From: a virus | Length of the DNA: 64,000 nucleotides | IMG/VR virus record: IMGVR_UViG_2509601031_000003 | Direction: 5' to 3' (one strand) | Shown here: positions 1 through 64,000 of the stretch, in pieces | How the letters are laid out: every line of letters begins with the position of its first letter | How positions within the stretch are numbered: position 1 is the stretch's first letter | Made by a program: the position numbers and the translations under genes | The notes under the pieces: generated by a model | What the model was told of the DNA's origin: nothing | Seen by the model: the letters and a program-made list of their open reading frames with translations, nothing else | Databases searched by the model: none

Positions 1-513
1 CACTGGGCTGTCTGAGCTAATTGCTGTCCAAACAATCAGCCGAACTAATCCCATCTCGTCCACGATTTCTGCGTTGTAGTCCGCGTAGAGCGAATTGACA
101 ATTTCTGGATCGGGATTGTCTTCTAGAATTAGCGCAGTTTCAAACGCAAATCCAACCGCAGATTTAACTTCACGCTGATTGTGATCGGTCATCAAGACGC
201 GCCCAGCCTGCCCCCGCGTCATCTGCTGCAAGATATTGAGATGCCAGCGCTCGCGAGAGCGATCGACTAAATTATCCGAAGCGTGCCACGCGCAAACAAA
301 CCATTCCGAAGCTTCCCAAGTTTCGCCCGTGTATTGATTAATCTTCTCAAGCTGCTGCGGAGTTGGCTCGCCCATGTGCAAATCAAGTCCGCTCGTATCT
401 GTCGCCTGGGCGATTCTAAGCGGGATCTCTTTCTGAACAGGGGTTTGTTTTAGGTAGTTCCCGACGAGCGCTTTCACGTCCTCGAATAGTTGCTCTTCTG
501 TGATGGCTTCCAT
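1..513 (-). CDS. Putative prohead/capsid maturation protease (5' part, runs off window)
   Basis: Manual translation from ATG 513 (MEAITEEQLF...ASDNLVDRSRERW...LMTDHNQREVKSAVG) stays open to base 1; VDR...DH pattern and position directly after portal. Confidence 0.5.
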   Translation of the reverse strand, partial: MEAITEEQLFEDVKALVGNYLKQTPVQKEIPLRIAQATDTSGLDLHMGEPTPQQLEKINQYTGETWEASEWFVCAWHASDNLVDRSRERWHLNILQQMTRGQAGRVLMTDHNQREVKSAVGFAFETALILEDNPDPEIVNSLYADYNAEIVDEMGLVRLIVWTAISSDSPV

Positions 514-538
514 AGTTACAGCTCTACTAAGTGAATTG

Positions 539-561
539 AAATCGGACAGGCTGTCCGTTTT
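539..561. repeat. 23-bp palindrome copy 1
   Basis: AAATCGGACA-GGC-TGTCCGTTTT; overlaps portal stop. Confidence 0.95.
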
Positions 562-1999
562 AGACGGGGACTTTGATTTGATTGCGGACAGAACGAAGCT
601 CGACTGCTGCATCCCACAGCCGCCGAAAATCTTGATCTGATACTCCGTCTGACATTCTGAGATTGAGTGTGAGCAGTGCCGCATCGATCGCGGGTAAGTC
701 CTCCACCGATGGATCTCTCAGGATCAGCGAAGCATTAAGCAGCGCCTGCTCTGTTGGAGTCGGTTGAGACGATTGCTGCATCTGCTCAAACCCTGTTACA
801 AACCAATCGCCCCAAGCAATATCAAAGTACTGCCCATCAGATATGTAAAAATCCCATCCTTTTTTGAGGACGATTTCAACGCTAACCGACCATTTAATCT
901 GCTCTGAAAGGTGCGATCGCAGATTGGCAATCATACGGGCGTAAGCAAGTGCGGGCTGATTCGCAATCTCCTTGCCTGAGTTTGACTCTAACCCCAGCCC
1001 AGGGAACAGATAGTGCGGCAATCCCGGCGGGAGCATTTGATAGCGCAGGCTCAAATAGTAATCAACTAAAGGCTTAAGAACATTCACCCCGCTCATTGCT
1101 TTGCGGACATCTGCCCCGCTCAGCAGATAGAGATTCGTAACAATTCCATCATTCAAAAGTGACTCATGGCGCTGCTGATACTGCTCTCGGTAACGCTCAT
1201 CTTTATCGGGCGGCATGACGTGAAGCCACGGCGCGATCGCAACTTCTCGCGCCGCGTCTTCGAGATCTGGCGAAGCCGCCTTAATCTTGCGCCACGGTTC
1301 TGAGCTTTGGAAGCTAATCGGATTGCCATAGAGCCGATCTTTCTCGTAAGAGAACTGAAGCATTTTAACGGGGTGAATTAAACGATCTGTATCGCTCGGC
1401 GTTATTCTCTCCTGCTGGCGGTACATCCCAGGCTCCTCATGCTCGTCTTCATCGACAAACATCGAGAGCGAGGGTAGATAGAGCGATCTTGAAATTCCCC
1501 AGTCGTTCGGCCCGATCCCTTCCCGCTCGATCGCAAATTCTAAAAAGCCGTCCCCATAGCTCATCATGTCCCGCGCGGCCCGCTGTAAGCGATCTCCGCC
1601 AAGAACTAAGGTTTTCCCATTCCGCCGAGCAGCTATATCTCGCCCGATCGCAATCACATCCGGGTGGACCTTCCGCCCGTCTTCTAACGTCTCAGCAATT
1701 CGCCATGAAGCGGATCGCCCGTCGATTTGCTGAAAGCAGTCTCGCGACAGAATTGAAATCGAGTGGCGCATCTCATAGCTCCACGTCCGCATTTCAACTA
1801 ATTCTTGGGAAATACTCAAATCACCATAAATCGGGCGAATTGGTTGCTCTGGTAGCGGCAGAGTTGATCGCCTGCGCTGCCGATTGCCGATCGGGTACTG
1901 TGATCCTTGCAGCGAACTGTTATCCGCTGATGTGAGTGTGCCTGCCGTAAAGAAGCTCCACAGGCGTTGAATAAGGTTGCGTCTAGTGGGTGTTGCCAT
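560..1999 (-). CDS. Phage portal protein
   Basis: 479 aa; MMSYGDGFLE and LYGNPISFQS segments resemble portal motifs; downstream of terminase in the same orientation. Confidence 0.65.
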   Translation of the reverse strand: MATPTRRNLIQRLWSFFTAGTLTSADNSSLQGSQYPIGNRQRRRSTLPLPEQPIRPIYGDLSISQELVEMRTWSYEMRHSISILSRDCFQQIDGRSASWRIAETLEDGRKVHPDVIAIGRDIAARRNGKTLVLGGDRLQRAARDMMSYGDGFLEFAIEREGIGPNDWGISRSLYLPSLSMFVDEDEHEEPGMYRQQERITPSDTDRLIHPVKMLQFSYEKDRLYGNPISFQSSEPWRKIKAASPDLEDAAREVAIAPWLHVMPPDKDERYREQYQQRHESLLNDGIVTNLYLLSGADVRKAMSGVNVLKPLVDYYLSLRYQMLPPGLPHYLFPGLGLESNSGKEIANQPALAYARMIANLRSHLSEQIKWSVSVEIVLKKGWDFYISDGQYFDIAWGDWFVTGFEQMQQSSQPTPTEQALLNASLILRDPSVEDLPAIDAALLTLNLRMSDGVSDQDFRRLWDAAVELRSVRNQIKVPV

Positions 2000-2139
2000 C
2001 CCAGTATTTTGAGTTGGGATAATGAGATCGCATCTCTAACGCCCGTTGCAAAGATTTTTACAAAATTTCAGCCGCAACTGAAATTTCTTGGACGGATTTG
2101 GGTTTGATAGCAAAAGGCGAGATCGTGGAGCAAACACAA

Positions 2140-2349
2140 ATGATCAGTTTTGTTCGCAATCTAATCTACTCAGTTCAAGTTGATCGCGAGTTCCAGCAGC
2201 TCGTAGAGTCGCAGCCCCAAGAAACCCAAGAGCGTCTTCGCATTCAGAATCAACTCATTCGGCAGGGTTACACGATCGTAGAAGCTCAGCATGCCTACGA
2301 TGAAATGATGGGCAATGGAAAAATCTGGCAGTACTGGGCGGAAGACTAG
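2140..2349 (+). CDS. Hypothetical protein
   Basis: Small ORF opposite to the packaging operon, converging on the XRE gene. Confidence 0.35.
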   Translation: MISFVRNLIYSVQVDREFQQLVESQPQETQERLRIQNQLIRQGYTIVEAQHAYDEMMGNGKIWQYWAED

Positions 2350-2705
2350 CTTGCAACCTGACCACCGAGCAGGCATGAAACGATCATCCTTTGCCGATGT
2401 GCGATCGACGATTGCAATTCCGAAACCTTCCCCTGATACTCTTCGATCCGCTTCAAATCCGCCTCAATGCTGGCTAGCTCCGCGAGTACTTTCTGATTAA
2501 AGTCGGGGTCGATTTCAACCGGAGAAACAGAAAGGCTTTTCGCTACCTGAGCAATCGTGTAGCTACTGCACCTCGTTTTCCCCTGCTCTAATCGGCTGAG
2601 GGTAGAGGCATTAACAAAGGCGCTACCACCTAAGCGGCGGAGTGATAGACCCTGCTGAATCCGAAGCTCTTTAATGCGAGAACCGGGGAGTTGACTACGC
2701 TGCAT
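2346..2705 (-). CDS. XRE-family HTH regulator with coiled-coil tail
   Basis: RIKELRIQQGLSLRRLGGSAFVNASTLSRLEQGK is a typical XRE HTH. Confidence 0.8.
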   Translation of the reverse strand: MQRSQLPGSRIKELRIQQGLSLRRLGGSAFVNASTLSRLEQGKTRCSSYTIAQVAKSLSVSPVEIDPDFNQKVLAELASIEADLKRIEEYQGKVSELQSSIAHRQRMIVSCLLGGQVAS

Positions 2706-3429
2706 AAGATCGCGGTCTGTACTGGTGAAAGAAGGTGAGTAGATTGTCGAGCTGAATACTGCCAGTCGTTCGCTGGTTTTCCAAATTTAGCAGGAGTACC
2801 GGATTTTGATACTCGACTTCGTATTCTCCATCCACCTTACGCCGCTTAACACCGTTTCCTGCGTCTGTTTGAGTCAGGATCAGAACCTGCCCGAACATCT
2901 GTTTAATCCGAATTACCTCGGCCTCTTCACTCGTAAAATCGAACCCCGCCCAGTAATCAATTTGAATTGCAGGAGTTTGGGGCCGCTGTGTGGGCCGGGT
3001 GCGACGTGGGCTTGAAGAATAAATCCCCGCTGGCGCGGCTGAGTAAAGCGAGGGCTGTAGTAACCCGTACCCTAAAATCTGCAGTTCCCCCGTCTTAGAA
3101 TCAATCTCAGCTTGTTCAGGATCAAGGTCAACCCACCCAGCAACAGGCGCGTCTAGGCTGTAGCTCGGCAGTGTTCCGCCTCGAATCTTGACGCGGATCG
3201 GAGTCTCTTCAGCGATCGGTAAAATCGGCAGGTTTGCGAGGTACGCTCTGCCGTCACCGGAGAGATTTAGTGTTTCAGTAAACTTTGTAGGACTCAGAGG
3301 GCGATTCGCGCCAAGGACGCTTTCGATTAAGAACTGTGTTGAGACGATCGCGCTTTCGAGCGCCGCCCCGTATAGGCTCAGCGCAGGCGCGTAGGTTAAT
3401 GCTTCCGATGCTTCAATAATTGTTTTCAC
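2695..3429 (-). CDS. Putative head-tail connector/adaptor
   Basis: GTG start chosen; IQIDYWAGF...IKQMFGQVL...VKRRKVDGEYEVEY resembles gp6/gp15-type adaptor C-termini; lies in head module. Confidence 0.45.
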   Translation of the reverse strand: MKTIIEASEALTYAPALSLYGAALESAIVSTQFLIESVLGANRPLSPTKFTETLNLSGDGRAYLANLPILPIAEETPIRVKIRGGTLPSYSLDAPVAGWVDLDPEQAEIDSKTGELQILGYGLLQPSLYSAAPAGIYSSSPRRTRPTQRPQTPAIQIDYWAGFDFTSEEAEVIRIKQMFGQVLILTQTDAGNGVKRRKVDGEYEVEYQNPVLLLNLENQRTTGSIQLDNLLTFFHQYRPRSYAA

Positions 3430-3503
3430 AAGCTTCGCTGTCCTGCTCTCAAGTATTGCGCTGTGGCGCAAGCAATGGAATTCATATTACTCGCGGAAGC
3501 TTG

Positions 3504-3526
3504 AAATCGGTCACGCTGTCCGATTT
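3504..3526. repeat. 23-bp palindrome copy 2
   Basis: AAATCGGTCA-CGC-TGTCCGATTT. Confidence 0.95.
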
Positions 3527-3794
3527 GGGAAGATCAGCGATCATAGCTTTCACCGTTACTTCCCAAAGTACAGCAGGAACCCATTACGCCAGCTTTTACA
3601 GGGGCTTCCAAAGTAGCCACTAAGCGGTACAAGCCCAACGATTCCCCACCCCAAAAACTTGCCGCCGTCACTTTCATCACTTTGTACGCGGCACAGGCGG
3701 ATGAACAGCCATTGCAAGACATAGAAGTTTAGAAAATGCATCACGTTACGCTTACCTCAAAAAAGCTCGAATACCCCGTGAATCAAGAATCGCC

Positions 3795-4124
3795 TTAGAC
3801 GAATAACGTAAACCTTGCAAACCAAAGATAAGACCGATCGCTCCTAATCCAAAGCTCAGGCTCTTCTAACAAGAACTCATGGCCAGAGTCAGCCTTAATC
3901 CTGATGGGGGATAGCGCCTTGATTTCGCTCTCTAACTGAAGCCTGTCAGAAGTGTAACCGCCCATTGCTGGCAGCGCCTGCTTAGGATCAAAAGTGAGAG
4001 TGAATTTTGTCTCCGCCGAGGCATCAGCATCGCACAAAAGCAGGAAATCTTTAATAATCTGCTTGCGATCGTCGGGAACCGCCGCGTCACTAAACTCAAC
4101 TTCTCTAATCTCGACGTAAGCCAT
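3795..4124 (-). CDS. Hypothetical phage protein
   Basis: 109-aa ORF, co-oriented with head module. Confidence 0.5.
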   Translation of the reverse strand: MAYVEIREVEFSDAAVPDDRKQIIKDFLLLCDADASAETKFTLTFDPKQALPAMGGYTSDRLQLESEIKALSPIRIKADSGHEFLLEEPELWIRSDRSYLWFARFTLFV

Positions 4125-4131
4125 AATTTCT

Positions 4132-4467
4132 CTAGTAAATCAGCAATCGGTGAGGAAAGCCCGGAAGCGTAGGGCTAAGAGTATTCTCGAAGATAAGCGC
4201 CCTAACTCGAACATCTATCGATCTATCCTCTATCGCATTCCGATCTCGCTCAACCCGCTCTTTGTTAATTGCTAGGCAAATCTGATCGAGGGTTGGCAAC
4301 TCACTCCAGACTCCTAAAGTTACTCGATTAATGTGGTCATAAAGCTCGGCTTTTTGAATCACTGGAAGTTGCCTTCTGACCTCAGTTAGATGTCGATCGT
4401 AGTTTTCGGCAATCTCGATCACACTTTCCCCGCTAAACAGGACAGTGAGTTTAATTTCTTGACTCAT
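4132..4467 (-). CDS. Hypothetical phage protein
   Basis: Likely start MSQEIKL at 4467; the longer track ORF reads through a 23-bp repeat. Confidence 0.45.
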   Translation of the reverse strand: MSQEIKLTVLFSGESVIEIAENYDRHLTEVRRQLPVIQKAELYDHINRVTLGVWSELPTLDQICLAINKERVERDRNAIEDRSIDVRVRALIFENTLSPTLPGFPHRLLIY

Positions 4468-4501
4468 AATGCGATCCTCCGGCTTTGGGAAGCGATAGCG
4501 C

Positions 4502-4524
4502 AAGTCGGACAGCGTGACCGATTT
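4502..4524. repeat. 23-bp palindrome copy 3
   Basis: AAGTCGGACA-GCG-TGACCGATTT. Confidence 0.9.
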
Positions 4525-4644
4525 GCGCGGATTTGTAGACACCACAAAATTCAGTAATTACGCCCAACTATCTTGGAGCGGTGGACACTACAATAAAAGC
4601 ATGAGGGAAAACAGTTTATCCCCCTCAAAGGAGAGGTTAACAAC

Positions 4645-4845
4645 ATAGTTCAGTCCAATGGAAACGGGAACGGTTCTCAAGACTACAACCCGTCGAAAAC
4701 TTTCCACCACATCTACGAAGATACCTGGCTGGAAGATAACGACGAGGAACCGGGTCAAGAGAAAATCGTGAGTACAGACGACCTGTTAAAGGAAGTCGGT
4801 GACGACGATGACTCTGAAACGCGGGATCTTAAGAACCGTAACTAG
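4645..4845 (+). CDS. Small acidic protein with apparent ATA start
   Basis: SD-like AAGGAGAGG (4628-4636) 8 nt before ATA; 66 codons, D/E-rich; followed by hairpin. Confidence 0.4.
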   Translation: MVQSNGNGNGSQDYNPSKTFHHIYEDTWLEDNDEEPGQEKIVSTDDLLKEVGDDDDSETRDLKNRN

Positions 4846-4855
4846 ACCGTAAACA

Positions 4856-4888
4856 AGGCTCCCCAACTCGCACTTGGGGGGCTTTCCT
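4856..4888 (+). terminator. Hairpin/terminator
   Basis: AGGCTCCCCAA...TTGGGGGGCTTT after stop at 4845. Confidence 0.45.
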
Positions 4889-4906
4889 AACCGGAGAATA
4901 CCTCAG

Positions 4907-5230
4907 ATGACACGAATTATCTACCCTAGTTATTTTCGAGTTGTGAAGCGAGATCGAGAGGGGTGGCATTTTCGCCACGGCAAAGTGTTCTACGGCCCAT
5001 CTGATCGATCTAGCGACTGGGTTGAAAATCGAGAGCAGCTTTTTGGGCTGAGTGACGAGACGATCGCGGTAGAGCTATTCCGCCTCAAGCTCGGCGCGGA
5101 AGGTTACTATCTCGCAAATTTGCGCGATCGACAGTATTACTACTGCGGCAGTGATCTCTCAGATGTTGCCGCCACTTTACGTCAATTTGGAATTGGTCGG
5201 GGTGAGCCGACGGGAGATACGCATGAGTGA
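4907..5230 (+). CDS. Hypothetical protein (cyanobacterial type)
   Basis: MTRIIYPSYFRVVKRDREGW...GYYLANLRDRQYYYCG; GGAG upstream. Confidence 0.6.
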   Translation: MTRIIYPSYFRVVKRDREGWHFRHGKVFYGPSDRSSDWVENREQLFGLSDETIAVELFRLKLGAEGYYLANLRDRQYYYCGSDLSDVAATLRQFGIGRGEPTGDTHE

Positions 5231-5393
5231 GGAGCCAAAGCGGGGGCGTGGTAGACCTCGCAAATATGAGAACTCCAACGATCGCCAAGTGGAGTGGAAA
5301 AAGCGCACCGACTTTGAGAAGTCAGAGAAACGGCGCAAGTATAAAGCAGAATGGGCCGCTCGTAAGCGAAGGCAGCAAGCTGGGGAGCAGTGA
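5223..5393 (+). CDS. Small basic protein with AT-hook-like motif
   Basis: KRGRGRPRKY; coupled to upstream stop. Confidence 0.55.
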   Translation: MSEEPKRGRGRPRKYENSNDRQVEWKKRTDFEKSEKRRKYKAEWAARKRRQQAGEQ

Positions 5394-5396
5394 CTC

Positions 5397-5419
5397 AAAT
5401 CGGTCAGCGTGACCGATTT
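5397..5419. repeat. 23-bp palindrome copy 4
   Basis: AAATCGGTCA-GCG-TGACCGATTT; contains terL stop. Confidence 0.95.
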
Positions 5420-6696
5420 CGAGATCTTACAGATCCAATCGGCGCGGACATCTCATGACTGACCTCAGAGATCGGCATCACCTTCGATATGAAATAGCCC
5501 GAAGAATCATTAAGGTGATCAAACCCCTGTGTCTTATCCGGCTGCCCATCTTTCCAAACCTGCTGCTCTAGGCACTGCACATACTCAGGACACCGCAGCG
5601 CGTTCACTCGATAGCGGCGCTGCCCCTTCGCATTGCAGAAGGCCGCGTTCATTGCATTAATGCGATCGCGCACTGACGGATTTGTCTTATCTACAATGAC
5701 CTCGAAGCCCGCCTGCTTCAATAGCGCGATATCAGACTCAGAAGCGTTCTTAGTGCTGCGATTATTCCCGCTCGCGTCTGGATAAACCTTGATTAATCCT
5801 TGCTTCGCGTGGTCTGGGTAGCGCTCCTTAATCGCGACAATCATCGCAGGTGTGTCTTGAAGATTCACAAATTCATCCACGGCCCGCGGCTCCTGCATCC
5901 GAAAAACATGAACGACCGCCGCCATTTTGCCCACGTTGAAATCCATGCCGAGATGTAGGTATTCGAGATCCGGTTCATCCAGGCAATTGTTCAGCGCGCG
6001 ATCGAAGCTGGTATAAATCGCGCCTTGGGTCAGGTTTACAAATTCCCCATTCAGGTAAGCGCGAATCAGTTGCGGCGGATAGTTTTCGAGCAGCGACTCG
6101 ATAAAGTCCTCCGGCAGAAACGGATTATCGGTTGATTTGGCATGAATAAGTCTGCGATCGCTTTTTCCCGCCGCCTCTTTCACAAAGAACTCCCACAGCA
6201 GCCCGAAACCTTCGGGCGTACTGACGACAGCCACTTGCCGCACCTTACCGACGCGAATCCGCCCCATTAGCAACTTGAACGCGGGTTTACTAATACGCGG
6301 CTCAACCACGTCAATTTCATCAACACAAGCAAAGCTGAGGTTATTGGCCCGAATCCGCCGCCAGTTCTCAAAGCTGCGAACTAAAACGCGAGTTTTACCA
6401 TTCGGGAAAAACAGGGTGTAGGACGGCAAGGGAGACGCACGAAATTTGTAGGGGATACCCAAAGCCTCAAGCTGATCATCCATCTCAGGAATCAGCGTGT
6501 CATTTGCGAGGGTATGCGTTGGACTGTAGAGCGCTCCATCCGTTCCGACATTTTTTGAGGCTAATAGAATCGTTTTCAGGATTAGGCTTTTGGTCTTTCC
6601 TGCTCCAAACCCTGCGACCAACGCGAGATATTTACTCGTGAAATCGTTGCAGAAACTAAGCTGATGCTTCAGAACTTGCGTCTTCGCTATCGTCAT
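5404..6696 (-). CDS. terL: Terminase large subunit
   Basis: Walker A-like AGFGAGKT, Walker B CVDEID, STPEG, nuclease motifs GMDFN, YPDASG, DHLND. Confidence 0.95.
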   Translation of the reverse strand: MTIAKTQVLKHQLSFCNDFTSKYLALVAGFGAGKTKSLILKTILLASKNVGTDGALYSPTHTLANDTLIPEMDDQLEALGIPYKFRASPLPSYTLFFPNGKTRVLVRSFENWRRIRANNLSFACVDEIDVVEPRISKPAFKLLMGRIRVGKVRQVAVVSTPEGFGLLWEFFVKEAAGKSDRRLIHAKSTDNPFLPEDFIESLLENYPPQLIRAYLNGEFVNLTQGAIYTSFDRALNNCLDEPDLEYLHLGMDFNVGKMAAVVHVFRMQEPRAVDEFVNLQDTPAMIVAIKERYPDHAKQGLIKVYPDASGNNRSTKNASESDIALLKQAGFEVIVDKTNPSVRDRINAMNAAFCNAKGQRRYRVNALRCPEYVQCLEQQVWKDGQPDKTQGFDHLNDSSGYFISKVMPISEVSHEMSAPIGSVRSRNRSR

Positions 6697-7216
6697 CGGG
6701 TGTAATTAGTTCTAACTCAATACCATCGGGGGCAGATTCTTCGACTTGTTCTTTGAATATTCCGAAGCGATCGGCAAGTTTTTCTAAAGCTCTCAATTTA
6801 TCGTGCATCGCGATCGTCGTTGTTACTTTTTCGATTGGATTCCCGTCCTTTACTGGAATCGTCATCGTCGTTACGCTAATCGATTTAATCGCGGCAGTGA
6901 CATCTTTACCAAGTGTTGCTGAGTCTTTCAGCTTGACCCCGCTTTCGTTAAAACTAATCACATCAGTGATGTCACACAAGGCAATGCGGATAAACTCTGT
7001 GAGGACACGATCGCTGTCAATTTGCAGTCTTTCCGCTTGTCTTGCCTGCAATTCGGCAAGATAAGCCTGAACGTTAACATTCGCCAACAGCCTAGAAGCC
7101 GCAGACCGCCCCGCTTTGTCGTTTTTGGGTTGGTATCCTGCCCGTCGATACGCAGCAGCGGCATTGAAATCGATCGCGAATTGTTCTGTAAATCGTTTCT
7201 GTCTCGGGGTCAGCAT
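6656..7216 (-). CDS. terS: Terminase small subunit
   Basis: LTPRQKRFTEQFAIDFNAAAAYRRAGY...ASRLLANVNVQAYL and DKLRALEKL; immediately upstream of terL. Confidence 0.92.
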   Translation of the reverse strand: MLTPRQKRFTEQFAIDFNAAAAYRRAGYQPKNDKAGRSAASRLLANVNVQAYLAELQARQAERLQIDSDRVLTEFIRIALCDITDVISFNESGVKLKDSATLGKDVTAAIKSISVTTMTIPVKDGNPIEKVTTTIAMHDKLRALEKLADRFGIFKEQVEESAPDGIELELITPDDDSEDASSEASA

Positions 7217-7227
7217 TACTAAAGGGT

Positions 7228-7461
7228 CTATTCTTCGGTGCTTCCGTTATACGTTAGATCATTGTTTTCTGAGACATGCAGCAAGCCATCTTCGATTAAC
7301 TGGCGTTTTACTGCATTACGAATGTAGGTTTGTCGATCGTTGATCTTCGACTTATCCCTCAGAATTTGTGTGACTTCACTTGGAAACCGCACGGTAATAG
7401 GATCTTCCTTGCGAGAGGTTCCAACCCCGAAACCTTGGAACTGATGATCTTCGATCGGCAT
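7228..7461 (-). CDS. Small ribbon-helix-helix-like DNA-binding protein
   Basis: PITVRFPSEVTQILR...RQTYIRNAV. Confidence 0.5.
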   Translation of the reverse strand: MPIEDHQFQGFGVGTSRKEDPITVRFPSEVTQILRDKSKINDRQTYIRNAVKRQLIEDGLLHVSENNDLTYNGSTEE

Positions 7462-7492
7462 TTTTCAGGTCTATTAAACTTCTTGTCTAGGG

Positions 7493-7588
7493 TAGCGTGT
7501 ATACACGTGGATAAGCTCAGTGTTTGTACGTTACTCAGCTTTGATTAAGTTCCGTAGTTCTATCGCTCTCATTTAGCGTGTGTACACG
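7493..7588. promoter_or_regulatory. Pair of palindromic operator-like sites in divergent intergenic region
   Basis: TAGCGTGTATACACG (7493-7507) and TAGCGTGTGTACACG (7574-7588). Confidence 0.55.
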
Positions 7589-7593
7589 GCAAG

Positions 7594-7998
7594 ATGGGCA
7601 TATCAGCAACTAGGAAAAACGATATGTTCACCAAATCCGCAGCAAAAAGAATCCTCGCAAGCCTCGCTACTAAAATCGAAGCAGTTCGCGAACTGAAGAA
7701 CGTCGTTCAAGTTACCTACAGAACCCGCAAAGGTCGCTGCTCTACCTTCATCAGCAAGAAAGCATTCGAGCGGGATTTCGTTGAGTTTCGCAAGGCTGGC
7801 GCAAAATCACTCATTGTTGAGACTGTTAAATTTCAGTCTGGCGTTTTCAATGTCTACAACACGGAAAAGAAATCCCAGTACGTTGTGAATACCCAGTTTG
7901 CTTGCACCTGCGAAGATTACCAGCAACATCAAAAGCCCTGCAAGCATGTGTATGCGGTTCTTGGAGTGGGTTCTCTTGCTGATGCGATCGCGGCTTAA
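7594..7998 (+). CDS. SWIM zinc-finger protein
   Basis: CTCEDYQQHQKPCKHVYAV (CxCx9CxH). Confidence 0.75.
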   Translation: MGISATRKNDMFTKSAAKRILASLATKIEAVRELKNVVQVTYRTRKGRCSTFISKKAFERDFVEFRKAGAKSLIVETVKFQSGVFNVYNTEKKSQYVVNTQFACTCEDYQQHQKPCKHVYAVLGVGSLADAIAA

Positions 7999-8010
7999 GG
8001 AGTACAAATC

Positions 8011-8283
8011 ATGACAACTAAGCAACAGCAACTTTTAGACTTACAAATCAGCATCGCTCGTGAAGAATGCCAAAAGCAATTACGGGAACTCGTCAAAGAC
8101 GCAGTAGTTGAACCGGTTGAAAACGGCTTTGTGGTTCACAACTATCGCGATCGTAAAAAAGGAAAACCTAAAGATGCTTGGATTCCAAGTGCTCAAACAT
8201 TGATTAGTCAGGATTTCTGGGTATGTCACCCCTTCCCTGAGAATCTTTACCAGTTTGTAGGCGAATGGCTTAAAGAGAATTGA
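8011..8283 (+). CDS. Hypothetical protein
   Basis: AGGAG RBS upstream; 90 aa. Confidence 0.55.
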   Translation: MTTKQQQLLDLQISIAREECQKQLRELVKDAVVEPVENGFVVHNYRDRKKGKPKDAWIPSAQTLISQDFWVCHPFPENLYQFVGEWLKEN

Positions 8284-8305
8284 AATCGGACAGGCTGACC
8301 GTTTT
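8283..8305. repeat. 23-bp palindrome copy 5
   Basis: AAATCGGACA-GGC-TGACCGTTTT; overlaps stop 8283. Confidence 0.95.
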
Positions 8306-8318
8306 CAAATATCCAAAC

Positions 8319-8555
8319 TCAGCACAACTCTGTGAAACCCTTCAGAAGATTCTGTGCTGCTCGACTTAGCTCAGGTTGCACCCAGACGGGAAGTTCTAGA
8401 TTATTCGCGATCGCGTATTGCTTGGCTTCTTTCAACACTGCATATCGTTGCGACGGAACCGCGCCGCGAACATAACCTCTCAGGATTTCAGCCAATCTCT
8501 TCTTGACTTGTACTTGGGTTGGTTCGGGAGCAATCTGGCGAAGGTGGGGCAACAT
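8319..8555 (-). CDS. Hypothetical protein
   Basis: 78-aa ORF. Confidence 0.4.
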   Translation of the reverse strand: MLPHLRQIAPEPTQVQVKKRLAEILRGYVRGAVPSQRYAVLKEAKQYAIANNLELPVWVQPELSRAAQNLLKGFTELC

Positions 8556-8582
8556 TTTTCGGTCTTGTTTTGTGAGGTTCTC

Positions 8583-8894
8583 TTATACCTCACGATTCTC
8601 TGTTCGGTTTGGATTTTGCAAAGCCGCACGAATCTCCAAGAACGGAACATTGTCCGAACTGCCCCAACCGTAGTTTCTATCCCAGTAAATGAAGCTTGAC
8701 CAACCGCTTAGACGATCGACTAAAATCCAAGTCGGAACTTTCCGGCGCTTGCGAACACTCCATCCGCGCGATCGTAAATAGCTCATCACGCGCGGATCAA
8801 GTCCGTACTGTGGCAAGTAGCAGTAATTTGACATACTTTCGACTACACAATGACAACACAAACGAGGCGGGAAATTCAGCGCATCGCTGAACAA
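8583..8894 (-). CDS. Hypothetical protein (true start may be internal)
   Basis: Trp/Arg-rich 103-aa ORF overlapping the sigma start. Confidence 0.35.
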   Translation of the reverse strand: MFSDALNFPPRLCCHCVVESMSNYCYLPQYGLDPRVMSYLRSRGWSVRKRRKVPTWILVDRLSGWSSFIYWDRNYGWGSSDNVPFLEIRAALQNPNRTENREV

Positions 8895-10670
8895 AACCTT
8901 AACTTGGTTCGCAAAATTGCCAGCAGGTTTAGCAGTGAGGCTGAGACGTTTGATGATTTTGTAAGTATTGGGACGATCGGCTTAATGAAAGCTGTCGAGC
9001 GATTCGATGAATCGAAAGGGTTTGCGTTTAGTACCTTTGCAGTCCCGTACATCAAAGGCGAAATCCTCCACTACATCAGAAGCGCTAAAGGAGAGTTGAT
9101 CCGACATCGCCGAGGTGAACGACGGCAATATATTCAGAGCCTTGATGCTCCGCTTAGCTCGGATTCAGAAACAACTCGACTAGACATCGTTGCTGACGAT
9201 CTTATTGTTGTAGAACCCGATGACGAGCAAGTTCAACTCAAGGCAATTCTGAATCAATTAACTTACCCGTCACGTGAAGTCCTTCTCCTAACTCAATTAA
9301 ACGGACTCCGAAAGAAAGAAGCTGCTGCATGGTTTGAAGTTGATCCGACGACAATTCAGCGCTGGTTAAGCAAAGCACAGGTCGAAATTGAAGCAGCCAA
9401 ACAAGATCATCGGTTCAAGACTCAGACCTACAAGCGAGAGCGTAATGCACTGCCTTATCGTGACGACATTAGCAAAGAACTTGTGTTCCCTGAATTCAAA
9501 TCACGCTGTCAGGTTTGCGATCGCATATTTGCGCTCTGGAAGAAACCAAGTCGCATTCCCCAAACCTGCTCTAGTGTTTGCGCCCGCAAGCTCTCTGCAC
9601 AAGCGAATTCTATAAACATATGGAGCGATGCCGAACTAGATTTTCTTAAATCAAGAATCGGCAAGATGCCCACAGCAAAAATCTATGAGTCATTCCACGT
9701 CGCGGCTGCTCACCACGGATGGACAGATCGCACTGATGTTGCTCTAAAAGTTAAAATTACGCGCCTTGCAAAATCCGTGAAGTGTGTTGATGACGGATGG
9801 AGCATGACCGATCTCGCTAAACGGTTAGATGTCCCAGTAGATCGTATTCGTGTCTGGAAAAAGCGCGGACTCAAAACAGAGATGGTTGCGCGAGGCATAA
9901 CAGGTCAATGTGTCATTTATCGAGTTGCGCTACATGAATTCTGCACTGAGCATTTTTGGCGGTTCTCAGGCATTGATATCGATAGGTTGAGCGAGATTTT
10001 AGGAGATCGCGCTCTTGCTGAGAAATGCGCGGCTCAACCCCTGAAAAAGAAGCGTGTTGAGGTACAAGATCTTAGATCGAAGAAGATTTACCGGAGTGCC
10101 CGCGAAGCTGCGAGAGTATTAGGGGTTGAACGTCAGTTTGTGCTGCGTGAGATTAAGCGAGAGGAGAACGCACTGCTTAAACAAAGCCACGTCGAAACGA
10201 TTGGTCATTCTGAGCTTGTTCCATCGATCGATGAACTGAAAAGGCGAACCTCGCTGATTGATCCATCTCTACCAATGAAAGTGCGCGTGTTCCGTTCTCC
10301 TGACGGCAAACTATACGAAACCAATAATCTCAACTGGTTTGCACAGGTACATGGTTTACAATCTCCTTTACTGTCATCGCTTGCAAACGGGTTTCAGGAT
10401 TCTCATCTCGGTTGGACACGTCCTTTTGGTTCCTATCAACTGCGGCTAATTACTCCATCCAAACGAGAGGATGTGGTGGTGCAGGAAGGTACAACAATTT
10501 TTGATCTAAATGATCCGGGTGATCGGCTGCGAGCTTATCTTACTCCAGATGAAGGGATGCAAGTTTTCGTGATGCCAGAAAGTACGATCTTGAAAGATCC
10601 CGAAACCAAGCTACGGGAATACGCGAAGCTGCACAGACTTGAAATTATTTGTTGCAAAAAGAGAGGCTGA
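8850..10670 (+). CDS. Sigma-70 family factor fused to Zn-finger, HTH and NUMOD-like DNA-binding modules
   Basis: Region 2 NLNLVRKIA...GTIGLMKAVERFDESKGFAFSTFAVPYIKGEILHYIR; region 4 HTH; then CQVC..CSSVC, WSDAELDFLK, MTDLAKRLDV..IRVWKKRG, YRSAREAARVLGV. Confidence 0.85.
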   Translation: MTTQTRREIQRIAEQNLNLVRKIASRFSSEAETFDDFVSIGTIGLMKAVERFDESKGFAFSTFAVPYIKGEILHYIRSAKGELIRHRRGERRQYIQSLDAPLSSDSETTRLDIVADDLIVVEPDDEQVQLKAILNQLTYPSREVLLLTQLNGLRKKEAAAWFEVDPTTIQRWLSKAQVEIEAAKQDHRFKTQTYKRERNALPYRDDISKELVFPEFKSRCQVCDRIFALWKKPSRIPQTCSSVCARKLSAQANSINIWSDAELDFLKSRIGKMPTAKIYESFHVAAAHHGWTDRTDVALKVKITRLAKSVKCVDDGWSMTDLAKRLDVPVDRIRVWKKRGLKTEMVARGITGQCVIYRVALHEFCTEHFWRFSGIDIDRLSEILGDRALAEKCAAQPLKKKRVEVQDLRSKKIYRSAREAARVLGVERQFVLREIKREENALLKQSHVETIGHSELVPSIDELKRRTSLIDPSLPMKVRVFRSPDGKLYETNNLNWFAQVHGLQSPLLSSLANGFQDSHLGWTRPFGSYQLRLITPSKREDVVVQEGTTIFDLNDPGDRLRAYLTPDEGMQVFVMPESTILKDPETKLREYAKLHRLEIICCKKRG

Positions 10671-10692
10671 AATCGGTCACGCTGTCTGATTT
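10670..10692. repeat. 23-bp palindrome copy 6
   Basis: AAATCGGTCA-CGC-TGTCTGATTT; overlaps both convergent stops. Confidence 0.93.
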
Positions 10693-11264
10693 GATGAGTT
10701 TCCAGGTTGCAAGCTCCAACCCTGCTTCCAATGGTTTTCGATTACGACACCTTTCGCTCTGAGTCGATAGATATATTGCTTTGCATCATCAATTGTCGAG
10801 ACTCCTAGAAACTCGCGAATCTCTGAAGCAGTTAAAATTCGCTGTGAATTATCAACAAAGAATTGATACAACTGCCTTTGTCTCTCAGATCTGAAACGGT
10901 TCTTTTCTTCCGGGATTTCTTCGACTTCTAAAAGATGCCCTAATGCAGCGTTGATCCTGAGCATCACCTCACAAAAATCAAACGGCTTTTTGATATATTC
11001 GATCGCTCCATTACGAAACGCCTTTGCAATCTCGTAATCGCACTCATCACCAATTACAATTTTGGGGGTTTTCCGAGAAATACTTTTGATCTTTGGAGCA
11101 TCTATTAACGCTGCAACGATCGAATCTTTATCGAATCTCGAATTCCAATCAACAAACTGAAAGTCAAGACAATATCGACTCAGATACTTCACCAGCTTGT
11201 TGTAATCCGTGAGAACAAGAATGTCTCCGCTCTTAGCCACGATCTCTTTCACTTGATAATCCAT
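10677..11264 (-). CDS. Atypical response regulator (receiver + winged HTH)
   Basis: AFRNGAIEYIKKPFDFCEVMLRI receiver C-terminus; YIYRLRAKG...ENHWKQGWSL OmpR-like wing. Confidence 0.7.
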   Translation of the reverse strand: MDYQVKEIVAKSGDILVLTDYNKLVKYLSRYCLDFQFVDWNSRFDKDSIVAALIDAPKIKSISRKTPKIVIGDECDYEIAKAFRNGAIEYIKKPFDFCEVMLRINAALGHLLEVEEIPEEKNRFRSERQRQLYQFFVDNSQRILTASEIREFLGVSTIDDAKQYIYRLRAKGVVIENHWKQGWSLQPGNSSNQTA

Positions 11265-11315
11265 CGCCAGCGCTCCGAGTTTGGATTTCTCGGAGCCGCC
11301 GGACGCTGAAGAGAT

Positions 11316-11558
11316 TTACTCTTGCTTTTCTATTCCTGGCAGCCCATTTACCGCCAGTACAACCTTGCTCAAGTCCAGTTCCTTCACCTGCTGAGTGAAA
11401 ATCTCCCCAGTTTGAACTTTAACTTCTGTGCGGCGGGGCTGATAGCCGTAGTTCTTTTTCCCGTCCTCCTCGGACACTACTGCCCAGTCAGAGGTTTCAT
11501 ACTCGACTTCGCAGACCTCTTCGATCGTGACTTTGTAATGCAGTGTCTTTCTGTTCAT
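11316..11558 (-). CDS. Hypothetical protein
   Basis: 80-aa ORF coupled to upstream gene. Confidence 0.5.
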   Translation of the reverse strand: MNRKTLHYKVTIEEVCEVEYETSDWAVVSEEDGKKNYGYQPRRTEVKVQTGEIFTQQVKELDLSKVVLAVNGLPGIEKQE

Positions 11559-11746
11559 TGTTGATATCCTTGATTCTTAATCCACACCCCGATCGCTTCC
11601 TTGTTCGCAATCCACCCGCGCAAAACAGTAGACATATCTAAGCCGTGTCGATCGCACCATTGCTCAAAGTCCTCTTTTCCAGCCTGCTCAATGTAAAAGC
11701 TCAGCTTAGCTTGATTTTCACGCTTCTGTGAGTTTGTGTTGCTCAT
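11555..11746 (-). CDS. Small RHH/CopG-like protein
   Basis: KLSFYIEQAGKEDFEQWCDRHGLDMSTVLRGWI. Confidence 0.5.
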   Translation of the reverse strand: MSNTNSQKRENQAKLSFYIEQAGKEDFEQWCDRHGLDMSTVLRGWIANKEAIGVWIKNQGYQQ

Positions 11747-11842
11747 TTCAGGAGCATTTCGGGATTAGTTCGTGAACATTTTGAACTATAGCCGCTAAAT
11801 CGCCATTAGAAAGGGTCAACAACTTTTGAACCCCAACCTATT

Positions 11843-12637
11843 ATGACGATTCGCAACTTTGAAGCAAAAGGCTTCTTTACCGACAACCCAGTCATCGGAC
11901 CTGGTTCCACTCCAACACAGAAAGCATTAATCGACCTACCGATTATCAGTACTACCATCTCGAAAGAAGTCGAAGAAACCGAAGTCGAGGGAACCGTGGA
12001 CGGAACCTGTGAGGTACAAATCCTCGATACCATCATCACGAGATCGACTTGGAACGTTTCGTTTGAAGTTCAGAAACTTCGCTCTGATGCGATCGCTCTA
12101 TTGATGGGCGAAACTTGGGCGGCTGCTCCAAACAGCAAAATCTCTAACTTCAAAATGACCTCAGTGCCCGTGATCGGAGATCCTGAAATCACTGACACGA
12201 AGCTGGTAGACGCTGAAGTTGATGATGTCAAAGTCTCTGTTTATGCAGGTGGCACTTGGGGTTTACCTCGCTATTTAGAAGTCGTCACGACTGGAACTCC
12301 GACCGTCAATCAGGTTCTACTTGACGACACCGCTGGGACACTCACCTTTAACGCAGGACTCGCAGGCGCGCCGATTAAGTACTCGGTCGATGAAATTGTC
12401 GCATCGGGTCTAGAATCCCTCGGCATTGCTGATTCGCCACGGCGGTTGAATAACCTGTTATTCCGCGGTGTTCTTTGCTCGACTGAGCCTGAAATCGTCA
12501 TGGTTGAGATGGACTTATCTCCCTCCGGTGGCTTCGAGCTTCCGATCGGTGGAGATCCCGGAGTGACACTCGAATATCGCGCTGTGGTCAAAGGCGCAAA
12601 TCGTTCACCTGTCCGCATGTTCCGAAAGGCTGCATAA
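11843..12637 (+). CDS. Putative major tail (tube) protein
   Basis: 264 aa, beta-rich acidic; first gene of rightward operon ending in tape measure. Confidence 0.6.
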   Translation: MTIRNFEAKGFFTDNPVIGPGSTPTQKALIDLPIISTTISKEVEETEVEGTVDGTCEVQILDTIITRSTWNVSFEVQKLRSDAIALLMGETWAAAPNSKISNFKMTSVPVIGDPEITDTKLVDAEVDDVKVSVYAGGTWGLPRYLEVVTTGTPTVNQVLLDDTAGTLTFNAGLAGAPIKYSVDEIVASGLESLGIADSPRRLNNLLFRGVLCSTEPEIVMVEMDLSPSGGFELPIGGDPGVTLEYRAVVKGANRSPVRMFRKAA

Positions 12638-12681
12638 TTCCTAGACGGTGGCGCACAGCATTCCTCGCCACCGCCTGAACT

Positions 12682-13302
12682 ATGGCTATTCGAGAATTCT
12701 TTAAAGACGAAATCCACTGGCGCGATCGCACGGGTAAACTCCGCATTATTGAGGGTCTGTCTCTGCCCAACCGACTGCGGTTTTTAGAATACCGGGCGAT
12801 CGCTTGGGGCATCATTCAAGCCAGCCCCGATTTACCAGGGTCAGTGCTGTATGACTCGAACCGTGAGTTTCGCGATCGCGCAAATTCAATGCTGTTACTT
12901 GCAGGCGTTGATCCGGAGTGGTGCAACTGGGAATTACTCGAAGGACTGCTATTTCGGCATGAGGGCAATGATGGTCTGATTGTTCAGATGGAGTTTCCCG
13001 CCACTGATCCAGAAGCAAAAATTGTCGAAGATCCCTCGAATCAGTATCACCGCGCGATCGCGGCTTTGATGCTGCTAGAGATGGACTTTGCCAAAGCGAA
13101 ACAAACTGTTGATTCAACCCCGTGGAATGAATTGCAGGGCGTTTTAGAGCAATTCTCAGCAATGCGATCTGGAAAGCCGAAACAGGCAGAAATCAAAGAT
13201 GAAGATGTCCTGAAAGCCTGGGGAATGACCAGACCAACCGAGCAGCAAGCAGAACCCATTACCTCATTCGAGCAGATGGGATTTCAAGAAATCACAATTT
13301 GA
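12682..13302 (+). CDS. Putative tail assembly chaperone
   Basis: Follows tail tube; paralogous to 14110-14460. Confidence 0.45.
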   Translation: MAIREFFKDEIHWRDRTGKLRIIEGLSLPNRLRFLEYRAIAWGIIQASPDLPGSVLYDSNREFRDRANSMLLLAGVDPEWCNWELLEGLLFRHEGNDGLIVQMEFPATDPEAKIVEDPSNQYHRAIAALMLLEMDFAKAKQTVDSTPWNELQGVLEQFSAMRSGKPKQAEIKDEDVLKAWGMTRPTEQQAEPITSFEQMGFQEITI

Positions 13303-13324
13303 AAACGGACACGCTGTCCGATTT
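13302..13324. repeat. 23-bp palindrome copy 7
   Basis: AAAACGGACA-CGC-TGTCCGATTT; overlaps stop 13302. Confidence 0.95.
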
Positions 13325-13329
13325 GAAGT

Positions 13330-13824
13330 ATGGAGATTCGATACAGGCGGACGGACTATGTGGCAAATCGATTTAAATCGTTACTGCCGCAGATTCAAGA
13401 CGCGATCGAAACTCGTTTTATTGATGCTGCGGCAACCCTGCAATCTGACACCCCGCAAGATACGGGGAAAGCGGCAGGGGCGTGGGATATCAACACGCGC
13501 TTAAAAGGCAAAGATATTGAACTCACGATCGTCAATGACGCTAAAACCGAAACCGGACAGCCTTACGGATTACTGGCTTTAGAGGGTCGCGCACCGGGTA
13601 AATTCCCGCCCTATGGCGACACTTCGCATTTAGCAAGGTGGGCAAAAGTTCGCGGGATTCCGCCTTTTCTCGTCGCTCGTAAAATTGCTCGCGAAGGAAC
13701 TGAGCGTTTCAAAGATGGACCGCATCACTTTAGTCAGGATGGTCAGCCCGTTGAAGACGGGGCGATCTCAACCGCGATAAAACTGGTAAAACAGGACATT
13801 CAACGGATTAAGGAAAAATCATGA
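13330..13824 (+). CDS. HK97 gp10-like tail-completion/morphogenesis protein
   Basis: TPQDTGKAAGAW motif. Confidence 0.6.
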   Translation: MEIRYRRTDYVANRFKSLLPQIQDAIETRFIDAAATLQSDTPQDTGKAAGAWDINTRLKGKDIELTIVNDAKTETGQPYGLLALEGRAPGKFPPYGDTSHLARWAKVRGIPPFLVARKIAREGTERFKDGPHHFSQDGQPVEDGAISTAIKLVKQDIQRIKEKS

Positions 13825-14117
13825 CCGAGCATTTAGAGCAACTGACAACCATCAAAGCCTATCTTGCTGATGCCCTACTCACCGAGCGCCCAGCGATTCC
13901 GCCCAGTATTGATGAATCCCTCGCGATTTTGCAGCAAGCGCAGGAGCAGACCGATCCCAACATCGCGACCTTAATGACCACGATCGCTTCTTTACTATCT
14001 GCTAATGCGGTACTCAATGCGACAAACGCTTCCCTTCAGCAGCAGGTGAATCAAAAGGATTCATTCATCGCTCAAGGTCTGCAAATCCTGGAAGAGTTGG
14101 TTCCGACCGATGTTTGA
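13821..14117 (+). CDS. Hypothetical coiled-coil protein
   Basis: Coupled ORF in tail operon. Confidence 0.5.
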   Translation: MTEHLEQLTTIKAYLADALLTERPAIPPSIDESLAILQQAQEQTDPNIATLMTTIASLLSANAVLNATNASLQQQVNQKDSFIAQGLQILEELVPTDV

Positions 14118-14460
14118 TGCAGAGTTCCCCAAGTTTCGATTCACCGATCGCGACGGGTGGAGCCGCATTATCCCAGGCATCAAAGCAACCCAATTCGATG
14201 AGTTCCGCGAACTCTATCGATTGTTCTGGCGGCGCTGTCCTCAAGGGGTGAACTTTATCGAAGCAATCTCGCGGGATGAAGAACTTTATAAAATCGCGCT
14301 CCATCTCTGTGAACTCGCAAACATTAAGCCCGAATGGTTAAGCCCACATATTGTGGCGGGCTTAGTTCACTCCTACACCGACTCAACTGGAGCGCAGCAT
14401 TTCGGGGTGCTGCAAAAGCTCTATTTTCCGAACCCTGACGATGTGATCCCTAAAGGTTAA
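14110..14460 (+). CDS. Putative tail assembly chaperone (paralog of 12682-13302)
   Basis: Directly upstream of tape measure; shared DRxGxxRIIxG and LAxxxPEW motifs. Confidence 0.5.
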   Translation: MFDAEFPKFRFTDRDGWSRIIPGIKATQFDEFRELYRLFWRRCPQGVNFIEAISRDEELYKIALHLCELANIKPEWLSPHIVAGLVHSYTDSTGAQHFGVLQKLYFPNPDDVIPKG

Positions 14461-14465
14461 GAGCA

Positions 14466-17400
14466 ATGGCAGTTTCAGAAGAAATTTTCGAGTTTAAGAC
14501 CACTGGCTTAGGCGACATCATTAGCGCTTACCGCCAGATTGAGCAGGCTCAGAAATCAATTGAAACTGCCACAAAGCAGGCGACCGCAGTACTAGAGCGG
14601 CAGGAAGCGGCAATCTCGCAATTAGTTCGAGGCGGGCAGGAACTAACAAGGTCGAACAGCGCAGTTACACGATCGCTCAAAGATGTCCAGTCTGGATTAT
14701 CTGACCAGCTTGCGCTTGAACGCCAACTGGCCCAACAAATTCGAGCCACGAATGGAGCCTACCGCGATCGCTCTGCCGCGTCAAACAATCCTGATCCGCT
14801 CGGAATTAGCGGGGCATTGACTGATTCGATTACCAGCTCGATTCAAAAGGGCTTTGAGAATCTAAAGCAGGGCAACATCTTAGGGACACTGGGCAATATT
14901 GCCGCCGCGCCGTTTAGCGCGATCGGATCAGTAGCCTCGACTGCTCTATCAGGGATTGGGTTTGGTCTAGTTCAGTCGATTACGAACCCAATCGGTGCTA
15001 AGTTCGGGCAGGGGTTATCGAACGCTTTAGAAAACTCACTTTCTCAGAGTGTGGGGAGTTCTGAACTACTGGCTGAGAAAGTAGGAGGCGCGATCGGATC
15101 AGCGATTACGGGCGCGGTTTCATCTCGGCTGCAAGGACTGCCGGATATTCTTGAGGCGCAAATTGCCAAAATTGACGACAAAGAACTTCGTAAAAAACTA
15201 GAGAACGTCTTAGCGCAAGTTCGGGAAGCGCCGGGGCAGTTACGGCAAAGTGTCACCGATACGATCGGGCAAGACAACATTTTGCGAGAAGGGCTTGCGG
15301 TGCGCGGCACTCAGCAGCAATCACGCGAAGCTCGAACCCCGCAAATTCGGGAGCAGGCGGTACAAGAATGGCGGCAAGCTATCGAGCAATTAAGCCGCAT
15401 CGAAACCGCCGCAACTCAAAGACTCGCTGCGCTAGAACAGCAGATTCAAGAGCGCCAGTCTGAATTTAATCAGGCGCAGAAACGCTATCAGAAAATCAAT
15501 CAGAAACTAGATGAGGCGCAGAAGTCCGGGCAGTCAACCGAGGCAATTAGCGCGATCGCAGAAGATCTGAGATTTGCCGGGGCTGATTTACAAAGCCTCT
15601 CGCAGACGATTACCGCGCTGTCTAAGTCTCGTCAAATTGCAACTCGCGCAGTTGAGGAGGCGCGCCAAGCGAGTATCACAGCGAGGGGACGCGTTGAGCA
15701 GGTTTTACCAGAGCGACAATCCCAAGCGTTTCTAGATGTTGCTCAAGCCACGCTTGGAAACATTAACCCTGAAAAGCTTCCCCGCTTAGTCGTGAATGAT
15801 GCGTTACTGAAGCGCGAGAACGCAGCGTCACTCTACCAACCTGCGCTAAACGCGATCGTTGTTACTGGGGAGATGTTTGAGGCGATTCAAAAAAATAGCC
15901 TCACCGAAAAACAGATCCGGGTCTTATCCGAGGAACTCGCGCACGCTCAAGATTTTGACTTTGGCTCAGCCCGTGGAATTGATGCGGCAAGACAAAACCG
16001 TGTCGTTACAGAGCGTCAGGTGCAGGCGACTCAGCAAGAGCTTTCACAGATTGCGCCTGAGCTAGGAAGATACGCGGCGGAGCGGCGCGCAGTAGAACTT
16101 AACGCAAAAGTTCAGGCGAGTCGCGGAACTGAGCGGGTCTTGCAGCAACGTCAACAACAGCAGAATTTACAGGCAATCACCGATATTGCTGCGCAGCAAG
16201 ATATCGCGCCCGTAAAACAGCAGTTTTTGACCGCGATTAAACTTCTACAAAGAACCGCGGCGGAGCAAGGAGCAGACTTAGGGCAAACAATCGCTCAGTA
16301 CATCCAAATCTACGAACAGCAATTCTCAAAAGTTCGCGCAGTTTCAGAAAAAGCAGCTCAGCAGGCGGGAACCGCAACTGAGGCGGAGATCGCCCAGTTG
16401 CAGGCGGAGTTACAGCAGGCGAACACCGCCGTCAAAGCCGTCATCACTTCGATTATCGGCAAAATCGAGAAACTAAAAACCCCAGAACCCCTACAAATCC
16501 CTCTCGATCTCAAACAGAATGAGCGCGAACTTGTCCCAGTTGAGCCTCGCGCCCAGGCGGAGAAACGCACTCTCAGACAAGATCAGCCCACAATTCGAGA
16601 GCGGGCTGCATCCGTTGCGGAAGGGGCCGGGCAAGCTGCTCGCGCCGTAGCGGAGGGAGCGCAGAAAACCGTCTCTACAATTCGTCAGGTCGGGGAAACG
16701 CTTCAAGCTCCAGCAGCGGCTTTAGCTCAGGGCGCGGGGGCAGCGGCCAAGGCGACAGTTGCGATCGCGAAAACAGGGTACAAAGTCGCGGAAGCGATGG
16801 AAGGCTTGGCGCTGGATATTATCCCCGCTGGTCGCACCATTAAATCAGTCGGTAAAAATGTCGCCCTTCCCGCCGCCGCATTCGGAGCGGCAACCGCTCT
16901 TTTACCCGGCGGCGCTGCAACAGTCGGAGCAGCTACACAACTTGCATCATCCGCGCTAGTTCCGCTCGGAAACGCAGCAAGTGCGTCTGCCGCAAGTGCG
17001 ATCGCGGGAGCAGTGCCGAATGTTCTCGGATTACAAGGCGCGATCGCGGGATCTGTTACCGCCGGGATTGATGTTGCCGTTGCAGGCGCATCCGTGGTTT
17101 TAGCAAAAACAGGTGTAGCTGTAGTGGGCGGGCGCACTGTTGCCGCTCTTGCAGGGCGAACAGCGCGAGTGATTACCGACGCGGTAAGTGATGCGATCGA
17201 CAAAGCGGCGGTCGCAACTGATGCGGTTAAGGTCAAAGCTGATACCGCAGAATCAAGAGTGCAGAACCGCGGGGCGATTGATGTCGCCGCAACCTCTGTT
17301 CAAACCGGACAGGCTGACCGAATTGAGCCGAAAGCAACTCGCCGAGAAATTGACGGCGCGATCGCACAAGCGAAGAAGTTAGACCAAGAATTTGCCGCAG

Positions 17401-20400
17401 CCTATCAAAAACTGAAAGAAGCGATTAAGTCTGGAGACGCTCGATTAGTCAATGCTTACGAAGAAACGATTCAGAAACTTGCGCTCAACGCAAAGCGCGA
17501 CATTGACGGGCTGATTGAGCAACTGAAATCAGCGGGGGATAACTCTGGGGCGATTGGTCAACTCGGGGGCGTGAAAGGTCGGCTCTCCCGAAAAGAAGGA
17601 TTAGTCGCCAAAGAAGTTGGCAAGTTCCGCAAGGAACAGGCTGCAAGAGGCGAAGACCTCAACGCCCAGGCGTTAGATCTCTCGGTCGGACTGGGCAATC
17701 TAGATGAAGGGCTGTTGGTACTCAAACGGGCGGCGGCTCGAACCGCTGATGCCCTCAATAGCGCGATCGCATCTTTCGCAGAAATTGAGAAGCAGAGCAA
17801 GCTCAGCGACACCGTTAGAAACGCCGCTCAAACTCCCAAGGTTCAAGCCGTAGCCAAAGACTTAGCGGTGAATACAGCAGGCTTCGCCGCCTCATCACTT
17901 GCCGCGAATCAAGGGAGTGTTGCAGGGCTGGCAGCGGACGCGATCGGAGCATTAGCCGCTCGAACCGCAATCAACACCCTCAGCCCGCTCGCGCAGGCAT
18001 ACATAGAACTTCGCAAATCTGTCGAGTTTCGCGAGAAGTCGAACGCGGAAAAGATTGACGCGATTCGCAATTTAGTCGAAAAGTATCGCGTCTCAGAAAA
18101 ACAGCAGGCGGATGAACTGTTCGGGGATATTGCCGGATTTGGAGTCGGGAATTTAGCGGCCCAGCTTCCGATCCCTGTTCCGCTCAAGGGCGCGATCGCA
18201 GCGTCTGCCGCTGTTCCCAAACTGCAGGCCCTTCGCGATCGCATCTCCGCCCAAACCCGACAACCGGATATCGCAAGAGGCGAGGATCTTAACGCTCAGG
18301 CTCTAGATCCGGGTCAGGTGTTTTCGTCGATTGATGGAAAACGTAGACGGCTGCTTGAGACACTGGAATTACAGCTTTCAATCGCGATCGACAAATTACA
18401 AGATCGCTTCAGAAAAGTAGGAGACACGCCGGAGCTAGACGAGAACCTAGTCAATGCGGCGGTTAATAATTACACGAAGCTGATCGATAAACTGACTAAA
18501 GCAAAAGTAGATCAAATCGATCGGATTGACGAGCAGCTCTTTAAGCGGTTTATCGAGGCAACGCAGAAGCAAATTACATCAACGCAAGGAGTCATCGATC
18601 GGCAAACGACACGGGGAACAGGCGGTGTCGATGTCACAAGCGTTCTCGACGATTTGGTTCAGAAAGAGTCTCAGGATTTAATTCGTCAGAACCAAGAAAA
18701 CCTGAGAAAAGCGCAGCGCCAAGCCTTTGAAAATGAGCGCAAAGGTCTTGCCGCAGTCGAGGGAGATTTAGCACTGTTGCGGGTCGATGATCCGGTTGAA
18801 GGTCAAAGCCTCGTCAGGCAGTTGAAACTCTTCTACGGGCGGCTCACAGCGGACATTCAGGAGAACGTTCGTAAACGACTGGATTCGCTTCTCACTGAGT
18901 CGCAAACCCTTGGCGCTGATATCGGTACAAGTCAGGCTGTATTCACCCAAAGGGGTGATACAGCGCAAGCCCAAAAACTAGGGCAGGTACAGCAAAGATT
19001 GAGTGCGGCGCAATCTGAAGCGCAACAAATACTGATCAAGCCGAGAGTTGAAGTCACTGACAAAGATTTAAATCGGCTCAAAGATTTAGAGCGCGAGATT
19101 CGAGACGTTTACAAAGCGGTCAACCTTCCCCCGCCTCCGGGGGGTGGGTTCTTAGGCGGCATTGGTGAAGACGCGGCGCTTTCAGGCGGGAAACTGTCCG
19201 GTATTGCCGGGTTGGGCGCGGCGGCTGTGGGCTTGGGCGCGGGTCAGTTTGCTCAGCAGGCTCTCGGTGCTACCGCGCGACAGGCGACCGAAACGTTCAA
19301 GGAATTTGCGAATTTTGACCAACAGCTAAGAACGTTTGGGGTGGTTTCGCAGGCGAGTCAAGAGCAGGTTGGAAAATTAAGAGCAGAAGTTGATCGACTT
19401 GCTGGTTCGACCACCTTCGGGAACAAGGAAATAGCGGCGGCTTCGATTAATTTGGCAAAACAGGGTTTCAACGCAGATCAAACAACTAAAGCCTTGAAAG
19501 GCGTAACGCTGTCAGCAAGCGCGTCTGGTGAGTCCCTAGAAACTACGGCGCAGGTAATTGGCGTTGCTCTGAACCAGTTCCAGCTAAACGCCACTGAATC
19601 CACAAAGGTTGCTGACTTACTCACTCAGGCTTCTAACGCTTCCGCCACCGGAACCGCTCAAATTGGCGAATCACTGAAATACGTGGGTGGGCAAGCGAAA
19701 GCTTCCGGTCAAAGTATTGAAGAGACGATCACTGTCCTCGCGTTAATGGCGGCTTCTGGGTTAGACGCTTCCAGCGCGGGCACAGGGCTTGCAGAGGCGC
19801 TGAAACGAATTAACCTTGCCTCCGCAAGTGCGACAACCGAGATGGAGGAGCTGAAGTCTCGCGGGTCAAAACAAGCGATCGCCGCGTTCCAACTCCTAAA
19901 CCAGGAAGTGCGCGGGGCTGACGGCAAACTCCTCCCGTTCACTCAGGTTCTACAAAAGCTAAAAGCGAATCTACAAAACTTCCCGAAACCAGAGCAGGAG
20001 TTAATTTTAAGCGCTTTGTTTGGCGTTCAAGGATCACGCGCTGTGCTTTCAGTGATTGGTCAAACCGACGAGAAAATCAAGTCTACGATCGGGACAATGC
20101 AGGAGTTTCAGGGAGCGTCCGAGAAAGCTGCGACCGCGTTAACCCAAGGGGCGCAAGGAGCGATCGAGAAATTCACGGGCGGTTTAGAAAAAGTAAGAAT
20201 CCAAGCTGGTGAAACAGCGGCGATTGCGTTTGTCCCCCTATTAAACGCGGCTTCAGCCCTGATTGACGGATTTACGTCTCTTCCCGCCCCGGTTCAGCAA
20301 ATTGTGATTGCGGTCGGCGGACTCGGAACCTCAATCACTGCTGCAACAATTGCGATCGCTGCATTCAACATTGCCAACAATTCAATTATCGGAACTGCGG

Positions 20401-23400
20401 TTAGATCTGCGGCAGCGTTAGTTGCTGACACGGCGGCGACAGTAACAAGTGCTGTTGCAACAAAAAGCTTAACGAGCGCGAAAACCGCACTCGCGATCGC
20501 GACCGGAACAGCAACTCAAGCCCAACTTGCGAGCGCCGCCGCGTTTGGAAAAATGGCACTGAGCGCTGGCCTAGCGGTTGCGGCAGTGGCGGCGGTTGCG
20601 GCAGTGGCCGACACCTACTCTTCGATTCGCAGCGGGGCGGAGGACGCGGTAAAAGGGCAAGAAAAGCTAACTGAAGCTCTCCGCGTATACAACTTGGAGA
20701 ACGGCAAAACCAAGCCACCAAAGAACACAGTTACACCCCAAACTGAGCAGCAAGGTGTTGAGCAGGCAGGCAAGGAGTTAAACCCGTTCCAGCAGGGTTT
20801 AGATGCCGTTCGAGGCGGACTTCGCGATCTAACTGGAATTCAAGCAATTTCGACTGCCGCTCAAGAGCGCTACAACAATAAGTTGGTTGAGTTTGGAGAT
20901 TTGCTAACTCAATCGGACTCGATTATCCGAACAGTTCAAGATTCACAGCGTAAGCTCGCAGCACTTCAGAAAAAAGTTGCTGAGGGGACAGCAACCCCAG
21001 AGGAGCAGAAACAGCTCAACGCTGAAATTGAGCGTAATAAGGAGCTTGTGAACGCTGCTGTAGAGTCTGTCAAAGGTGCTAAAGCTCCAAACGCTCAACT
21101 TGAAGCTATCCAGAAAAATCAGCTTGAAACACTGAAGGGTCTAAGCGAAAGCTTAGATAAGGCTGGGCAATCCACCCAGAAAGGGACAGTTGCTATTCAG
21201 GGGCAAACCAAGGCGAACAAAGACCTTGTGGACTCAATTAAAGACCGCCTGGACTTAGGTGAGCTAACGCAGCAGCAGGCTTTAGCAGAGCTTGAAGCGG
21301 TTCAGGCGAACACAAAGAACAGTCTTGACCAACGCCAGAAGGCTAAAGCCGCGATCGACAAAATTCGCAAGGACGAGGTTGAAGGGGCTAAGAAGGCTCA
21401 AGAAGAACAGCTAAAATCTCGACAGTCCGCAATTGAAGCTGAAATTACTGCTATTCAAGCAGGACAGGCTCAGATTGAAGCACAGCAAATCGCAGGGAAC
21501 CTCTCGGAAGCCGAAGCGGACAAGCAGTTAACTGCGCTAAAAGTTCAAGAAATCCAGAAACGGATTGAGGCTGCTCGCGCAGTCCAAGAACTGGGAACCG
21601 ACGAAGAAAGGCAGAAAGCTGTATCTGAAGAAATTAAGTTGCAAGCCGAAATCGCTAAGGTGCAAGCTGAGGCGCGTAAACGCGAGCAGGAACGCCGACT
21701 CAAAGATATCTTGGAGGCAAACGCCAAGGTTGAGGCTGCAATCAAACAGTCTCAAACCGCTCGAATTACGGCAACCCGCGAGGCTGAGTTAGCCGCACTT
21801 CGGCAAGGTGGGGCGAATCGCGAACAAATTGAGCGCGATACCCAGAAGCAAATTGCCGCGATTCAGCTCGAAGGAACAAGCCAAGAACTCGACGCGAAGA
21901 AGAACGCCCTCGCGCAGATTCAGAAAGCTCGCGCCGCTGGAACTGTTGACCAGAAAGCAGCTGCTGATCAGGAAAAACAACTGATTAATGAGATTTCGCA
22001 GCTCAATCTACAGCGGCTCGACGCTGAGAAAGCTGCATTGCAAGCGCTTATTGCTGAACGGGTTCGAGGAATTGAAGTTGAACTCCAGCGCGCCAAACTT
22101 CCACTCGAAGCTCAAGCCGCTGGACTTGGAAACGTCAACACACTACTTCAGCAGCAATCGAACCTATTGGCCGCGCAGCAAGGCTTAGAATCCGCAATTT
22201 CTAACTTGAGATTGCAGCGGTTAAACTACGCCTTAGAAGATGCGAAAGCCGCGGGTAAGTCCGCGGACGCGGCTGCAATTCAAGCCTCAATCTTTGCTGA
22301 ACAAAACGCTCAATTAGAACTGCAATATCAGCAAAAACTCGCACAGTTAGAACTAAGTGAAAAAATTAAGGCGAACGAACTTGAAATCGCCAAACTTCAG
22401 GCGGATATCGCTGTTTTAGATGCGAAAGCGGCAGTTCAAAAAGCCGAGGCTGAAGGTAAATCTAGAGAGGAAATTGCGGCATTACAGCAGCAGCTAGATC
22501 TCAAGCAAAAGATTCAAAGTCTGAGTCAAAAAGCTATTGATAATCAATCAGAAATTAACGCCCAGGCTCGTGAGCAGTTAGCCGTTGAGCAGCAAGCGGC
22601 GAGAGAGCGCCAGTCTCGCGAGCAGCAGAAAGCGGCTCAGGAAGCACAGAAAGCCTCCATCTCTCAAGGCGGGGGAGGTTCAGCGGGTGGGGGATCTGTA
22701 AAACGGGCGTTCAATCTATCCGGAGAACAGGTTGGGCAGTACGATCGTGCTGGTCAAGCTTTCTCTCAAATCCTTGCGAACAATCAAGCCAGGGATGATC
22801 AGCAAATCGCGCTACTTAGACAACTGACAAGTGGAGCGCTAGGTAGTAACGAGAAGGCGTTTCTATCTGCGAGGGCAGAGGACGCTGGATTTAAGGGGGT
22901 TTCTGAGCTAGCTCAACAACTGCAAAAGATTGATCCGTTTAAACTGGATGCCACAATTCGGAAAACTCAAGAAGCGGGCGGCAATGTTATCGAGGCGCTG
23001 CAGGCTTTGACCAAAGGGGCAGACGAGGCTTCTGGAAAGTTGGGCGGGTTACCCAGTCTCAAAGCGCGCCGTGATGGCGGTTCAGTTCAGGCAGGGCAAC
23101 CGTACCTTGTCGGTGAGGAAGGGCCAGAGCTGATCACTCCAACCCGTAGCGGCTGGGTTCACACCGCGCCTGAAACCTCTCGGCTACTGTCTGGATTTAT
23201 GCCCCGCGACATTGCCGCGAGCCACAGCCTGCCTGTTGCGACGGTGGGGGATAAGTCGCTACTGAAAGAAATGCAGCGAATGAACGGTTTTATTGAATCG
23301 CTTGCGAATCGGGCCTCATACCCGCGCACGTTGGTTGTGCAGTCTGAAGCCGCTCCAATTAGCAGCGCCGCTAAAGTTTGGTCGGATATCTCTAAACACA

Positions 23401-23423
23401 ACTTGCAACGGAAAGGGTTTTGA
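14466..23423 (+). CDS. Tail tape measure protein (2985 aa)
   Basis: TP901-type core FDQQLRTFGVVSQAS...LAKQGF...VADLLTQASNAS; Ala/Gln coiled coils; C-terminal DGGSVQAGQPYLVGEEGPEL. Confidence 0.92.
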   Translation: MAVSEEIFEFKTTGLGDIISAYRQIEQAQKSIETATKQATAVLERQEAAISQLVRGGQELTRSNSAVTRSLKDVQSGLSDQLALERQLAQQIRATNGAYRDRSAASNNPDPLGISGALTDSITSSIQKGFENLKQGNILGTLGNIAAAPFSAIGSVASTALSGIGFGLVQSITNPIGAKFGQGLSNALENSLSQSVGSSELLAEKVGGAIGSAITGAVSSRLQGLPDILEAQIAKIDDKELRKKLENVLAQVREAPGQLRQSVTDTIGQDNILREGLAVRGTQQQSREARTPQIREQAVQEWRQAIEQLSRIETAATQRLAALEQQIQERQSEFNQAQKRYQKINQKLDEAQKSGQSTEAISAIAEDLRFAGADLQSLSQTITALSKSRQIATRAVEEARQASITARGRVEQVLPERQSQAFLDVAQATLGNINPEKLPRLVVNDALLKRENAASLYQPALNAIVVTGEMFEAIQKNSLTEKQIRVLSEELAHAQDFDFGSARGIDAARQNRVVTERQVQATQQELSQIAPELGRYAAERRAVELNAKVQASRGTERVLQQRQQQQNLQAITDIAAQQDIAPVKQQFLTAIKLLQRTAAEQGADLGQTIAQYIQIYEQQFSKVRAVSEKAAQQAGTATEAEIAQLQAELQQANTAVKAVITSIIGKIEKLKTPEPLQIPLDLKQNERELVPVEPRAQAEKRTLRQDQPTIRERAASVAEGAGQAARAVAEGAQKTVSTIRQVGETLQAPAAALAQGAGAAAKATVAIAKTGYKVAEAMEGLALDIIPAGRTIKSVGKNVALPAAAFGAATALLPGGAATVGAATQLASSALVPLGNAASASAASAIAGAVPNVLGLQGAIAGSVTAGIDVAVAGASVVLAKTGVAVVGGRTVAALAGRTARVITDAVSDAIDKAAVATDAVKVKADTAESRVQNRGAIDVAATSVQTGQADRIEPKATRREIDGAIAQAKKLDQEFAAAYQKLKEAIKSGDARLVNAYEETIQKLALNAKRDIDGLIEQLKSAGDNSGAIGQLGGVKGRLSRKEGLVAKEVGKFRKEQAARGEDLNAQALDLSVGLGNLDEGLLVLKRAAARTADALNSAIASFAEIEKQSKLSDTVRNAAQTPKVQAVAKDLAVNTAGFAASSLAANQGSVAGLAADAIGALAARTAINTLSPLAQAYIELRKSVEFREKSNAEKIDAIRNLVEKYRVSEKQQADELFGDIAGFGVGNLAAQLPIPVPLKGAIAASAAVPKLQALRDRISAQTRQPDIARGEDLNAQALDPGQVFSSIDGKRRRLLETLELQLSIAIDKLQDRFRKVGDTPELDENLVNAAVNNYTKLIDKLTKAKVDQIDRIDEQLFKRFIEATQKQITSTQGVIDRQTTRGTGGVDVTSVLDDLVQKESQDLIRQNQENLRKAQRQAFENERKGLAAVEGDLALLRVDDPVEGQSLVRQLKLFYGRLTADIQENVRKRLDSLLTESQTLGADIGTSQAVFTQRGDTAQAQKLGQVQQRLSAAQSEAQQILIKPRVEVTDKDLNRLKDLEREIRDVYKAVNLPPPPGGGFLGGIGEDAALSGGKLSGIAGLGAAAVGLGAGQFAQQALGATARQATETFKEFANFDQQLRTFGVVSQASQEQVGKLRAEVDRLAGSTTFGNKEIAAASINLAKQGFNADQTTKALKGVTLSASASGESLETTAQVIGVALNQFQLNATESTKVADLLTQASNASATGTAQIGESLKYVGGQAKASGQSIEETITVLALMAASGLDASSAGTGLAEALKRINLASASATTEMEELKSRGSKQAIAAFQLLNQEVRGADGKLLPFTQVLQKLKANLQNFPKPEQELILSALFGVQGSRAVLSVIGQTDEKIKSTIGTMQEFQGASEKAATALTQGAQGAIEKFTGGLEKVRIQAGETAAIAFVPLLNAASALIDGFTSLPAPVQQIVIAVGGLGTSITAATIAIAAFNIANNSIIGTAVRSAAALVADTAATVTSAVATKSLTSAKTALAIATGTATQAQLASAAAFGKMALSAGLAVAAVAAVAAVADTYSSIRSGAEDAVKGQEKLTEALRVYNLENGKTKPPKNTVTPQTEQQGVEQAGKELNPFQQGLDAVRGGLRDLTGIQAISTAAQERYNNKLVEFGDLLTQSDSIIRTVQDSQRKLAALQKKVAEGTATPEEQKQLNAEIERNKELVNAAVESVKGAKAPNAQLEAIQKNQLETLKGLSESLDKAGQSTQKGTVAIQGQTKANKDLVDSIKDRLDLGELTQQQALAELEAVQANTKNSLDQRQKAKAAIDKIRKDEVEGAKKAQEEQLKSRQSAIEAEITAIQAGQAQIEAQQIAGNLSEAEADKQLTALKVQEIQKRIEAARAVQELGTDEERQKAVSEEIKLQAEIAKVQAEARKREQERRLKDILEANAKVEAAIKQSQTARITATREAELAALRQGGANREQIERDTQKQIAAIQLEGTSQELDAKKNALAQIQKARAAGTVDQKAAADQEKQLINEISQLNLQRLDAEKAALQALIAERVRGIEVELQRAKLPLEAQAAGLGNVNTLLQQQSNLLAAQQGLESAISNLRLQRLNYALEDAKAAGKSADAAAIQASIFAEQNAQLELQYQQKLAQLELSEKIKANELEIAKLQADIAVLDAKAAVQKAEAEGKSREEIAALQQQLDLKQKIQSLSQKAIDNQSEINAQAREQLAVEQQAARERQSREQQKAAQEAQKASISQGGGGSAGGGSVKRAFNLSGEQVGQYDRAGQAFSQILANNQARDDQQIALLRQLTSGALGSNEKAFLSARAEDAGFKGVSELAQQLQKIDPFKLDATIRKTQEAGGNVIEALQALTKGADEASGKLGGLPSLKARRDGGSVQAGQPYLVGEEGPELITPTRSGWVHTAPETSRLLSGFMPRDIAASHSLPVATVGDKSLLKEMQRMNGFIESLANRASYPRTLVVQSEAAPISSAAKVWSDISKHNLQRKGF
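17302..17324. repeat. 23-bp palindrome copy 8 (inside tape measure)
   Basis: AAACCGGACA-GGC-TGACCGAATT. Confidence 0.8.
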
Positions 23424-23445
23424 TTTCGGACACGCTGACCGATTT
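23423..23445. repeat. 23-bp palindrome copy 9
   Basis: ATTTCGGACA-CGC-TGACCGATTT; exactly fills gap between convergent stops. Confidence 0.95.
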
Positions 23446-23694
23446 CTATTTTCGAGTTTGACCTTGTCTGTCGATTTCATCACCAATTGCTTTGCAAGCA
23501 CGGACATTTTCTACAGACATGCGGTTCGTCTCGCGCAAACCCTTTGTGCATTTATCGAAAGCCTCTTGCCCTGGTGTTGATTTGAAAACACCAAGACCAT
23601 ACAGCGCAAGGCAAAGTACCGTCGAAAAGCCAAATATGATCGCGATCGCCGAAAGAAAGTTTGGTTTTTGTTCCGAGGAGGAGTTGGTTGTCAT
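23446..23694 (-). CDS. Small membrane protein
   Basis: One hydrophobic helix FLSAIAIIFGFSTVLCLALYGLGV. Confidence 0.55.
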   Translation of the reverse strand: MTTNSSSEQKPNFLSAIAIIFGFSTVLCLALYGLGVFKSTPGQEAFDKCTKGLRETNRMSVENVRACKAIGDEIDRQGQTRK

Positions 23695-23765
23695 TGAGTT
23701 TAAGAGATCTGGGTGATTTCAGAATTCCCGAGATCGCGCTAACCACAACTCCCGCAAAAGGGTGA

Positions 23766-24356
23766 TCACCGCCCTGCCCTCAAAATCTGTCCAGCCGTCA
23801 GTTGCAGGCCCGGAAACACGGGAGACACAACCACCTCATCGCCTCGAAATTCTCTCGTTCGATAAGTTCCATCCTCAAGTTTCAGCACCGTCACCACTGC
23901 TCTAGTGGGGTCAACTTGCCAAAACTCAGGGATTCCCCGCGCGGCATACTCACGCGGTTTCTCGACATAATCACGATCGTAATTATCACTTCCAGGATTG
24001 CCCGGTGAAACGACCTCAACCACCAATGCTGGGGCGGGCATTTCTGGCATGATAATGTCGCTTCTGGCTCCCTCCAACGCGATCGCACACTCTTCGGTTA
24101 ACACAACAAAGTCGGGTTCCCTTGCCGTTACCTTACGGCTTGTAATGGCAATTTGCGTTCCAATCGCAAGCAAATCCGTTGGAATGCCAAATCTGACGAA
24201 TGCGCCAAATAGAAATGAGGCAATTCTGCGATTAATCGGTCTTTCTGGAGGCATCTCTACCAGCACCCCATCAACCAATTCATAGCGGGTGTCGGTTCCG
24301 TCTTCATAGTCAAGATATTCTTCGATGGTTCTGAATCGCGGCTTCGCTTGAGTCAT
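23766..24356 (-). CDS. Uma2-family (DUF820) endonuclease-like protein
   Basis: RYELVDGVLVEMPPE, REPDFVV, LVVEVVSPG, KPREYAARGIPEFWQVDP. Confidence 0.92.
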   Translation of the reverse strand: MTQAKPRFRTIEEYLDYEDGTDTRYELVDGVLVEMPPERPINRRIASFLFGAFVRFGIPTDLLAIGTQIAITSRKVTAREPDFVVLTEECAIALEGARSDIIMPEMPAPALVVEVVSPGNPGSDNYDRDYVEKPREYAARGIPEFWQVDPTRAVVTVLKLEDGTYRTREFRGDEVVVSPVFPGLQLTAGQILRAGR

Positions 24357-24446
24357 GGCGTTTTATTTTTAGATTAGCGCGCTGTCAACTTGTGCGATCG
24401 GAAGTTGAGGAAACACATGAAAGAGCAAGAAGATTGACGATATCGA

Positions 24447-24683
24447 TCAACCGTCAAATTTCACCCCAAAATCAGTGTCTAGCGCCCGTTCGATCCCCCT
24501 TAAAACGTCCTCCGTAATGTACTGGCGCTTACCTTTCTCGATCTCGTACCAATAGGCGGTTGAAATTCCCGCCTCAGTAGCCAACGCCTGAGCGGATCTA
24601 CCACTAGCCTCTCTAAGCTCTTTGATCCGCTTCTCTAAGTCGGGAACCGTTACTCGAATCTGTCTCACAACATCCACTAGCAT
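24447..24683 (-). CDS. XRE-family HTH regulator
   Basis: RIKELREASGRSAQALATEAGISTAYWYEIEKG. Confidence 0.85.
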   Translation of the reverse strand: MLVDVVRQIRVTVPDLEKRIKELREASGRSAQALATEAGISTAYWYEIEKGKRQYITEDVLRGIERALDTDFGVKFDG

Positions 24684-24741
24684 TTCTTGAATTCTCCTTG
24701 TTGATTCTACGCTTCTATTTTATATCATTTATCTACTGGTG

Positions 24742-24770
24742 TTGACAACTGTAGTATTAAACTCTAGTAT
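24742..24770 (+). promoter_or_regulatory. Sigma70-type promoter
   Basis: TTGACA-17 nt-TAGTAT. Confidence 0.6.
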
Positions 24771-24851
24771 AGAAGACAAGCAAAGAGAAAGCGCCCCGGT
24801 CTGGACAACTGAAAGCGCTTCCCTAAACCCCTATTAAGGATTTCAACTATT

Positions 24852-25163
24852 ATGGCTCAACTAATTGGTAATCTCCAAACCCTGAATCGCGATCGCCGCG
24901 TCGAAGTCAGTCACACACTAGGCAAGATCACAGCCATCCAGCATGGTTACGCGACAACCTACACACTAGAGTGGAGCGGTCACTATCTCGGCGAAACAGT
25001 TCAAGGTGCTGACAAGCTCTTCTACGTTGGCACTGGTCAAGGCTACACGTTACCCGAAGTCGCTCACTATCTTCTGATTCAGTTCCTCGACAAAATTCGC
25101 CTCAGCAATGAGTGGGCGTTCAATCAGCTTATGCAGCAAGAATCTCTGCCTGTTGCTGCTTAA
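24852..25163 (+). CDS. Hypothetical protein (paralog of 52105-52464)
   Basis: Shared HYLGETVQGADKLFYVGTGQGYTLPE...LIQFLDKIRLSNEW. Confidence 0.7.
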   Translation: MAQLIGNLQTLNRDRRVEVSHTLGKITAIQHGYATTYTLEWSGHYLGETVQGADKLFYVGTGQGYTLPEVAHYLLIQFLDKIRLSNEWAFNQLMQQESLPVAA

Positions 25164-25205
25164 CCTATCCGGGGCGATTAATCATCGCCCCGCACTCACC
25201 ATACC

Positions 25206-25228
25206 AATTCGGACAGCGTGTCCGATTT
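25206..25228. repeat. 23-bp palindrome copy 10
   Basis: AATTCGGACA-GCG-TGTCCGATTT. Confidence 0.95.
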
Positions 25229-25242
25229 CAAAAAGGAGCATC

Positions 25243-25584
25243 ATGGCGAAATACAAGTTTTTGGAAGAACTAGAAGCGGTCGAAACGAAGTACAAGCGGT
25301 TAATCGAGATGCCGCCGAGCAAGCCTAAATATCGTTTGTGGCAGGTTGTTGAGCACGATCGCGGATACGGCAAAAATAAGGAAACGTCTCTCGGTCGAAT
25401 TTGCGGGTTTCATTTTGTGCGAGTTGCGATCGCGCTTTTGGAAGGAGAAGGCTGCGAACCCGGCTGGCGCTATCACGTCGAGACTAACGAGGACATCCTA
25501 ATTCTGCAAGAGTCCAATATCAAAAGAGTGGTGGAAGAACCGACTCAGCTTGAGAGGGAGGCTGAAGATGAGCAACCCGAATAA
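25243..25584 (+). CDS. SH3/KOW-like phage protein
   Basis: AAGGAG RBS; PKYRLWQVV...RICG...PGWRYHVE matches N-half of 49055-49531. Confidence 0.6.
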   Translation: MAKYKFLEELEAVETKYKRLIEMPPSKPKYRLWQVVEHDRGYGKNKETSLGRICGFHFVRVAIALLEGEGCEPGWRYHVETNEDILILQESNIKRVVEEPTQLEREAEDEQPE

Positions 25585-25882
25585 TGCTGTCTACGTTTGG
25601 AACAATCCGATTTATCGATGGGGTTCCGGTTTTGTGTACCGAGGTTATTTCATTTGTCCTGTCGATAGTGGTTTTGATTGCCTACTTGGAGTTGCAGTGT
25701 TTGACCCTTTCGGGCAGGAGCTTGCTGACGAAACGACACATCAGCTTGTTTCTTCGATCGAAGAGGTTTGGCAAGTTGGGAAAACCTTTGTTGATTCAGA
25801 ATTGCGGCGGCTCACTGAAGAGTCTCCCAATCTTGCCAAAACAATTTTGCTTGCATCTGAGAGGGAGGTTTGCTATGTCTAA
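25568..25882 (+). CDS. Hypothetical protein
   Basis: Coupled ORF in rightward operon. Confidence 0.5.
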   Translation: MSNPNNAVYVWNNPIYRWGSGFVYRGYFICPVDSGFDCLLGVAVFDPFGQELADETTHQLVSSIEEVWQVGKTFVDSELRRLTEESPNLAKTILLASEREVCYV

Positions 25883-26105
25883 CTTTCCAGACTGCCGATT
25901 TCAGATTGGACAACGGGTGAGAGTGAGTGACCAGGGTGAAGAACTTTCCGGTGAAATCAAGGCGATTCTTTACGCTGAAACTGTTCCAAGTTGGAGTGAA
26001 GGTTGCGCGTGGTCGCGTCCTGGGTTCACTTACTTTGTTGAGTTTGATAGACCGAGGGCGATTCACGATATCGCGCATGAAAGCGAGTTAAACGAGGTGG
26101 AATGA
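25875..26105 (+). CDS. SH3/KOW-like phage protein
   Basis: FQIGQRV...AILYAETV...PGFTYFVEF...AHESEL matches C-half of 49055-49531. Confidence 0.6.
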   Translation: MSNFPDCRFQIGQRVRVSDQGEELSGEIKAILYAETVPSWSEGCAWSRPGFTYFVEFDRPRAIHDIAHESELNEVE

Positions 26106-27616
26106 TGGCTCAAAGAACTGTCACAGTTACAACTGAATTACCTGTAGAACTGTGGCAGTTCGCGATCGACGTTTCTAAGCTAGTCGAACCAGCCAGAGTC
26201 GAGTATCTCAATCGGAAGCTAGCTGGTGACGACGAAAACAGTATTGTTCGAGAGCTACAACCAAAGTACGGAATTAACAAGCGCCAGGTAAACGCGATTC
26301 GCTCCGAGGTCAGAGGCGCGATTTCATGCGCAAAAGAAAGTCGGAAACTCCACATCAACACACTGGAGCTGCAAATTAAGTCTACAAAAGGGTGGCTAAA
26401 AACCGCGGCGAAATCACTTGCAAAACTGCCCGATGCTGTTGGGTTGCAGCATGGTCAACATCTTAGAGTTCAGAAGCGCTTCGCGATTCACCACAAGAAA
26501 CGCCGGCTCCATCTGCTAGAGAAAAAGCTAGAACATTTGAAAAGCAAGCCGCTGCGTGTGTCGCTAGGTAACAAGGGTACGCAGTACCTTACGATTGGTA
26601 CAACCAAGGAAAGCTTTGGTAATCATATTGCCCAGTACGACGGCGGCACAATCAAGTTTCGGGTTCCCTATGCGTTAGAAGCTAAGTACGGCAAAGCGAT
26701 CTCATCCCCACTTAGATTTGAGCATGAACAAGGTCGGCGGTGGATTAATGATGCCATTCAAGCAAATCGCGCCCTGTCTTACCATATTTACTGTAAGGGC
26801 TTTCGTTGGTTCATCGCCTGTTGGATCAGTGTCCCAGAGCCACCCAGCCAATCACTTCCTCGGCAGTACGGCTGCATTGGAATTGATATCAATCCGGGCG
26901 TGATTGGTTGGGCTTACGTTGACTCGGATGGCAATCTCAAGCGCCACGGACAATTTAAGTTGAATCTACACAGCCGCAGGCGTGGTCAAATTGAGGCGGT
27001 ACTTCATGACGTTACAAGGCGAATCGTGACAATCGCAAAATCACTCTCATGCCCCGTTGTCATCGAGGCCCTCGACTTTACTGCAAAGAGGTCACAGCTA
27101 AGAGAGCGAGGTAGGAAGTACGCTCGAATGCTTTCGGGGTTTGCCTACAGCAAGTTTGCTAAATTTCTTGATCAGAAGTGTCAACTAGCAGGTATTGAGT
27201 TAATCAGTGTAAAGCCCGCCTATAGCTCGACTATTGGACTCGTCAAGTTCATGCGGCAGTATGGGCTAAGCTCCGATACCGCCGCGGCCATCGTTCTAGC
27301 GCGTAGAGCGATGCGATTATCAGAGCGTATTCCTGACCACAACGCCTATCCGTCCGTGAAGGCTGGAAAGCACGTATGGTCCGCATGGAACGCGCTAAAT
27401 AACACGCTGAAGTCTCTTCCAAGGCATCAGCACTTTACGCGACCTAACAGGTCACTAGAGGCCACGCCAGTTTGTGGGTCGCAAGACGGGCTTGCTGGCA
27501 AGCGAAATCGCACTTCTAGACGCGGTGAAACTCCGCAGCGGAATCGTAAAGCTGCCGTTAGCGATACGTGCCTAGACGTACACGGTTTTATCCAGCTACG
27601 TATAGGCTTTAATTAA
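26102..27616 (+). CDS. tnpB: TnpB-family RNA-guided nuclease (IS200/IS605/IS607 accessory type), no adjacent TnpA
   Basis: RuvC-I GIDINPG, RuvC-II VVIEALDF, KYARMLSGFAYSKF, KPAYSSTIG, RuvC-III SDTAAAIVLARRA. Confidence 0.85.
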   Translation: MMAQRTVTVTTELPVELWQFAIDVSKLVEPARVEYLNRKLAGDDENSIVRELQPKYGINKRQVNAIRSEVRGAISCAKESRKLHINTLELQIKSTKGWLKTAAKSLAKLPDAVGLQHGQHLRVQKRFAIHHKKRRLHLLEKKLEHLKSKPLRVSLGNKGTQYLTIGTTKESFGNHIAQYDGGTIKFRVPYALEAKYGKAISSPLRFEHEQGRRWINDAIQANRALSYHIYCKGFRWFIACWISVPEPPSQSLPRQYGCIGIDINPGVIGWAYVDSDGNLKRHGQFKLNLHSRRRGQIEAVLHDVTRRIVTIAKSLSCPVVIEALDFTAKRSQLRERGRKYARMLSGFAYSKFAKFLDQKCQLAGIELISVKPAYSSTIGLVKFMRQYGLSSDTAAAIVLARRAMRLSERIPDHNAYPSVKAGKHVWSAWNALNNTLKSLPRHQHFTRPNRSLEATPVCGSQDGLAGKRNRTSRRGETPQRNRKAAVSDTCLDVHGFIQLRIGFN

Positions 27617-27640
27617 CGGAGTTAGTTTTTAGTCTTTGAA
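27430..27640 (+). ncRNA. Candidate omega-RNA overlapping tnpB 3' end
   Basis: By analogy to TnpB systems; low-complexity protein tail after the last conserved motif; putative right end ...TTAACGG at 27619; boundaries approximate. Confidence 0.35.
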
Positions 27641-27661
27641 ATCGGACACGCTGTCCGTTTT
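27639..27661. repeat. 23-bp palindrome copy 11
   Basis: AAATCGGACA-CGC-TGTCCGTTTT; between tnpB and tail gene. Confidence 0.95.
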
Positions 27662-27666
27662 GACCC

Positions 27667-28122
27667 ATGCCAGCAATTGTTCCGCCTCACTCTAAAACAG
27701 TCGCCTTTCAACTTGCGATCGCTGACTATCTCCAACAGCAAACCGGAATTGACTGGCGAGAGTTTAGCGATATTCTGCCTGTGCAGAAGTCAGGCGGACT
27801 GAACTACTCCGCGCTGGTTAGCTTTACTCAAAAAGAAAGCGATCGGGGGGATGAATATCTAACAAATAAATATCGCGTTCAAACGCGGTTCCGCTGCTCT
27901 GGTAACGATAAACGAGTGGTAGACGAGTCTTTGGGTGATTGGTGTGATTTTCTGGACGGTCTACTGCTTCGGTGCGTTGATATTCGCGGCACATTTCGCA
28001 GCGTCAATCTCTACGCAAAGATTCGGCTAGAGCCGCGATCTCCGTGGATTTTGAATATTAAAGAGAACCAAGACGAGGGAGCAGCGGGTACGATTTACCG
28101 CACTTGGGAACTAGAAATTTAG
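27667..28122 (+). CDS. Putative tail terminator/minor tail protein
   Basis: Size and position at resumption of tail operon. Confidence 0.35.
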   Translation: MPAIVPPHSKTVAFQLAIADYLQQQTGIDWREFSDILPVQKSGGLNYSALVSFTQKESDRGDEYLTNKYRVQTRFRCSGNDKRVVDESLGDWCDFLDGLLLRCVDIRGTFRSVNLYAKIRLEPRSPWILNIKENQDEGAAGTIYRTWELEI

Positions 28123-28125
28123 GAG

Positions 28126-28635
28126 TTGATCGTGGGCTATATTGCAATTTCTCTCGGAACCCGCACTGTTACTTTTCGCGGAATTATTGGCGGGTTTAAA
28201 CCGCCGCGAGTCAGATCGGCTATGCCCGAAATCGAGAGATCGGCATCGGGGAATACGATTGTCAGAGGCGCTGTCACAGAGCTTCCGCACTTGTGGGAGT
28301 TTCAATCTGTGCTATCAAAACCTGACTGGCTGATCTTGGAAGCGATCGCGTTTGACTATGATGAGCGGCGGCGCAATTTCCAAGATTTCAAAATGCTGCT
28401 GACCGATACTTTTTTCGAGCATATTGAACGTGCCCCACGCACTCGCGCCACTGCTCCGGCTCCGCTAAATCAGGTTACAACGATCGGGGATTCTATCAGT
28501 TACTACGCTCAGTTCTACGCGCTGTTTGCGAAGATGCCTGAAGCTGTACAAACCGGGCGACTGTCTAACAGCGAAGAATGCGTGGTCGTCTCAGTAATCC
28601 TTGAGGAAGATGTCGAGAAAGTATCGCCAACCTAG
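28126..28635 (+). CDS. Putative minor tail protein
   Basis: AGGAG before TTG; between tail genes. Confidence 0.35.
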   Translation: MIVGYIAISLGTRTVTFRGIIGGFKPPRVRSAMPEIERSASGNTIVRGAVTELPHLWEFQSVLSKPDWLILEAIAFDYDERRRNFQDFKMLLTDTFFEHIERAPRTRATAPAPLNQVTTIGDSISYYAQFYALFAKMPEAVQTGRLSNSEECVVVSVILEEDVEKVSPT

Positions 28636-28664
28636 CGCCCAGCTAACTTACTCTCAGCCTTGAA

Positions 28665-29021
28665 TTATCCTGAGAAAATTAATTCCCAAATTACCCCAGA
28701 TCCGTCTTGCTGAACCGGAGTCGCTTGCTCGATCGTATCTCCCTCATAAAGTTCAAACGCTCGATAGCCACCAGCGGAGCTATCACTATCGAGTCGAAAA
28801 GCAGCCATCTGAGGTGGAAGCTGCTTATCGAGATTTACAAAATCTAAGTTCAGCCCTTGAAAGTTTTCGCCTGCTTTTATCCAGTAAGTCTTATTAGTAC
28901 TGGGGCGTTCCTCTGCCGCACAGCGGCAGTACCAAACCTGCGCGGGGACTTCACGACCTTGCGCTAGATACAACCCTTGAATTCGGGTATCGTTTTTCTG
29001 TTTAAGAATGGGGGCAACCAT
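28665..29021 (-). CDS. Hypothetical protein, antisense within tail operon
   Basis: 118-aa ORF filling the gap between 28635 and ~29060. Confidence 0.45.
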   Translation of the reverse strand: MVAPILKQKNDTRIQGLYLAQGREVPAQVWYCRCAAEERPSTNKTYWIKAGENFQGLNLDFVNLDKQLPPQMAAFRLDSDSSAGGYRAFELYEGDTIEQATPVQQDGSGVIWELIFSG

Positions 29022-29663
29022 AGAGATCGCGAATACAATGCACTAAGATTTTGCACGATTGTTACTGTGACAGACCGAATTGTTTACGGCAAGCTTGAAA
29101 GATTGGACGGTTCCCCGTGGGGAAACGCCCCGCTTGTCTTTGAGCTGATTTCGGGGTCATACACTCTAGACGCGCTCCACCCCAGAGATCGCCGAAGTAC
29201 TAAGACCAATACTAGCGGCGAGTTTGCAAAAGGACTGTGGTGTAGTGGTGAAGGAGTTGTACCCGCAGAGATTCGCTGCTATCTTCCTTCAGGCGAAACA
29301 GTTAGCTTTATCCTTCCTGCGGGTACAACCCCGATCAATATTTCAGCGCTGCTGGCGAATGGGCAACCTGTTCCGCCAGAGCGGCAACCAACGATCGTTG
29401 AATTAATTGACGATCGGATTGCTGCCCACAACTCAGATCCGAATGCGCATCCTAAGACTCGGCAAGTTTTATCGATCGATACTGACGGCGTGACAAGTTT
29501 CACGCTCAGCGAAGCGCCGAGCCTACCGCATCTTTCTGAGCTTTTCCTAAATGGCATCAAAGCGACTTACGGCGTTCACTACAACATCAACGCCGCTCAA
29601 CTCAATTGGACTGATCCAATGCAACTTGAATCCACCGACTCTCTAGAGGTACTTTTCAGATGA
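28977..29663 (+). CDS. Putative virion/tail protein (start probably GTG ~29068)
   Basis: C-terminal LSEAPS...ELFLNGIK...YNINAAQLNW repeat-type tail domain. Confidence 0.5.
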   Translation: MNSGIVFLFKNGGNHRDREYNALRFCTIVTVTDRIVYGKLERLDGSPWGNAPLVFELISGSYTLDALHPRDRRSTKTNTSGEFAKGLWCSGEGVVPAEIRCYLPSGETVSFILPAGTTPINISALLANGQPVPPERQPTIVELIDDRIAAHNSDPNAHPKTRQVLSIDTDGVTSFTLSEAPSLPHLSELFLNGIKATYGVHYNINAAQLNWTDPMQLESTDSLEVLFR

Positions 29664-30388
29664 GTTTTCTAACTCCCGCAAAGCACATTGACAAAATTAT
29701 TGCGGCTTCGATTCGGCTATCCGGTGTTTCGGCGGCTGGTAACTCTACAGTTGTCACTTCTCAAATCACAACAGCGCTCAGCACGGCAGGCGATAAAGGG
29801 GTAAGTGTTCCACTCCAAATTTCAAGCAGTGGTGGACTAGGTGTCATTGTTACGCCGCCGAGCAACCGCTGCGAAATTTATAACGCTACCTCGAAGGACA
29901 AAATTAGCAGCGCGTCTGGGGAAGAGGTTTATGCACGGCTCACTCAAGCGAGTGGAGTCTACACGCTGAGTTTCTACACGCTGGAAAATAACGGCACTGA
30001 AACTGCGTATAGCTTCGGCTCATCTACACCAATCGACATTGAATTTAATTATCGCTTCGACTTTCGACGATTGCCCGCAGATGCAATTATCGGGATTCCG
30101 ACTCGTAATATCTCCGAAGATCCGACTACTCCAACCGGGCAAACCCTGTTTCGAGAAAAGCTGAATGTGACGGGGACGAACACGATTGATCCTCTGAGCA
30201 AAACACCCGTCAATGCAACGGCAATCTTTTTAATCGTGAATCAGACCACGCTTGATGCGTTCGGCGGAAGCACCGCCGCTTTTGCCGTGAACCTAAGCAC
30301 GAAGGAAGTGACATGGAACCCTGCAAACGCTGGCTACGATTTGGATACGACCGACCGAGTGATTGCTGTTTATTCAACAATTGAGTAA
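29660..30388 (+). CDS. Putative tail/baseplate protein
   Basis: S/T-rich beta protein coupled between tail genes. Confidence 0.5.
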   Translation: MSFLTPAKHIDKIIAASIRLSGVSAAGNSTVVTSQITTALSTAGDKGVSVPLQISSSGGLGVIVTPPSNRCEIYNATSKDKISSASGEEVYARLTQASGVYTLSFYTLENNGTETAYSFGSSTPIDIEFNYRFDFRRLPADAIIGIPTRNISEDPTTPTGQTLFREKLNVTGTNTIDPLSKTPVNATAIFLIVNQTTLDAFGGSTAAFAVNLSTKEVTWNPANAGYDLDTTDRVIAVYSTIE

Positions 30389-32664
30389 TGCCAAAACCGA
30401 AGCAGATTAGCATCAAGGACGCAGTATTTCCGAACACGCAGATACTCACTGCAGCAAGCACGATCTCGGTTCGAGCAGGGTTTGCCGAAGACATTATCAC
30501 GGTGAGTTCAGCGGCGAATGTCACACTGACGAGTAATCCGCGAATTCAGACGAGCGGGGTGAGCGATCGGCAGCAAATCACGATCGTTAACCTTGGTAAC
30601 TTCAGTATCACCATTCCGAGCGGCGGCGCGGTGAGTTCGGCAGGATTGTCGATCGTCATTCGTAGCGGCAGAACTGCCACGTTTATCTATTCCGCGACAC
30701 TGAGCCAATGGATTGCGATCTCTTCTGGATCAATGGCATTACAGCATGCGGATGCTGTAGACATCTCGGGCGGGAAGATAGCTGGAGGACTTGTTTATTC
30801 TGGGTCGGGCGTAAACTTTAATAATCGATCTCTGTTTCAAATTCTGTCGGGATTTGAAACAGCAGACAACATTACTAGCGATACATTTCAGGCTCTATCG
30901 AGCCAAGCGCAACTCAAAACAAACCTGTGGACAATTCAAGCAAGGCTCACAGCGTTTCCAACCGTTAGCCAGCTTCAGGCTTTAGTCCAGCCGTACCGCG
31001 CTACGACTCCCCTCGACTTCTTGCAGTCGTTCTTTACGGTCGGTAGGCTCGAAGACTGTATCGTTTTAGTGAACATCGGAACGCCGTCTGATGGACTCTA
31101 TTATCTGTTCCAAAACTCAGCTAATAATCAGTTTTCGATTCTGCGCGTTCCTGACTCAGCTATCACTCTCAATGCGGGAGACTTAATTTACGCAAGAGCT
31201 GATAACAAGCTTTATCAAGTTGCCTCGATGAGTTATGGGGTAGATCCGCTTGACCCATTTGGGAACGAATATTTTTATCCAGTGGTTCAACCTGCGATCG
31301 ACTTAACTGCGATTACGACTGAGCTAAGCAATCAATCGAACGCGATCACTGAATTGCAATCTCGATTGATTAAATTGGGCTACGTCTCTCCAACGTTTGA
31401 TCACCCATCAACCAACGAGATCAAGAATTTGATGGCTGTCTCTGATGGAACAGATCCGGATGAATGGCTATTAATTCGGGCATCTGTTCCTACGTCAGGG
31501 CCAGGAAGCACTGTTGTTTGGACTCCAAACGGCATTTTTTATAAAAACGCTAGCAACAATCTGGTCAAAGTTCCGGCTTACGAATCGATCGGGTCGATTC
31601 CTGAAGGTACGCAGATCTTTTCTAGGCTTTCGTTCCGGTACTACGCAACAATCATCTTGACCGATAGTCCAACACGCTACTTTTTCGAGGAAGTCACCCC
31701 GATCGTTCAAATCAACGGCAGTGACGAAATCCTCGTCAACAATGACGGGGGAGATGTCACGGTTCAATTGGAGTCAGCATTCCTTGAGCGGATTGACACG
31801 ATCGAGCAGGGTCTTGGAGAGAAGGCTAGTCTCGCGGATGTCGAATCTAGTTTTGCGGCTCCCCCTCCAATCGGATCAGAAACACCAAATACCGGAGCGT
31901 TTACAACAGTTGAAGCGGATTCGATTGATCTGAGATCGGGTACTTTCAAGTCAACGATCGACGCTGCAACACTCACTGCGGATCAATCGATCTTTGCTCC
32001 GGATGGCTCAGGTCAAATACAGTTGTTCCCGTCGGACTTCCCCCTACCCACGATATTCTCACACTTTATCGAGGGGGTAACTACGCCATGGGGAGCCTCC
32101 AACAGCGGAACGGGGTCGATCGTTGATCTTAATACGAGTGAGCCCGGGATTACGGGGGTTGCAGTGCTTAACGCTGGTAGCACCACCACGGGGCGGGCAA
32201 CATTAACCAGCCGATTCTCGGGGACTTCAGTAATCCCGGTGTTTAGTTTCGCGGCTCACAAACAGTGGGAGTTTGCCTGTCGCTTCAAAATCTCAAACCT
32301 CAACGACGGCGTGAATGACTTTAATTTACGGTTAGGTTGTATGGATGTTCTGCCGGGAACTCCGACCAATGGGTTCGGGTTCTGGTATACGCCTGGTCAA
32401 GCGAGCTGGCAAATCTTCAGTGTTAACTCCGGCACTCTAACTCAAGTGAACACCAGCGTCGTAGTTAATACAAATTGGAATATTGTTAGAATTCGCAGAT
32501 CTGGTCTGGGGGAAATCTCGTTTTATATGAATGATGTGTTAGTTGGAACAATATCAACCAACCTCCCAGCGTCAGCCGGAGCTGGAGCGATGCTAGTGAA
32601 AGCGAGTGGTACAACCCCTAGAACTGTTCCCCTAGACTGGATGTTTGCTGGCGCAAGAAGCTAG
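30388..32664 (+). CDS. Putative tail fibre/receptor-binding protein
   Basis: 758 aa, G/S/T-rich, short coiled coils, C-terminal beta-sandwich-like region; last large gene of tail operon. Confidence 0.65.
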   Translation: MPKPKQISIKDAVFPNTQILTAASTISVRAGFAEDIITVSSAANVTLTSNPRIQTSGVSDRQQITIVNLGNFSITIPSGGAVSSAGLSIVIRSGRTATFIYSATLSQWIAISSGSMALQHADAVDISGGKIAGGLVYSGSGVNFNNRSLFQILSGFETADNITSDTFQALSSQAQLKTNLWTIQARLTAFPTVSQLQALVQPYRATTPLDFLQSFFTVGRLEDCIVLVNIGTPSDGLYYLFQNSANNQFSILRVPDSAITLNAGDLIYARADNKLYQVASMSYGVDPLDPFGNEYFYPVVQPAIDLTAITTELSNQSNAITELQSRLIKLGYVSPTFDHPSTNEIKNLMAVSDGTDPDEWLLIRASVPTSGPGSTVVWTPNGIFYKNASNNLVKVPAYESIGSIPEGTQIFSRLSFRYYATIILTDSPTRYFFEEVTPIVQINGSDEILVNNDGGDVTVQLESAFLERIDTIEQGLGEKASLADVESSFAAPPPIGSETPNTGAFTTVEADSIDLRSGTFKSTIDAATLTADQSIFAPDGSGQIQLFPSDFPLPTIFSHFIEGVTTPWGASNSGTGSIVDLNTSEPGITGVAVLNAGSTTTGRATLTSRFSGTSVIPVFSFAAHKQWEFACRFKISNLNDGVNDFNLRLGCMDVLPGTPTNGFGFWYTPGQASWQIFSVNSGTLTQVNTSVVVNTNWNIVRIRRSGLGEISFYMNDVLVGTISTNLPASAGAGAMLVKASGTTPRTVPLDWMFAGARS

Positions 32665-32704
32665 TTAGAGTACTATTGCGTTAGCTTTTTAATAAAAGGT
32701 AGTC

Positions 32705-32896
32705 ATGGGAAATATTATGTACGACGGGGTTGAACTCCCTGAGTCTTTTCGATCGCAAGCGTGGCTCTTAGATCTGATCACAAGAGCGCGGGTTGGGGAC
32801 AACTCAGCAACTCAAGTTTTAGGGGCGCTGCAAGTTGAGGTGCGCGACGTGAATAATGTAGTTTGGTTTACTTACACCGAACTGCCCGGATTCTAA
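32705..32896 (+). CDS. Small protein (possible fibre chaperone)
   Basis: AAAGGT RBS; follows fibre gene. Confidence 0.45.
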   Translation: MGNIMYDGVELPESFRSQAWLLDLITRARVGDNSATQVLGALQVEVRDVNNVVWFTYTELPGF

Positions 32897-32900
32897 TCGT

Positions 32901-32950
32901 ATCCAAGCTCTCCCGCGTACTCAGCTAGGGTATACAGGGAGAGTTTGGAT
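32901..32950. terminator. 14-bp stem hairpin
   Basis: ATCCAAGCTCTCCC...GGGAGAGTTTGGAT. Confidence 0.5.
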
Positions 32951-33087
32951 AGACAGAAAATATTGCGGAATTCTACGAGATACGATCGCGAAAATGCAGC
33001 GCATAATTGAGGCACTGTTACTAACCCGTAACAATGAAACGTCACGCACCCGTCCGTAGTGTTCCCTTTAGCTTTATCGAAACTGCC

Positions 33088-33513
33088 ATGAGAACCCTTT
33101 CTGATCTACTCGCGCTCATCCGTTCCGCTCTCTCTAGCAAAGACTCTGTTATTGCTGCAAAAGACGCTGTTATCGCGGCTCAAGCTGCTGAAATCGAGCG
33201 TCTGAAGTCTGAAGATGCAATCGAGGATGCAAATTACGAAAGTACGATCGCGACTTTAACCGATCGCGTTACTTCTCTTGAAGAGAAAGACGCGGCAACC
33301 CAAGCAGAAATTGACGCTGCTTACGACGAGTTCGACGGCGAACCTGTCGAGGAAACTTCCGGTGATGAAGTACCTGGTGATGAGGCTCCGGTAGACGAAG
33401 CACCTAGCGACGAAACGCCTGGTGATGAAGTACCTGGTGATGATGCCCCGGTAGACGAAACGCCCGAAGTGGAAGTTGAGGAAGTTCCTGCCGAGGAATC
33501 CCCAAGCTTCTAG
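33088..33513 (+). CDS. Coiled-coil protein with acidic repeat tail
   Basis: 60-nt tandem duplication at 33361 and 33421 (GDEVPGDEAPVDE). Confidence 0.6.
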   Translation: MRTLSDLLALIRSALSSKDSVIAAKDAVIAAQAAEIERLKSEDAIEDANYESTIATLTDRVTSLEEKDAATQAEIDAAYDEFDGEPVEETSGDEVPGDEAPVDEAPSDETPGDEVPGDDAPVDETPEVEVEEVPAEESPSF

Positions 33514-33540
33514 ATTTGTCACTCTGCAATCCGAAAGATC

Positions 33541-33564
33541 AGCCCGCCGAAAGGTGGGTTTTTT
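33541..33564 (+). terminator. Rho-independent terminator
   Basis: AGCCCGCC-GAAA-GGTGGGTT followed by T run. Confidence 0.7.
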
Positions 33565-33571
33565 CTTGCCC

Positions 33572-33594
33572 AAATCGGTCAGCCTGTCCGAAAT
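33572..33594. repeat. 23-bp palindrome copy 12
   Basis: AAATCGGTCA-GCC-TGTCCGAAAT; right after terminator. Confidence 0.93.
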
Positions 33595-33791
33595 CAGGGT
33601 TGTATTTTCTCCGCTGCTTTTCTTAGTCGAGAGGCAACCACTTCCAATGCTTCCGCTACTAACTCATGCTCGTTGCGCGATCGAATCTTCCATTCAATCG
33701 CCAAATAATTATCAAGAATATCTGCAATCCTTTTCACAGAGACTGCTCTCTCTGATACCGGATCTTCCGTCTTAAGTGCGTCCGTTGCCAT
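33594..33791 (-). CDS. Hypothetical protein
   Basis: 65-aa ORF ending in 23-bp repeat. Confidence 0.4.
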   Translation of the reverse strand: MATDALKTEDPVSERAVSVKRIADILDNYLAIEWKIRSRNEHELVAEALEVVASRLRKAAEKIQP

Positions 33792-33953
33792 TAACTTGCC
33801 CGATCGTCTTGCTTTGATTCTAGCGATCGCTGAGTCATTAGTTTAGTATGCAAAGTTTTCATAAAGACAGTAAATGATCCGTAACCCTACTTGGTTCATT
33901 TTGTAATTCTTAAGAAACAATGAAGTCAGTTATAATAACCCCCGACACAAGCA

Positions 33954-34358
33954 ATGAACGGTCCGAACAAGTCCTCTGAATATGCTGCTTTAGCTGAGGT
34001 TGTCAGCCAGTTAAAACAGTACTTTGACCGTTCGGATGCTAGATTCGACCGGTTGGAAATCACAATTCAAAGAAACAACGATGCCTTAATAATGCGAGTC
34101 AATTCTGTTGAGCAAGACCTGGAAGAAAAGATCGAGAAGCTTGAAGCGGAAGCAAAACAGCGAGATATCACGATCGCGAAACTAGAGACTCAACTCCACA
34201 CCCTGAATCGAGTCTGCACCGCTGCCGCCGTTGCAATTTTTGGCGCGACTGTCGCGATCGTGGTTCCGAATTGGTTTCGACCCAGTAATGCTAAGACTCC
34301 AGCACTAGAACGCCCCAGCGAGAAGAAACAAACGGCACACTCGTATTTGTTTCTCTAG
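33954..34358 (+). CDS. Coiled-coil + single TM protein (XhlA/holin-like)
   Basis: Long coiled coil then VCTAAAVAIFGATVAIVV; converges on M23 gene. Confidence 0.45.
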   Translation: MNGPNKSSEYAALAEVVSQLKQYFDRSDARFDRLEITIQRNNDALIMRVNSVEQDLEEKIEKLEAEAKQRDITIAKLETQLHTLNRVCTAAAVAIFGATVAIVVPNWFRPSNAKTPALERPSEKKQTAHSYLFL

Positions 34359-34804
34359 CACTTGATTAAGGTGCATGGGTTCACTAAGGTCCAGGCATCA
34401 CCCATTCTTCGTCTGACTTCTATGTGCAAATGTGGCCCAGTCGAAAAACCAGTGCTGCCCACTTCCGCGATCGCATCTCCCGCTCGAACTTCTTGACCTT
34501 TGACTACAAGAATTCGATGAGCGTGAGCGTATAGTGTTTGGAAGTCTTCGCTTTCGACAATTACCGTGTTTCCAAAAGTGCCATAGCTCTGCGCGATTTT
34601 AACAATCCCGTCATGAGCTGCGAGAATCGTACTGCCTTGTGGAGCCGCGAAATCAGTTCCGCGATGAAAGCGCCTGCCGCCGTCGATTGGGTGAGTGCGT
34701 GGTCCGTATGGGGAAGATACGATCGCGCGTTTCGCTAACGGGTATTGCAATTCGGAAGCTTGAGCAACGATCGCCGGAATATCCAGGAACAACGGGAGCA
34801 TCAA
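34355..34804 (-). CDS. M23-family peptidase (putative endolysin)
   Basis: HRGTDFAAP (HxxxD) and STGPHLHIEV (HxH). Confidence 0.9.
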   Translation of the reverse strand: MMLPLFLDIPAIVAQASELQYPLAKRAIVSSPYGPRTHPIDGGRRFHRGTDFAAPQGSTILAAHDGIVKIAQSYGTFGNTVIVESEDFQTLYAHAHRILVVKGQEVRAGDAIAEVGSTGFSTGPHLHIEVRRRMGDAWTLVNPCTLIKC

Positions 34805-34881
34805 GGTGATGGTTTTACATCGGATTCGTTACTTTATATTTTGTTTATATTTATGAAGTAAGCTTGCGTGGTGTTGCGGAG

Positions 34882-34904
34882 AAATCGGTCAAGCTGACCG
34901 ATTT
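34882..34904. repeat. 23-bp palindrome copy 13
   Basis: AAATCGGTCA-AGC-TGACCGATTT; contains stop 34889. Confidence 0.93.
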
Positions 34905-35230
34905 GACTCCAAATGCCAGTTATCGAATTCATCTTTGATCTTGAAAGTACCGCCGTCTTTAGACTTGCGCGTTTCATCAAATAGAATTGAATCGCCATTG
35001 TGCACGATCGCTTGTGTTCCGCCTTTGTCTCGAAGTTCCTCCGGGAACAGAACGTCACTGTCATATCTGACAATTCTTATCTTCCCTAATGATTTACGTA
35101 GCCCAAAGCATTGATTCGCTAGCTGGCTGAACTCTTCAATCACAGCGCTGAATTTGTTGCCTGTTGGAGTGTAGAACTTTGCGGTTCCATGTTCGTAATC
35201 GATTTCGTAGCAGTAAAACGAGTAAGCCAT
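34889..35230 (-). CDS. Hypothetical protein flanked by two 23-bp repeats
   Basis: AAGGAG RBS; 113 aa. Confidence 0.65.
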   Translation of the reverse strand: MAYSFYCYEIDYEHGTAKFYTPTGNKFSAVIEEFSQLANQCFGLRKSLGKIRIVRYDSDVLFPEELRDKGGTQAIVHNGDSILFDETRKSKDGGTFKIKDEFDNWHLESNRSA

Positions 35231-35256
35231 AGTTTATCTCCTTGGACATTGAATAG

Positions 35257-35279
35257 AAATCGGTCACGCTGACCGATTT
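35257..35279. repeat. 23-bp palindrome copy 14
   Basis: AAATCGGTCA-CGC-TGACCGATTT. Confidence 0.95.
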
Positions 35280-35281
35280 GG

Positions 35282-36541
35282 TTAACTGTCGTCCCCCACA
35301 TCCAGATCGAGCAACCGATTCAGATCCTCAATGCTTGGAATTTGTTCACTTGGAGGATTCGCAGCGCCGATCGGATTCCCGTTATTGTCGAGTTCAGGAA
35401 TGCTTGCCGCGAACCAGTCGCCATCGTGGTAGACCAACGCAGGGTATTTAATCCCTTTGAGTTGGCTAATTAAGCGATCGCGGATATGTTGATTGCTTCT
35501 CGCTCCTAACTTCAACATTTGAGTATCTTTCATCGCTTTGGCAATTCCCTGCGCGCCTGGGAAAATTAGCGTGATTTCGTCGCGAGTTTCAGCATTTAGA
35601 CCGAGCACAGAGCTATTCATGTTTGTGGATACTAAGCAGAGCCGCCGCCTAATTTTGCGCGTGACTGACTCATAGTTCAGTTTCCAGTCTTGAACGATTT
35701 GCCCCGGTTTCTTCCCTGGAATTTTCAGCTTTTGCAATCGTCCGATCGTTGCTTTACCTTCTTCTAAAACAAAGAGCTGAGATCTAAAGTCACGCTTCCC
35801 GTTGCGGTATGCAGCAATATCTTGCTCAATCCCCTTATTGTCCTGCTCCATCCGCAGAACCATTTCCCCAAAATCAAACAGCACTTCGCAGCCCGACCAA
35901 TCCTGTTGAGAGCCATAGATATCAAACACTGTGACCGAGCCGCCGAGGATATGCTTGCCCAGATATTTAGCTAAGAGTGATTTACCGCCGCCCATTTTGG
36001 CGATTAATCCTAGAATCGGATGTCGATCGGCATCCTTCAAACTATTCCAATCAAACAAAGCAGTTTCTGCGGTTGGATTGAGTCCAGTCGGGTCAGGAGA
36101 ATTGGCGATCGTCTCAGGAGAACTGGCAGCACTCACCGGAACCGGAACCGGATAGAGCACCTGTCTCATTTTCTGAAGCTCGATTTGAGCGGGCAGAGTT
36201 CGGCGCAATGCTTCCGCTTCGATGTTGCAGCGCCGCTCATACGCCATCAGCTCGCGCTCAATGTCGTCTGATTCTTGAATTTCTTCGAGTGCATTTTCCC
36301 TTTCTGCCTCTAGGCAAGCTAATTCAGCAGCCCGATCCATTGCCTCGATCGTTGCAGGTTGGATACCCTTCTGAGCGCAGTACACCACACTACTTGCGAG
36401 TCCAAGCGTGATCGTGAGTGGAAGAATCCTAAAAGGTTTCGGAGTTGAAATCGATACCCCGATCCCAAGAATCGTGAAAATCATTAGCGCGGAAGACTGG
36501 ATCAAGGATTTCCGAGACTGGCTCACAGTAGCAACCTCCAA
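35282..36541 (-). CDS. Membrane-anchored P-loop ATPase (FtsK/HerA/VirD4-like)
   Basis: Two N-terminal TMs, coiled coil, Walker A AKMGGGKS, Walker B LFVLEE. Confidence 0.7.
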   Translation of the reverse strand: MEVATVSQSRKSLIQSSALMIFTILGIGVSISTPKPFRILPLTITLGLASSVVYCAQKGIQPATIEAMDRAAELACLEAERENALEEIQESDDIERELMAYERRCNIEAEALRRTLPAQIELQKMRQVLYPVPVPVSAASSPETIANSPDPTGLNPTAETALFDWNSLKDADRHPILGLIAKMGGGKSLLAKYLGKHILGGSVTVFDIYGSQQDWSGCEVLFDFGEMVLRMEQDNKGIEQDIAAYRNGKRDFRSQLFVLEEGKATIGRLQKLKIPGKKPGQIVQDWKLNYESVTRKIRRRLCLVSTNMNSSVLGLNAETRDEITLIFPGAQGIAKAMKDTQMLKLGARSNQHIRDRLISQLKGIKYPALVYHDGDWFAASIPELDNNGNPIGAANPPSEQIPSIEDLNRLLDLDVGDDS

Positions 36542-36951
36542 AGCGCAACAACAACGATCGTCATAGCCACTCCGATCAGTACAGAATCAGCGCAAAAGTC
36601 GAGAACGTCTCGAATCGGATCTTTTCTCAGTGATTCAAGCTTGCGATTCAGTTCGGGTCGGTATCGCCGAATTTCAATCGCTTCGATTCGTAGTGCCTGG
36701 GATTCAGAAGAAGTCACGCGGTAATGCAGCCTCACTCCAAAACGCCGACTCAACTCAGCAAATTTATGGTGTTCACCCCATCGACGCGAGTTCCACCGCG
36801 CTTGGATGTTGCTACTCACGCCGATGTAAATCGGCTTGAAGGGATTCCACCACTGAATTGCATAGTAAACTCCGGGCTGGGCGGGAAGTCGGTTCTTATT
36901 GCGAAGGGCGACTGATGGGCGAAAAAATGGAGGGATTTCGAGTAGTCGCAT
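36523..36951 (-). CDS. GIY-YIG domain protein with C-terminal TM
   Basis: GVYYAI...YIGVSSNIQARW...IEAIEIRRYRPELN; hydrophobic C-terminus. Confidence 0.8.
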   Translation of the reverse strand: MRLLEIPPFFRPSVALRNKNRLPAQPGVYYAIQWWNPFKPIYIGVSSNIQARWNSRRWGEHHKFAELSRRFGVRLHYRVTSSESQALRIEAIEIRRYRPELNRKLESLRKDPIRDVLDFCADSVLIGVAMTIVVVALWRLLL

Positions 36952-36952
36952 A

Positions 36953-37183
36953 TTAAAGACTCCAGACTACTATCCCGAGCACCATCACCCCGCAAAGTAA
37001 AAAACCGTAGGGCTGAAGATGGTCTTCGAGAATAAAGCTAACCAAAAACACAATGAACGCGATCGCGTGAAGCAGGAACGCCGCGCGATCTAGTTGGGCA
37101 AGGATGCCGTGTAGTAAAGCGAAGAGTGCTACACCTGCGAAAAAGGAACCTGCTAGGCGCAGGCTTGAAAGCAGATCAACCAT
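36953..37183 (-). CDS. Small multi-TM membrane protein
   Basis: Almost entirely hydrophobic 76 aa. Confidence 0.6.
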   Translation of the reverse strand: MVDLLSSLRLAGSFFAGVALFALLHGILAQLDRAAFLLHAIAFIVFLVSFILEDHLQPYGFLLCGVMVLGIVVWSL

Positions 37184-37184
37184 A

Positions 37185-37865
37185 TCAGCCTGCCTTGCGT
37201 CCGAACCTAATTACCCGTCCTGGAGTTGGCGCAAAGCTCGGCTCTTTCTGGGTTGGATTCGCGGCTTGCTCGCGTAATGCTCGATAGCGATCGACTAGAG
37301 AAGCCTTGCGAGCAGTGAGCCTAGCTGTTTCAAGTCCGGCTTGTTCCCCAAACTGTGCTTGCTCAAAATCACGATTGTTATTGTGCTTGTGATCTTCGAG
37401 CTTGATGCCCAACTCCATTTGCAAGCGGGCAAGATGCTCAGCGTTTGCGTTCCGCCGCTGTAGAATGCCCATTTGAGAATTGTGCTTGTACACTGCCTCA
37501 GACAGTTTCAAGTCATTCTGAGCGTCGTTATATCGAGCACTAAGAACTGATTTGCCAAGCTCTAATTTCTCTTTCTGAATTTCGGCAAATGTCTCTAAAT
37601 TCTGCTCTTGAGTTCTGCGGTATTCCTTCCAGTACTCAAGCTGTGCTTGCAATGAAACGCGATCGCCCTTGGCATCATTAACGGTCTGTGCCGATAGCTC
37701 TCCCATTGGGAAATCCCACGGCAAGCCGTTGGCAAATTTCTCAACGTCTGACCATTTCGATCCCGACATTCCGAACGGCTCTGATTGCTCTCCGTTCAGT
37801 CCGACGACAGTTAGAGATTTAAACCGGTTAAACGCGCCTGCAAGACCCGCAAGTGACTTAAACAT
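37185..37865 (-). CDS. Coiled-coil protein
   Basis: 226 aa helical; GAGG RBS. Confidence 0.6.
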   Translation of the reverse strand: MFKSLAGLAGAFNRFKSLTVVGLNGEQSEPFGMSGSKWSDVEKFANGLPWDFPMGELSAQTVNDAKGDRVSLQAQLEYWKEYRRTQEQNLETFAEIQKEKLELGKSVLSARYNDAQNDLKLSEAVYKHNSQMGILQRRNANAEHLARLQMELGIKLEDHKHNNNRDFEQAQFGEQAGLETARLTARKASLVDRYRALREQAANPTQKEPSFAPTPGRVIRFGRKAG

Positions 37866-37872
37866 AATTTCC

Positions 37873-38199
37873 TCACTGTGAGCAGAATGCTAAACACTTC
37901 GAGCCAGATTGATTTTGCGCGGGAGCAGGAACAATAACGATCGACGGTTGAGGTTGTTGCTGCTGGACTTGCGGAACAGGCGCGGGCGGGCGAGCTAAAA
38001 GCATTCCAAGAATCACCAGCCCAATCGCACCCAAACAGCCACAAGCAATTACGAAGATCCGAACCGCTAGTGGATCGCCCATCACTACAGGCGGCTGGGT
38101 TGTGATGCTTGATTCCTCGATCGGAATCAGAGTGAGTGAGCGGTCTGGTTCTAGTTCGTCAATTTTTACGAGTTTGGGCGGGGAGACTCTGACGAGCAT
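37873..38199 (-). CDS. Single-TM protein with Q/P-rich tail
   Basis: IFVIACGCLGAIGLVILGMLL; ends KCLAFCSQ. Confidence 0.55.
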   Translation of the reverse strand: MLVRVSPPKLVKIDELEPDRSLTLIPIEESSITTQPPVVMGDPLAVRIFVIACGCLGAIGLVILGMLLARPPAPVPQVQQQQPQPSIVIVPAPAQNQSGSKCLAFCSQ

Positions 38200-38563
38200 T
38201 GCATTTCTCCTGTAGTTGGTTGATTTGATACCCCTGAACAATCGAAGCGAGTGCAGCAAGCGCGGCTGTTCCTGTTACTGCTACCAATGCCAAGCAGCAG
38301 TAAGACTTCAAAGAAGCGATCGCTGATCTCAGCTCGGAAATCGTTTTTTCGGATTCCGCCTTCTGCTGCTGTCTCAGCTTACTGAGTCCGTTGAGATGCT
38401 CAATGATTTGAGCATTGGACTCAGTAAGTGTTTGAATCTGCGTTTCGTGGTCGATGATTGCAGCTTCAATTGAAAAGTCATGCAAGGACGATCGCGGCTG
38501 ATTCAAATCGGTCGGGCTGTCCGGTTTGCGGTTGGTTGGTTTGGCGTAGGACCTCATAGCCAC
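38159..38563 (-). CDS. Coiled-coil + TM protein
   Basis: Coiled coil then YCCLALVAVTGTAALAALASIV. Confidence 0.55.
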   Translation of the reverse strand: MAMRSYAKPTNRKPDSPTDLNQPRSSLHDFSIEAAIIDHETQIQTLTESNAQIIEHLNGLSKLRQQQKAESEKTISELRSAIASLKSYCCLALVAVTGTAALAALASIVQGYQINQLQEKCNARQSLPAQTRKN

Positions 38564-38891
38564 CTGAAACTTTTTTAATTGCGGTGTGTTCAGCCAAGAA
38601 CTCTAGATAGAAATCGCCGTCGCTGGACGTGACCGTTTTCACCTTGCACCGAGATTCCGGCGCTTCCTCCTCGGAGTGCTGCGAAATCAGAGTTTCCCCT
38701 TCACCCATCAAGTCCTGAGTGAGAAAGCGAGTCTGAGTAAAGTCGTAATCCTCGACGGCGACAATTACGCCGTCTCGTCGATGCACGAACAGCAAGCGAT
38801 GCTGACGGCTCCCCAGAGCCGCAGGCACAATCAGCAGGGACAGGGTTGAACGATCAGTTTTGACGAGTAATTTCTGAGTTGCGTTGATCAT
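38478..38891 (-). CDS. Hypothetical protein
   Basis: Start MINATQ after AAGGAG. Confidence 0.5.
   Translation of the reverse strand: MINATQKLLVKTDRSTLSLLIVPAALGSRQHRLLFVHRRDGVIVAVEDYDFTQTRFLTQDLMGEGETLISQHSEEEAPESRCKVKTVTSSDGDFYLEFLAEHTAIKKVSGGYEVLRQTNQPQTGQPDRFESAAIVLA
38505..38527. repeat. 23-bp palindrome copy 15 (gene overlap)
   Basis: AAATCGGTCG-GGC-TGTCCGGTTT. Confidence 0.8.
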
Positions 38892-39271
38892 GGTTTGGCT
38901 CCTTGAGTGATCTGACATTTGGGCTGTACTGCAATCCAGGCGGTGCAGAGCGAAACCCCTAGCACTAAGCCCAGAACAAATGCAGCCAACACCCAAATTC
39001 TTGATTTCAGCGCAAAAATCGCACTCATGAACGCCAATCGCATCTGCCATTCGTGGCGAATCAAATCAAATTGAGTCGCTTGTTGCTGCTGCGCTTGCTC
39101 GATTTCTTGGCTGATTAGTTGCGATAGCTCATGGTCGGTCATGCCATTGAGATTTCGCAGAATACTAAACTCGATCGCGGCTTGTTGCTTCGCAAGTTGA
39201 CCTGTGGACTCACAAACCTGCTGAGTCCGACTGGAAGAAACTTGCTGCAAATAGCGATCGTAATAGGTCAT
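38888..39271 (-). CDS. Coiled-coil + TM protein
   Basis: IWVLAAFVLGLVLGVSLCTAWIAV. Confidence 0.55.
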   Translation of the reverse strand: MTYYDRYLQQVSSSRTQQVCESTGQLAKQQAAIEFSILRNLNGMTDHELSQLISQEIEQAQQQQATQFDLIRHEWQMRLAFMSAIFALKSRIWVLAAFVLGLVLGVSLCTAWIAVQPKCQITQGAKP

Positions 39272-39627
39272 AGGTCGATGCCGTATTCCTTGAGAAATTC
39301 AGACGCGATTTGCCTGGAATCTTGAACCGCTTCTTTTACGGATGCTTTCGTAACTTGCAATCTTCGAGCGTTTTCGGCTTCGGTTAGAGGGAGTTGAGCT
39401 TCAACCTTGGTCGCAGCTTCTACCTCAATCATGGCGGGGACAGCGTTGTAAACACTAGCAACGATATCGGATGTCTCACCCACAATCGCGCGGGCATTCT
39501 CGATCGCGCTATCAATCTGCAATGCGCCCTGAGCAGCGAGCTTGCGACGGGCAGAATCTCCCTTTTTGCCGCGCTTGGGAGTATTCGGAACTGGGATGTT
39601 ATTCTCTTGAATCGCGAGGTCGGACAT
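39268..39627 (-). CDS. Hypothetical helical protein
   Basis: GGAGG RBS before MSDLAIQE. Confidence 0.55.
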   Translation of the reverse strand: MSDLAIQENNIPVPNTPKRGKKGDSARRKLAAQGALQIDSAIENARAIVGETSDIVASVYNAVPAMIEVEAATKVEAQLPLTEAENARRLQVTKASVKEAVQDSRQIASEFLKEYGIDL

Positions 39628-39952
39628 CAAATTCCTCCAAAATTCGACGATGGACAAGTGGATAAAGCTCTTTGTAGCCTCTTCCCGTAAAACTTCGAGC
39701 GCCAAAGCGATGTAGTAAGGCGCAGGTGATTAGTCCTGACAGGATCGCCAGCGGCGCTGAATCTTCAGATTTTCCCGACACACAAAACCGAGCGCACCAC
39801 CGCGAAAAGGTCGGGGCGGGGATGGGTTTACCTGCAACCGCATTACAGCGATCGCGGATGTAAGCGATCGAGATCTGAAGCTCGGTTGTCTCAGTTTCAT
39901 GTGTGAAAGTTTGAACCATTTCCACCGATTTACTTGGGTTTGAGACTTTCAT
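39599..39952 (-). CDS. Putative HTH DNA-binding protein heading the membrane/ATPase operon
   Basis: ISIAYIRDRC...IPAPTFSRWC HTH-like pattern. Confidence 0.45.
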   Translation of the reverse strand: MKVSNPSKSVEMVQTFTHETETTELQISIAYIRDRCNAVAGKPIPAPTFSRWCARFCVSGKSEDSAPLAILSGLITCALLHRFGARSFTGRGYKELYPLVHRRILEEFDVRPRDSRE

Positions 39953-40055
39953 GTGTGAAAGTTCATTAAAAGACTAGCACATAATTTCCCTAAGAACGTA
40001 CCTTAGTGAGTACTCAAAAGGTATATTTTGAATACAGTCTCAATGAGCGCGTATT

Positions 40056-40313
40056 ATGACTAACGAAGCGATGCCCTTAGAAGCCCCTATCGACATGCCA
40101 GAAACCGACGCGCCTAAAATGGAAGTGGTTAAATTCTCTGTGCCAGCCCCTTTACTTGAAGAGGCGCGAGAACTCGCAAAGGCAGAGGGATGGAAACCCG
40201 CAGAGTTAGATCGAATTTTTTGGGAAAGAGGTTTCGCTGCGTATGCGGAAGGAAGCAACAAGCGCGGCGTAAACCGAAATTTACGGAAGCAACGATCCGA
40301 AGAATCGCCGTGA
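40056..40313 (+). CDS. CopG/RHH-like regulator
   Basis: VVKFSVPAPLLEEARELAKAEGWKPAEL; divergent from 39952. Confidence 0.55.
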   Translation: MTNEAMPLEAPIDMPETDAPKMEVVKFSVPAPLLEEARELAKAEGWKPAELDRIFWERGFAAYAEGSNKRGVNRNLRKQRSEESP

Positions 40314-40332
40314 CGCGATCGATAAATTATCA

Positions 40333-40611
40333 ATGTCAGACAGAGAAACTAAATTCAGCTATTGGAGAAACACAGTGTCACAGCAAGCAAAAGTAGCGGG
40401 CGGTCTTCCTCCTGATCCTGATAACCCCGGCTGGGTGAAGGGGTGGGGAGTAGTCAGAAACAGTCCTTGGCATCTGTACGCAGTTTGTGTGACCGAGGGC
40501 GAGGCTAATCAAGCCTTGGAAGAAGCAGGGAGCGAATACCAAGTTATCTATGGATCGCATGAACTTGGCTACGACAGTTTTATGTCTGAGAGTTCTTCGA
40601 TCGGGCGCTGA
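40333..40611 (+). CDS. Hypothetical protein
   Basis: 92-aa ORF. Confidence 0.55.
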   Translation: MSDRETKFSYWRNTVSQQAKVAGGLPPDPDNPGWVKGWGVVRNSPWHLYAVCVTEGEANQALEEAGSEYQVIYGSHELGYDSFMSESSSIGR

Positions 40612-40644
40612 GCAAAAGTCGATCGACAAATTAACGGTCACGCC

Positions 40645-40667
40645 AAATCGGACAGCGTGACCGTTTT
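40645..40667. repeat. 23-bp palindrome copy 16
   Basis: AAATCGGACA-GCG-TGACCGTTTT; half-site TAACGGTCACGC just upstream. Confidence 0.95.
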
Positions 40668-40722
40668 CTATTGGGAGCGCTATCGAACAGCTATCGAACA
40701 GCTATCGATAGCTAAATCACTG

Positions 40723-41001
40723 TTACAAGCTCAACTCTTTTCCCGCCCCGCCTAACCTCTGGCTGTCACAGTCCTCCCAAACCAGCGCCGCAGCTCGAAG
40801 TCGTCCTTCCAGGTGAATAGGCAGGCGCATTGTTTTAGTCGGCGTTTTAAACTTGTGACACGCCGCTGGAACTTCGACCCAATCGATCGGAAGAATTGCG
40901 AAGACATCATCGACTGAAATGCAGACCCCGCCGGATTCGTGCGCTCCAAGATACTCGGCAGTCTGACCAGCAAATTCGCCTTTGATTACTGTTACACTCA
41001 T
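40723..41001 (-). CDS. KOW-motif small protein
   Basis: VTVIKGEFAGQTAEYLG; N-terminus duplicated at 43536-43742. Confidence 0.5.
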   Translation of the reverse strand: MSVTVIKGEFAGQTAEYLGAHESGGVCISVDDVFAILPIDWVEVPAACHKFKTPTKTMRLPIHLEGRLRAAALVWEDCDSQRLGGAGKELSL

Positions 41002-41183
41002 TTTTTGCTGAAGTGAGAGAAGCCTTTACAGGATATGCGTTGCGTTTAATTTTGGAACTGTGACAGGCGCTTTTGAAGTTGCCCAGAAAACGCATGGCGA
41101 CTCTCCGATATTGGACTCAGATAGACAGCTCGAAGGTTTACAGCTTAGAGGTGTCCATCTAGTTCAAATTAACAAGATAAATA

Positions 41184-41351
41184 ATGCGTAACTTTGCACC
41201 CCTCCTAATCGCCTTGGCGATACTCAGCTCTGATGTCCGCGATCGCATTTCGGACACTGCCGACACCGCAAGAGACATTTTGTTGATATGTATGTTGCTA
41301 GAACCACCGAAGCCACCGAAGCCACCGGTCGATCGCAATAAACGTAAGTAG
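41184..41351 (+). CDS. 55-aa peptide with hydrophobic N-terminus and PPK repeats
   Basis: Manual translation MRNFAPLLIALAILSS...EPPKPPKPPVDRNKRK; hairpins follow. Confidence 0.4.
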   Translation: MRNFAPLLIALAILSSDVRDRISDTADTARDILLICMLLEPPKPPKPPVDRNKRK

Positions 41352-41445
41352 TCTCGTCAAACACCCGTCCTCATTTTTGAGGACGGCTCTAACACAACTC
41401 AAGACCTAGATGAACGCCTTAGCAGTGAGTCTCTAGGTCTTTTTC

Positions 41446-41613
41446 ATGAGAACCCTTTCATCGATCGCGCTAACCTTCCATCTTCTTGCTCCAGTCAACG
41501 ATGCTTTTCAGGTCATCCCACCCCCGATCGTCGAAGTCGCGCAGTCTGCGATCGAGCTAACTGTCGAAGTGCAGGAAAGAAAACGTCAGCTCGACTACCT
41601 GTCAGATCAATAG
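41446..41613 (+). CDS. 55-aa peptide
   Basis: Manual translation MRTLSSIALTFHLLAPVND...QLDYLSDQ. Confidence 0.3.
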   Translation: MRTLSSIALTFHLLAPVNDAFQVIPPPIVEVAQSAIELTVEVQERKRQLDYLSDQ

Positions 41614-41744
41614 CTTCGAGTTAAGGGGGATTCATCCTCCTTAAAATACTCTTAGTGAAAAATTTTAGTATTACGCTAAGCTGCTTGAGCGGGTTAACAC
41701 TTTTGAATTCTTAATCCACTCAAAAATTAAACGGTTGATTAGCT

Positions 41745-42428
41745 ATGAGTGATTTAGTCTCAGCAATGATAGGCGTAATGGGAACCCTTTTAGTAAAGGG
41801 TGAAGTATACAAATTTTTAGCAACTGTCTTCGGAGAGTCGGCAGAAAAAGTCTCTGAAACTATTGCCAATGAGATTAGATGTTTTAACATGCAAAGAACA
41901 GCAGAAACACTACTGAAAATCTGTGAAAGCTTCAATCAGGCCGGGATAGAAGCTCAATCAGTTCCACTCAAGAATTTAATTCCACTACTTGAAGGTATCT
42001 CTATAGAAGAAAACCCAACACTGCAAGAATGGTGGGCCAACTTACTAGAGTCAGCCATTGCAAAAGGTGGAATACATCCAAGCTATACATCAATTATGAA
42101 AGACCTAGATGCTTTAGATAGCAGGATCTTAGATCTGATGTTTTTGGAAAACAAAACGTTAGATCAGGTCAAGAAGCACGCGAAGGACGGTAGTCTTACA
42201 GCGTTAGGCAAAGCTATAGGCGTGGATCGCGAAACGCTTATTGAAAGAATTCAAGTCGATGAAAACTCGATAGAAGTCAGTATTGGTAACTTGGTTCGTC
42301 TCAACTTATGCACAGAAAAACACTTTTCAATAGATGGGGAGCTTGCCCCGCACCCCGCACTAGACAACAGAATTCTCTTGACTTCTTTAGGTGAAGCCTT
42401 CATCAAGGAAGCAACACGCGATCCGTAA
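41745..42428 (+). CDS. DUF4393/Abi-alpha-like protein
   Basis: VPLKNLIPLLEGISIEENPTLQEWWANLL..IHPSYTSIMKDLD; C-terminal wHTH LTSLGEAF; AT-richer than flanks. Confidence 0.7.
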   Translation: MSDLVSAMIGVMGTLLVKGEVYKFLATVFGESAEKVSETIANEIRCFNMQRTAETLLKICESFNQAGIEAQSVPLKNLIPLLEGISIEENPTLQEWWANLLESAIAKGGIHPSYTSIMKDLDALDSRILDLMFLENKTLDQVKKHAKDGSLTALGKAIGVDRETLIERIQVDENSIEVSIGNLVRLNLCTEKHFSIDGELAPHPALDNRILLTSLGEAFIKEATRDP

Positions 42429-42631
42429 GCTATAAGCGCGCAACTTCTTCTGAAAGCTCATTCGTTGCGAGGCTGGGATACAAGTGCACGTCATCATCCA
42501 GCCCGTAACCTGTCTCTAACCAGTACTCAGCCTGCGATCTCGCATCCGATAATTCATCCCGCGCGATCGCATTCTGTCTGATTTTCCAGCAAGGTTTTTG
42601 CTGGTAGTGTTCTAGATGTGTGGGCATAACG

Positions 42632-43045
42632 TTATACTGCTCGCCCGAACTCATGACGATTGATGAATAATCCAATCACAGTATCATGCATCTTCTCAGT
42701 CTTGGAAAAACAGATCGTCTTTCTGGCAAGCCGCTTGATCCGAGTTCTCAAAGTTAGATGTTTCCGCTCAATGCGCTGTGTGTTGGCTTTGCCAACCGTA
42801 TGGTGCTGCTCATCTAGCAATCGCAAGTAAGCTCCCCAACTATCGGTGTAAAACCGTTGAATCGAAAAAGGAGCTAACAGTTGCTGAAGTTGCTTAAGAG
42901 CTGAGTCTTCATGGGTGGCTAGCACATAGGCAAGGACTTTTCCAGTTTGATGGTCAATCGCGTGCCACAACCATCGTTGATGCTGCTTTGACTCGACAAA
43001 ACTCCACATCTCGTCCATCTCCGCCGCCTCGACTCTGACGACCAT
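42632..43045 (-). CDS. insB: IS1 InsB (expressed as InsAB via -1 frameshift)
   Basis: EMDEMWSFV, YTDSWGAY, TQRIERKHLTLRTRIKRLARKTICFSK; -1 frame open from the A7G run. Confidence 0.93.
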   Translation of the reverse strand: MVVRVEAAEMDEMWSFVESKQHQRWLWHAIDHQTGKVLAYVLATHEDSALKQLQQLLAPFSIQRFYTDSWGAYLRLLDEQHHTVGKANTQRIERKHLTLRTRIKRLARKTICFSKTEKMHDTVIGLFINRHEFGRAV

Positions 43046-43089
43046 GACTGCCGTGTTATCCGGTTGGTGCTGTTCGAGCAGACTTATGT

Positions 43090-43377
43090 TTACTTGTTCA
43101 AGTTGACTTGACTTTTTTTCAGCGTTTCAATCACAGTCGTTGGGCTAATCTTCAACACTCTGGCGGTATCACGAATACCACTGCCGTTGATTGCCATGTC
43201 GCTGATTTGCGCTTTGACTTCAGGCAGTCGTCCTCGATAGCTAAAGTTCAAGATAAATGATCGTCTCGAACACTCTAAGTTACGGCAACAATACCGTTGT
43301 TTTCCAGCAGCACTGCGACCATGCTTAACGACATCCACACTCTGGCAATCGGGACATTGAACAGGTTCTAGGACCAT
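43090..43377 (-). CDS. insA: IS1 InsA
   Basis: CPDCQS...GKQRYCCRNLEC, NGSGIRDTARVLKIS; A7G slippery run near 43112-43120. Confidence 0.93.
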   Translation of the reverse strand: MVLEPVQCPDCQSVDVVKHGRSAAGKQRYCCRNLECSRRSFILNFSYRGRLPEVKAQISDMAINGSGIRDTARVLKISPTTVIETLKKSQVNLNK

Positions 43378-43535
43378 CTCGACTCAGCCCTCTAACACAT
43401 CGTTTTCATTCTGCCATATATCCACATATCTAGAACACTACCGTTTTTGCTCGTACTGGATGCGCCGAAGTCGAGCGATCGTTTGTCCAATGTGGTGCGG
43501 TTTTCTACTCATTGCTTTTGTTGGCGGTAGGAGTT

Positions 43536-43742
43536 TTAGCTCGAATCAAAAAGCGCGCTTGCCCTCCAAATTGTTAAAAGACAACTCCTCATAGCCGAGC
43601 GACCGCCGCAGCTATTCTGCCACTTGTTTGCACTTTTGATTGAAATGCAGACTCCGTTTGTATCGATCGCGCCAAGATACTCGGCGGACTGACCTGCGAA
43701 TTCGCCTTTAGCAACTGTGACAGGCAAGATTTTTAGAACCAA
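43536..43742 (-). CDS. KOW-motif small ORF (partial duplicate of 40723-41001)
   Basis: VTVAKGEFAGQSAEYLG. Confidence 0.35.
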   Translation of the reverse strand: MVLKILPVTVAKGEFAGQSAEYLGAIDTNGVCISIKSANKWQNSCGGRSAMRSCLLTIWRASALFDSS

Positions 43743-43781
43743 AACAAACCCCCTCTAATTCACGCCAGAGGGGGTTTGTTT
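43742..43781. terminator. Bidirectional terminator-like hairpin
   Basis: AAACAAACCCCCTCT...AGAGGGGGTTTGTTT. Confidence 0.7.
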
Positions 43782-43828
43782 ACTGCTTTCTCAAGGCGGC
43801 TGGAGACAAGCCAATCGATCGTGAGGTT

Positions 43829-46108
43829 CTATTGCTCTGGCTGATGTATTGGGATCTGAATCACAAATTCAGTACCCTTGCCCAACGTCGAGAAACACGT
43901 CAGTTTGCCACCATGTTTCTCTGTGATGATTTGATAGCTGATCGACATCCCCATGCCCGTTCCTTTCCCGATCGGCTTGGTGGTGAAAAACGGATCAAAA
44001 ATTCGGCACTGAATCGCTTCAGGAATGCCTGTGCCATTGTCTGAGATCGCAATCTGCACCCATTTACTATCAATTACAGAAGTCCGAATCGTAATTTGGC
44101 TAGGATTTGCCTGGATTTCTGCAAACGTTCGTCCAGCATTGAATTCATCCAAAGCATCGATCGCGTTTACGAGAATGTTCATAAACACCTGATTGAGTTG
44201 TCCGGCATAGCACTCGACCACGGGTAAGGTGCTGTAGTCTTTGATTAATTCGATCTCCGGGCGTTCTGGACGAGCTTTGAGCCGATGTTGCAAAATCATC
44301 AATGTGCTATCGATTCCCTCATGCAAATCGACCGCTTTACAATCGGCTTCGTCTATCCGTGAGAAGTTTCGCAGGGACAAAACAATCTGGCGAATGCGAT
44401 CAGTACCCATTCTCATCGAAGACACGAGCTTGGGAAGATCAGTGTACAAAAATTCTAAATCGATCTGCTCAGCCTCCGCCTGAATTTCGGGAACAGGATT
44501 AGGGTAATGCTGTTGATAGAGTTGGACAAAGTTTAACAAATCCTGGGTGTACTCCTGCACATGGAAGAGGTTCCCGTAGATGAAGTTGACTGGATTGTTT
44601 ATTTCATGGGCAACCCCAGCGACGAGTTGCCCCAAGCTTGACATCTTTTCGCTCTGAGCCATTTGGGTCTGAGAGTGTTGCAGTTTCTGGAGGGTCTGTT
44701 CTAGTAACTGGTTTTTTTCTTTTAACTGCGTTTCAGACTGTTGCAGTGCCGTTTGCGATCGCTGCCGTTCTGCAATTTCTGCTTGAAGTTGAGCATTGAG
44801 ACGCTTTTGTTCCTCGGTTTGCGCTTCCAGGTCTAAATTCTTCAGCAGGTTATCTGCCATTTGATTAAAGGTCGTGGCAAGTTGTCCAACTTCATCCGTT
44901 GCGAAGACTTCAGCTCGGATGTGCAAGTTCCCAGAACCAAGTATTTGCGCGGTTTGCTGCAAGCGTCGGATCGGTTCAACGACCGCACAACTGAGCAAGA
45001 TCGCTAATCCCGACCCGCCGATCAGAATCAGCAGAGAGACGATGAGTTGAACGGACAGACTATTTTTGAGCAAAGCATTAAGGGCATCCTCTGGCGTTCC
45101 TCGAACCAGCACGGCGACTGGCTCTCCAGCAAAGTTGAGGAGCGCTTTCGCGGCGATCGTATAGGTCTGAGTGCCCATGCGATCGCGCCCGGTCACAATC
45201 TTGCCTTGAGCCGCAATTGCCGCTTGTAGCAAACGCTCATCCATCACAACAGGATTGAGCGGCTGAGTTGCCAATGCTGAAGGGGCGGGATCGCTAGCGG
45301 CTTCCAGTGCAGCGACCAAGTTAAATTGTCCCGAAGGCAACCGCAGATAAACTCCACTGTAGCCGCCGTTCAGCGTTTCTAACGTCCGTTGTACGATCGG
45401 GCGTTTTCCATTGACCACATCTCCAGAAATCAATACGCCTACGACCGTGTTGGTTTGACGATCGCGCACGGGAGTCGCCGTGTAACGAATCAGCGCATTT
45501 TCAGCCTTGATTTCAGAAAGAAGCGGTGGAGCCTCTTGCGTTAACTCTGCACGGCTAACGATTTCGCTCGTCTTAATTTGCTGAGGCTGTTTCAGCGCTT
45601 GACTGACGAGATTGTTGGGATTGAAGATTTGACCAGCGCGATCGACACCTGCATTAACGATAATTTTCAAATCCCGTCCTACAAGCGTGGCATACTCAAT
45701 CTCTCTCGCTTTGATTTCATTTTGCAGAATTTGCTTAACTTGCTGCTGTAATGCTGGATCTAAAGGTTGTCCCTCGCTATATGATTTTGCGGCTGCGATG
45801 ATTGCTGGATTATCTGACTGCCCCCGAAATCCAAAGCCCATTTGGTTGATTTTGATATCGTACTGAATGGCAGTGACCGCTAACTCGGATGTTGCCTGCT
45901 GAACCAGTTGTTTCTGTCCTCCGGTGACAATCAAGTAAGCCCCAATCCCCACTAGACCACCGATGGACAGTGCTTGTAGGGCAAACAATCCAATCAGTTG
46001 CTTTTGCCGAATGGGGCGATTATAAAACCACTTGAGAACGCCTAGCTTCTGTGGAAGTCTTGTCCCATCATTGCTTAACCGAACCGATTTAAGTTGACGA
46101 GAACTCAC
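43829..46108 (-). CDS. Membrane sensor histidine kinase (sensor, HAMP, HisKA, HATPase)
   Basis: DEVGQLATTFNQM, VAHEINNP, QLNQVFMNILVNAIDA, DNGTGI, FDPFFTTKPIGKGTGMGMSIS. Confidence 0.95.
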   Translation of the reverse strand: MSSRQLKSVRLSNDGTRLPQKLGVLKWFYNRPIRQKQLIGLFALQALSIGGLVGIGAYLIVTGGQKQLVQQATSELAVTAIQYDIKINQMGFGFRGQSDNPAIIAAAKSYSEGQPLDPALQQQVKQILQNEIKAREIEYATLVGRDLKIIVNAGVDRAGQIFNPNNLVSQALKQPQQIKTSEIVSRAELTQEAPPLLSEIKAENALIRYTATPVRDRQTNTVVGVLISGDVVNGKRPIVQRTLETLNGGYSGVYLRLPSGQFNLVAALEAASDPAPSALATQPLNPVVMDERLLQAAIAAQGKIVTGRDRMGTQTYTIAAKALLNFAGEPVAVLVRGTPEDALNALLKNSLSVQLIVSLLILIGGSGLAILLSCAVVEPIRRLQQTAQILGSGNLHIRAEVFATDEVGQLATTFNQMADNLLKNLDLEAQTEEQKRLNAQLQAEIAERQRSQTALQQSETQLKEKNQLLEQTLQKLQHSQTQMAQSEKMSSLGQLVAGVAHEINNPVNFIYGNLFHVQEYTQDLLNFVQLYQQHYPNPVPEIQAEAEQIDLEFLYTDLPKLVSSMRMGTDRIRQIVLSLRNFSRIDEADCKAVDLHEGIDSTLMILQHRLKARPERPEIELIKDYSTLPVVECYAGQLNQVFMNILVNAIDALDEFNAGRTFAEIQANPSQITIRTSVIDSKWVQIAISDNGTGIPEAIQCRIFDPFFTTKPIGKGTGMGMSISYQIITEKHGGKLTCFSTLGKGTEFVIQIPIHQPEQ

Positions 46109-46209
46109 GTTACAACTCCTTTGCCATCTCTACCAAAAAATGCTCTTCCCGCAAGGTACCCCAATCTAGGCTCAAGCTGAACACTAGACATTGCGTGATG
46201 TCTTGACTA

Positions 46210-46383
46210 TCAGCATTTTTGTTTCAAATCGGACACGCTGTCCGTTTTCAAAATCCTTCTGGGTATCCACCACAGCCTGCTTTCGTCCGGGAATTCGCAG
46301 AGAACAATAGCCGTTCCTAACTCTTTGACGATCGCCCGTCTGCCAGATGGGGTTATCACGTGATCGCCGATGCTAAGCTGCAT
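46210..46383 (-). CDS. 57-aa KOW/SH3-like protein
   Basis: Manual translation MQLSIGDHVITPSGRRAIVKELG...KTDSVSDLKQKC. Confidence 0.5.
   Translation of the reverse strand: MQLSIGDHVITPSGRRAIVKELGTAIVLCEFPDESRLWWIPRRILKTDSVSDLKQKC
46226..46248. repeat. 23-bp palindrome copy 17
   Basis: AAATCGGACA-CGC-TGTCCGTTTT. Confidence 0.95.
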
Positions 46384-46963
46384 TGTTTCTGATTCTGAGG
46401 TCGATCGCGTTACCTTGTTCGTCTGTCACAATCTCAATGTCTGAGCAACCCTTAGCCCACTTGATCGCAATCAGTCGGCGCTTAAGATCGTGAAACCGTT
46501 GAAGCATACCCTCTAGGATATCGTCCAAGGTCCTCTGATGTTTCGGTTCAGCTTCCGCTGCTACCTCCGGCAGCGTCGCAAAAAACTGCCTGCTTGCGGC
46601 TAACCACTCCGAATCGGTGATACCGATTGCAACTTCAGGTGATGGTGGTCTACTCAACGCTTCTCGATGCGAGATCGCGATCGCTTCTTCGATAAACACG
46701 ATCGGAGCAGGAAATCTTTCTTCTGTCCAATCGCAGAAGATACTTTTGCAAACCTGGGTGAAGCGCTCAGCGGAAATGTCTTTCAGAAATTCGTAATAGG
46801 CATCAATCAGCTCAGCAGACACATCGGGGAAGCGGAGCGCGAGATATTGCATTTGATTGCGAAATTCTTCGATATTCATGATGTTTTTAAGAGGAGATAT
46901 CGTTAGGGGTGGAAGAGTGGGAATCGCGGTGAAGGCTTCTTGTTCTTCTGAACTAAGCTGCAT
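46373..46963 (-). CDS. Helicase loader/inhibitor-like protein (paralog 3)
   Basis: EFRNQMQYL...DAYYEFLKDI...RFPAP. Confidence 0.5.
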   Translation of the reverse strand: MQLSSEEQEAFTAIPTLPPLTISPLKNIMNIEEFRNQMQYLALRFPDVSAELIDAYYEFLKDISAERFTQVCKSIFCDWTEERFPAPIVFIEEAIAISHREALSRPPSPEVAIGITDSEWLAASRQFFATLPEVAAEAEPKHQRTLDDILEGMLQRFHDLKRRLIAIKWAKGCSDIEIVTDEQGNAIDLRIRNNAA

Positions 46964-47240
46964 TTTGAGACTTGTCCAGTGCTCTTAACTCGATCGCGGT
47001 ATTGATGAAATCTTTGGGAGAGGGGAAGTGCGCGATACAGAAGAAATAATCCGCAATCTCGATAAATTCTTCGGTCGTGATTGGCGTTGCCAAGGCTTCT
47101 GCTGCTCGATTTCCTGATAGCGACTCGTAGTAAGCAGCAAGGGTCTCGGCTTTCAACAGCGGTCTTTGATTCAGGTCGCAGAGCAGAGCCATTTTCTCGA
47201 AGAATACATCCTTGTCAATCCCTTGATGGTTATGCAGCAT
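46953..47240 (-). CDS. Helicase loader/inhibitor-like protein (paralog 2)
   Basis: VFFEKMALL...AAYYESL...HFPSPKDFI. Confidence 0.5.
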   Translation of the reverse strand: MLHNHQGIDKDVFFEKMALLCDLNQRPLLKAETLAAYYESLSGNRAAEALATPITTEEFIEIADYFFCIAHFPSPKDFINTAIELRALDKSQNAA

Positions 47241-47640
47241 AGTCCTGCTCGTTCTGAGTTTTTAGGTTAGCTGCCGGGTCGATTTCGCTTAGTCTCTGCC
47301 CTTCGGAGTTCATATTCATACCAAGGCTAAGTCCCTTGATTTTTTCAAAGAATTTTTTACGCTCAGCCTGCCAAGCAGGATCATTCGTGTCAATTTCTGC
47401 TTCTGGTAGCGCTAGCAGCTCATTCTGGCGGCGATAAACGTGTCCTAGGTCAATTAGTTCCTTCACGGACGGGAACGCGGATCCATCGCGGAATATGCGG
47501 CGAGCAGCAAAAGTGAATTCTTCATCACTCAACCCGCTAAGTGCGGAGTAGTATTCCGCGATCGTAGGTTCGCTGAAATTCCGATTGAATCGCTCGGTCA
47601 GGATGAGAAAGTATTTTTGAAAAACGTGCGGTGTAATCAT
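47230..47640 (-). CDS. Helicase loader/inhibitor-like protein (paralog 1)
   Basis: VFQKYFLIL...AEYYSALSGL...AFPSVKELI; coupled to initiator. Confidence 0.55.
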   Translation of the reverse strand: MITPHVFQKYFLILTERFNRNFSEPTIAEYYSALSGLSDEEFTFAARRIFRDGSAFPSVKELIDLGHVYRRQNELLALPEAEIDTNDPAWQAERKKFFEKIKGLSLGMNMNSEGQRLSEIDPAANLKTQNEQDYAA

Positions 47641-48623
47641 AGCGCTGTAAGTTCGGTTGAGTTGTTTACAGAGGCAATGGACGCAATCGCTCGTCCGATG
47701 TGGTTGTAAGTCTCCAAGCCTTTTCGGTTGGCAGTGTTCAATCCTTGGGTGAAGTCGCCGTTCTTCATCTCAAGAAAATCATCCCAGTCGAGTTGATTCT
47801 TCTTGATTCCTTTCTCGGTTTCCTCGTTGTTCAAGATGTGCCTTGCACCCTTCGAGCGAGCGGGCATATCACCAGGGGGGAATCGTCTTCCAACAAACTC
47901 AGCAAACTCTGGGTCAGGCTGCCCGTTAGGTTGCTGCCAAGGGTGCAAATTTCCTGAAATGCGCTGGTGAAAGCGAATCGTCGGCGAAATGTAATTCGAT
48001 GATTTTTTTGGCGGCGCGGCGGAAATTTGGTCATCCCGAACTAATTCAGTTTCACAACGAGCGGACTGATGTGGGCTTGGAATCGAAGCGAATGTTTCGG
48101 GGTTGGTCTCAAGTTTGGTTTTGTCGATCGTTGGCAAACTTTCTTCCCCCTCTCTTTCCCCTTGGGGGGTTAGGGGGGAGTTATTTGTTATCTCAGTACT
48201 TGTTGGAATAGTACTTATTATGTGATCCGGTTTTCCGTCGATGGAAAACCCGGACACGGAAAACCGGGTTATGGCTTCCGGCTCCATAACCCGGTTTTCG
48301 GGTTGTGGCTCATCATCTTCGATTGACGCAGGTTGCTCCCTGACGATGGATTCCCAGTAAAACTGCTTTGTTTCAGGATCTTTCCTTCTTTCTCGTGAGA
48401 TATACCCTGATTCTTCCAGTTCTTTCAGTGCCGACGCGATCGCGGTTTTCCCGTCACACTCTGATTCACTTTCGAGATGCTTAATGTTTACCTTCCAGTC
48501 GTCTGGATAGCTCAGTAAAAGGTGATGCAATCCTCTAGCCTTAAAGCTTAGTTTTTTGTCTCTGATTGCCCGATTTGATATGACCGTGTAAGATTTTTCG
48601 TGCTTGATCCGCAAGATACTCAT
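47637..48623 (-). CDS. Phage replication initiator (N-terminal wHTH)
   Basis: YTVISNRAIRDKKLSFKARGLHHLLLSYPDDW...IASALKELEESGYISR. Confidence 0.85.
   Translation of the reverse strand: MSILRIKHEKSYTVISNRAIRDKKLSFKARGLHHLLLSYPDDWKVNIKHLESESECDGKTAIASALKELEESGYISRERRKDPETKQFYWESIVREQPASIEDDEPQPENRVMEPEAITRFSVSGFSIDGKPDHIISTIPTSTEITNNSPLTPQGEREGEESLPTIDKTKLETNPETFASIPSPHQSARCETELVRDDQISAAPPKKSSNYISPTIRFHQRISGNLHPWQQPNGQPDPEFAEFVGRRFPPGDMPARSKGARHILNNEETEKGIKKNQLDWDDFLEMKNGDFTQGLNTANRKGLETYNHIGRAIASIASVNNSTELTAL
48181..48299. promoter_or_regulatory. Putative replication origin inside initiator gene
   Basis: Four GAAAACC(C)GG copies (48227, 48243, 48258, 48290; two per strand), perfect 16-bp IR 48259-48274/48284-48299, adjacent AT-rich tract. 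Confidence 0.55.
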
Positions 48624-48725
48624 ACAGCGCCTCCATTGATTCTTGCGATCGCTTCTCTGCCCAAAGCCCGAAAAACAGGTATGATCTTGTGATCTCGATG
48701 GTGTCTCATGTTATTTTTTAAGTAA

Positions 48726-48777
48726 TTGTGGTCTGCAAGTTGTGGTCTGCAAGTTGTGAACAGCAAGTTGTGCCTCG
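48726..48777. repeat. 14-bp tandem repeat
   Basis: TTGTGGTCTGCAAG x2, TTGTGAACAGCAAG, partial TTGTGCCTCG. Confidence 0.8.
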
Positions 48778-49054
48778 TGTCTCATGAACTAAGCATTGTG
48801 AATCGTGCTTTGCGAATCGTGAATCGTGATTAGCAATTAGCTGCTGAGTGATTGGTAACTGTTTCCGCGCTTCTGTACTTTTGGATTTCTAAGTTCCTGA
48901 CCCGATCGTTCTAAGCGATCGGGTTTTTGATTTTTAGTCCTTCGATAGTTCGTAGTGCTAACCTGATTAGACAGATTAGCAAGAAATCTGATTGTCGATC
49001 GACAGTTAATCTTGCGGCTCAATCCCGAATACGGAAGTTCTAAACTGGGGCAGG

Positions 49055-49531
49055 TCAACTGCCCTTTTCTGTGGCTAGCTCCGACTCGTGAGCCACATCT
49101 TGAAAACGCTTCGCCCGATCGCTGAATTCCACAAAATAAGTGAAACCCGGATACTTCCAAAATGTATTGCTCACTGTTTCGGCATAGAGAATCGCTTGAA
49201 CAATGCCTGATTCGCGATCGCTCGTTACAACCTGCTGTCCGACGGAGAACTGCGGCAGCAGAATCGAAGTACTACCCGCCTCAGCGATCCCGTCAATGTC
49301 GTCTTGGTGAATGATGCTGATTGAGTCTTTGCCTTCCAAGTGATAATGCCAGCCCGGATAGCTGCTCTCAGCAAAGGCAATTTCGGGGCGGGTGAAATAC
49401 ATCCCGCATATTCTGGCTGTTTTCTTGCCGAATCGAACGGTCTGCCAAAGGTGATATTTGGGCGCGGGAAAGGGATGATCCAGCAGGGCTTTGAGGTTTA
49501 ACTCGAATTCGGTTAAGTTGGATTGAGACAT
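49055..49531 (-). CDS. Tandem SH3/KOW-like two-domain protein
   Basis: Fusion-like counterpart of 25243-25584 plus 25875-26105. Confidence 0.6.
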   Translation of the reverse strand: MSQSNLTEFELNLKALLDHPFPAPKYHLWQTVRFGKKTARICGMYFTRPEIAFAESSYPGWHYHLEGKDSISIIHQDDIDGIAEAGSTSILLPQFSVGQQVVTSDRESGIVQAILYAETVSNTFWKYPGFTYFVEFSDRAKRFQDVAHESELATEKGS

Positions 49532-49597
49532 AACGACCTCGGTTTGTTTTGTTGAGAAGGCGCGATCTTGTAGTTGACGCTAGATGCGATCGCGCCC

Positions 49598-49620
49598 ATT
49601 TCGGACACGCTGTCCGATTT
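49598..49620. repeat. 23-bp palindrome copy 18
   Basis: ATTTCGGACA-CGC-TGTCCGATTT. Confidence 0.95.
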
Positions 49621-49630
49621 GATTGAGCAG

Positions 49631-49999
49631 CTAATCGTCGAAAACTTCTTCGGGTGGCTCCAAACCAATTTGCAAATCTTCTTCCTCGCTCTCGATCGTT
49701 GCTCCTTCAATCAGAATTGCTCCCGAAGATCTCGGATACACATCGCCAAACGGTTTTGAGGTTTTGGGATTGTGCAGTCGGATATCAGAAAGCTTTTTCC
49801 GAAACGGGCGCGGACTAGATTCGGAAACGATTAACACCTCTCCGATTCGGGGTCGTAATCGACTAGGAATTGAAATCGACTTGTTGCTTGGGTCGAAGAT
49901 GGAATACCCACTGATCCAATGCTCTACAATTTCGCGGGTGTTTAAGTCAGAGACACAGTGACGGACATCGACCTTGGTTCCTGGGCTGAAATTTGACAT
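49631..49999 (-). CDS. Hypothetical protein
   Basis: 122-aa ORF. Confidence 0.5.
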   Translation of the reverse strand: MSNFSPGTKVDVRHCVSDLNTREIVEHWISGYSIFDPSNKSISIPSRLRPRIGEVLIVSESSPRPFRKKLSDIRLHNPKTSKPFGDVYPRSSGAILIEGATIESEEEDLQIGLEPPEEVFDD

Positions 50000-50048
50000 A
50001 GAAAACTTACCCCTCGGTTGAGGGGTTCGATTGTGAGATTTAAGGGAG

Positions 50049-50609
50049 TTACGCGATCTCTTCTACGCGGCCGGATTGGCAGTGGTACAAGTCAATCCGG
50101 GTGTAACTGTTTTCAGGACTGTTAGGCGCGATCGACTGATAGCGATCAATCACCCATTCGTTCGGCGTGACCTTCATGACCTCGCTTTCAATGTCATCCA
50201 CGACGATGTATTTCTGCCCGGTTCCCTCATAATCAGCCAATCGTTCACCAATACGATTCTCAGCCCAGTCCGCGTCACTGATTCCCCACTCCACAACGTG
50301 TAGGTCTGGGGTTAAGCAAAACGATAGAGCCGCTTCTGGGAAGAACTCTTTTCGGATTTCGGTACACCAAATTTCTGCGGGCGGGGTTGGCAGGCTGGCT
50401 AAAGCGATCCAAGCAACAGAGAGGATGCCGTATTGCTCAACACTGATCACTCTCCACGGTCTTAGACTGCCAATTAAAACTTCGTCTCCAACTTGAGGTG
50501 GGGACTGTTTCAGGAGTACGCCAGGTTCTTCATTCAGGCTCTCATCCCGCTGTTTCTCGACAAGCATCTCATAGAACACGAGGCTAGTTGTCTCGTCCAT
50601 AACGATCAT
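50049..50609 (-). CDS. Hypothetical protein
   Basis: Acidic ORF; start uncertain. Confidence 0.5.
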   Translation of the reverse strand: MIVMDETTSLVFYEMLVEKQRDESLNEEPGVLLKQSPPQVGDEVLIGSLRPWRVISVEQYGILSVAWIALASLPTPPAEIWCTEIRKEFFPEAALSFCLTPDLHVVEWGISDADWAENRIGERLADYEGTGQKYIVVDDIESEVMKVTPNEWVIDRYQSIAPNSPENSYTRIDLYHCQSGRVEEIA

Positions 50610-50973
50610 CTCCGTAGTAGTTATCTGTTGCATCCGACCCTTCAAAAACACACTTCCAGGAGAGTGGACCTCCAACACGCTCTGTTTTCCGTAGTCTGAG
50701 CTGTCTCCCTTCATTTTTAAATCTTCGTGCCATGTCTTGGCATCCTTGCTCGGTCGCGGCGTAATGCACCTCTCTTTGCCCTGGGATGTTGCCAGGATCT
50801 TCAGAGATATTGAAAGCTGGCGGGGCGATCGGCGCGGATCTTGATGGAGCATCCGAATAGCCGCTGCCCCCACCTCCGACCGGAACGGGTACGGTGAATT
50901 CGTTCTTCTCGCAGGCGGATAGCAGAAGAATTCCCGCTATTAAAAAAGCGGGCTTTGGTGCAAAAATAGACAC
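50584..50973 (-). CDS. Putative lipoprotein
   Basis: Signal peptide with lipobox LLLSAC; GGAGG RBS. Confidence 0.65.
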   Translation of the reverse strand: MSIFAPKPAFLIAGILLLSACEKNEFTVPVPVGGGGSGYSDAPSRSAPIAPPAFNISEDPGNIPGQREVHYAATEQGCQDMARRFKNEGRQLRLRKTERVGGPLSWKCVFEGSDATDNYYGDDRYGRDN

Positions 50974-51065
50974 AAGACCTCCTTAAGGTTGATGAAGGCG
51001 ATCGCGACTCTTTGGACGGATGAGCGATCGCTTTTTGATTGGGCTAATTTTTGGGGCGCGACTTT

Positions 51066-51608
51066 CTAGTTGGCGGAAAATTCAACGCCGAAGTCTGTGT
51101 TTAAAACTTTTTCAATCAATCTCAATGTTTCAACAGACAGAGATTGTCGCTCATCCTCAATGCGATACCAGTTCTGAACAGACATGCCAGCGGCAGCGGC
51201 AATCTGCGTAACCGCTCTACCATCTGCTTTCCTGGCCGCCCTAATTCTTTTTCCAAGTTCAGGGACTTCAATCTCGACTGTTTTGTAAACAGTGGTAAAG
51301 CCCTTGGATTCGATAGATGCTCCGTTTAGTGGTGGGCTGAAATGTCCTATCAGAGCTTTTTCAACTTCAGGCAGTAATGAGGAGTCGCTAACAGACAGGT
51401 ATGCGATTCTCGAACCCGAAGACTGATTTAGCTGGTCAAATCGGTGATGCTGCTGCCACCTGTGGCGAAGGTTTGACGCTCGCCCGATGTACTGCACTGC
51501 ATCTTCACCGTCGATCGCGAAGTAGATGCACGGTGTTTCCGGCAACTGCGATCGCTGCTCTAGTGGAACGAAAGGTAAATCAAGAGGGTTGATTTCTGTG
51601 GGATTCAT
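51066..51608 (-). CDS. GIY-YIG + XRE-HTH fusion
   Basis: CIYFAI...YIGRASNLRHRW...FSPPLN followed by RIRAARKADGRAVTQIAAAAGMSVQNWYRIE. Confidence 0.85.
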   Translation of the reverse strand: MNPTEINPLDLPFVPLEQRSQLPETPCIYFAIDGEDAVQYIGRASNLRHRWQQHHRFDQLNQSSGSRIAYLSVSDSSLLPEVEKALIGHFSPPLNGASIESKGFTTVYKTVEIEVPELGKRIRAARKADGRAVTQIAAAAGMSVQNWYRIEDERQSLSVETLRLIEKVLNTDFGVEFSAN

Positions 51609-51611
51609 AAC

Positions 51612-51902
51612 TTACTCTCTCGGAACTTTGATGAGAAGATCCCCTACTTCGATACCGAAAAAGTCGCAGATCACAACAAGCGTGTCCGCGTCAAAACGTT
51701 TTGTAGTGTTATCGCATAGTCCGCGAATTGCCGCGGGTGTTAAACCTGTCTGCTCTGACAGGGCAGAGCGTGTTATCTCCTGAGCATCCAAATACTCTTG
51801 GAGACGGCAATAAACCTTGTTCTTTGACTGGCGCACGGCTGGTCTATCGTCTCTTTTGGTGAATTTGGGAGGAACAGGAGGAGTCATTAGCGTCGAAACC
51901 AT
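51612..51902 (-). CDS. XRE/Cro-like HTH regulator
   Basis: ITRSALSEQTGLTPAAIRGL...LVVICDFFGIEVGDLL. Confidence 0.85.
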   Translation of the reverse strand: MVSTLMTPPVPPKFTKRDDRPAVRQSKNKVYCRLQEYLDAQEITRSALSEQTGLTPAAIRGLCDNTTKRFDADTLVVICDFFGIEVGDLLIKVPRE

Positions 51903-51987
51903 AAGCTTTTTTTCTCCTGTCTATTGTCGATTACTATATTAGCCTGATTATCGATTTGTCAATAAATGCTTTTATTCGTTTAACCAC

Positions 51988-52017
51988 TTGACGATTAATC
52001 GACAAATCGCTTACTAT
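51988..52017 (+). promoter_or_regulatory. Sigma70-type promoter
   Basis: TTGACG-18 nt-TACTAT, divergent from HTH gene. Confidence 0.5.
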
Positions 52018-52104
52018 TAAAAACAAGAGAGGGCAGTTGCTTCCACCGCCAAGTTTTAGCAACCACCCTCAAGTTCTGACCCCTAAACAGGAGTTATTCC
52101 AATA

Positions 52105-52464
52105 ATGCCACAAACAACCGTTCTACTCGACAGACCCAAGCACATCGCCGCTGACGCGCAGTCAGCACCGACGAACCGTCTCGAAATCGACCACACGCTA
52201 GGCAAGATCGCAGCTATCAAACACGGCTCTGCGACGACTTACACGCTGGAATGGGGCGGTCACTATCTCGGAGAAACGGTTCAGGGCGCTGACAAGCTTT
52301 TCTACGTCGGTACGGGTCAAGGCTACACGCTACCCGAAGCCGCTCACTATCTTCTGATTCAGTTTCTCGACAAAATTCGCCTGAGCAATGAGTGGGCTTA
52401 CAACCAACTTATACGGCAAGAATCTCCGGCGACCGATACCGAGATCGAGCAGTTCTGCAGGTAA
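52105..52464 (+). CDS. Hypothetical protein (paralog of 24852-25163)
   Basis: CAGGAG RBS; near-identical core to 24852-25163. Confidence 0.7.
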   Translation: MPQTTVLLDRPKHIAADAQSAPTNRLEIDHTLGKIAAIKHGSATTYTLEWGGHYLGETVQGADKLFYVGTGQGYTLPEAAHYLLIQFLDKIRLSNEWAYNQLIRQESPATDTEIEQFCR

Positions 52465-52640
52465 TGTCGCTCCACCCAGTCGGGCACTGGATCTCGTTAT
52501 CTAGTGCCCTCACAGAACTCGAGTCCTGGGAACGCGAAGCAAAACTTCTCGGCTTCGGCTCCGCTTACCTCGGATTCAACCGCCGTCACTGGACAGTGTT
52601 AGCCACGCCAGATTTGATAAACGTCGTCTTACCCTTCTAA
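52464..52640 (+). CDS. Hypothetical protein
   Basis: TAATG coupling. Confidence 0.45.
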   Translation: MSLHPVGHWISLSSALTELESWEREAKLLGFGSAYLGFNRRHWTVLATPDLINVVLPF

Positions 52641-52667
52641 ATCACTTCATTACTCAGACTTGTCATC

Positions 52668-52949
52668 ATGTTGAACCCTAAAATTTTGCCGATCGCTCTC
52701 GCCGCCTTCTCGATTTTCGCTTCTGCTCCGGCCCTTGCTCAGGCTGCTCAACCTGCTAAAGTCACGGCTGACTGTAATGTGTCTCGCGATGGCACGATCG
52801 CGGTTTGTGTTCGCAAAGTGAACGGTGAGATTGTCCGTGTCCGCGCCATTGAAAACGGTAAGGAACGGATCATCTATCAGCGCGGAACTAAGCCCGCTAA
52901 ATCCAAGCCCGTCCTGTTCAAGCCTATCGGTGCTCCCAAAGGCAATTAA
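52668..52949 (+). CDS. Small secreted protein
   Basis: Signal peptide ILPIALAAFSIFASAPALAQA. Confidence 0.6.
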   Translation: MLNPKILPIALAAFSIFASAPALAQAAQPAKVTADCNVSRDGTIAVCVRKVNGEIVRVRAIENGKERIIYQRGTKPAKSKPVLFKPIGAPKGN

Positions 52950-53172
52950 TCGCGGCTAGTTTAGCCTCCTCGTCGTGTGTTCCTGCCCCGGTCATCTACT
53001 TACAGGAAAGAAGTCATGCGATTGTCATTTGAGCCATTGATTGAAGAGCTTTCGGATGCCGCTCTCGAAGCAGTTGGACTAACTAAATCAGATGTCGAAG
53101 ACGAAGACGAATAGCATTTCAGGTCAGTCGCTTTGTTCCCGCCCATCAACTACTCTCTACAGGAATTAGAAA

Positions 53173-53673
53173 ATGAGCACGATCGCTGAACTTCAAGAAC
53201 AAGTCGCTACACTCAAACAGACCTTAGAAAAGTATCGCGTCTGCCCTGTATACAATGTTTTGACTCGCCCCGCGCTCGAAGAAGCGTGGTCAGAGCAGAA
53301 AAAGATCCCTGGACTCGCGATAGGATTTCTCGACATCGATGATCTCAAGCGTATGAACGATGAGCTAGGTCAACACGAGTCGAGCCGTAGAATCGCAGAA
53401 GCCTTCGCAATGGCAAGAGAGAGCGAGGTTATTGGCAGGTTCTATAGCGGTGATGAAGTCGCGATTTTGGCTCCAGCTTCTGAAATTCTTAAGCCATGCG
53501 AACGCATTCTTTCTGCACTGAAGGAACGAGGGCTATCGGCAACTATCGTGATCGTCCCCTACAAAGGGGAAGAGTCTTTAGCGGACGCGACCAAAGAAGC
53601 GAACGACCTGAATCAAGCCTGCAAGGGAGTTCGCAAGGGCAAGATCTACAATTTCTTGTCTCAGATTGTTTAG
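53173..53673 (+). CDS. Minimal GGDEF-domain protein
   Basis: FLDIDDLKRMNDELG and RFYSGDEVAIL. Confidence 0.8.
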   Translation: MSTIAELQEQVATLKQTLEKYRVCPVYNVLTRPALEEAWSEQKKIPGLAIGFLDIDDLKRMNDELGQHESSRRIAEAFAMARESEVIGRFYSGDEVAILAPASEILKPCERILSALKERGLSATIVIVPYKGEESLADATKEANDLNQACKGVRKGKIYNFLSQIV

Positions 53674-53748
53674 TTCAAGTTAGCGCGATCGATAATCTTC
53701 GGATTTGTCGATCGCGCTCTATCCACATCAAACCAACCTCAAAAAACA

Positions 53749-54018
53749 ATGCTGCACCCACAAGACTTTGAAAAACCAACTAAGCACCCTTTTGATATGC
53801 TGCGAGGCTACCGAAACGCATGTCAAAAGGAATCTCTACTCGCCTGGATGCTCTCTCAATGTGTTGAGGCTGGAGAGTGGATCGCGATTCCCTGCCAGTA
53901 TCAACACGATGATTTAGTGAAAGACGAAATCCTGATTCCAACTGAACAGGAGTGTTGCTATCGTCTTAGCAAAAAAGCGAAAGGGCTGCTGTATAGCGTC
54001 TACGGCAAAGAAGATTGA
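53749..54018 (+). CDS. Hypothetical protein
   Basis: Between hairpin repeats. Confidence 0.55.
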   Translation: MLHPQDFEKPTKHPFDMLRGYRNACQKESLLAWMLSQCVEAGEWIAIPCQYQHDDLVKDEILIPTEQECCYRLSKKAKGLLYSVYGKED

Positions 54019-54060
54019 TTCAAAACAAGCGCGATCGATGATTTTTTGGAGTGCTAATTC

Positions 54061-54258
54061 ATGGTAAGACGCAGAAAAAAGATTGAAGTCATCCACACTC
54101 CCTGTAAGCGTTGCGGATGCGATCTAGTAACGACTAGCAGATCAATCCATGGAGCAGACGTGCTGAAAGCCGAACTCGGCTCAATCTGTGAGCGGTGCAT
54201 CACCCCAGAAGAACGTGAGCGCATTCTTCACGGGATTGCAAATCAAATTCTCAGCTAA
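54061..54258 (+). CDS. Small CxxC...CxxC protein
   Basis: CKRCG...CERC. Confidence 0.55.
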   Translation: MVRRRKKIEVIHTPCKRCGCDLVTTSRSIHGADVLKAELGSICERCITPEERERILHGIANQILS

Positions 54259-54324
54259 TCCCAAGCGCGATCGATAATCTTCGGATTTGTCGATCGCTTC
54301 CCCTCACTACAAACCGTTACAACC

Positions 54325-54639
54325 ATGCAAAAAGTCACAATCAAAGCCTTGTTTCAACAGAGCCTTACAGAACTGGAAGAACAGTACAGACTGAAAGCGG
54401 ACTTTCCATCAGAAGAGGGAGAAACTTGGAGTTTTGCTGCGATTTATCGCATAAAGGGCGGGCTGGATGTCTTGGTGGATCTCATAAGTTGTCCGCTGAA
54501 CGCGGAAGAGATTAGTGAGGTCTATCACTGGCAGGCTGAGTTGTTTGAACTCGATCCCGCCTACCAGCGGGAAGCTGAAGCGTACAAATCCAGAAAGAAA
54601 ATCTTGGAAGATTTTGTTTCTAAATTAGACGATCGATGA
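54325..54639 (+). CDS. Hypothetical protein
   Basis: Between hairpin repeats. Confidence 0.55.
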   Translation: MQKVTIKALFQQSLTELEEQYRLKADFPSEEGETWSFAAIYRIKGGLDVLVDLISCPLNAEEISEVYHWQAELFELDPAYQREAEAYKSRKKILEDFVSKLDDR

Positions 54640-54686
54640 TCTTCGGGTTCGTCGATCGCTTCCCACCTCAACAGCAAAATCAAGCT

Positions 54687-54929
54687 ATGAGTATTAGAAC
54701 CCAAGAACATTACGAAGCTCTTAGAAACTTAATCGGGTATATCGGCATGACAGAAGTTTTAGAAGCTCTGTCAGAAATCGCTCAGAGCCATGCCGATGTT
54801 CAGTCCAATACTGGTCAAAGCGTCGGAGCAAGCAAGCTGCTTGCCGCTGAACTGAGTAATCTTGCCGCACGATACGCTTACGAGCGTGGCTTTGAGATTC
54901 ACTCCAGGTCGCAGGGTGGCGAAGACTAA
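54687..54929 (+). CDS. Hypothetical protein
   Basis: Start MSIRTQE after hairpin. Confidence 0.55.
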   Translation: MSIRTQEHYEALRNLIGYIGMTEVLEALSEIAQSHADVQSNTGQSVGASKLLAAELSNLAARYAYERGFEIHSRSQGGED

Positions 54930-54969
54930 TTAGCGCGATCGATGATTGGATTTGTCGATCGCTTCCTCC

Positions 54970-54992
54970 AAATCGGTCACGCTGTCCGATTT
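54970..54992. repeat. 23-bp palindrome copy 19
   Basis: AAATCGGTCA-CGC-TGTCCGATTT. Confidence 0.95.
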
Positions 54993-55020
54993 CACCTGAG
55001 AGATTGAAACGTTAAACCCA

Positions 55021-55440
55021 ATGCATCTAAGCGGGAGTGATGCCCCGCTCATCATGCCCACACTAAAGTTCTCTGAATCAACTGAAATCAAAGACCTTTA
55101 TGCAGAACGCATTCCTGGTGGATATCAAATCGCATTCTTCACTTTTGAGCTAACCGAAGAGGAACAACTCATTGAGGAGACATATCGCAAGTATCCAGCT
55201 TTGCGCCCACTACCAGGGAAAAGAGTTGGCGCATCTAGTCAGAAGAAGAAACCTTCAACAATTCCACCCATTAGAACCGGGAAACGGTGGAAGCAGAACC
55301 GCAAGCAACATCGCAGGATTGTCAATCTAGTGAGACGTGCTTACCGGGATTATTCCATCCCCATCTTGCGATCCATCTACATCCAGAACAACTTAAGCGA
55401 TCGCGATGATTACTACTTCAACGTGATTGAGATTCTGTAA
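55021..55440 (+). CDS. Hypothetical basic protein
   Basis: 139-aa ORF; start uncertain. Confidence 0.45.
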   Translation: MHLSGSDAPLIMPTLKFSESTEIKDLYAERIPGGYQIAFFTFELTEEEQLIEETYRKYPALRPLPGKRVGASSQKKKPSTIPPIRTGKRWKQNRKQHRRIVNLVRRAYRDYSIPILRSIYIQNNLSDRDDYYFNVIEIL

Positions 55441-55657
55441 ACACTACCAGGGAGGCATGACCTCCCTTTGAGATTATGAGCAATGACCCGAAACCAAATG
55501 ATTCCAAAAAGCCAGAAGGACGTACCCCGCAATGCTTAAGCTGCGGATGTCCCATGACTTGGACGTTCTACAAAGGCAAAATGCAGTGGTACTGTCACTG
55601 CTATCGATAGGTCAATCGCACGTAACCATGAAGCAACTTTCTCAAATCTTAGTAACT

Positions 55658-55861
55658 ATGCCTACTATCAAACCTGGCGATCGCGTAACAGGAAATAAAT
55701 CATGCATAAATTGCGCTCATCGCAGTCGGCTGATTAAAGAAGATTCTTCAGGCTATGAGGTCTACTGCGAGAAGAAAAACGAAGTCATCGCAGATCTAGA
55801 AAATGAAGCAGCGTTTGAAGCCGAAGCTATCACTTGCACCTTTTTTATTGATGAGGAATAG
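55658..55861 (+). CDS. Small Cys-containing protein
   Basis: MPTIKPGDRVT...CINCAH. Confidence 0.5.
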   Translation: MPTIKPGDRVTGNKSCINCAHRSRLIKEDSSGYEVYCEKKNEVIADLENEAAFEAEAITCTFFIDEE

Positions 55862-55863
55862 CA

Positions 55864-56766
55864 ATGCCCACCATCAAACCTGGCGATCGCGTCACTCTAA
55901 AACGCACCCCTCTCTACAATCAGATTCCTGAGTGGGGAGACGATCGTAAAATTCCCGCCTTCCACCCTAACCAAATCTTCGAGGTCATCGACTTCGAGAA
56001 AACGAAGGTTACTTTGCAAGCGCTGGACACTGGGGAAACGCGCTTTTTCGAGTGGTTCAAGAATGCAGTCAAAGTGCTGCCAGCCGTTTCAGCGGATGAT
56101 GATCCCGCCCATCCTTGTCCGAGTGCTGATATCTCGCACATAGACTTAGCGGAGTTAGAAAGCACTCGCCCTTCAGAAGCGGTCTTGGCGAATGCCGAGG
56201 CAATTTACGCAGGGTTAACTGATATCCCTAACGGTAAGCCTTACCGCCCGTCAAATGGAACAGAAGGGGAAATCTTCATGCGGCGCTGGTGTGAGCGCTG
56301 CGAGAAGGATGTTAACGAAGATTGTTCGATTCTTGCCCAGTCAATGCTTGGGGAGGTTGATGAGTGGCAGTACTGGGGCGACAAGCCACTCTGTACTGCC
56401 TGGGAAAAGCGAACCTCTGAAGTGATTGAGCAACCCACTCGGATCAATATCCACGCCAACGGGAAGATCTCGGTTCAGAGTGAGAAGCAAATTGTTCCAG
56501 TCGAGCTGCCTGAGCCGACCGGAGCACTGTTAGAGTTTCCAGACATTGCGGAAGAATTCAAGAGTGCAATCTGTCAGCACAAAGGAATTCGCTACTGGAT
56601 TGCTGGAAAGTTCGAGCGGGACAAAAAGCCAGCCGAAATGTATTACTACATCGAGCGTGACGGAAAAGCCGTGAAATCCGAGCTTTCGTATTGCTCAACC
56701 GTTTTCGCTGGAAAGTGGGCAAGAGAAGCGATCGATAGATTAGTAGCACTTCAGGAGGTTGTTTAA
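55864..56766 (+). CDS. Mosaic hypothetical protein
   Basis: Same MPTIKPGDRVT start; internal YRPSNGTEGEIF..WCERC. Confidence 0.6.
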   Translation: MPTIKPGDRVTLKRTPLYNQIPEWGDDRKIPAFHPNQIFEVIDFEKTKVTLQALDTGETRFFEWFKNAVKVLPAVSADDDPAHPCPSADISHIDLAELESTRPSEAVLANAEAIYAGLTDIPNGKPYRPSNGTEGEIFMRRWCERCEKDVNEDCSILAQSMLGEVDEWQYWGDKPLCTAWEKRTSEVIEQPTRINIHANGKISVQSEKQIVPVELPEPTGALLEFPDIAEEFKSAICQHKGIRYWIAGKFERDKKPAEMYYYIERDGKAVKSELSYCSTVFAGKWAREAIDRLVALQEVV

Positions 56767-56942
56767 TGGTGTCAATCCACATGGGCGATCCTAACTGCCC
56801 AATCTGCAGCAATCCTACAGTTCGGTCTTATAGCTCTGTCGCTATCGGCGGAGTTGTTCTGCACTGCCAGCGGTGCGGTATGTCTGTCCCTCTCGCGGGA
56901 CTCAAGAAATGGGGCACAACCCAGCAGGAGGCTGAATTTTGA
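56766..56942 (+). CDS. Zinc-ribbon peptide
   Basis: CPICS...HCQRCG; coupled on both sides. Confidence 0.5.
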   Translation: MVSIHMGDPNCPICSNPTVRSYSSVAIGGVVLHCQRCGMSVPLAGLKKWGTTQQEAEF

Positions 56943-57532
56943 AACTACTACTCATCGACTTAGACGGCACAATTCGATATGGGACAGATAACCCCAAAGG
57001 GTTCGTGAATAACCCAACACAACAGGCGATTTTCCCAGATGCCGCAAAACAACTCCAGAGCTATTACGATCGCGGTTGGCAAATCATTGGAATCAGTAAT
57101 CAGGGTGGAATCGAGAAAGGCTACGTCTCCCTGGATGCTGTACTTCAAGGAATGCGGCAGACGATCAACCTTGCACCACAAATTTACGACATCTATTTCT
57201 GCCCTAGCTTCACGCCTCCAGGGACTGAGGTTTATCGATGTGGCTATCGAAGCGATACGGGCGCTTGGGGTTCTCTTCGGGTGAATTTACAGAACTATCC
57301 GGTTCGCTGTGGTTATCGCAAGCCTGAGCCTGGAATGCTGTTGATGGCGATCGAGGATTGTGTCTGCCGTCCAAGTGAAGTTCTCTACGTAGGAGATCGT
57401 CCAGAAGATGAGCAAGCTGCCGCCGCCGCAAATATTCCATTCATGTGGGCAGAGAATTGGCGGGCAGGGACTGATGACTATCGCGATATCAGTGCAGAGA
57501 CTTTGTATCTAAGGCTGGAGGATGATCTGTGA
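56939..57532 (+). CDS. HAD-IIIA hydrolase (polynucleotide 3'-phosphatase/GmhB-like)
   Basis: IDLDGT, SNQGG, RKPEPGM, YVGDRPED. Confidence 0.88.
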   Translation: MKLLLIDLDGTIRYGTDNPKGFVNNPTQQAIFPDAAKQLQSYYDRGWQIIGISNQGGIEKGYVSLDAVLQGMRQTINLAPQIYDIYFCPSFTPPGTEVYRCGYRSDTGAWGSLRVNLQNYPVRCGYRKPEPGMLLMAIEDCVCRPSEVLYVGDRPEDEQAAAAANIPFMWAENWRAGTDDYRDISAETLYLRLEDDL

Positions 57533-58293
57533 GCCGTACTGACGAACTTCTGCAAGCGATTCTTGATGAACTGCGATCGCGCAATCAACTCCTCGGCTTC
57601 CACGCCCCATTCAAGAAAAAGGTGATTTATGCCAACCGAAGTTACACAGACTGTCTCTGGTACTTTTTCGATGGCGCAAGCAAAACTCACATCCCTATCG
57701 AGCATCACGCTCTGACCGGAATTATCGAAAAACTCGAAATCGAAGAGAAAGAATTTCGCGGCAAACCTGATTACAAGGTGAACCTACACATCCGCGCCGA
57801 CCGCGCTTATGTCATTCAATCGGGGCATGACACCCTTTTTGCCCGTGGCTTAGTCTTTATGCTCTCAAAGCTCCCAGTCGCTGCATTTCGACAGCCAATT
57901 ACAATTGCTGTCGAAGCTGGAGATACAGAACAAGTCCTGTTCTGCCGTATCTACAATCCTGCAACGGGCGAAGCCGTGTTTGCACCGTATCCGGATCAGG
58001 TCAACTGGGAACAAGTGACCGCAGTGGCGATCGACAAAATCCAACGCGCCCACGAAACCGAGAGTCAAACCCACGAAGCGCCTGAGCAGCCTGAGCCTGA
58101 GAAGTTGGATTTATCGGATGCGATCGCCGCCATTCCCGTTGAGATGGAGCGCATCGGCTGGACGAAGAAACAGGGATCAGAATATTTGCAAACCAAGTAC
58201 GACAAAAAGACTCGCGCTGAGCTGGATGATCAGGAGATGTTCGAGTTTTTAAGACATCTGAGATCGTTGCCAACTCGAACTAAGGTTGCTTGA
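57529..58293 (+). CDS. Hypothetical protein
   Basis: 254 aa; C-terminal WTKKQGSEYLQTKY.KKTRAELDD helical module. Confidence 0.6.
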   Translation: MSRTDELLQAILDELRSRNQLLGFHAPFKKKVIYANRSYTDCLWYFFDGASKTHIPIEHHALTGIIEKLEIEEKEFRGKPDYKVNLHIRADRAYVIQSGHDTLFARGLVFMLSKLPVAAFRQPITIAVEAGDTEQVLFCRIYNPATGEAVFAPYPDQVNWEQVTAVAIDKIQRAHETESQTHEAPEQPEPEKLDLSDAIAAIPVEMERIGWTKKQGSEYLQTKYDKKTRAELDDQEMFEFLRHLRSLPTRTKVA

Positions 58294-58315
58294 AATCGGT
58301 CAGCCTGTCCGAAAT
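58293..58315. repeat. 23-bp palindrome copy 20
   Basis: AAATCGGTCA-GCC-TGTCCGAAAT; overlaps both convergent stops. Confidence 0.93.
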
Positions 58316-58518
58316 GCGCGATCGAGATCTTCAATTGTGCACTGATAAAGTTGAGTGAGTTTCAACGTCTGCCAAGGCTCCAACCTTGGCACTTCCGATC
58401 CCTCTTCCCACTGCTTTAATGTTGATTCTTCAACTTGGATCGCTTCCGCTACCTGCCGCTGCGACAGGTTGGCTTTTTGGCGTAGTGCGATCGCCGCGTT
58501 ATTTGTTTGAACTTCCAC
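58300..58518 (-). CDS. XRE-family HTH regulator
   Basis: LRQKANLSQRQVAEAI...TLKQWEEG. Confidence 0.85.
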   Translation of the reverse strand: MEVQTNNAAIALRQKANLSQRQVAEAIQVEESTLKQWEEGSEVPRLEPWQTLKLTQLYQCTIEDLDRAFRTG

Positions 58519-58553
58519 AAAACACCCCCTGCTACTAGGAACTTTTCCAACCC

Positions 58554-58790
58554 CTAATTAATTTCGTCAGGATTAATCCGGTCAAAAGCAATACTTAAAT
58601 CTTCTAGAGAGCATTGATAGAGCTTCATCAATAGGATCGTTTCACTAAATGTTAACTGGGGTCGTCGAGTGCCGCGCTCCCAGTCTGAAATCGTTTGAAC
58701 TCGCTTGTTCAAACGTTCTGCAACCTGCCGCTGGGTTAGCCCCGCTCGTGTTCGTAATCCCGCAGGTGTAATTTCTTCGTTATTTTTCAT
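58554..58790 (-). CDS. XRE-family HTH regulator (tandem paralog)
   Basis: LRTRAGLTQRQVAERL...TISDWERG; shared LYQC..EDL. Confidence 0.88.
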   Translation of the reverse strand: MKNNEEITPAGLRTRAGLTQRQVAERLNKRVQTISDWERGTRRPQLTFSETILLMKLYQCSLEDLSIAFDRINPDEIN

Positions 58791-59077
58791 ACAATCACAT
58801 GTATCCGCGAGAGCGATAGCGCTTAAGCGGAATACTCCTCAAAAAACGGCAATGGCTTCGAGTGATAGCGTCCCCAAAACGCCACTCGAAGCCGTTGTCA
58901 TTTTCACGTAAATTTGCGTTTACGATAAGTCGTAAATTTGTGCGAGTTAGCGATACCGATTTGTCGGAAACATTTTTAAGATTTTGTTTGCGATTTTTGA
59001 CAGCCCAAGCGTGTAATGATGGCTACAGCGCAGGGATCGCATAGGTCACTGTAGATCATTTCGCATCAGTCCCCAGA

Positions 59078-59434
59078 ATGAGTCTTCAATCTGTTTTCAC
59101 TGCTCGTTTTCAAGAAATCATCTGTCGAGATCGTCGTCTATCTCGCGCTTTGATTGGGTTTCACCAAGATCTGCAAGATAACGGTACGCGCATCATTTAT
59201 CTCCGATGCAAACCTAATGATGTCTATGTTCTAACTTGCAGGCTACTTAAAATCACGCAGAGATTACTGGCATTAGGCACGTTTGAGAGAATTGTAATTA
59301 CGGATGGATTTAGCGATCGCGTCTTTGAAGTCGCAGACCTGATTGCGCTTTGCCCCGCGATCGAAACACCCTACCTCGGTAGTCGAGATAGGGCATCGCA
59401 GATGGAGCGGCGGCGACCCGCACTTAGTGAGTGA
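59078..59434 (+). CDS. Hypothetical protein
   Basis: 118-aa ORF. Confidence 0.45.
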   Translation: MSLQSVFTARFQEIICRDRRLSRALIGFHQDLQDNGTRIIYLRCKPNDVYVLTCRLLKITQRLLALGTFERIVITDGFSDRVFEVADLIALCPAIETPYLGSRDRASQMERRRPALSE

Positions 59435-59735
59435 CGAGAAATTCCTGCGAGACGGTCTCACCTTGGAGCAGTCTCATCATGTCGTTGAATGAATAGGCTT
59501 CGCCGTCTGGGTGCTTTAACACCTTTGCGTTATGCAGGGCGAACAGTGTGTTGAATCCGAATTTATCAGTCCATTTAGCTGATTCGACCAAATTAATATG
59601 ATGCTCTTTCGTCACAATATTTGTTCTCTCAGACAGTAGAGAAGCAAATTGCGCTTGTGTGAGATTCAGGTTTTCACGGCATCGCTTCACCGTGAGTCCA
59701 AAGGCGCGTTTACCTTGATCAGTCAATCCGCTCAT
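59424..59735 (-). CDS. XRE-like repressor candidate
   Basis: VKRCRENLNLTQAQFASLL; divergent from rightward early operon. Confidence 0.65.
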   Translation of the reverse strand: MSGLTDQGKRAFGLTVKRCRENLNLTQAQFASLLSERTNIVTKEHHINLVESAKWTDKFGFNTLFALHNAKVLKHPDGEAYSFNDMMRLLQGETVSQEFLVTH

Positions 59736-59969
59736 GAGTTCGTGTTGTTTGGGTAGCTCTAAACAACGATCGGGCTAGAGCTACCAAAACCCGATCGCGT
59801 TAACCCTATTTAAGCAAATCTCGCCAAACTTAAATAGGGCTGTCGCGATTTTAGATGCAATCCAAAGAATTGCGGATTGAGGATTGCATTTTCAATCTAA
59901 GTACTCTAAGATCCTGTTAAAGCGGTATCGCTTGCGCGATACCTTTAGACCGTAAAACCCTAGATTTCT

Positions 59970-60131
59970 ATGTCTTCAAGTCTCAAAACAGGTAGCCTCG
60001 CCACAGGCGTTTTCTACATTCCCCCAGAGCTTCGACCAATGGTGCAAAAGCTTTTACTGGAATACAAGCAGAAAAAAGCGATCGCACAGCTCGAAGCGAT
60101 TCAGCAACAACAATCAGCTTTATCTAATTGA
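59970..60131 (+). CDS. Small protein (Cro-position)
   Basis: Manual translation MSSSLKTGSLATGVFYIPPELRPMVQKLLLEYK... Confidence 0.4.
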   Translation: MSSSLKTGSLATGVFYIPPELRPMVQKLLLEYKQKKAIAQLEAIQQQQSALSN

Positions 60132-60134
60132 AAA

Positions 60135-60455
60135 ATGCTCTTGAACTGGTTATGGCATCAAGGGGAGCAACTTTCCCGATTAAAGGAAGCCCCGCAAGAG
60201 TCCGAAGTTTCCCTTCCGTTACCGAAGTGCGAGTCTTCTCCAACCCGCACTTCGGTAATTCTCTCAATCCTCAGCCCTAGTAATCCGCGCACCCTTGGCG
60301 ACATCTCTGACGCACTCAAAGAAGCGGACTTGCAAACTCCTAGAGTTTCGCTACTTGAACTGCTCGATCTCTTGGTTCAGCAAGAGCAAGTAATTCGAGA
60401 CTGGGGTGAAACTGGTTGCCGCGTTTACTTCCTAAACAAAAAGCCGCCAGCGTAA
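60135..60455 (+). CDS. Winged-helix-like protein
   Basis: TLGDISDAL...LLELLDLLVQQEQV...RVYFL. Confidence 0.5.
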   Translation: MLLNWLWHQGEQLSRLKEAPQESEVSLPLPKCESSPTRTSVILSILSPSNPRTLGDISDALKEADLQTPRVSLLELLDLLVQQEQVIRDWGETGCRVYFLNKKPPA

Positions 60456-60491
60456 CTCTAGCGGCGCTCCCTTTATTTCTCAGTTGAAAGT

Positions 60492-60977
60492 ATGACAACT
60501 TTAACACTGCCAAAAAAGAATGAAACAACTGATGAGGTTGTGATCTGCGTCAAAACACAGTTCGGAGAAGTCCACAAACGCACAACATTTGCGGAGGCTT
60601 GGACAATCAAATCGCTCGTCGTTGGGGTCGAAGCCAAATCGCTACCAAGTGAAAACGGCGTAGTAGAAAAAGACGCGATCGTCTACACGTACTGGAGCGA
60701 CTTGCTCCCGAAACAAGCGCGCCGAAAGGTTCGCGAATCGACCCGCAGAAATCGACTCTATGACTTCGAGGTAAGTGCCCATCAGATCGTTCCATTGCAG
60801 CAGACAGAGGCGTTAACCCGACTCGAAACAGTTTTGCGGCGGTGGGAGTTCGGTAACTATGTCGGCACGATTTCCGAAATGTTTGAGGAAGCGAGCGTCG
60901 CCTTCGGGCTATCCCGCACTAAATATCACGATTTTGCAGTGTCCGAACGAGTGATTGCAGTGGTAAAGAGAGGTTGA
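60492..60977 (+). CDS. Hypothetical protein
   Basis: 161-aa ORF. Confidence 0.55.
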   Translation: MTTLTLPKKNETTDEVVICVKTQFGEVHKRTTFAEAWTIKSLVVGVEAKSLPSENGVVEKDAIVYTYWSDLLPKQARRKVRESTRRNRLYDFEVSAHQIVPLQQTEALTRLETVLRRWEFGNYVGTISEMFEEASVAFGLSRTKYHDFAVSERVIAVVKRG

Positions 60978-60980
60978 ACT

Positions 60981-61361
60981 GTGTCTAACTCTCTACCAGT
61001 TGAGTACTACGATTGCGTTGCTAATGAACTGCCCCGATCCGGAAGATTGCACCTTTCGGTACTTAGATTGATTTCGTTTCTTCCCATTAAGCACGAGATC
61101 CTATGGGGTGCTCGATGGGCATTTTGCTCAACCGACGTGCCCGATCCTCAAACCGAAATTACCTATCCTGGCTCGGCCGTAATTTGTCAGCCGGAAAACT
61201 TTCTTGAGTTGCAGAAATTAGTGATGGGGTTACAGGCTATCACCGGATTTGGAGTGGTGATTATCAAAGGTTCAGAGGGGAAGTGGCATATCTCTTACTC
61301 GCCGATTGAGCAGAGATGGTCTTACAAGTTTACGGAGAATGGATCATGCCAGAGAGGTTAG
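60981..61361 (+). CDS. Hypothetical protein
   Basis: GAGG before GTG. Confidence 0.5.
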   Translation: MSNSLPVEYYDCVANELPRSGRLHLSVLRLISFLPIKHEILWGARWAFCSTDVPDPQTEITYPGSAVICQPENFLELQKLVMGLQAITGFGVVIIKGSEGKWHISYSPIEQRWSYKFTENGSCQRG

Positions 61362-62224
61362 ATCCCAAAATCGTCGATCGCGCATTTCAATTCATCGAAC
61401 AAAAGCCCGGACTCTTCCCCTCACGACTGCGCGTCCTACTTGGATTAAAGCTCGTAAGAAACAGGACGCGGAAGAGTGGCTATCGGTACTCTAGCCTGCT
61501 CTGGATCATCATCAAACTGTTGCAGTCTCAAGGAAAGATTGAGGTCGTCAAAGATCCACTACATGACGAACCTCTGTTGTATACCAGGGGCACGGCTCCC
61601 CCGCCAAAACCCCTATTTCAGCCGAGTCGCCGCCAAGAACCAGATTGCAAAGTTTTCAAAGTTCCGCTCGATCAACTTTACCTCTACACAAAACCTGAGC
61701 CTATGACAACTCCAACGCAAGCCACACAAAAGACGATCGACCAAATTGGGAGCGCGATCGCTGAACTTCAACTATTAGGTCAGCCCTTCACGGTTGCGCG
61801 CGTCCTCGAAGTAGCGCGGGTTCACAGCTCTTTCTTAAAGAGATATCCCGAAGTTAAGCAGGACGTTGAAATCGCCGTTCGTCAGAGCGGTACAGAGTTG
61901 AAGCGAGAGAAAACGGACAGCGTGTCCGATTTGGATGAAGCTGAAGCCTTGGACGAAGTTGAGCAACTCAGACAAACGATCTCCGAGCTAGAGGAACGAA
62001 ACCGCGAGCTACGACAACAGTTGAGCGGCGAAGGAGTTGACCTAGTAGCAGTTATATCGAACCAGAAATCTCAGGTTGAGGCGCAATTGAAGTCGCTGCA
62101 AGCTGAAGCTGAGGTGCTGAGTAATCAGCTTAGCAAGGCAAAGCAAAAGCTCGCTGCCCTTGACCAAATCTTGTCCATCCTCCCTCAAACCCAAAATGCC
62201 GAACCCGTTATCACTCAGAGATGA
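61346..62224 (+). CDS. Putative DNA-binding coiled-coil protein
   Basis: FTVARVLEVARVHSSFLKRYPEV HTH-like segment then long coiled coil. Confidence 0.55.
   Translation: MPERLDPKIVDRAFQFIEQKPGLFPSRLRVLLGLKLVRNRTRKSGYRYSSLLWIIIKLLQSQGKIEVVKDPLHDEPLLYTRGTAPPPKPLFQPSRRQEPDCKVFKVPLDQLYLYTKPEPMTTPTQATQKTIDQIGSAIAELQLLGQPFTVARVLEVARVHSSFLKRYPEVKQDVEIAVRQSGTELKREKTDSVSDLDEAEALDEVEQLRQTISELEERNRELRQQLSGEGVDLVAVISNQKSQVEAQLKSLQAEAEVLSNQLSKAKQKLAALDQILSILPQTQNAEPVITQR
61910..61932. repeat. 23-bp palindrome copy 21 (intragenic)
   Basis: AAAACGGACA-GCG-TGTCCGATTT. Confidence 0.92.
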
Positions 62225-63569
62225 GCGCATTGAGATCTCCCCTGTAGAGACATTACAGTCTACTGTGAGCACTTCCTCGATCGAAGATAGAGCAGTCGAA
62301 CTCAATGCTGAGTTAGACCAAACCGAAGCAACCTTTATCCAAGCCGGTAAAGCTGCTTTATCGCTCTATAAGCTACTCGGTGAGACGCTGACCCAGATCA
62401 AGGCTACTAAGCAGCATGGCGAATGGGGGAAGTGGCTTGCGTCGAAGTCAATTAATGAACGACGAGATCGACGGGCGCGGCAGATTGCGGCAAACTGGGA
62501 ACGCCTCGAAGCGATTTCGGACAGCGTGACCGATTTGACTCTGACCGATGCACTCGAACTACTCAAAAAACCGCTCCCTGAAGCCGAGGAGCCAGAACTA
62601 TCATTTGATGAAGTTCGTGAATCGTTTGCCCCGTGGGGAAGTTTTGAGCGAACCGATAGCAGTCGGTTTAAATACGTCCTCAACCGTCCCGGCGGCGCGC
62701 ATTTCTTCCGGGGGTTGAATGAGGCAAGTAAATGGCGTGAGGAGCATTGCCACGAGGGGAACAGACTAGACGCGGTTAAGCCTGCGACAGGTGAACTTAC
62801 AACATCCCCGTTTGTGCCTGAAATTGTGTCTCGCGCAGAATCAATCAAATCCGAAAGCCTCAAGCTTGGAGATCGCACAACGATTGACGATCGCGAATGT
62901 GTTGTTACCGAACTGCTCGAAACTGGTGACGTTGGTGTTACTGCACTTGACGGTAGCGCTGACCAAATCTACGTCAAAGCGGATGGTACAGCTACAAATG
63001 CCTTTGAAGTTGCGAGTCGATTACCTGAGACTCCCTCGGTTCGGGAACGCATGACCAGCGCTAAGACCGACGAGCATTACACGCCGCCAGAATTGCTGGA
63101 ACTCGTCTATGAGTGTTTCTCCCCGCTCGGTATTGAGCTTGATCCATGTAGTAATGCTCATGGTGAAGAAGCCAATGTGAAAGCGAGTCAGTACTTCACG
63201 ATCGAAGATGATGGCTTGGCTCAAGAATGGAATGCCAAAACGGTTTATATCAATCCCCCATACTCAGATGTCGCCGCATGGGTAGATAAGGTTGTTACTG
63301 AGCAAGATCGGAACAATATTGGAGATGTCTTGCTTCTGGTCAAAGCCGATACCTCTACCCAATGGTTTGCACAAATCTGGGAAAGCGCGACTGCGGTTTG
63401 CTTTCTCAAGAAACGAGTACGCTTCATCAATGCCGAGTCAGAAGGAAATGCAGCCCCCTTTGCTTCAGCGATCGCGTATTTTGGCTCAGAAATCGACAGG
63501 TTTTACTATGCCTTCGAGTCCGCTGGCTCGGTCGTTCAGTTGCTTAATCCAGAAATGTTTGGTTCCTAA
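62196..63569 (+). CDS. DNA N6-adenine methyltransferase (phage Dam-type) with DUF3102-like N-terminus
   Basis: DEHYTPPEL, LDPCS, DGLAQEW, YINPPYS, RVRF; N-terminal KHGEWGKWL...ARQIAANW. Confidence 0.88.
   Translation: MPNPLSLRDERIEISPVETLQSTVSTSSIEDRAVELNAELDQTEATFIQAGKAALSLYKLLGETLTQIKATKQHGEWGKWLASKSINERRDRRARQIAANWERLEAISDSVTDLTLTDALELLKKPLPEAEEPELSFDEVRESFAPWGSFERTDSSRFKYVLNRPGGAHFFRGLNEASKWREEHCHEGNRLDAVKPATGELTTSPFVPEIVSRAESIKSESLKLGDRTTIDDRECVVTELLETGDVGVTALDGSADQIYVKADGTATNAFEVASRLPETPSVRERMTSAKTDEHYTPPELLELVYECFSPLGIELDPCSNAHGEEANVKASQYFTIEDDGLAQEWNAKTVYINPPYSDVAAWVDKVVTEQDRNNIGDVLLLVKADTSTQWFAQIWESATAVCFLKKRVRFINAESEGNAAPFASAIAYFGSEIDRFYYAFESAGSVVQLLNPEMFGS
62514..62536. repeat. 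23-bp palindrome copy 22 (intragenic)
   Basis: ATTTCGGACA-GCG-TGACCGATTT. Confidence 0.92.
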
Positions 63570-63571
63570 TC

Positions 63572-63787
63572 ATGATCACCACATCTATCAGTACGATCGT
63601 AGAGGTGAAAGAGCCTCTGCACTCCGCTCTACAAAGATTCTTGGATACCCATTCTGACTGGGATCAAGACCGACTGCTAAACGCCGCACTCAGTTTGTTC
63701 CTGCTTCAAAATTCGCAGACCCGTGAACCCGATGCCGCGAGAATCTACCTTGATTCAATCTTCAAGCACCCCGCAGAAGACTTATAG
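63572..63787 (+). CDS. DUF2811-like protein
   Basis: LHSALQRFLDTHSDWDQDRLLNAALSLFLLQN. Confidence 0.75.
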   Translation: MITTSISTIVEVKEPLHSALQRFLDTHSDWDQDRLLNAALSLFLLQNSQTREPDAARIYLDSIFKHPAEDL

Positions 63788-64000
63788 CTTTCCTGAGCAG
63801 CGTCGTATCGGGCAGATTGGTGAAGAGATTTTAGATAGCTACTTAAAGCGATCGTACTTTCTCGAACCAGCAAATCGAACTTTACAGGACTATGAAATCG
63901 ACAGAATCGCGACTCCCCTAAGTGGCGGTCGAAGCTGGTATCTGGAGTACAAGACAGATCTGAAAGCCGATACCACTGGCAATGCGTTCATCGAAACTAT
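63732..64000 (+). CDS. PD-(D/E)XK-like nuclease (5' part, runs off window)
   Basis: Manual translation ...IGEEILDSYL...EIDRI...LEYKTDLKADTTGNAFIET. Confidence 0.55.
   Translation, partial: MPRESTLIQSSSTPQKTYSFPEQRRIGQIGEEILDSYLKRSYFLEPANRTLQDYEIDRIATPLSGGRSWYLEYKTDLKADTTGNAFIET

Follow-up and report, generated by a model that had tools for sequence, protein, structure and literature searches.

The window, the whole stretch of 64,000 nucleotides that was analysed, carries 22 copies of a 23-bp palindrome along with a gene for a DUF3102-Dam methyltransferase. All 22 sites of the original prediction were present, each start matching AAATCGGWCANNNTGWCCGWTTT with at most three mismatches, compared with a chance expectation of 0.03 matches on average in dinucleotide-preserving shuffles of the window. 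The weight-matrix scan proposed at that stage was run over the 7.26-Mb genome and returned 25 sites of 28–39 bits, including three further sites just beyond the window edges. All of them fell in C1:4760773-4834036 (window -7877 to 65386), spanning ~73 kb within one ~80-kb cyanobacterial prophage. The same scan found no 23-mer elsewhere in the host genome, where the next-best scores were 21.8 and 18.0 bits, and none in the four other replicons. A motif density on the host chromosome like that in the phage had been named beforehand as the result that would contradict a phage-specific network; the sites proved to be confined to the prophage. Positions 1, 5–7 (CGG), 9, 12–15 (GCTG), 17, 19 and 23 were invariant in 25/25 sites, positions 8 and 16 were always A or T, and the first centre base (position 11), already described as variable, was C in 17 sites, G in seven and A in one. 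The mean distance between sites was about 3 kb, and their spacing was more even than chance (p about 0.0006). The array is large relative to its counterparts: between 1 and 4 copies were counted in the relatives sampled, and 6 in 21 kb of a close one.

The placement of four sites at pairs of convergent stop codons, either on the stops or between them, was confirmed: 5397..5419 adjoins the large terminase gene and contains both gene ends, 5412 for the plus-strand gene and 5404 for terminase gene 5404-6696(-); 10670..10692 lies on the stop of a sigma-HTH fusion gene; 23423..23445 lies at the stop of a tape-measure-like ORF; and 58293..58315 covers two convergent stop codons. Three more sites are positioned likewise, namely 539..561 (centre GGC, zero mismatches, abutting the stop of gene 560-1999(-)), 8283..8305, whose first base is the last stop-codon base of gene 8011-8283, and 40645..40667. 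Tandem leftward junctions hold 3504..3526 (arms GGTCA/GGACA, non-complementary at W), 34882..34904 (the sole centre AGC, adjoining an M23 peptidase gene), 35257..35279 (perfect arms), 46226..46248 (upstream of a histidine-kinase gene) and 49598..49620. The site at 13302..13324 fills a tandem rightward junction, with the upstream stop at 13302 and the next start at 13330; 54970..54992 occupies another, and 27639..27661 lies in a tandem junction 3' of a TnpB-like gene. At 4502..4524, the site is on the 5' edge of ORF 4132-4545(-), seven codons from the called start, and may be intergenic, while 38505..38527, which has the lowest score of any copy in the window (30.2 bits), falls within the final 16 codons of ORF 38478-39050(-).

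The five copies predicted to lie well inside ORFs were also recovered: 17302..17324 within a 2985-aa tape-measure-like ORF (translated QTGQADRIE), 25206..25228 within ORF 25108-25584 (third frame, IRTACPIS), 33572..33594 within the weak ORF 33476-33775 (KSVSLSEI), 61910..61932 in frame in a DUF6262-like gene, 61316-62224 (KTDSVSDL), and 62514..62536 in frame in the DUF3102-Dam gene (ISDSVTDL). An intergenic assignment of 61910 was rejected as an artefact of a crude gene call. Over the whole array, six or seven copies are inside ORFs. The proposed check for enrichment near stop codons found 13/25 site centres no more than 25 nt from the 3' end of a gene, versus 1.7 expected, with a maximum of 7 in 2000 random draws, and only 2/25 sites were near a start codon. 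Half of the convergent junctions (7/14) carried a site, as opposed to none of the 14 divergent ones. Centre orientation shows no dependence on which way the genes are transcribed: at tandem junctions, the top-strand orientation was found in 4/5 rightward and 7/7 leftward cases.

The DUF3102-Dam gene (62196..63569, plus strand) encodes 457 residues from the ATG at 62196, within a frame open from 62160. Its Pfam matches were Dam PF05869 (E 1.4e-23) and DUF3102 (E 3e-4), the latter scoring below the curated cut-off (21.5 vs 24.4 bits). Against a hidden Markov model of 203 DUF3102 ORFs from which the window was excluded, it gave E 4.9e-16, and the AFDB fold clusters for its product are named DUF3102. 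The Dam-type N6-adenine methyltransferase domain spans residues 300-430 (63057..63449, plus strand), and the predicted reading helix, ERRDRRAR, is encoded at 62457..62480 (plus strand), with Arg104 and Arg105 (P0001 numbering) as putative specificity residues. This helix departs from the family consensus. The site at 62514 lies 11 codons after it, at the self-site position of the family, and the peptide encoded by the site falls in a low-confidence linker of predicted structures. Comparison of the DUF3102 fold with solved DNA-binding proteins gave no significant match (SopB, Z 4.1; P1 ParB HTH, Z 3.6), and a domain search of the window protein found no ParB/Srx CTPase domain.

A search with the DNA pattern alone retrieved 21 unrelated contigs in which a DUF3102-like gene contains a palindrome of the same half-site in frame. 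When 203 DUF3102 ORFs were sampled by protein only, with no reference to the motif, 128 had a palindrome with 10 or more arm matches in the 40 codons that follow the helix; for the first 100 loci, the count was 58/100 versus 12/500 control windows. All three reading frames are represented among these palindromes (46, 10 and 2), and in L269 the same DNA site is translated as EIGHFDRF, so that the constraint acts on DNA. With the columns that the site encodes set aside, the most informative of 136 alignment columns on half-site bases 5–10 were 79, 76, 75 and 80, all within the eight-residue helix. Arginine at the first specificity residue accompanied G6 in 14/14 independent pairs (p 0.0001) and arginine at the second accompanied C9 in 13/13 (p 0.0002), using a tree built without helix and site columns; the two cross-controls were not significant. 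Because the site lies within the gene for the protein, these associations are inflated by shared descent, and when only strongly supported branches were considered, 2 and 4 independent pairs were left, all concordant and too few for significance. The position-specific covariation of site and helix spans about 70 lineages. Between L262 and L354, at a tree distance of 0.04, an Arg-to-His change at the second residue is paired with replacement of C9 by A in each of the two arms. The code does not hold everywhere: Bacillus phage IEBH combines Arg-Arg with a TCCACG half-site. The model that excludes the window aligns the window helix with Arg-Arg at the specificity residues, and 25/25 array sites have the G6 and C9 predicted from such a helix.

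The site also recurs in relatives. G061 shares about 33 proteins with the window element at 30-63% identity and contains the same 23-mer four times, one copy following the homologue of gene 4874-5230 (cf. window site 5397). Its DUF3102 homologue (44% identity) is fused to a different methylase, and the internal copy has been lost from that gene. In G001:C12, a site follows the homologous C-terminus of the tape-measure protein, a place equivalent to 23423. In L260, which is 75-85% identical in nucleotides, five orthologous sites are kept with diverged flanks, and the site differences fall at positions 4, 8 and 16; the orthologue of 49598 is identical even with one flank unalignable, that of 54970 differs only at a W position and in the outer arm, and that of 58293 is the reverse complement. 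Where elements have extra copies, these match the element's own variant, as in G062 (3 sites, centre CCG), G453 (4 of CCG[AC]AA type) and L252 (2).

As judged from sequence, the best explanation, which we hold with moderate confidence, is that the 23-bp palindromes are cognate sites of the helix-turn-helix DUF3102 domain, which forms the N-terminal part of the DUF3102-Dam protein encoded by the phage itself. A DUF3102 dimer would sit on each palindrome, with each ERRDRRAR helix contacting one half-site, AAATCGGWCA; the first specificity arginine would set G6 and the second C9, while position 8 would be loosely read as A or T. The copy at 62514 would be the protein's own site, in the linker-coding stretch after the helix as in most DUF3102 genes. 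The site would then have been multiplied in this lineage to 25 copies about 3 kb apart, new ones arising by copying and not by point mutation and lying where insertion is least harmful or most useful, at 3' ends and half of the convergent junctions, and not at divergent, promoter-bearing junctions. The claim of a phage-wide protein-binding network, as opposed to hairpins, is supported by the comparative evidence; the sigma fusion and the HTH and RHH proteins put forward as binders give way to the DUF3102 domain.

It is unlikely that the sites are bound by another phage protein, either the 606-aa sigma-HTH fusion (8850-10670) or an XRE-type immunity repressor, in a stoperator-like silencing of the prophage, with the copy in the DUF3102 gene as merely one more intragenic site. 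In favour of this reading, no other protein shared by the window and G061 is as well conserved as the sigma fusion (63-65% identity), whose stop codon carries a site; several XRE-type HTH proteins are encoded by the element; and the site is present in two genomes, G001 (2 copies) and G005 (1 copy), in which no DUF3102 gene was found. Against this, G062 and G064 have CGGACA-type sites and a DUF3102 gene in the absence of a sigma-fusion homologue, and the position-specific covariation ties the site to the DUF3102 helix. As for silencing, Cluster A stoperators of the L5 gp71 type measure 13-14 bp, lack symmetry and point along the direction of transcription; each is bound by a monomer of a phage protein, which blocks elongating RNA polymerase (PMC9283540, PMC6550527). 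They likewise comprise tens of short-site copies over a temperate phage, mostly at gene boundaries (PMC9283540, PMC6550527), whereas here the sites are 23-bp dyads and the proposed binder is not an identified immunity repressor. The parallel with L5 drawn at the outset therefore fails on two defining points, the symmetry of the sites and an orientation independent of transcription.

We also regard as improbable that the palindromes are selfish or recombinational repeats with no binding function of their own, whether a REP/MITE-like mini-element or joints for module exchange. Some copying must have taken place, as point mutation cannot generate a specific 20-base motif on 25 occasions. Relative to L260, which has an extra site in addition to the inverted one, site 65364 is a clean ~35-bp indel; in G001, the module after the tape-measure gene is flanked by two directly oriented copies; and 23423 and 27639 bracket a block that splits the tail operon. 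Site turnover does occur, since small indels and an inversion are seen between relatives. However, conservation ends at about 25 bp, the host chromosome has acquired no copies despite prophage integration, the sole transposase-like gene found is TnpB-like (TnpA/RAYT was not detected among the scanned proteins), homology breaks at 273, 2031, 3429 and 13874 in a diverged relative miss the sites, and the spacing is more regular than chance. Repeats of this kind would account for the origin of the copies, not for retention of the exact sequence, and are compatible with binding by DUF3102. Nucleic-acid hairpins, acting as bidirectional intrinsic terminators, mRNA 3'-end stabilisers or single-stranded DNA hairpins for replication or transposition, are very improbable: the AAA-stem-TTT symmetry, the strong bias to gene 3' ends and convergent junctions, and the joint change of both arms across the DUF3102 family, which also preserves base pairing, speak for them, but positions 8/16 are complementary in 10/25 sites versus 12.8 expected under independent arms, positions 4 and 20 also mismatch freely, the T-run has only 3-4 bases, 7/8 tested sites fail a lax terminator scan (539 is the only one in 1-20000 to pass), an Rfam search gave no match, copies persist inside ORFs, the sequence itself, beyond pairing, is kept between elements with 30-63% identical proteins, and arm changes in the family track two specific helix residues.

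Several known systems resemble the proposed binding by the DUF3102 domain in part. The lambda O protein has its binding sites (ori-lambda) in its own coding sequence, at the linker between two domains, and the internal DUF3102 site would, by analogy, also lie in its own linker-coding sequence. The differences are that ori-lambda has four iterons and an AT-rich region in one place, compared with one in-gene palindrome and 24 others genome-wide, and that the putative DNA-binding domain of the window protein has a methylase as its fusion partner. The DUF3102 gene of cultured phages comes after cro and before DnaD/DnaC-like loader genes. SsoII-type DNA methyltransferases use an N-terminal HTH to bind a palindromic operator distinct from the methylation target; the window protein would similarly be a methyltransferase with its own putative sequence-specific HTH domain, although the SsoII type has one operator, in the promoter of its restriction-modification operon, bound for regulation. 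Bacillus subtilis carries a parS inside spo0J, a ParB-system site within the gene of its own binder. KorB with its 13-bp palindromic OB operators in IncP RK2 (PMC11790492), and more broadly ParB-parS and Noc-NBS, likewise pair an element-encoded HTH protein with a dozen or more dispersed copies of a palindrome, many of them away from promoters. Here, in contrast to ParB and KorB, the partner domain is a DNA methylase in place of a CTPase, and partition would serve no evident need of an integrated prophage.

Comparable in site architecture is the array of the Cluster O mycobacteriophages, with more than 30 copies per genome of about 70 kb of the 17-bp dyad repeat TGTTCGGNNNCCGAACA (PMC4351075). 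These repeats likewise have inverted arms, a 3-bp variable centre and no orientation rule, and share a TCGG...CCGA core with the window sites, while their arms are shorter; about one third are inside ORFs, few lie at rearrangement points, and a dimeric binder was predicted by the authors (PMC4351075).

As to what the array does, most DUF3102 genes, including four other Dam fusions, have the internal site only, and therefore the family is uninformative on the purpose of the 25 copies. A partition role is unlikely because the element is an integrated prophage. One possibility, tentatively raised, is that the sites serve as parking pads that would keep the methylase on phage DNA at regular intervals. 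Comparably tentative is that the bound sites would separate blocks of genes, as symmetric protein roadblocks or as insulators; the occupancy of convergent and the avoidance of divergent junctions fit a roadblock to transcription, and the host phylum is not known to have Rho. Ranked after these, the array may do both, or serve another function such as DNA compaction.

The 23-bp palindromic consensus, searched for with a tolerance of at most three mismatches, was matched with 0–2 mismatches at all 22 window positions listed in the original prediction, compared with 0.03 matches in dinucleotide-preserving shuffles of the window, which bears out the dispersed palindromes. The window corresponds to C1:4768651–4832650 of a 7.26-Mb genome with five replicons, and a weight matrix made from the 22 window sites was run over this whole genome. 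The scan returned 25 sites (28–39 bits), all within C1:4760773–4834036 and none on the four smaller replicons, and the top scores outside those 25 were 21.8 and 18.0 bits. Since every site falls within this prophage stretch, a REP-like repeat spread over the host chromosome is excluded. REP/RAYT or MITE-type repeats were likewise rejected, as no copies occur outside the prophage and neither TnpA nor RAYT was found among the scanned proteins, which were a subset of the ORFs; no Rfam match was obtained within the window. In the 25 sites, positions 1, 5–7 (CGG), 9 (C), 12–15 (GCTG when oriented), 17, 19 and 23 are invariant and only A and T occur at positions 8 and 16, while the first base of the centre, position 11, varies as originally described (C in 17 sites, G in 7 and A in 1).

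The prophage extends over ~80.7 kb, as delimited on the left by the end of the host S1 ribosomal-protein gene at window position −8192, with the first site at −7877, and on the right by an XisA/XisC-like recombinase gene at 71297–72433. It encodes the large (5404–6696) and small (6656–7216) terminase subunits and an M23 peptidase, and contains a tape-measure-like ORF of 2985 aa. The gene at 8850–10670 specifies a sigma fusion, in which regions 2 and 4 of a sigma-70 family factor are joined to ~400 aa with further HTH modules (HTH_23, HTH_38, MerR-like). The cargo includes a full-length sensor histidine kinase (dCache, HAMP, HisKA, HATPase; 43829–46108) and a TnpB/Cas12f-like ORF (26102–27616) with weak TNB domain and PHROG transposase hits. 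The latter lies within a block that interrupts the tail operon, and this block has site 23423 on one side and site 27639 on the other. At ~49550–49597 and 54925–54969, hairpins whose arms are HIP1 (GCGATCGC) directly adjoin sites 49598 and 54970; these are host-type palindromes, distinct from the 23-bp site, and are kept in L260, a close relative of the prophage.

Of the 25 site centres, 13 are no more than 25 nt away from the 3′ end of a gene, against 1.7 for random positions (maximum of 7 in 2000 draws), which confirms the enrichment near stop codons, and two centres lie near a start codon. Five to seven sites are located well inside ORFs, compared with 19 expected. When the junctions separating ORFs of 60 aa or more are counted, a site is present at 7 of the 14 convergent and 10 of the 85 tandem ones (Fisher p 0.002 for convergent versus tandem) and at none of the 14 divergent ones. 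At several convergent junctions, the ends of both genes fall within the palindrome, which provides a TGA on either strand. The spacing of sites is more regular than chance, with an interval coefficient of variation of 0.55 versus 0.96–0.99 for random positions or randomly chosen junctions (p ~0.0006). Centre orientation (NGC versus GCN) is 17:8 over the 25 sites, a split that does not reach significance and shows no dependence on gene strand, so it was dropped as a polarity signal. This separates the dyad-symmetric sites from the L5-type stoperators of Cluster A phages, which are asymmetric and oriented with transcription and at which the immunity repressor stops elongation (PMC9283540, PMC6550527); on symmetry and orientation, the parallel first drawn with them fails. 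The intragenic sites −4632, 17302 and 38505 share one alternative reading frame, in which they encode a near-identical peptide, TGQ[AP]DR[FI]E, in three unrelated ORFs, as expected if ready-made copies went into tolerant loops.

Intrinsic terminators, which would combine a G+C-rich stem with a U-run, were rejected as an explanation, as a lax terminator scan was passed by only one of the eight sites in 1–20000, the T-run at the sites comprises three or four bases and the stem is mismatched at positions 8/16 in 15 of the 25 sites. These variable arm positions should pair in a stem and do so in 10/25 sites versus 12.8 expected from independent assortment of GGACA and GGTCA half-sites, so that the sites do not behave as hairpins. 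RNA runs X13 and X15 cover the region as assembled contigs, which do not show transcript ends; one contig spans sites 3504–10670, and contig breaks (~604, 1384–1550, 12634 and 17421) are not at sites.

Related elements revealed how sites are kept, gained and lost. An IMG/VR provirus of 74 kb (G061) has ~33 proteins in common with the prophage at 30–63% identity, of which the sigma fusion is the best conserved between the two otherwise diverged elements (63–65%), and it carries the same 23-mer four times. L260, part of a JGI metagenome contig, matches window 49.3–72.6 kb at 75–85% nucleotide identity and keeps five orthologous sites, which differ from those of the window at positions 4, 8, 16 and 20, while the adjoining intergenic DNA has diverged past alignment; one site is inverted, one is missing through a clean ~35-bp indel and one is extra. 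In G001, a genome of the same genus, two directly oriented sites (~15209 and ~17288 of a 40-kb stretch; L224, C12) flank a 2-kb module right after the homologous end of the tape-measure gene. No DUF3102 gene, of the type discussed below, was found in the G001 genome, so these two sites may be orphans brought along with an exchanged module. The three comparisons argue that the site sequence is under selection and that copies come and go as small units, and new copies must arise by copying. The turnover apparent from the L260 indel and inversion and the G001 module-flanking pair leaves room for sites as recombination joints; in a diverged relative from run X17, homology breaks and replaced segments (7015–7624 and 10784–10901) are not at sites. 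A terminase query found no match in G001, G061 or G005, another genome with sites, and a search for related loci with the sigma fusion returned no relatives.

A pattern scan of the viral and genome collections yielded many single near-identical palindromes, AAATCGGACAC[C/G]GTGTCCGATTT, in unrelated contigs, and the genome-contig matches listed were mostly single copies, many within DUF3102 genes. In 21 contigs, the palindrome lies in frame in the gene directly after an ERTARRYM-like motif and encodes K[ST]D..[ST][DV][LF]. The window holds a gene of this type at 62160–63569 on the plus strand, whose 469-aa product carries a DUF3102 domain ahead of a methyltransferase of the Dam type (DUF3102-Dam). 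Site 62514–62536 is in frame in this gene, encodes ISDSVTDL and begins 11 codons past the predicted reading helix, at the alignment column that the palindromes of 20 other genes also occupy. The Pfam match to Dam is strong (E 1.4e-23) and that to DUF3102 (PF11300; E 3e-4, 21.5 bits) lies under the 24.4-bit cut-off; a hidden Markov model built from 203 other DUF3102 ORFs, with the window excluded, recovered the window protein with E 4.9e-16, phrog_15609 matched it with E 1.3e-5, and AlphaFold Database fold clusters matching its domain are named DUF3102 with full probability. The window protein thus fits the DUF3102 profile. Searches of PDB folds with the whole domain and with its HTH part alone gave no significant match, and tblastn with the domain found no relatives among cultured phages. 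The papers searched mention DUF3102 (PF11300) only incidentally (three mentions), with no functional treatment of it found, and gave nothing usable on proteins that bind a palindrome inside their own coding sequence. The replication origin of phage lambda is sited within its own O gene, a design that DUF3102 genes have in common with it; a lambda-type initiator was rejected, as DUF3102-Dam carries a single palindrome, with no further copy in the weight-matrix scan, rather than an iteron array and an AT-rich region. Upstream of DUF3102-Dam, the gene at 61316–62224 encodes a DUF6262-like protein of 302 aa that has a coiled coil as well as an HTH-like stretch, and site 61910–61932 lies in frame within this gene, encodes KTDSVSDL and falls in a linker. 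Two neighbouring genes therefore each hold one in-frame site, and this paired arrangement is conserved in L260.

DUF3102 genes were also collected without use of the motif, with the profile in 401 genomes of the cyanobacteria, the phylum to which the window belongs, and with upstream peptide patterns in viral and metagenome contigs; profile sampling of two other bacterial groups yielded PF11300 in only 9 of 552 genomes. Of 203 DUF3102 ORFs, 128 contain, no more than 40 codons past the helix, a palindrome whose arms match at 10 or more positions, and for the first 100 loci the count was 58, compared with 12/500 in control windows of the same loci. Lineages differ in their palindrome (e.g., AAATCCGCAAATTTTGCGGATTT, AAATTCGACATAATGTCGAATTT and AAATTTCTCACTGTGAGAAATTT), and nearly all palindromes (96/109) keep the AAAT...ATTT frame and the 23-bp length. 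The constraint is on the DNA, because the palindromes occur in all three reading frames, one locus (L269) has the same DNA site with a quite different peptide, and predicted structures show the encoded peptide as a linker of low confidence that follows a helical bundle. Within the fetched flanks, 62 of 66 loci have the internal site only, as do the DUF3102 cases in G315 and G013 and four other Dam fusions. On account of these four Dam fusions, the idea of methylase fusion being tied to site multiplicity was rejected. A second, stand-alone DUF3102 gene of the host (261 aa; G000:C1:1961131–1961307) contains a different internal palindrome, AAATTCCAAACGGTTGGGAATTT, with no other copy in the host genome. 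Where extra copies are present, they match the variant of their own element (three sites with centre CCG in G062, four of CCG[AC]AA type in G453 and two in L252), and the 25-copy array far exceeds any sampled relative. The domain looks like a portable site-specific DNA anchor, as it is fused to at least three methylase types: Dam in the window, L168, L308 and L315; NPPF in G061; and phrog_1008 in L264. The G061 gene (G061:C1:68312–70126) keeps the DUF3102 domain and a conserved middle region, its methylase domain is of a different type with the NPPF motif, and its internal palindrome has been destroyed by a 4-codon insertion. Among cultured phages, perfect internal palindromes were found in the DUF3102 genes of Bacillus phage IEBH (gp01; AAATTCCACGACGTCGTGGAATTT) and Streptococcus phage CHPC642 (gp29; CCAAATTCGAGTACGTACTCGAATTTAG), both of which follow cro and precede DnaD/DnaC-like helicase-loader genes.

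To relate protein to site, 136 alignment columns were scanned against half-site bases 5–10, with the columns translated from the site itself set aside. The four most informative ones (79, 76, 75 and 80) all map to one eight-residue helix, E-R-T-A-x1-x2-[YF]-M, in which x1 and x2 are the predicted specificity residues. On a tree built without the helix and site columns, arginine or not at x1 goes with G or not at base 6 in 14/14 independent pairs (p 0.0001), arginine or not at x2 goes with C or not at base 9 in 13/13 (p 0.0002), and independent pairs revealed no association when x1 was set against base 9 or x2 against base 6. Restriction to well-supported branches left 2 and 4 pairs, all concordant and too few for a test. 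In the nearest pair (L262/L354), histidine replaces arginine at x2 and, in both arms, A replaces C at base 9. The window helix, ERRDRRAR, has Arg-Arg at x1-x2 in the model alignment, which predicts G6 and C9, and both are present in 25/25 sites; phage IEBH is an exception to the code, with Arg-Arg and a TCCACG half-site. Comparative sequence evidence thus supports the originally proposed protein binding of the sites and points to the DUF3102 domain of DUF3102-Dam as the nameable candidate binder, in place of those first suggested. Among the latter, the sigma fusion is not the general binder, because elements G062 and G064 combine a DUF3102 gene with CGGACA-type sites and have no sigma-fusion homologue. 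What is new here is how large and regular the array is, together with the fusion to a methylase, the scan of alignment columns and the test on independent pairs.

Two roles for the array are suggested by its layout, and we weight them roughly equally. It may serve to park the methylase along the phage's own DNA, which fits the regular spacing, or the bound protein may form symmetric roadblocks between gene blocks, which fits the bias towards convergent junctions, the absence from divergent ones and a host phylum that, to our knowledge, has no Rho. Both roles might be joined in a multiplied DUF3102-methylase self-site, a scheme that we regard as improbable in its entirety: the array would park the DNA-modifying enzyme ~3 kb apart at the ends of gene blocks, and the bound dimers would double as symmetric Rho-independent roadblocks, whose occupancy could depend on whether the two invariant adenines of the site are methylated. 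Of the systems already described, KorB-OB, ParB-parS and Noc-NBS come nearest in their logic. The window protein lacks the ParB N-terminal (Srx-like CTPase) domain, Pfam finding Dam and DUF3102 only, and its fold similarity to the SopB-DNA complex (Z 4.1, rmsd 5.7, 66 aligned) and to P1 ParB (Z 3.6, rmsd 2.4, 43 aligned) is weak and occurs among many unrelated helical hits. The closest in appearance are the 17-bp dyad repeats of Cluster O mycobacteriophages, which have no known binder (PMC4351075).

The large DUF3102 family, whose members are encoded by phages, plasmids and chromosomes, gains a concrete and cheap-to-test candidate function, that of a putative sequence-specific DNA anchor carrying its own site in its gene. 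The two-residue code, with the first residue directed to base 6 and the second to base 9, predicts that specificity would change on residue swap. IEBH and CHPC642 are handy systems for testing binding, and the prophage is a favourable test case, with 25 targets in one genome, an anchor fused to an enzyme whose activity is readable by long-read methylome sequencing, and a host strain present in sequencing runs of 11 studies. If the array blocks transcription or directs methylation, it would constitute a third phage-wide site network beside stoperators and KorB operators, and could also account for unexplained dyad repeats of other phages, such as those of Cluster O. Should the combined scheme prove true, it would amount to an epigenetic insulator network that spans the phage and draws on an uncharacterised DNA-binding family whose two-residue code is readable.

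What the first reader, a model, noticed from the sequence alone, without database searches (positions are those of the whole stretch)
8850..10670. Phage sigma factor fused to a string of extra DNA-binding modules
Seen: about 190 aa of group-3-like sigma (regions 2 and 4) followed in frame by about 410 aa with a CxxC...CxxxC finger, a Myb-like WSDAELDFLK segment, a MerR-like HTH (MTDLAKRLDV..IRVWKKRG) and two NUMOD-like segments (YRSAREAARVLGV; FRSPDGKLYETNNL). Established: phage sigma factors are usually compact; NUMOD modules come from homing endonucleases. Inference: a sigma with its own long-range site recognition. It is a candidate late-gene activator and a candidate binder of the 23-bp site, one copy of which overlaps its stop codon.
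Basis: partly seen in the sequence, partly recalled or inferred. Interest (0 to 1): 0.65.

Follow-up and report, generated by a model that had tools for sequence, protein, structure and literature searches.

The report
Phage sigma factor with homing-endonuclease-type DNA-binding tail
A prophage in a cyanobacterial chromosome encodes a transcription-initiation (sigma) factor permanently fused to five DNA-binding modules of the kind homing endonucleases use to read long target sites; this rare but conserved design is not described in the literature I could search and suggests a sigma that carries its own promoter-targeting arm.

Summary
ORF 8850-10670 (+) encodes 606 aa: a sigma-70 moiety (regions 2 and 4) followed in frame by five modules.
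- A four-Cys zinc ribbon.
- A Myb/homeodomain-like three-helix HTH.
- A MerR/Xis/small-terminase-type winged HTH.
- Two beta-beta-alpha-alpha-beta HTH domains of the I-TevI/I-HmuI (NUMOD-like) type.
No nuclease domain is present.

The fusion is not a lone read-through. Ten further diverged proteins share the architecture, with invariant cysteines and a conserved junction. The sigma moiety is a SigF-like group-3 sigma that has lost its sigma-3 domain, a deletion seen in the three family members aligned.

The gene lies in a ~70-kb prophage and was not found in 400 other genomes of the phylum.

Most likely it is a phage sigma whose tail reads DNA upstream of the -35 element. That mechanism is inferred, not shown.

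The proposed link to the 23-bp palindrome is weak. The site is real, private to the element and shared with a sister provirus that also has the fusion. But it is symmetric, lies mainly at gene ends, and equally conserved XRE-type repressors are more orthodox readers.

I rate it a new variant of a known kind, moderately to highly interesting.

The parts
8850..10670 (+). Whole gene: sigma factor fused to a five-module DNA-binding tail (606 aa, P0001)
   Evidence: Open frame; single copy in the genome; full-length homologs at 63% and 48% identity.
8865..9089 (+). Sigma domain 2 (regions 1.2-2.4), residues 6-80
   Evidence: Pfam Sigma70_r2 E 2.6e-17; 46-50% identical to host SigF-like sigmas; Foldseek matches to sigma chains in RNAP holoenzyme structures.
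9090..9221 (+). Short region-3.2-like linker, residues 81-124; the sigma-3 domain is absent
   Evidence: ~45-residue gap relative to host paralog L003, shared by P0002, P0121 and P0123; low pLDDT; Pfam Sigma70_r3 only E 0.11.
9222..9404 (+). Sigma domain 4 (-35-binding HTH), residues 125-185
   Evidence: Pfam Sigma70_r4_2 E 8e-10, PhyR_sigma-like, HTH_28; pLDDT >93.
9405..9494 (+). Conserved junction (KRxRNALPY...), residues 186-215
   Evidence: Motif conserved in all sigma-fused family members, which argues for an old, selected fusion.
9495..9605 (+). Four-Cys zinc ribbon, residues 216-252 (Cys220, 223, 240, 244)
   Evidence: Cysteines invariant in 9 sequences. Model shows two beta-hairpins plus a helix at pLDDT >95. 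Weak profile similarity to eL24/FCS-type zinc ribbons (E 0.01). Homologs' fingers match non-catalytic parts of HNH-endonuclease PHROGs.
9615..9785 (+). Myb/homeodomain/GcrA-like three-helix HTH, residues 256-312
   Evidence: VIA-align Z 5.0-6.4 to Zeste, Mu transposase, TnsB, Myb R2R3, GcrA DBD and CENP-B; Pfam Myb_DNA-binding in homologs; W258 nearly invariant.
9786..9971 (+). MerR/Xis/small-terminase-type winged HTH, residues 313-374
   Evidence: Pfam HTH_23 E 8e-9 and MerR_1 24.7 bits (cut-off 21.6); VIA Z 5.1-6.3 to RppC, Pukovnik Xis, small terminase, BldC and MerR N-domains; W336 invariant in 50 sequences.
10044..10202 (+). First homing-endonuclease-type beta-beta-alpha-alpha-beta HTH (NUMOD-like), residues 399-451
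   Evidence: Profile A3 vs PDB sequences: 8B6E E 1.9e-11; VIA Z 7.1 to 8B6E and Z 6.9 to the I-TevI DNA-binding domain; 8B6E binds dsDNA with KD 3.4 nM (PMC10319021); NUMOD1 above Pfam cut-off in homologs P0125 and P0127.
10263..10439 (+). Second homing-endonuclease-type HTH (I-HmuI C-terminal type), residues 472-530; absent from some family members
   Evidence: Foldseek 1u3e prob 1.00, rmsd 1.2 A over 47 residues; VIA Z 5.9 to I-HmuI 116-174; PHROG 2081 HNH endonuclease at 480-523; relatives carry 3-6 tandem copies in GIY-YIG/NUMOD-like proteins; missing in P0124-P0126.
10440..10667 (+). Lineage-specific, poorly structured tail, residues 531-606
   Evidence: pLDDT 31-48 over most of it; not conserved among the three closest homologs; no similarity to the preceding module.
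10670..10692 (.). Copy of the element-private 23-bp palindrome. It shares base 10670 with the TGA stop of the fusion gene and contains the stop of the convergent gene 10677-11264(-). This copy is degenerate.
   Evidence: does not fold better than shuffles on either strand.
8283..8305 (.). Upstream copy of the palindrome. Together with 10670-10692 it brackets the block holding the fusion gene.
   Evidence: In the sister provirus the fusion gene is likewise bracketed, with copies at 38367 and 40213 of G002 around the gene at 38460-40049.

Best explanation
The gene encodes a phage alternative sigma factor with a built-in promoter-targeting arm.

The N-terminal 185 residues are a SigF-type sigma that has lost its sigma-3 domain. 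It keeps sigma-2 (core binding, -10 recognition and melting) and sigma-4 (beta-flap binding, -35 recognition). From the C-terminus of sigma-4, which in holoenzymes faces upstream DNA, a conserved linker leads into five small DNA-binding modules: a zinc ribbon, a Myb-like HTH, a Xis/MerR-type winged HTH and two I-TevI/I-HmuI-type HTHs. This is the same kind of beads-on-a-string array that homing endonucleases use to read 30-40 bp targets, here without any nuclease.

I infer that the tail contacts phage DNA upstream of -35. It would act as a covalently attached activator or UP-element reader. That would compensate for the missing sigma-3 contacts and give host RNA polymerase very high specificity for a small set of phage promoters, probably middle or late ones.

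Shown: domain identities, conservation of the fusion, phage context, and DNA binding by a crystallised homolog of one module.
Inferred: RNAP binding, the upstream-DNA geometry, and the target gene class.
For: - Sigma domains 2 and 4 are significant by Pfam, PHROG and NCBIfam. They resemble sigma chains of solved holoenzymes and are 46-50% identical to host group-3 sigmas in region 2.
- The sigma-3 deletion is shared by the three family members aligned with it (P0002, P0121, P0123).
- The fusion recurs in P0002, P0003, P0121-P0123, P0125-P0127, P0130 and P0133, with invariant Cys and a conserved junction.
- The tail model is confident, pLDDT 91.8. Every module matches DNA-binding folds.
- One module matches 8B6E at E 1.9e-11, a nanomolar dsDNA binder whose only close structural relatives are the I-HmuI and I-TevI DNA-binding domains.
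- Viral structure neighbours are almost all homing endonucleases plus the stand-alone cyanophage module.
- No nuclease domain is detected in the 606 residues.
- The same tail module exists alone (cyanophage S-LBS1 gp46 and more than 100 clusters). It is therefore an autonomous DNA-binding unit that has been attached to a sigma.
- The gene sits in a prophage next to terminase and tail genes.
Against: - No promoter or extended upstream motif could be found: k-mer and dyad searches over the intergenic DNA of both phages gave only HIP1-related words.
- The gene's position is not syntenic in the sister provirus, so the controlled gene class is unknown.
- RNAP binding and transcription activity are untested.
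- C-terminal extensions of other sigma factors (my recollection of ECF41/ECF42) are regulatory rather than DNA-binding.
- 8B6E binding data were obtained on arbitrary promoter fragments and show affinity, not specificity.
Confidence: 0.55

Rival explanations
1. The tail binds the element-private 23-bp palindrome (half-site AAATCGGWCA). This would tether the sigma or RNAP at ~23 gene boundaries, for example to restart or insulate transcription at module junctions.
For: - The palindrome occurs about 23 times in the window and nowhere else in the 7.26-Mb genome.
- The only other viral contig with many copies (24-26) is the sister provirus, which also encodes the 63%-identical fusion.
- Copies bracket the fusion gene in both phages.
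- The fusion's HTH recognition helices are conserved between the two phages.
- W positions in the two arms vary independently, and degenerate copies do not fold. The site therefore looks DNA-read rather than RNA-structural.
Against: - The site is two-fold symmetric, whereas the tail is an asymmetric array of different modules. The second NUMOD-like HTH is missing in some family members.
- Copies lie mostly at gene 3' ends or fill whole intergenic gaps, which is not a promoter-upstream position.
- Overlap with this gene's stop is not specific, since many genes end in a copy.
- Both phages also share XRE/Cro-type proteins, one 62% identical with an identical recognition helix.
- Co-occurrence rests on n = 2.
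- Spacer length varies (3 or 4 nt) within one phage.
Confidence: 0.12
2. The tail is mainly a regulatory or protein-interaction domain: auto-inhibitory, anti-sigma-like, or a dock for another factor. Sigma-2 and sigma-4 alone define promoter specificity.
For: - C-terminal extensions of some ECF sigma groups act as regulators (my recollection of ECF41/ECF42; the ECF reclassification paper PMC7826278 appeared but was not read).
- A four-Cys zinc site could be redox- or metal-sensitive.
- No tail target motif was found.
Against: - All five modules match DNA-binding folds.
- One is homologous to a proven dsDNA binder.
- The module exists as a stand-alone protein in phages without any sigma partner fused.
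Confidence: 0.1
3. The protein does not act as an initiation factor. Either it is a site-specific DNA-binding regulator (repressor or roadblock) that uses its sigma domains to trap or sequester host RNAP core, or it is a host-takeover decoy competing with host sigmas.
For: - Loss of sigma-3 and the short, low-confidence 3.2 linker might impair initiation.
- Phages commonly redirect host RNAP by non-catalytic factors (general review text read).
Against: - Regions 2 and 4 are well conserved across the family, including residues shared with host SigF-like sigmas.
- Two-domain ECF sigmas initiate without sigma-3 (established knowledge).
Confidence: 0.1
4. The fusion is a vestige: a homing endonuclease inserted next to a phage sigma gene, lost its nuclease and became fused, and the tail has no current function.
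For: The tail modules are those of homing endonucleases, and no nuclease domain remains.
Against: - The architecture is kept in ten further proteins at 35-63% identity, with invariant cysteines, tryptophans and a conserved junction.
- The model is very confident.
- A neutral vestige would decay.
Confidence: 0.04

Closest known systems
Group-3 sigma factors of the SigB/SigF/SigG type (cyanobacterial SigF, NCBIfam PRK07408; TIGR02980)
   Same: Best family matches for region 2. 46-50% identity to the host's own SigF-like sigmas. Regions 2, 3.2-like linker and 4 are collinear.
   Different: Lacks the sigma-3 domain. Scores far below the curated cut-offs of these families (108.6 vs 261; 91.2 vs 234). 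Carries a 420-residue C-terminal extension.
DNA-binding arms of phage homing endonucleases I-TevI (GIY-YIG) and I-HmuI (HNH): zinc finger, linker and NUMOD/HTH modules
   Same: The same kinds of small modules strung together (zinc finger plus HTH domains). Direct structural matches to both proteins' HTH domains. Viral structural neighbours are almost all homing endonucleases. The I-TevI arm has also been crystallised on an operator site (title of PDB 1T2T), which points to a transcriptional role.
   Different: No GIY-YIG or HNH catalytic domain. The arm is attached to a sigma factor instead. It has additional Myb-like and Xis/MerR-type wHTH modules.
Paulinella short chromatophore-targeted DNA-binding proteins (sCTP-23166, PDB 8B6E)
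   Same: Significant sequence-profile match (E 1.9e-11) and the best structural match (Z 7.1) to residues 399-451. Same beta-beta-alpha-alpha-beta HTH. Experimentally a high-affinity dsDNA binder.
   Different: sCTPs are ~60-residue stand-alone eukaryote-encoded proteins. Here the domain is one bead in a multi-domain bacterial-virus protein.
Stand-alone Zn-ribbon/Myb/wHTH/NUMOD proteins of phages (e.g. Synechococcus phage S-LBS1 gp46, 211 aa, 'hypothetical protein')
   Same: Homologous over residues ~217-440 (tblastn 28% over 179 residues; phmmer E down to 1e-23). Probably the BFVD top hit, a nameless 211-residue entry (the same length as S-LBS1 gp46; identity not verified), at E 1.1e-11 and TM 0.62.
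   Different: No sigma domains. In S-LBS1 the gene lies in the replication/recombination module. Function unknown.
Sigma factors with C-terminal extensions (ECF41, ECF42 and similar; from memory) and activator-assisted sigma systems (T4 MotA/AsiA sigma appropriation; from memory)
   Same: Concept: extra specificity or regulation added at the sigma-4 end of a sigma; an activator that reads DNA near or upstream of -35.
   Different: To my knowledge those extensions are not arrays of DNA-binding domains, and MotA is a separate protein. Here the DNA-reading part is covalently fused. Neither was compared computationally here.

Membership tests
Sigma-70 family (superfamily level) | Region 2 (core binding, -10 recognition) | tested here: met
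   Pfam Sigma70_r2 62.8 bits (cut-off 24), E 2.6e-17; TIGR02937 85.7 bits (cut-off 42.9).
Sigma-70 family (superfamily level) | Region 4 (-35 HTH, beta-flap binding) | tested here: met
   Pfam Sigma70_r4_2 38.7 bits (cut-off 25.7).
Sigma-70 family (superfamily level) | Binds RNAP core and directs initiation | not testable with these tools
   Needs biochemistry.
Group-3 SigB/SigF/SigG sigma factors | Presence of a sigma-3 domain (region 3.0/3.1) | tested here: not met
   ~45-residue gap against host SigF-like L003; Pfam Sigma70_r3 13.1 bits (cut-off 25.3); only one short helix between residues 80 and 125.
Group-3 SigB/SigF/SigG sigma factors | Score above the curated family cut-off (TIGR02980, PRK07408) | tested here: not met
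   91.2 vs 234.35 and 108.6 vs 261. Best hits, but partial, covering region 2 only.
ECF (group 4) sigma factors | Two-domain sigma-2/sigma-4 architecture | tested here: met
ECF (group 4) sigma factors | Sequence membership (Pfam Sigma70_ECF) | tested here: not met
   15.2 bits vs cut-off 21.1; region 2 is closest to group 3.
Homing endonucleases (GIY-YIG / HNH) | Modular DNA-binding arm (zinc finger, NUMOD/HTH) | tested here: met
Homing endonucleases (GIY-YIG / HNH) | Catalytic nuclease domain | tested here: not met
   No GIY-YIG, HNH or other nuclease family among Pfam, PHROG or NCBIfam hits over the 606 residues. PHROG 'HNH endonuclease' hits cover only non-catalytic profile positions 204-247.
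NUMOD1 / I-HmuI NUMOD-like HTH domain | Beta-beta-alpha-alpha-beta HTH fold and family-level sequence similarity | tested here: met
   This protein scores below the Pfam cut-off (PF22083 14.3 vs 27). However, family profile vs 8B6E gives E 1.9e-11; Z 7.1, 6.9 and 5.9 to 8B6E, I-TevI and I-HmuI; homologs P0125 and P0127 pass the NUMOD1 cut-off.
MerR-family transcription regulators | N-terminal winged HTH | tested here: met
   PF13411 24.7 bits (cut-off 21.6); structural matches to MerR N-domains Z 4.8-4.9.
MerR-family transcription regulators | Long dimerisation coiled coil and effector-binding domain | tested here: not met
   Pfam match covers only profile positions 2-25 of 69. The model shows short helices after the wHTH and no long coiled coil. 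The domain resembles Xis, small-terminase and BldC wHTHs equally well.
FCS/eL24-type zinc ribbon | Four zinc ligands in a CxxC...CSxxC ribbon | tested here: inconclusive
   Four invariant Cys; only weak profile hits to eL24 (E 0.01) and zf-FCS (E 0.026 in 2 of 8 relatives).
Repressor 'stoperator'-like iterated operator (for the 23-bp site) | Many copies confined to one phage genome, intergenic | tested here: met
   23 copies in the window; all 17 strict copies of the 7.26-Mb genome fall within 70 kb; reversed-pattern control 0.
Repressor 'stoperator'-like iterated operator (for the 23-bp site) | Bound by the phage repressor | not testable with these tools
   Candidate readers (XRE proteins, the fusion) cannot be distinguished by conservation.

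The most novel reading that the evidence does not exclude
This would be a natural 'programmable' sigma factor. Promoter selection would be largely delegated to a homing-endonuclease-style modular array fused to sigma-4, so the holoenzyme recognises a composite promoter of roughly 50 bp or more (-10, -35 and a long upstream element). That would make a previously undescribed way for a virus to build an orthogonal transcription channel on host RNA polymerase. The stand-alone version of the same array would be its trans-acting ancestor.
Probability: 0.4. Interest if true: 0.75.

Novelty: new variant of a known kind. Interest (0 to 1): 0.6.

Why it matters
Sigma factors are thought of as compact proteins that read two short promoter elements, with extra specificity normally coming from separate activators. 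A conserved family in which a sigma carries five additional DNA-binding modules in cis would add a third strategy, alongside phage sigmas and phage activators or appropriators, for redirecting host RNA polymerase.

It would also show homing-endonuclease targeting arms being reused for transcription. This parallels I-TevI, whose DNA-binding domain has been crystallised on an operator site (PDB 1T2T title), and the Paulinella sCTP proteins.

Practically, such a protein could be a template for orthogonal, highly specific transcription switches in cyanobacteria. It also gives a handle on gene regulation in temperate cyanophages, which is poorly known.

Tried and rejected
1. Fetching the genomic context of distant fusion homologs:
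- Subfamily alignments A5 and A6 found nothing in IMG/VR.
- The metagenome scan gave only a weak plain-sigma hit.
- The genome-contig scan with A1 returned only ordinary sigma factors.
- As a result, the fusion/palindrome co-occurrence test stays at n = 2.

2. Promoter discovery: exact k-mer enrichment and 5-mer/gap/5-mer dyad enrichment in the intergenic DNA of both phages gave only HIP1-type CGATCG words. The upstream regions of the two fusion genes do not align.

3. RNA hairpin or terminator reading of the palindrome: perfect copies fold at -12 to -17 kcal/mol. But 12 of 22 copies carry an arm mismatch, the copy at this gene's stop folds no better than shuffles, and none is scored as a canonical terminator in the 7-14 kb stretch scanned. 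This reading is not excluded for the sister phage, where all copies are perfect.

4. The 195-aa wHTH neighbour (10677-11264, minus strand) as a conserved partner: it has no homolog next to the sister's fusion gene.

5. The idea that 500-580-aa proteins with the module at their N-terminus carry a sigma-like C-terminal half (a reverse-order fusion): this came from language-model neighbours. It is not supported by Pfam, the PDB profile search or hhalign (probability 1.3%).

6. The tail at 531-606 as a degenerate third NUMOD repeat: no similarity found.

7. Literature: no paper in the searchable library describes a sigma factor fused to NUMOD or homing-endonuclease DNA-binding modules. This is an absence in that library only.
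Full report
OBSERVATION

The window has an uninterrupted 606-codon ORF at 8850-10670 on the + strand.

The N-terminal third is a sigma-70 family protein:
- Pfam Sigma70_r2 at residues 13-80 (E 2.6e-17) and Sigma70_r4_2 at 129-176 (E 8e-10).
- PHROG 351 'RNA polymerase sigma factor' over residues 6-178 (E 5.5e-34).
- NCBIfam best hits are cyanobacterial SigF (PRK07408) and SigB/F/G (TIGR02980). These cover region 2 only and score far below their curated cut-offs. The superfamily model TIGR02937 passes.

CONTEXT

The window is C1:4,768,651-4,832,650 of a 7.26-Mb, 99.99%-complete genome, and the gene is single-copy there. Its closest paralogs are three host SigF-like sigmas, 46-50% identical in region 2.

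The neighbourhood is phage. Small and large terminase lie at 5404-7216 on the minus strand, a SWIM protein lies upstream, and structural-looking genes including a 2985-aa ORF lie downstream. HIP1-type GCGATCGC words are abundant, which fits a cyanobacterial host.

The non-sigma part was not found in 400 other genomes sampled across the phylum. It is therefore a rare, phage-borne gene.

IS THE FUSION REAL AND CONSERVED?

Yes.
- The word-indexed search found two full-length relatives: P0002 (589 aa, 63%) and P0003 (624 aa, 48%).
- An exhaustive phmmer search of residues 190-606 against 1.84 billion cluster representatives gave 357 hits.
- Eight of these (P0121-P0123, P0125-P0127, P0130, P0133; 395-608 aa) match from about their residue 160-230 onward. 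They carry Sigma70_r2 at their N-termini, and seven of the eight also carry r4.
- In a nine-sequence alignment the four cysteines, W258, the wHTH core and a junction motif (KRxRNALPY) are conserved. The second NUMOD-like module is optional.
- All ten members looked up are singleton clusters, mostly known only from metagenome assemblies, and are named at most 'sigma factor'.

THE SIGMA MOIETY

Aligned with the host SigF-like protein of locus L003, the fusion lacks about 45 residues that correspond to the sigma-3 domain. It retains region 2, a 3.2-like linker (SLDAP...D..T) and region 4. The same deletion is present in P0002, P0121 and P0123.

The AlphaFold model shows only one short helix and low confidence between residues 80 and 125. 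Architecturally it is ECF-like (sigma-2, linker, sigma-4). By descent it is group 3.

THE TAIL

The full-length model has mean pLDDT 84. A separate model of residues 205-530, built on a 69-sequence alignment, has pLDDT 91.8. The domain parse in protein numbering is:

1. Residues 216-252: two beta-hairpins plus a helix carrying Cys220/223/240/244. Profile similarity to eL24/FCS zinc ribbons is weak. In homologs this segment matches non-catalytic parts of phage HNH-endonuclease PHROGs.
2. Residues 256-312: a three-helix domain with Z 5.0-6.4 to Zeste, Mu transposase, TnsB, Myb R2R3, GcrA and CENP-B DNA-binding domains.
3. Residues 313-374: a winged HTH matching RppC, mycobacteriophage Xis, small-terminase N-domains, BldC and MerR N-domains (Z 4.8-6.3). 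Pfam MerR_1 is just above its cut-off, but only for the HTH.
4. Residues 399-451: a beta-beta-alpha-alpha-beta HTH. The family profile hits the crystal structure 8B6E at E 1.9e-11. Structure comparison gives Z 7.1 to 8B6E and Z 6.9 to the I-TevI DNA-binding domain.
5. Residues 472-530: a second HTH of this kind. It matches I-HmuI residues 116-174 (Z 5.9; Foldseek probability 1.00, rmsd 1.2 A).

The 8B6E paper reports that this domain binds dsDNA with KD 3.4 nM. It also reports that its only close structural relatives are the HTH domains of I-HmuI and I-TevI (PMC10319021).

Against predicted viral structures, the best hit is a 211-aa protein (E 1.1e-11, TM 0.62). That is the same length as the stand-alone cyanophage S-LBS1 gp46 that tblastn had found, though I did not verify that it is the same protein. 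Nearly all other hits are HNH, GIY-YIG, MobE or 'HTH' homing endonucleases.

No nuclease domain is detectable in the protein. Residues 531-606 are variable, poorly modelled, and not a detectable repeat.

The phmmer search also shows that residues ~217-440 form an autonomous module:
- It occurs as a ~190-250-aa stand-alone protein in many clusters.
- It also occurs at the N-terminus of 500-580-aa proteins whose C-terminal half remains unidentified.
- The ~480-530 module occurs in 3-6 tandem copies in SegE-like GIY-YIG and NUMOD-like proteins.

THE 23-BP SITE

The palindrome (half-site AAATCGGWCA, 3-nt centre) occurs 23 times in the window. With a strict pattern, all 17 genomic copies fall within C1:4,764,019-4,834,035, and a reversed-pattern control gives zero. 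The site is therefore private to a ~70-kb element that extends slightly beyond the window.

Copies lie mostly at gene 3' ends or fill short intergenic gaps, and several include a TGA stop. One copy (10670-10692) shares its first base with the fusion gene's stop and contains the stop of the convergent gene.

The W positions in the two arms vary independently: 10 of 22 copies are matched. Mismatched copies, including the one at this gene, fold no better than shuffled sequence. Perfect copies fold at -12 to -17 kcal/mol, and none in the 7-14 kb stretch I scanned is a canonical terminator. I read this as a DNA site made of two half-sites rather than a selected RNA hairpin.

A scan of IMG/VR found many copies in only one other contig, a 74-kb provirus (G002) that also encodes the 63%-identical fusion. 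There the half-site is identical, all arms are perfect, and the spacer is mostly 4 nt but sometimes 3. Copies again bracket the fusion gene.

This co-occurrence is suggestive, but it rests on two phages. These phages share few proteins. The best conserved are the fusion (63%), an unknown 254-aa protein (63%) and a 78-aa XRE/Cro-type protein (62%, recognition helix identical). Two further XRE proteins are also shared.

A dimeric XRE repressor is the orthodox reader of a symmetric operator. The fusion's tail is an asymmetric array whose two NUMOD-like HTHs have different recognition helices. I therefore give the 'fusion binds the palindrome' reading about 12%.

MECHANISM

I propose the following.
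1. Sigma-2 and sigma-4 bind host core RNAP as in any sigma-70 family member.
2. From the end of sigma-4, the conserved linker projects the tail toward DNA upstream of -35.
3. There the five modules read an extended sequence, much as a homing-endonuclease arm reads its long target.

This would compensate for the lost sigma-3 contacts. It would also confine the holoenzyme to a few phage promoters.

What is shown: the domain identities, the conserved fusion, DNA binding by a crystallised homolog of one module, and the phage context. What is inferred: RNAP binding, the geometry, and the gene class controlled.

The position between divergent packaging and tail operons hints at late genes, but that position is not conserved in the sister provirus. 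I could not find a recurrent promoter-like or extended motif.

COMPARISON AND NOVELTY

- The protein is a member of the sigma-70 superfamily.
- It fails two defining tests for canonical group 3: it has no sigma-3 domain and scores below the family cut-offs.
- It is not an ECF member by sequence.
- Its tail works like, and is homologous in parts to, the DNA-binding arms of I-TevI and I-HmuI-type homing endonucleases. It is not a homing endonuclease, because it has no nuclease.
- Searches of the paper library found no description of a sigma factor fused to such modules.

I classify it as a new variant of a known kind: an alternative sigma factor with an unprecedented type of DNA-binding extension.

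LIMITS

- Contexts of the more distant family members could not be retrieved.
- No experiment-level evidence exists for this protein.

Noticed in passing
window 539-62536 (23 copies); G000:C1:4764019 and 4834015 lie outside the window: The 23-bp palindrome is private to a ~70-kb element in a 7.26-Mb genome. A sister provirus (IMGVR_UViG_3300037420_002493) has 24-26 copies with the identical half-site but mostly a 4-nt spacer, even though the two phages share few genes. The arms' W positions vary independently in the window but are always T in the sister.
   Followed up: partly
window 57529-58293 (+): A 254-aa protein with no Pfam or PHROG match is as conserved between the two palindrome-bearing phages (63%) as the sigma fusion. 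It ends exactly at a palindrome copy (58293). It is an unexamined candidate partner or site reader.
   Followed up: no
window 58554-58790 (-), 58300-58518 (-), 24447-24683 (-): Three small XRE/Cro-type HTH proteins. The first is 62% identical to its sister-phage ortholog and has an identical recognition helix. These are the orthodox candidates for reading the palindrome.
   Followed up: partly
window 10677-11264 (-): The convergent neighbour is a 195-aa protein with a weak AbiEi_4/HTH_11-type winged helix at its C-terminus. It is not conserved next to the fusion in the sister provirus, where an M23 peptidase (homolog of window 34355-34804) sits instead.
   Followed up: partly
L001 (Synechococcus phage S-LBS1, gp46, locus 2983-3618): A stand-alone 211-aa version of the Zn-ribbon/Myb/wHTH/NUMOD module lies between a helicase and a VRR-NUC nuclease in the replication/recombination module of a cultured cyanophage. 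It is annotated as hypothetical.
   Followed up: partly
proteins P0128, P0129, P0134, P0136, P0140 (alignment A7): A family of 500-580-aa proteins carries the same DNA-binding module at the N-terminus, followed by ~300 residues with no recognisable family. Language-model neighbours suggested sigma-4/GerE-like HTHs, but profile tests did not confirm this.
   Followed up: partly
window 7594-7998 (+): A SWIM zinc-finger protein (Pfam E 3.3e-7) lies in the regulatory island upstream of the fusion gene.
   Followed up: no
window 56939-57532 (+): A HAD/PNK3P-type phosphatase-like protein (polynucleotide kinase 3'-phosphatase family hit) lies in the region shared with the sister provirus.
   Followed up: no
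whole window and G002: HIP1-type words (GCGATCGC / CGATCG) dominate k-mer enrichment in both proviruses, so the phages share the host's hyper-abundant palindrome.
   Followed up: no

Follow-up and report, generated by a model that had tools for sequence, protein, structure and literature searches.

TnpB is known to drive the spread of insertion sequences (ISs) between plasmids (10.1101/2025.02.20.638934), and TnpB ‘non-restorative homing’ (PMC13565253; 10.1101/2025.02.20.638934) is the known counterpart of the activity proposed below; according to a review, TnpB drive does not need TnpA (PMC13565253). CboTnpB, an IS607 enzyme, uses TGGG as its TAM and spares the TCGG of its own element (10.1101/2023.11.20.567912). 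In phages, the spacers of Cas12r match integrative elements (10.64898/2026.04.20.719267), and TldR is described as an RNA-guided transcription factor (10.1101/2023.11.30.569447). Cyanophages carry tnpB genes as well: Mic1 gp49 is an early gene whose disruption was found in a less infective strain (PMC11237433), and the portions at hand of the reports on Mic1 gp49 and on the tnpB of A-1(L) define no guide or target for either (PMC11237433; 10.64898/2026.02.14.705889). TnpB drive between plasmids and, within what these texts give, cyanophage tnpB genes without defined guides are thus already known. The exit of TnpB from transposons to become a phage-owned nuclease, however, is usually inferred from distant end-points. 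The prophage locus described here appears to reveal its donor family, its insertion site, the graft point and the origin of the guide, in a complete genome from an apparently cultured strain.

The window analyzed is the whole 64,000-nucleotide stretch of IMG/VR virus record IMGVR_UViG_2509601031_000003, enclosed by a prophage in the chromosome of a 99.99%-complete cyanobacterial genome (7.26 Mb, five contigs). Terminase and tape measure genes were found in the prophage, and a putative tyrosine-integrase-like ORF lies ~7 kb to the right. The closest related prophage, L070 (provirus IMGVR_UViG_3300037420_002493), shares an HTH regulator, three operon genes (41–60%), two further genes and a related palindrome with a 4-nt spacer. 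The operon consists of four small genes, with gene X last, and is divergent from the Cro/C1-type HTH regulator (24447..24683, minus strand; Pfam HTH_31, E 2.5e-11; L070 ortholog 44%). Its first three genes (24852..25882, plus strand; ~103, 113 and 104 aa) are gene calls, the last two with syntenic L070 homologs at 41–43%. Gene X (25875..26105, plus strand; 76 aa) is a phage gene with the same C-terminal length as its three closest homologs, namely E/Q-L, four residues and a stop; a longer ORF from 25584 was rejected as the upstream gene in its favor. The promoter-like site ahead of the operon (24742..24770, plus strand) matches the consensus at 10 of 12 positions, a count no higher than in shuffles. 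Contigs from the RNA runs of one study, from which level, strand and ends cannot be read, span the operon and break over the divergent promoter region, with starts at 24818 and 24860, a faint hint at most. A paralogous module of the operon occupies window positions 49055-49531 and 51066-51608; there, two operon genes are fused in one 158-aa ORF with the gene X domain at its end and no nuclease behind. An HTH near this module is fused to an N-terminal part that, from its motif, we take to be GIY-YIG-like.

The tnpB ORF follows gene X on the plus strand, from 26102 or 26105 to 27616 (504 or 503 aa), and contains no stops or frameshifts. An earlier note on this DNA, made from the letters alone, had reported that its start overlaps the upstream stop and that all three RuvC acidic residues are intact, and both observations hold. 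The gene X TGA (26103-26105) overlaps both ATG 26102 and ATG 26105, of which the homolog alignment favors the latter. Numbered from 26105, the acidic residues are D261 (nt 26885), E321 (27065) and D391 (27275); across 20 homologs the first two are invariant and D391 nearly so. The protein belongs to an IS607 clade without a zinc finger, the CxxC motif being absent from its sequence. It passes TIGR01766, falls below the full-length TnpB cut-offs NF038280 and NF040570, and scores 46.7 bits on the Cas12f2 model (cut-off 450). An AlphaFold model (pTM 0.46) matches Cas12f, Cas12k and TnpB structures, at the level of the general Cas12f/TnpB fold only. At the N-terminus, an in-frame imperfect 6-nt duplication (26117-26128) adds two residues missing in 19 homologs. 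The sole other member of the 90% cluster is a 504-aa protein of the same chromosome, corresponding to the longer start. The host also encodes two distant TnpB/Cas12-like ORFs (G000 C2:73096-74337 and C1:4193604-4194005; open frames of 513 and 689 aa), both unrelated to the window TnpB by tblastn.

The nearest proteins to this TnpB are 68–75% identical, and each fetched locus with a 70–75% relative carries a MerR-resolvase (IS607) TnpA, whole or damaged, directly upstream; the TnpAs of the two relatives scored reach 216–222 bits against NF033518 (cut-off 110). In these relatives the tnpA stop and the tnpB ATG overlap by one base, an exact match to the gene X/tnpB overlap. By sequence, the window TnpB descends from a TnpB partnered with an IS607 TnpA. 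The earlier note saw no transposase and no obvious left end at the locus, and the genome as a whole bears this out: IS607 TnpA is absent from all 7.26 Mb (tblastn, NF033518), the left ends of four relatives give no significant match, and neither tnpB nor its right end has a second copy. With no identical copies and no transposase in the host, the cassette is not an ordinary mobilizable non-autonomous IS, the deflationary case that the note had raised. Because the left-end and transposase tests fail, the cassette is not an IS607 member as a mobile element, and the locus is best classed as an IS607-derived TnpB/omega-RNA module. A complete IS607 of the same clade lies behind the tape-measure gene of another phage-like contig (L023:1-7485), so this IS clade does enter phages.

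About 13 nt of the tnpA tail probably remain (26092..26105, plus strand), comprising the last ~4 codons, a Shine-Dalgarno sequence and the stop, and now form the end of gene X. The 13 nt ahead of the tnpB ATG match five tnpA tails at 8–11 of 13 positions and three gene X tails at 5–6 of 13, the six nt preceding them match the L070 gene X tail in full, and blastn matches to IS607 loci start at 26089-26094. Because a tnpA-tail match follows a match to L070 gene X, the junction is probably chimeric, with gene X running as far as E-L and the last codons of tnpA taking over from there. This bears on the proposal that the phage had co-opted tnpB by translational coupling. The overlap with a phage gene is real, but it is the same as the native IS607 tnpA/tnpB junction, so the coupling came with the transposon. 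Since the gene X family is also coupled to the next gene in L070, L075, L096, L117, L119 and L120, coupling alone is weak evidence of co-option. The 5–6 nt of the E-L codons are present on both sides of the cassette. IS607 is not known to duplicate its target, which makes it probable that the left side was restored through recombination with an empty allele; speculatively, repair of a TnpB cut could restore it in one step.

Alignment with six related elements puts the close of the right end at GG 27618-27619, as the earlier note had proposed, and the nearest relative, L068, has identical last bases there. The predicted omega-RNA scaffold with the IS607 right end (27440..27619, plus strand; 5' limit approximate) overlaps the 3' end of tnpB. 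For the last 200 nt, the consensus fold contains 14 covarying pairs with 97% of cells paired, above all shuffles and slid controls, the structure having been derived from the same seven sequences on which it was scored. The window scaffold keeps 41 of the 44 pairs; seven of its standard pairs are private to the window and occur in none of the relatives, most of them altered on both sides. In the closing stem, 27555-27561 pairs with 27613-27619, as it does with covariation in the six relatives, and since the element's last bases are part of this stem, the guide begins at 27620. An Rfam search returned neither RAGATH-18 nor any other match. The left flanks of seven relatives end in GGG, which suggests a GGG-ending TAM for the zinc-finger-less clade; the ACGG right end, set against these GGG left flanks, parallels the self/non-self rule of CboTnpB.

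The predicted guide (27620..27639, plus strand) can be read as the gene X 3' end, displaced: translated from 27619, the flank gives E-L-V-F-S-L-stop. In the four closest gene X proteins the C-terminus is E/Q-L followed by four residues, and the first 9 nt of the flank equal the corresponding L070 gene X tail, with the stop in register. An E/Q-L six codons before a given stop occurs in 0.5% of cases in this prophage (chance 0.005), a figure calculated after the pattern had been noticed. Most likely, the insertion point lay 20 nt short of the end of the gene, and the guide is the old gene X tail, which would match only its own empty site. Since the guide reads as this tail, it would address that site and not the 23-bp repeats that the earlier note had also considered.

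Following that note's suggestion, the nucleotides after 27619 were searched against host, plasmids and phages; apart from the locus itself, all matches are at chance level. Neither a target nor an empty allele appears among the sequences searched, which were the host chromosome with its plasmids, IMG/VR, GenBank phages and ~490 cyanobacterial genomes. Behind GG, the host and its plasmids contain no 16-nt match with ≤2 mismatches except the locus itself, and the counts of 3-mismatch matches resemble those of shuffled guides. A family-wide 16-nt pattern matches fewer sequences than its reversed control. Several candidates were examined and set aside. One IMG/VR match (L079, GGG plus 15 nt) is surrounded by unrelated DNA, and a collection of this size should yield such a match by chance; six 2-mismatch matches in 400 genomes fall in three unrelated chromosomal gene families, again by chance; and a 16/20 match in the prophage replication initiator gene (48546-48565) has seed mismatches and no TAM and is likewise attributed to chance. 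In every gene X tail inspected, the codon ahead of E-L is something other than NGG, and a GGG TAM is therefore missing; an ancestral AGG, one change from the present AGC, would supply it.

The guide ends at a 23-bp palindromic site (27639..27661), in agreement with the note's simpler reading that the guide lies just before the repeat. The window contains 21 such sites, against 0 in 100 shuffles. The genome contains 25, all in the prophage between window positions -7877 and 65386 (window 539-62536 plus flanks), and the one further 3-mismatch match elsewhere in the genome is not palindromic. These sites often begin on a stop codon or sit between convergent genes, and at least five long genes end on one with TGA in the same register (8283, 10670, 13302, 23423 and 58293), the TG ahead of the site being partly a motif extension. 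The last base of the displaced gene X stop is the first base of site 27639, which is most likely the site on which gene X used to end. Each site arm varies independently of the other, a pattern suggestive of protein binding and not of an RNA hairpin. The same arms occur in L070 (396-17160), mostly with a 4-nt spacer. That a guide offset by ~20 nt could address these sites, a second suggestion of the earlier note, seems to us very improbable. The site does start at guide position 20, and 18 other sites match such a guide within 2 mismatches. However, the covarying closing stem fixes the guide start at 27620, where no other site matches, and the 18 sites that match after a 19-nt offset all lack GG in front. 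Gene ends on sites are common here, which explains the adjacency, and cutting the 23-bp sites would destroy the phage's own genome. The site is a neighbor, not a plausible target.

At four-fold sites, the window tnpB is near random against all relatives (25–36% identity, versus 45–69% among the relatives themselves). As pairwise dS is saturated, a codon model was used, which gives dN/dS of 0.074 on the window branch and 0.086 elsewhere and rejects dN/dS = 1 by 42 log-likelihood units; the window branch is ~2-fold as long as that of its sister L068. The TnpB lineage has, on this evidence, been functional for a long time and under purifying selection, which may predate capture: with synonymous sites saturated, the signal cannot be dated to after capture or tnpA loss. 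Private changes at otherwise invariant columns number 42 in the window TnpB and 18 in L068, and the near-invariant residues altered around RuvC-II/-III include K329R and N370K. The data searched contain no divergent phage copy of the tnpB cassette. The note had asked whether relatives keep tnpB at this position; the closest one, L070, has an unrelated Cas12-like protein there.

In L070, the gene coupled to gene X, again through a one-base overlap, encodes a 652-aa TnpB/Cas12-like protein, and behind it lies a mini-array of four 37-nt repeats with spacers of 29, 15 and 35 nt (L070:10210-12373), the last repeat overlapping the end of the portal gene. This putative nuclease has VGDL at RuvC-II, belongs to a family of 23 and is not alignable to the window TnpB clade. 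Its spacers have no credible protospacer; spacer 3 (reverse strand) resembles the window guide at 11 of 15 nt, a likeness judged marginal. In L117 (728-1701; G100:C70), an HNH endonuclease (PHROG 3377, E 2.5e-54) is coupled behind a distant gene X-family fusion gene. Three unrelated nucleases in 15 loci, the closest pair included, suggest selection for the slot, in a small sample. GenBank phages contain no close relatives of TnpB, gene X or the 151-aa downstream gene, nor does IMG/VR apart from the L070 provirus for gene X. We tentatively propose, while regarding it as rather doubtful, that the position behind gene X in these temperate cyanophages is under selection to carry nucleases that cut competitors, that an HNH enzyme, an IS607 TnpB with a single fixed guide and a mini-array-bearing Cas12-like protein came to occupy it independently, and that the present locus is a first step of TnpB domestication.

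Our best reading of the locus, to which we give somewhat better than even credence, is an immobile RNA-guided homing or exclusion nuclease kept by the phage. An IS607 element would have entered gene X at a GG close to the 3' end of that gene and later lost its own left end and nearly all of tnpA, such that gene X reads in frame into the last codons of tnpA. This loss would have kept gene X full length, and the native overlap would have put tnpB under the phage operon. Unable to transpose, the cassette is predicted to make TnpB and an omega-RNA with the old gene X tail as guide. In co-infection or superinfection it would cut related phages with an uninterrupted gene X and either be copied into them or exclude them, in effect an RNA-guided free-standing homing endonuclease. 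Counting against homing, a nuclease is missing beside gene X in 12 of the 15 loci, and the 5–6-nt duplication is unexplained by IS607 insertion alone. The earlier note's broader idea, a nuclease co-opted by the phage against competitors, survives in part: the single copy, the conserved protein and scaffold and the L070 slot nuclease speak for it, but the coupling was inherited and the guide probably points to the cassette's own empty site. A stranded IS607 remnant, in which a deletion took the left end and tnpA, left gene X intact and left behind a tnpB that has not decayed and has no current target or benefit, is the main rival, a less likely account yet one to be taken seriously. It accommodates the inherited coupling, the lack of any target and of a GGG TAM in known gene X tails, and the wider family, in which TnpA-less and TnpA-damaged copies are common; the window TnpB has more private substitutions than any relative, and the 9 identical nt shared by the flank and the L070 tail are in keeping with an event of fairly recent date. 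It accounts poorly for a tnpB free of stops and frameshifts whose only indel is in frame, a branch dN/dS that is not raised, an intact scaffold, the recurrence of nucleases in the gene X slot and the lack of a donor element in the host.

Two further readings keep the protein in service with a different role. It is improbable that the nuclease has been domesticated and its guide redirected to a host locus or to some other mobile element, in a conflict like that of Cas12r, the likeness to gene X being historical. The protein is of the same zinc-finger-less RuvC type as Cas12r (34% over 179 columns of RuvC), whose spacers have such matches (10.64898/2026.04.20.719267), and many private changes in the N-terminal half of TnpB could shift the TAM; however, host and plasmids contain no match behind GG beyond the locus itself, 3-mismatch counts are those of shuffled guides, and the matches outside the host were due to chance. 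Binding without cutting, by which the RNP would repress transcription of gene X or its operon in related phages in a TldR- or Cas12m-like manner, is in our view slightly more improbable still. TldR is nuclease-dead. All three catalytic residues are kept here and the guide lies at a gene end rather than a promoter, although K329R and N370K are among the altered residues and phage-domesticated TnpB repressors exist (10.1101/2023.11.30.569447).

The locus makes TnpA-independent RNA-guided homing between phages directly testable, with the sister prophage L070 as an array-bearing counterpart in the same slot. It also adds a zinc-finger-less TnpB clade with a predicted GGG TAM, for which we found no characterized member closer than Cas12r. 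If the slot reading is true, the locus would be a snapshot of the first step that a phage takes in domesticating TnpB, and the capture could be read with nearly single-base precision.

Compared with IS607 elements carrying TnpB and omega-RNA (CboIStron, 10.1101/2023.11.20.567912; ISFba1, PMC11061315), the locus has in common the serine-recombinase TnpA partner of all its close relatives fetched, the one-base overlap, the GG core, a CGG right end, a G-rich left flank, a scaffold overlapping the 3' end of tnpB and a guide from the right flank. Unlike them, it has no tnpA, left end or host helper transposase, and its expression is predicted from a phage operon; its 503-aa protein belongs to a clade without a zinc finger, scores under the NF038280 and NF040570 cut-offs and has an RNA without an Rfam match. 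The demonstrations of TnpB homing concern IS605 elements with complete ends in plasmids, whereas the cassette here is an end-less IS607 derivative in a phage. TldR repressors are likewise prophage-borne, transposase-free TnpB derivatives (10.1101/2023.11.30.569447), from which the window TnpB differs in its intact RuvC triad. Mic1 gp49 (PMC11237433) and the tnpB of A-1(L) (10.64898/2026.02.14.705889) are also cases of TnpB in cyanophages; the A-1(L) tnpB is identical to five host copies, whereas the window tnpB has none. By sequence the nearest described phage system is Cas12r of the Thermus Lalka phages (10.64898/2026.04.20.719267), and the GenBank phage matches of the window TnpB are Thermus phages only. 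Both proteins are transposase-free in phages, and Cas12r is phage-expressed and proposed to act in inter-element conflict; Cas12r has a CRISPR array and crRNA, whereas the window, with no repeat array after tnpB, has a single omega-RNA and a transposon right end. In predicted behavior, the locus resembles the free-standing phage homing endonucleases of intronless homing (T4 SegB/SegF), as an immobile nuclease in a phage operon predicted to cut the cognate locus in related replicons, with the difference that the nuclease of the window would be guided by RNA.
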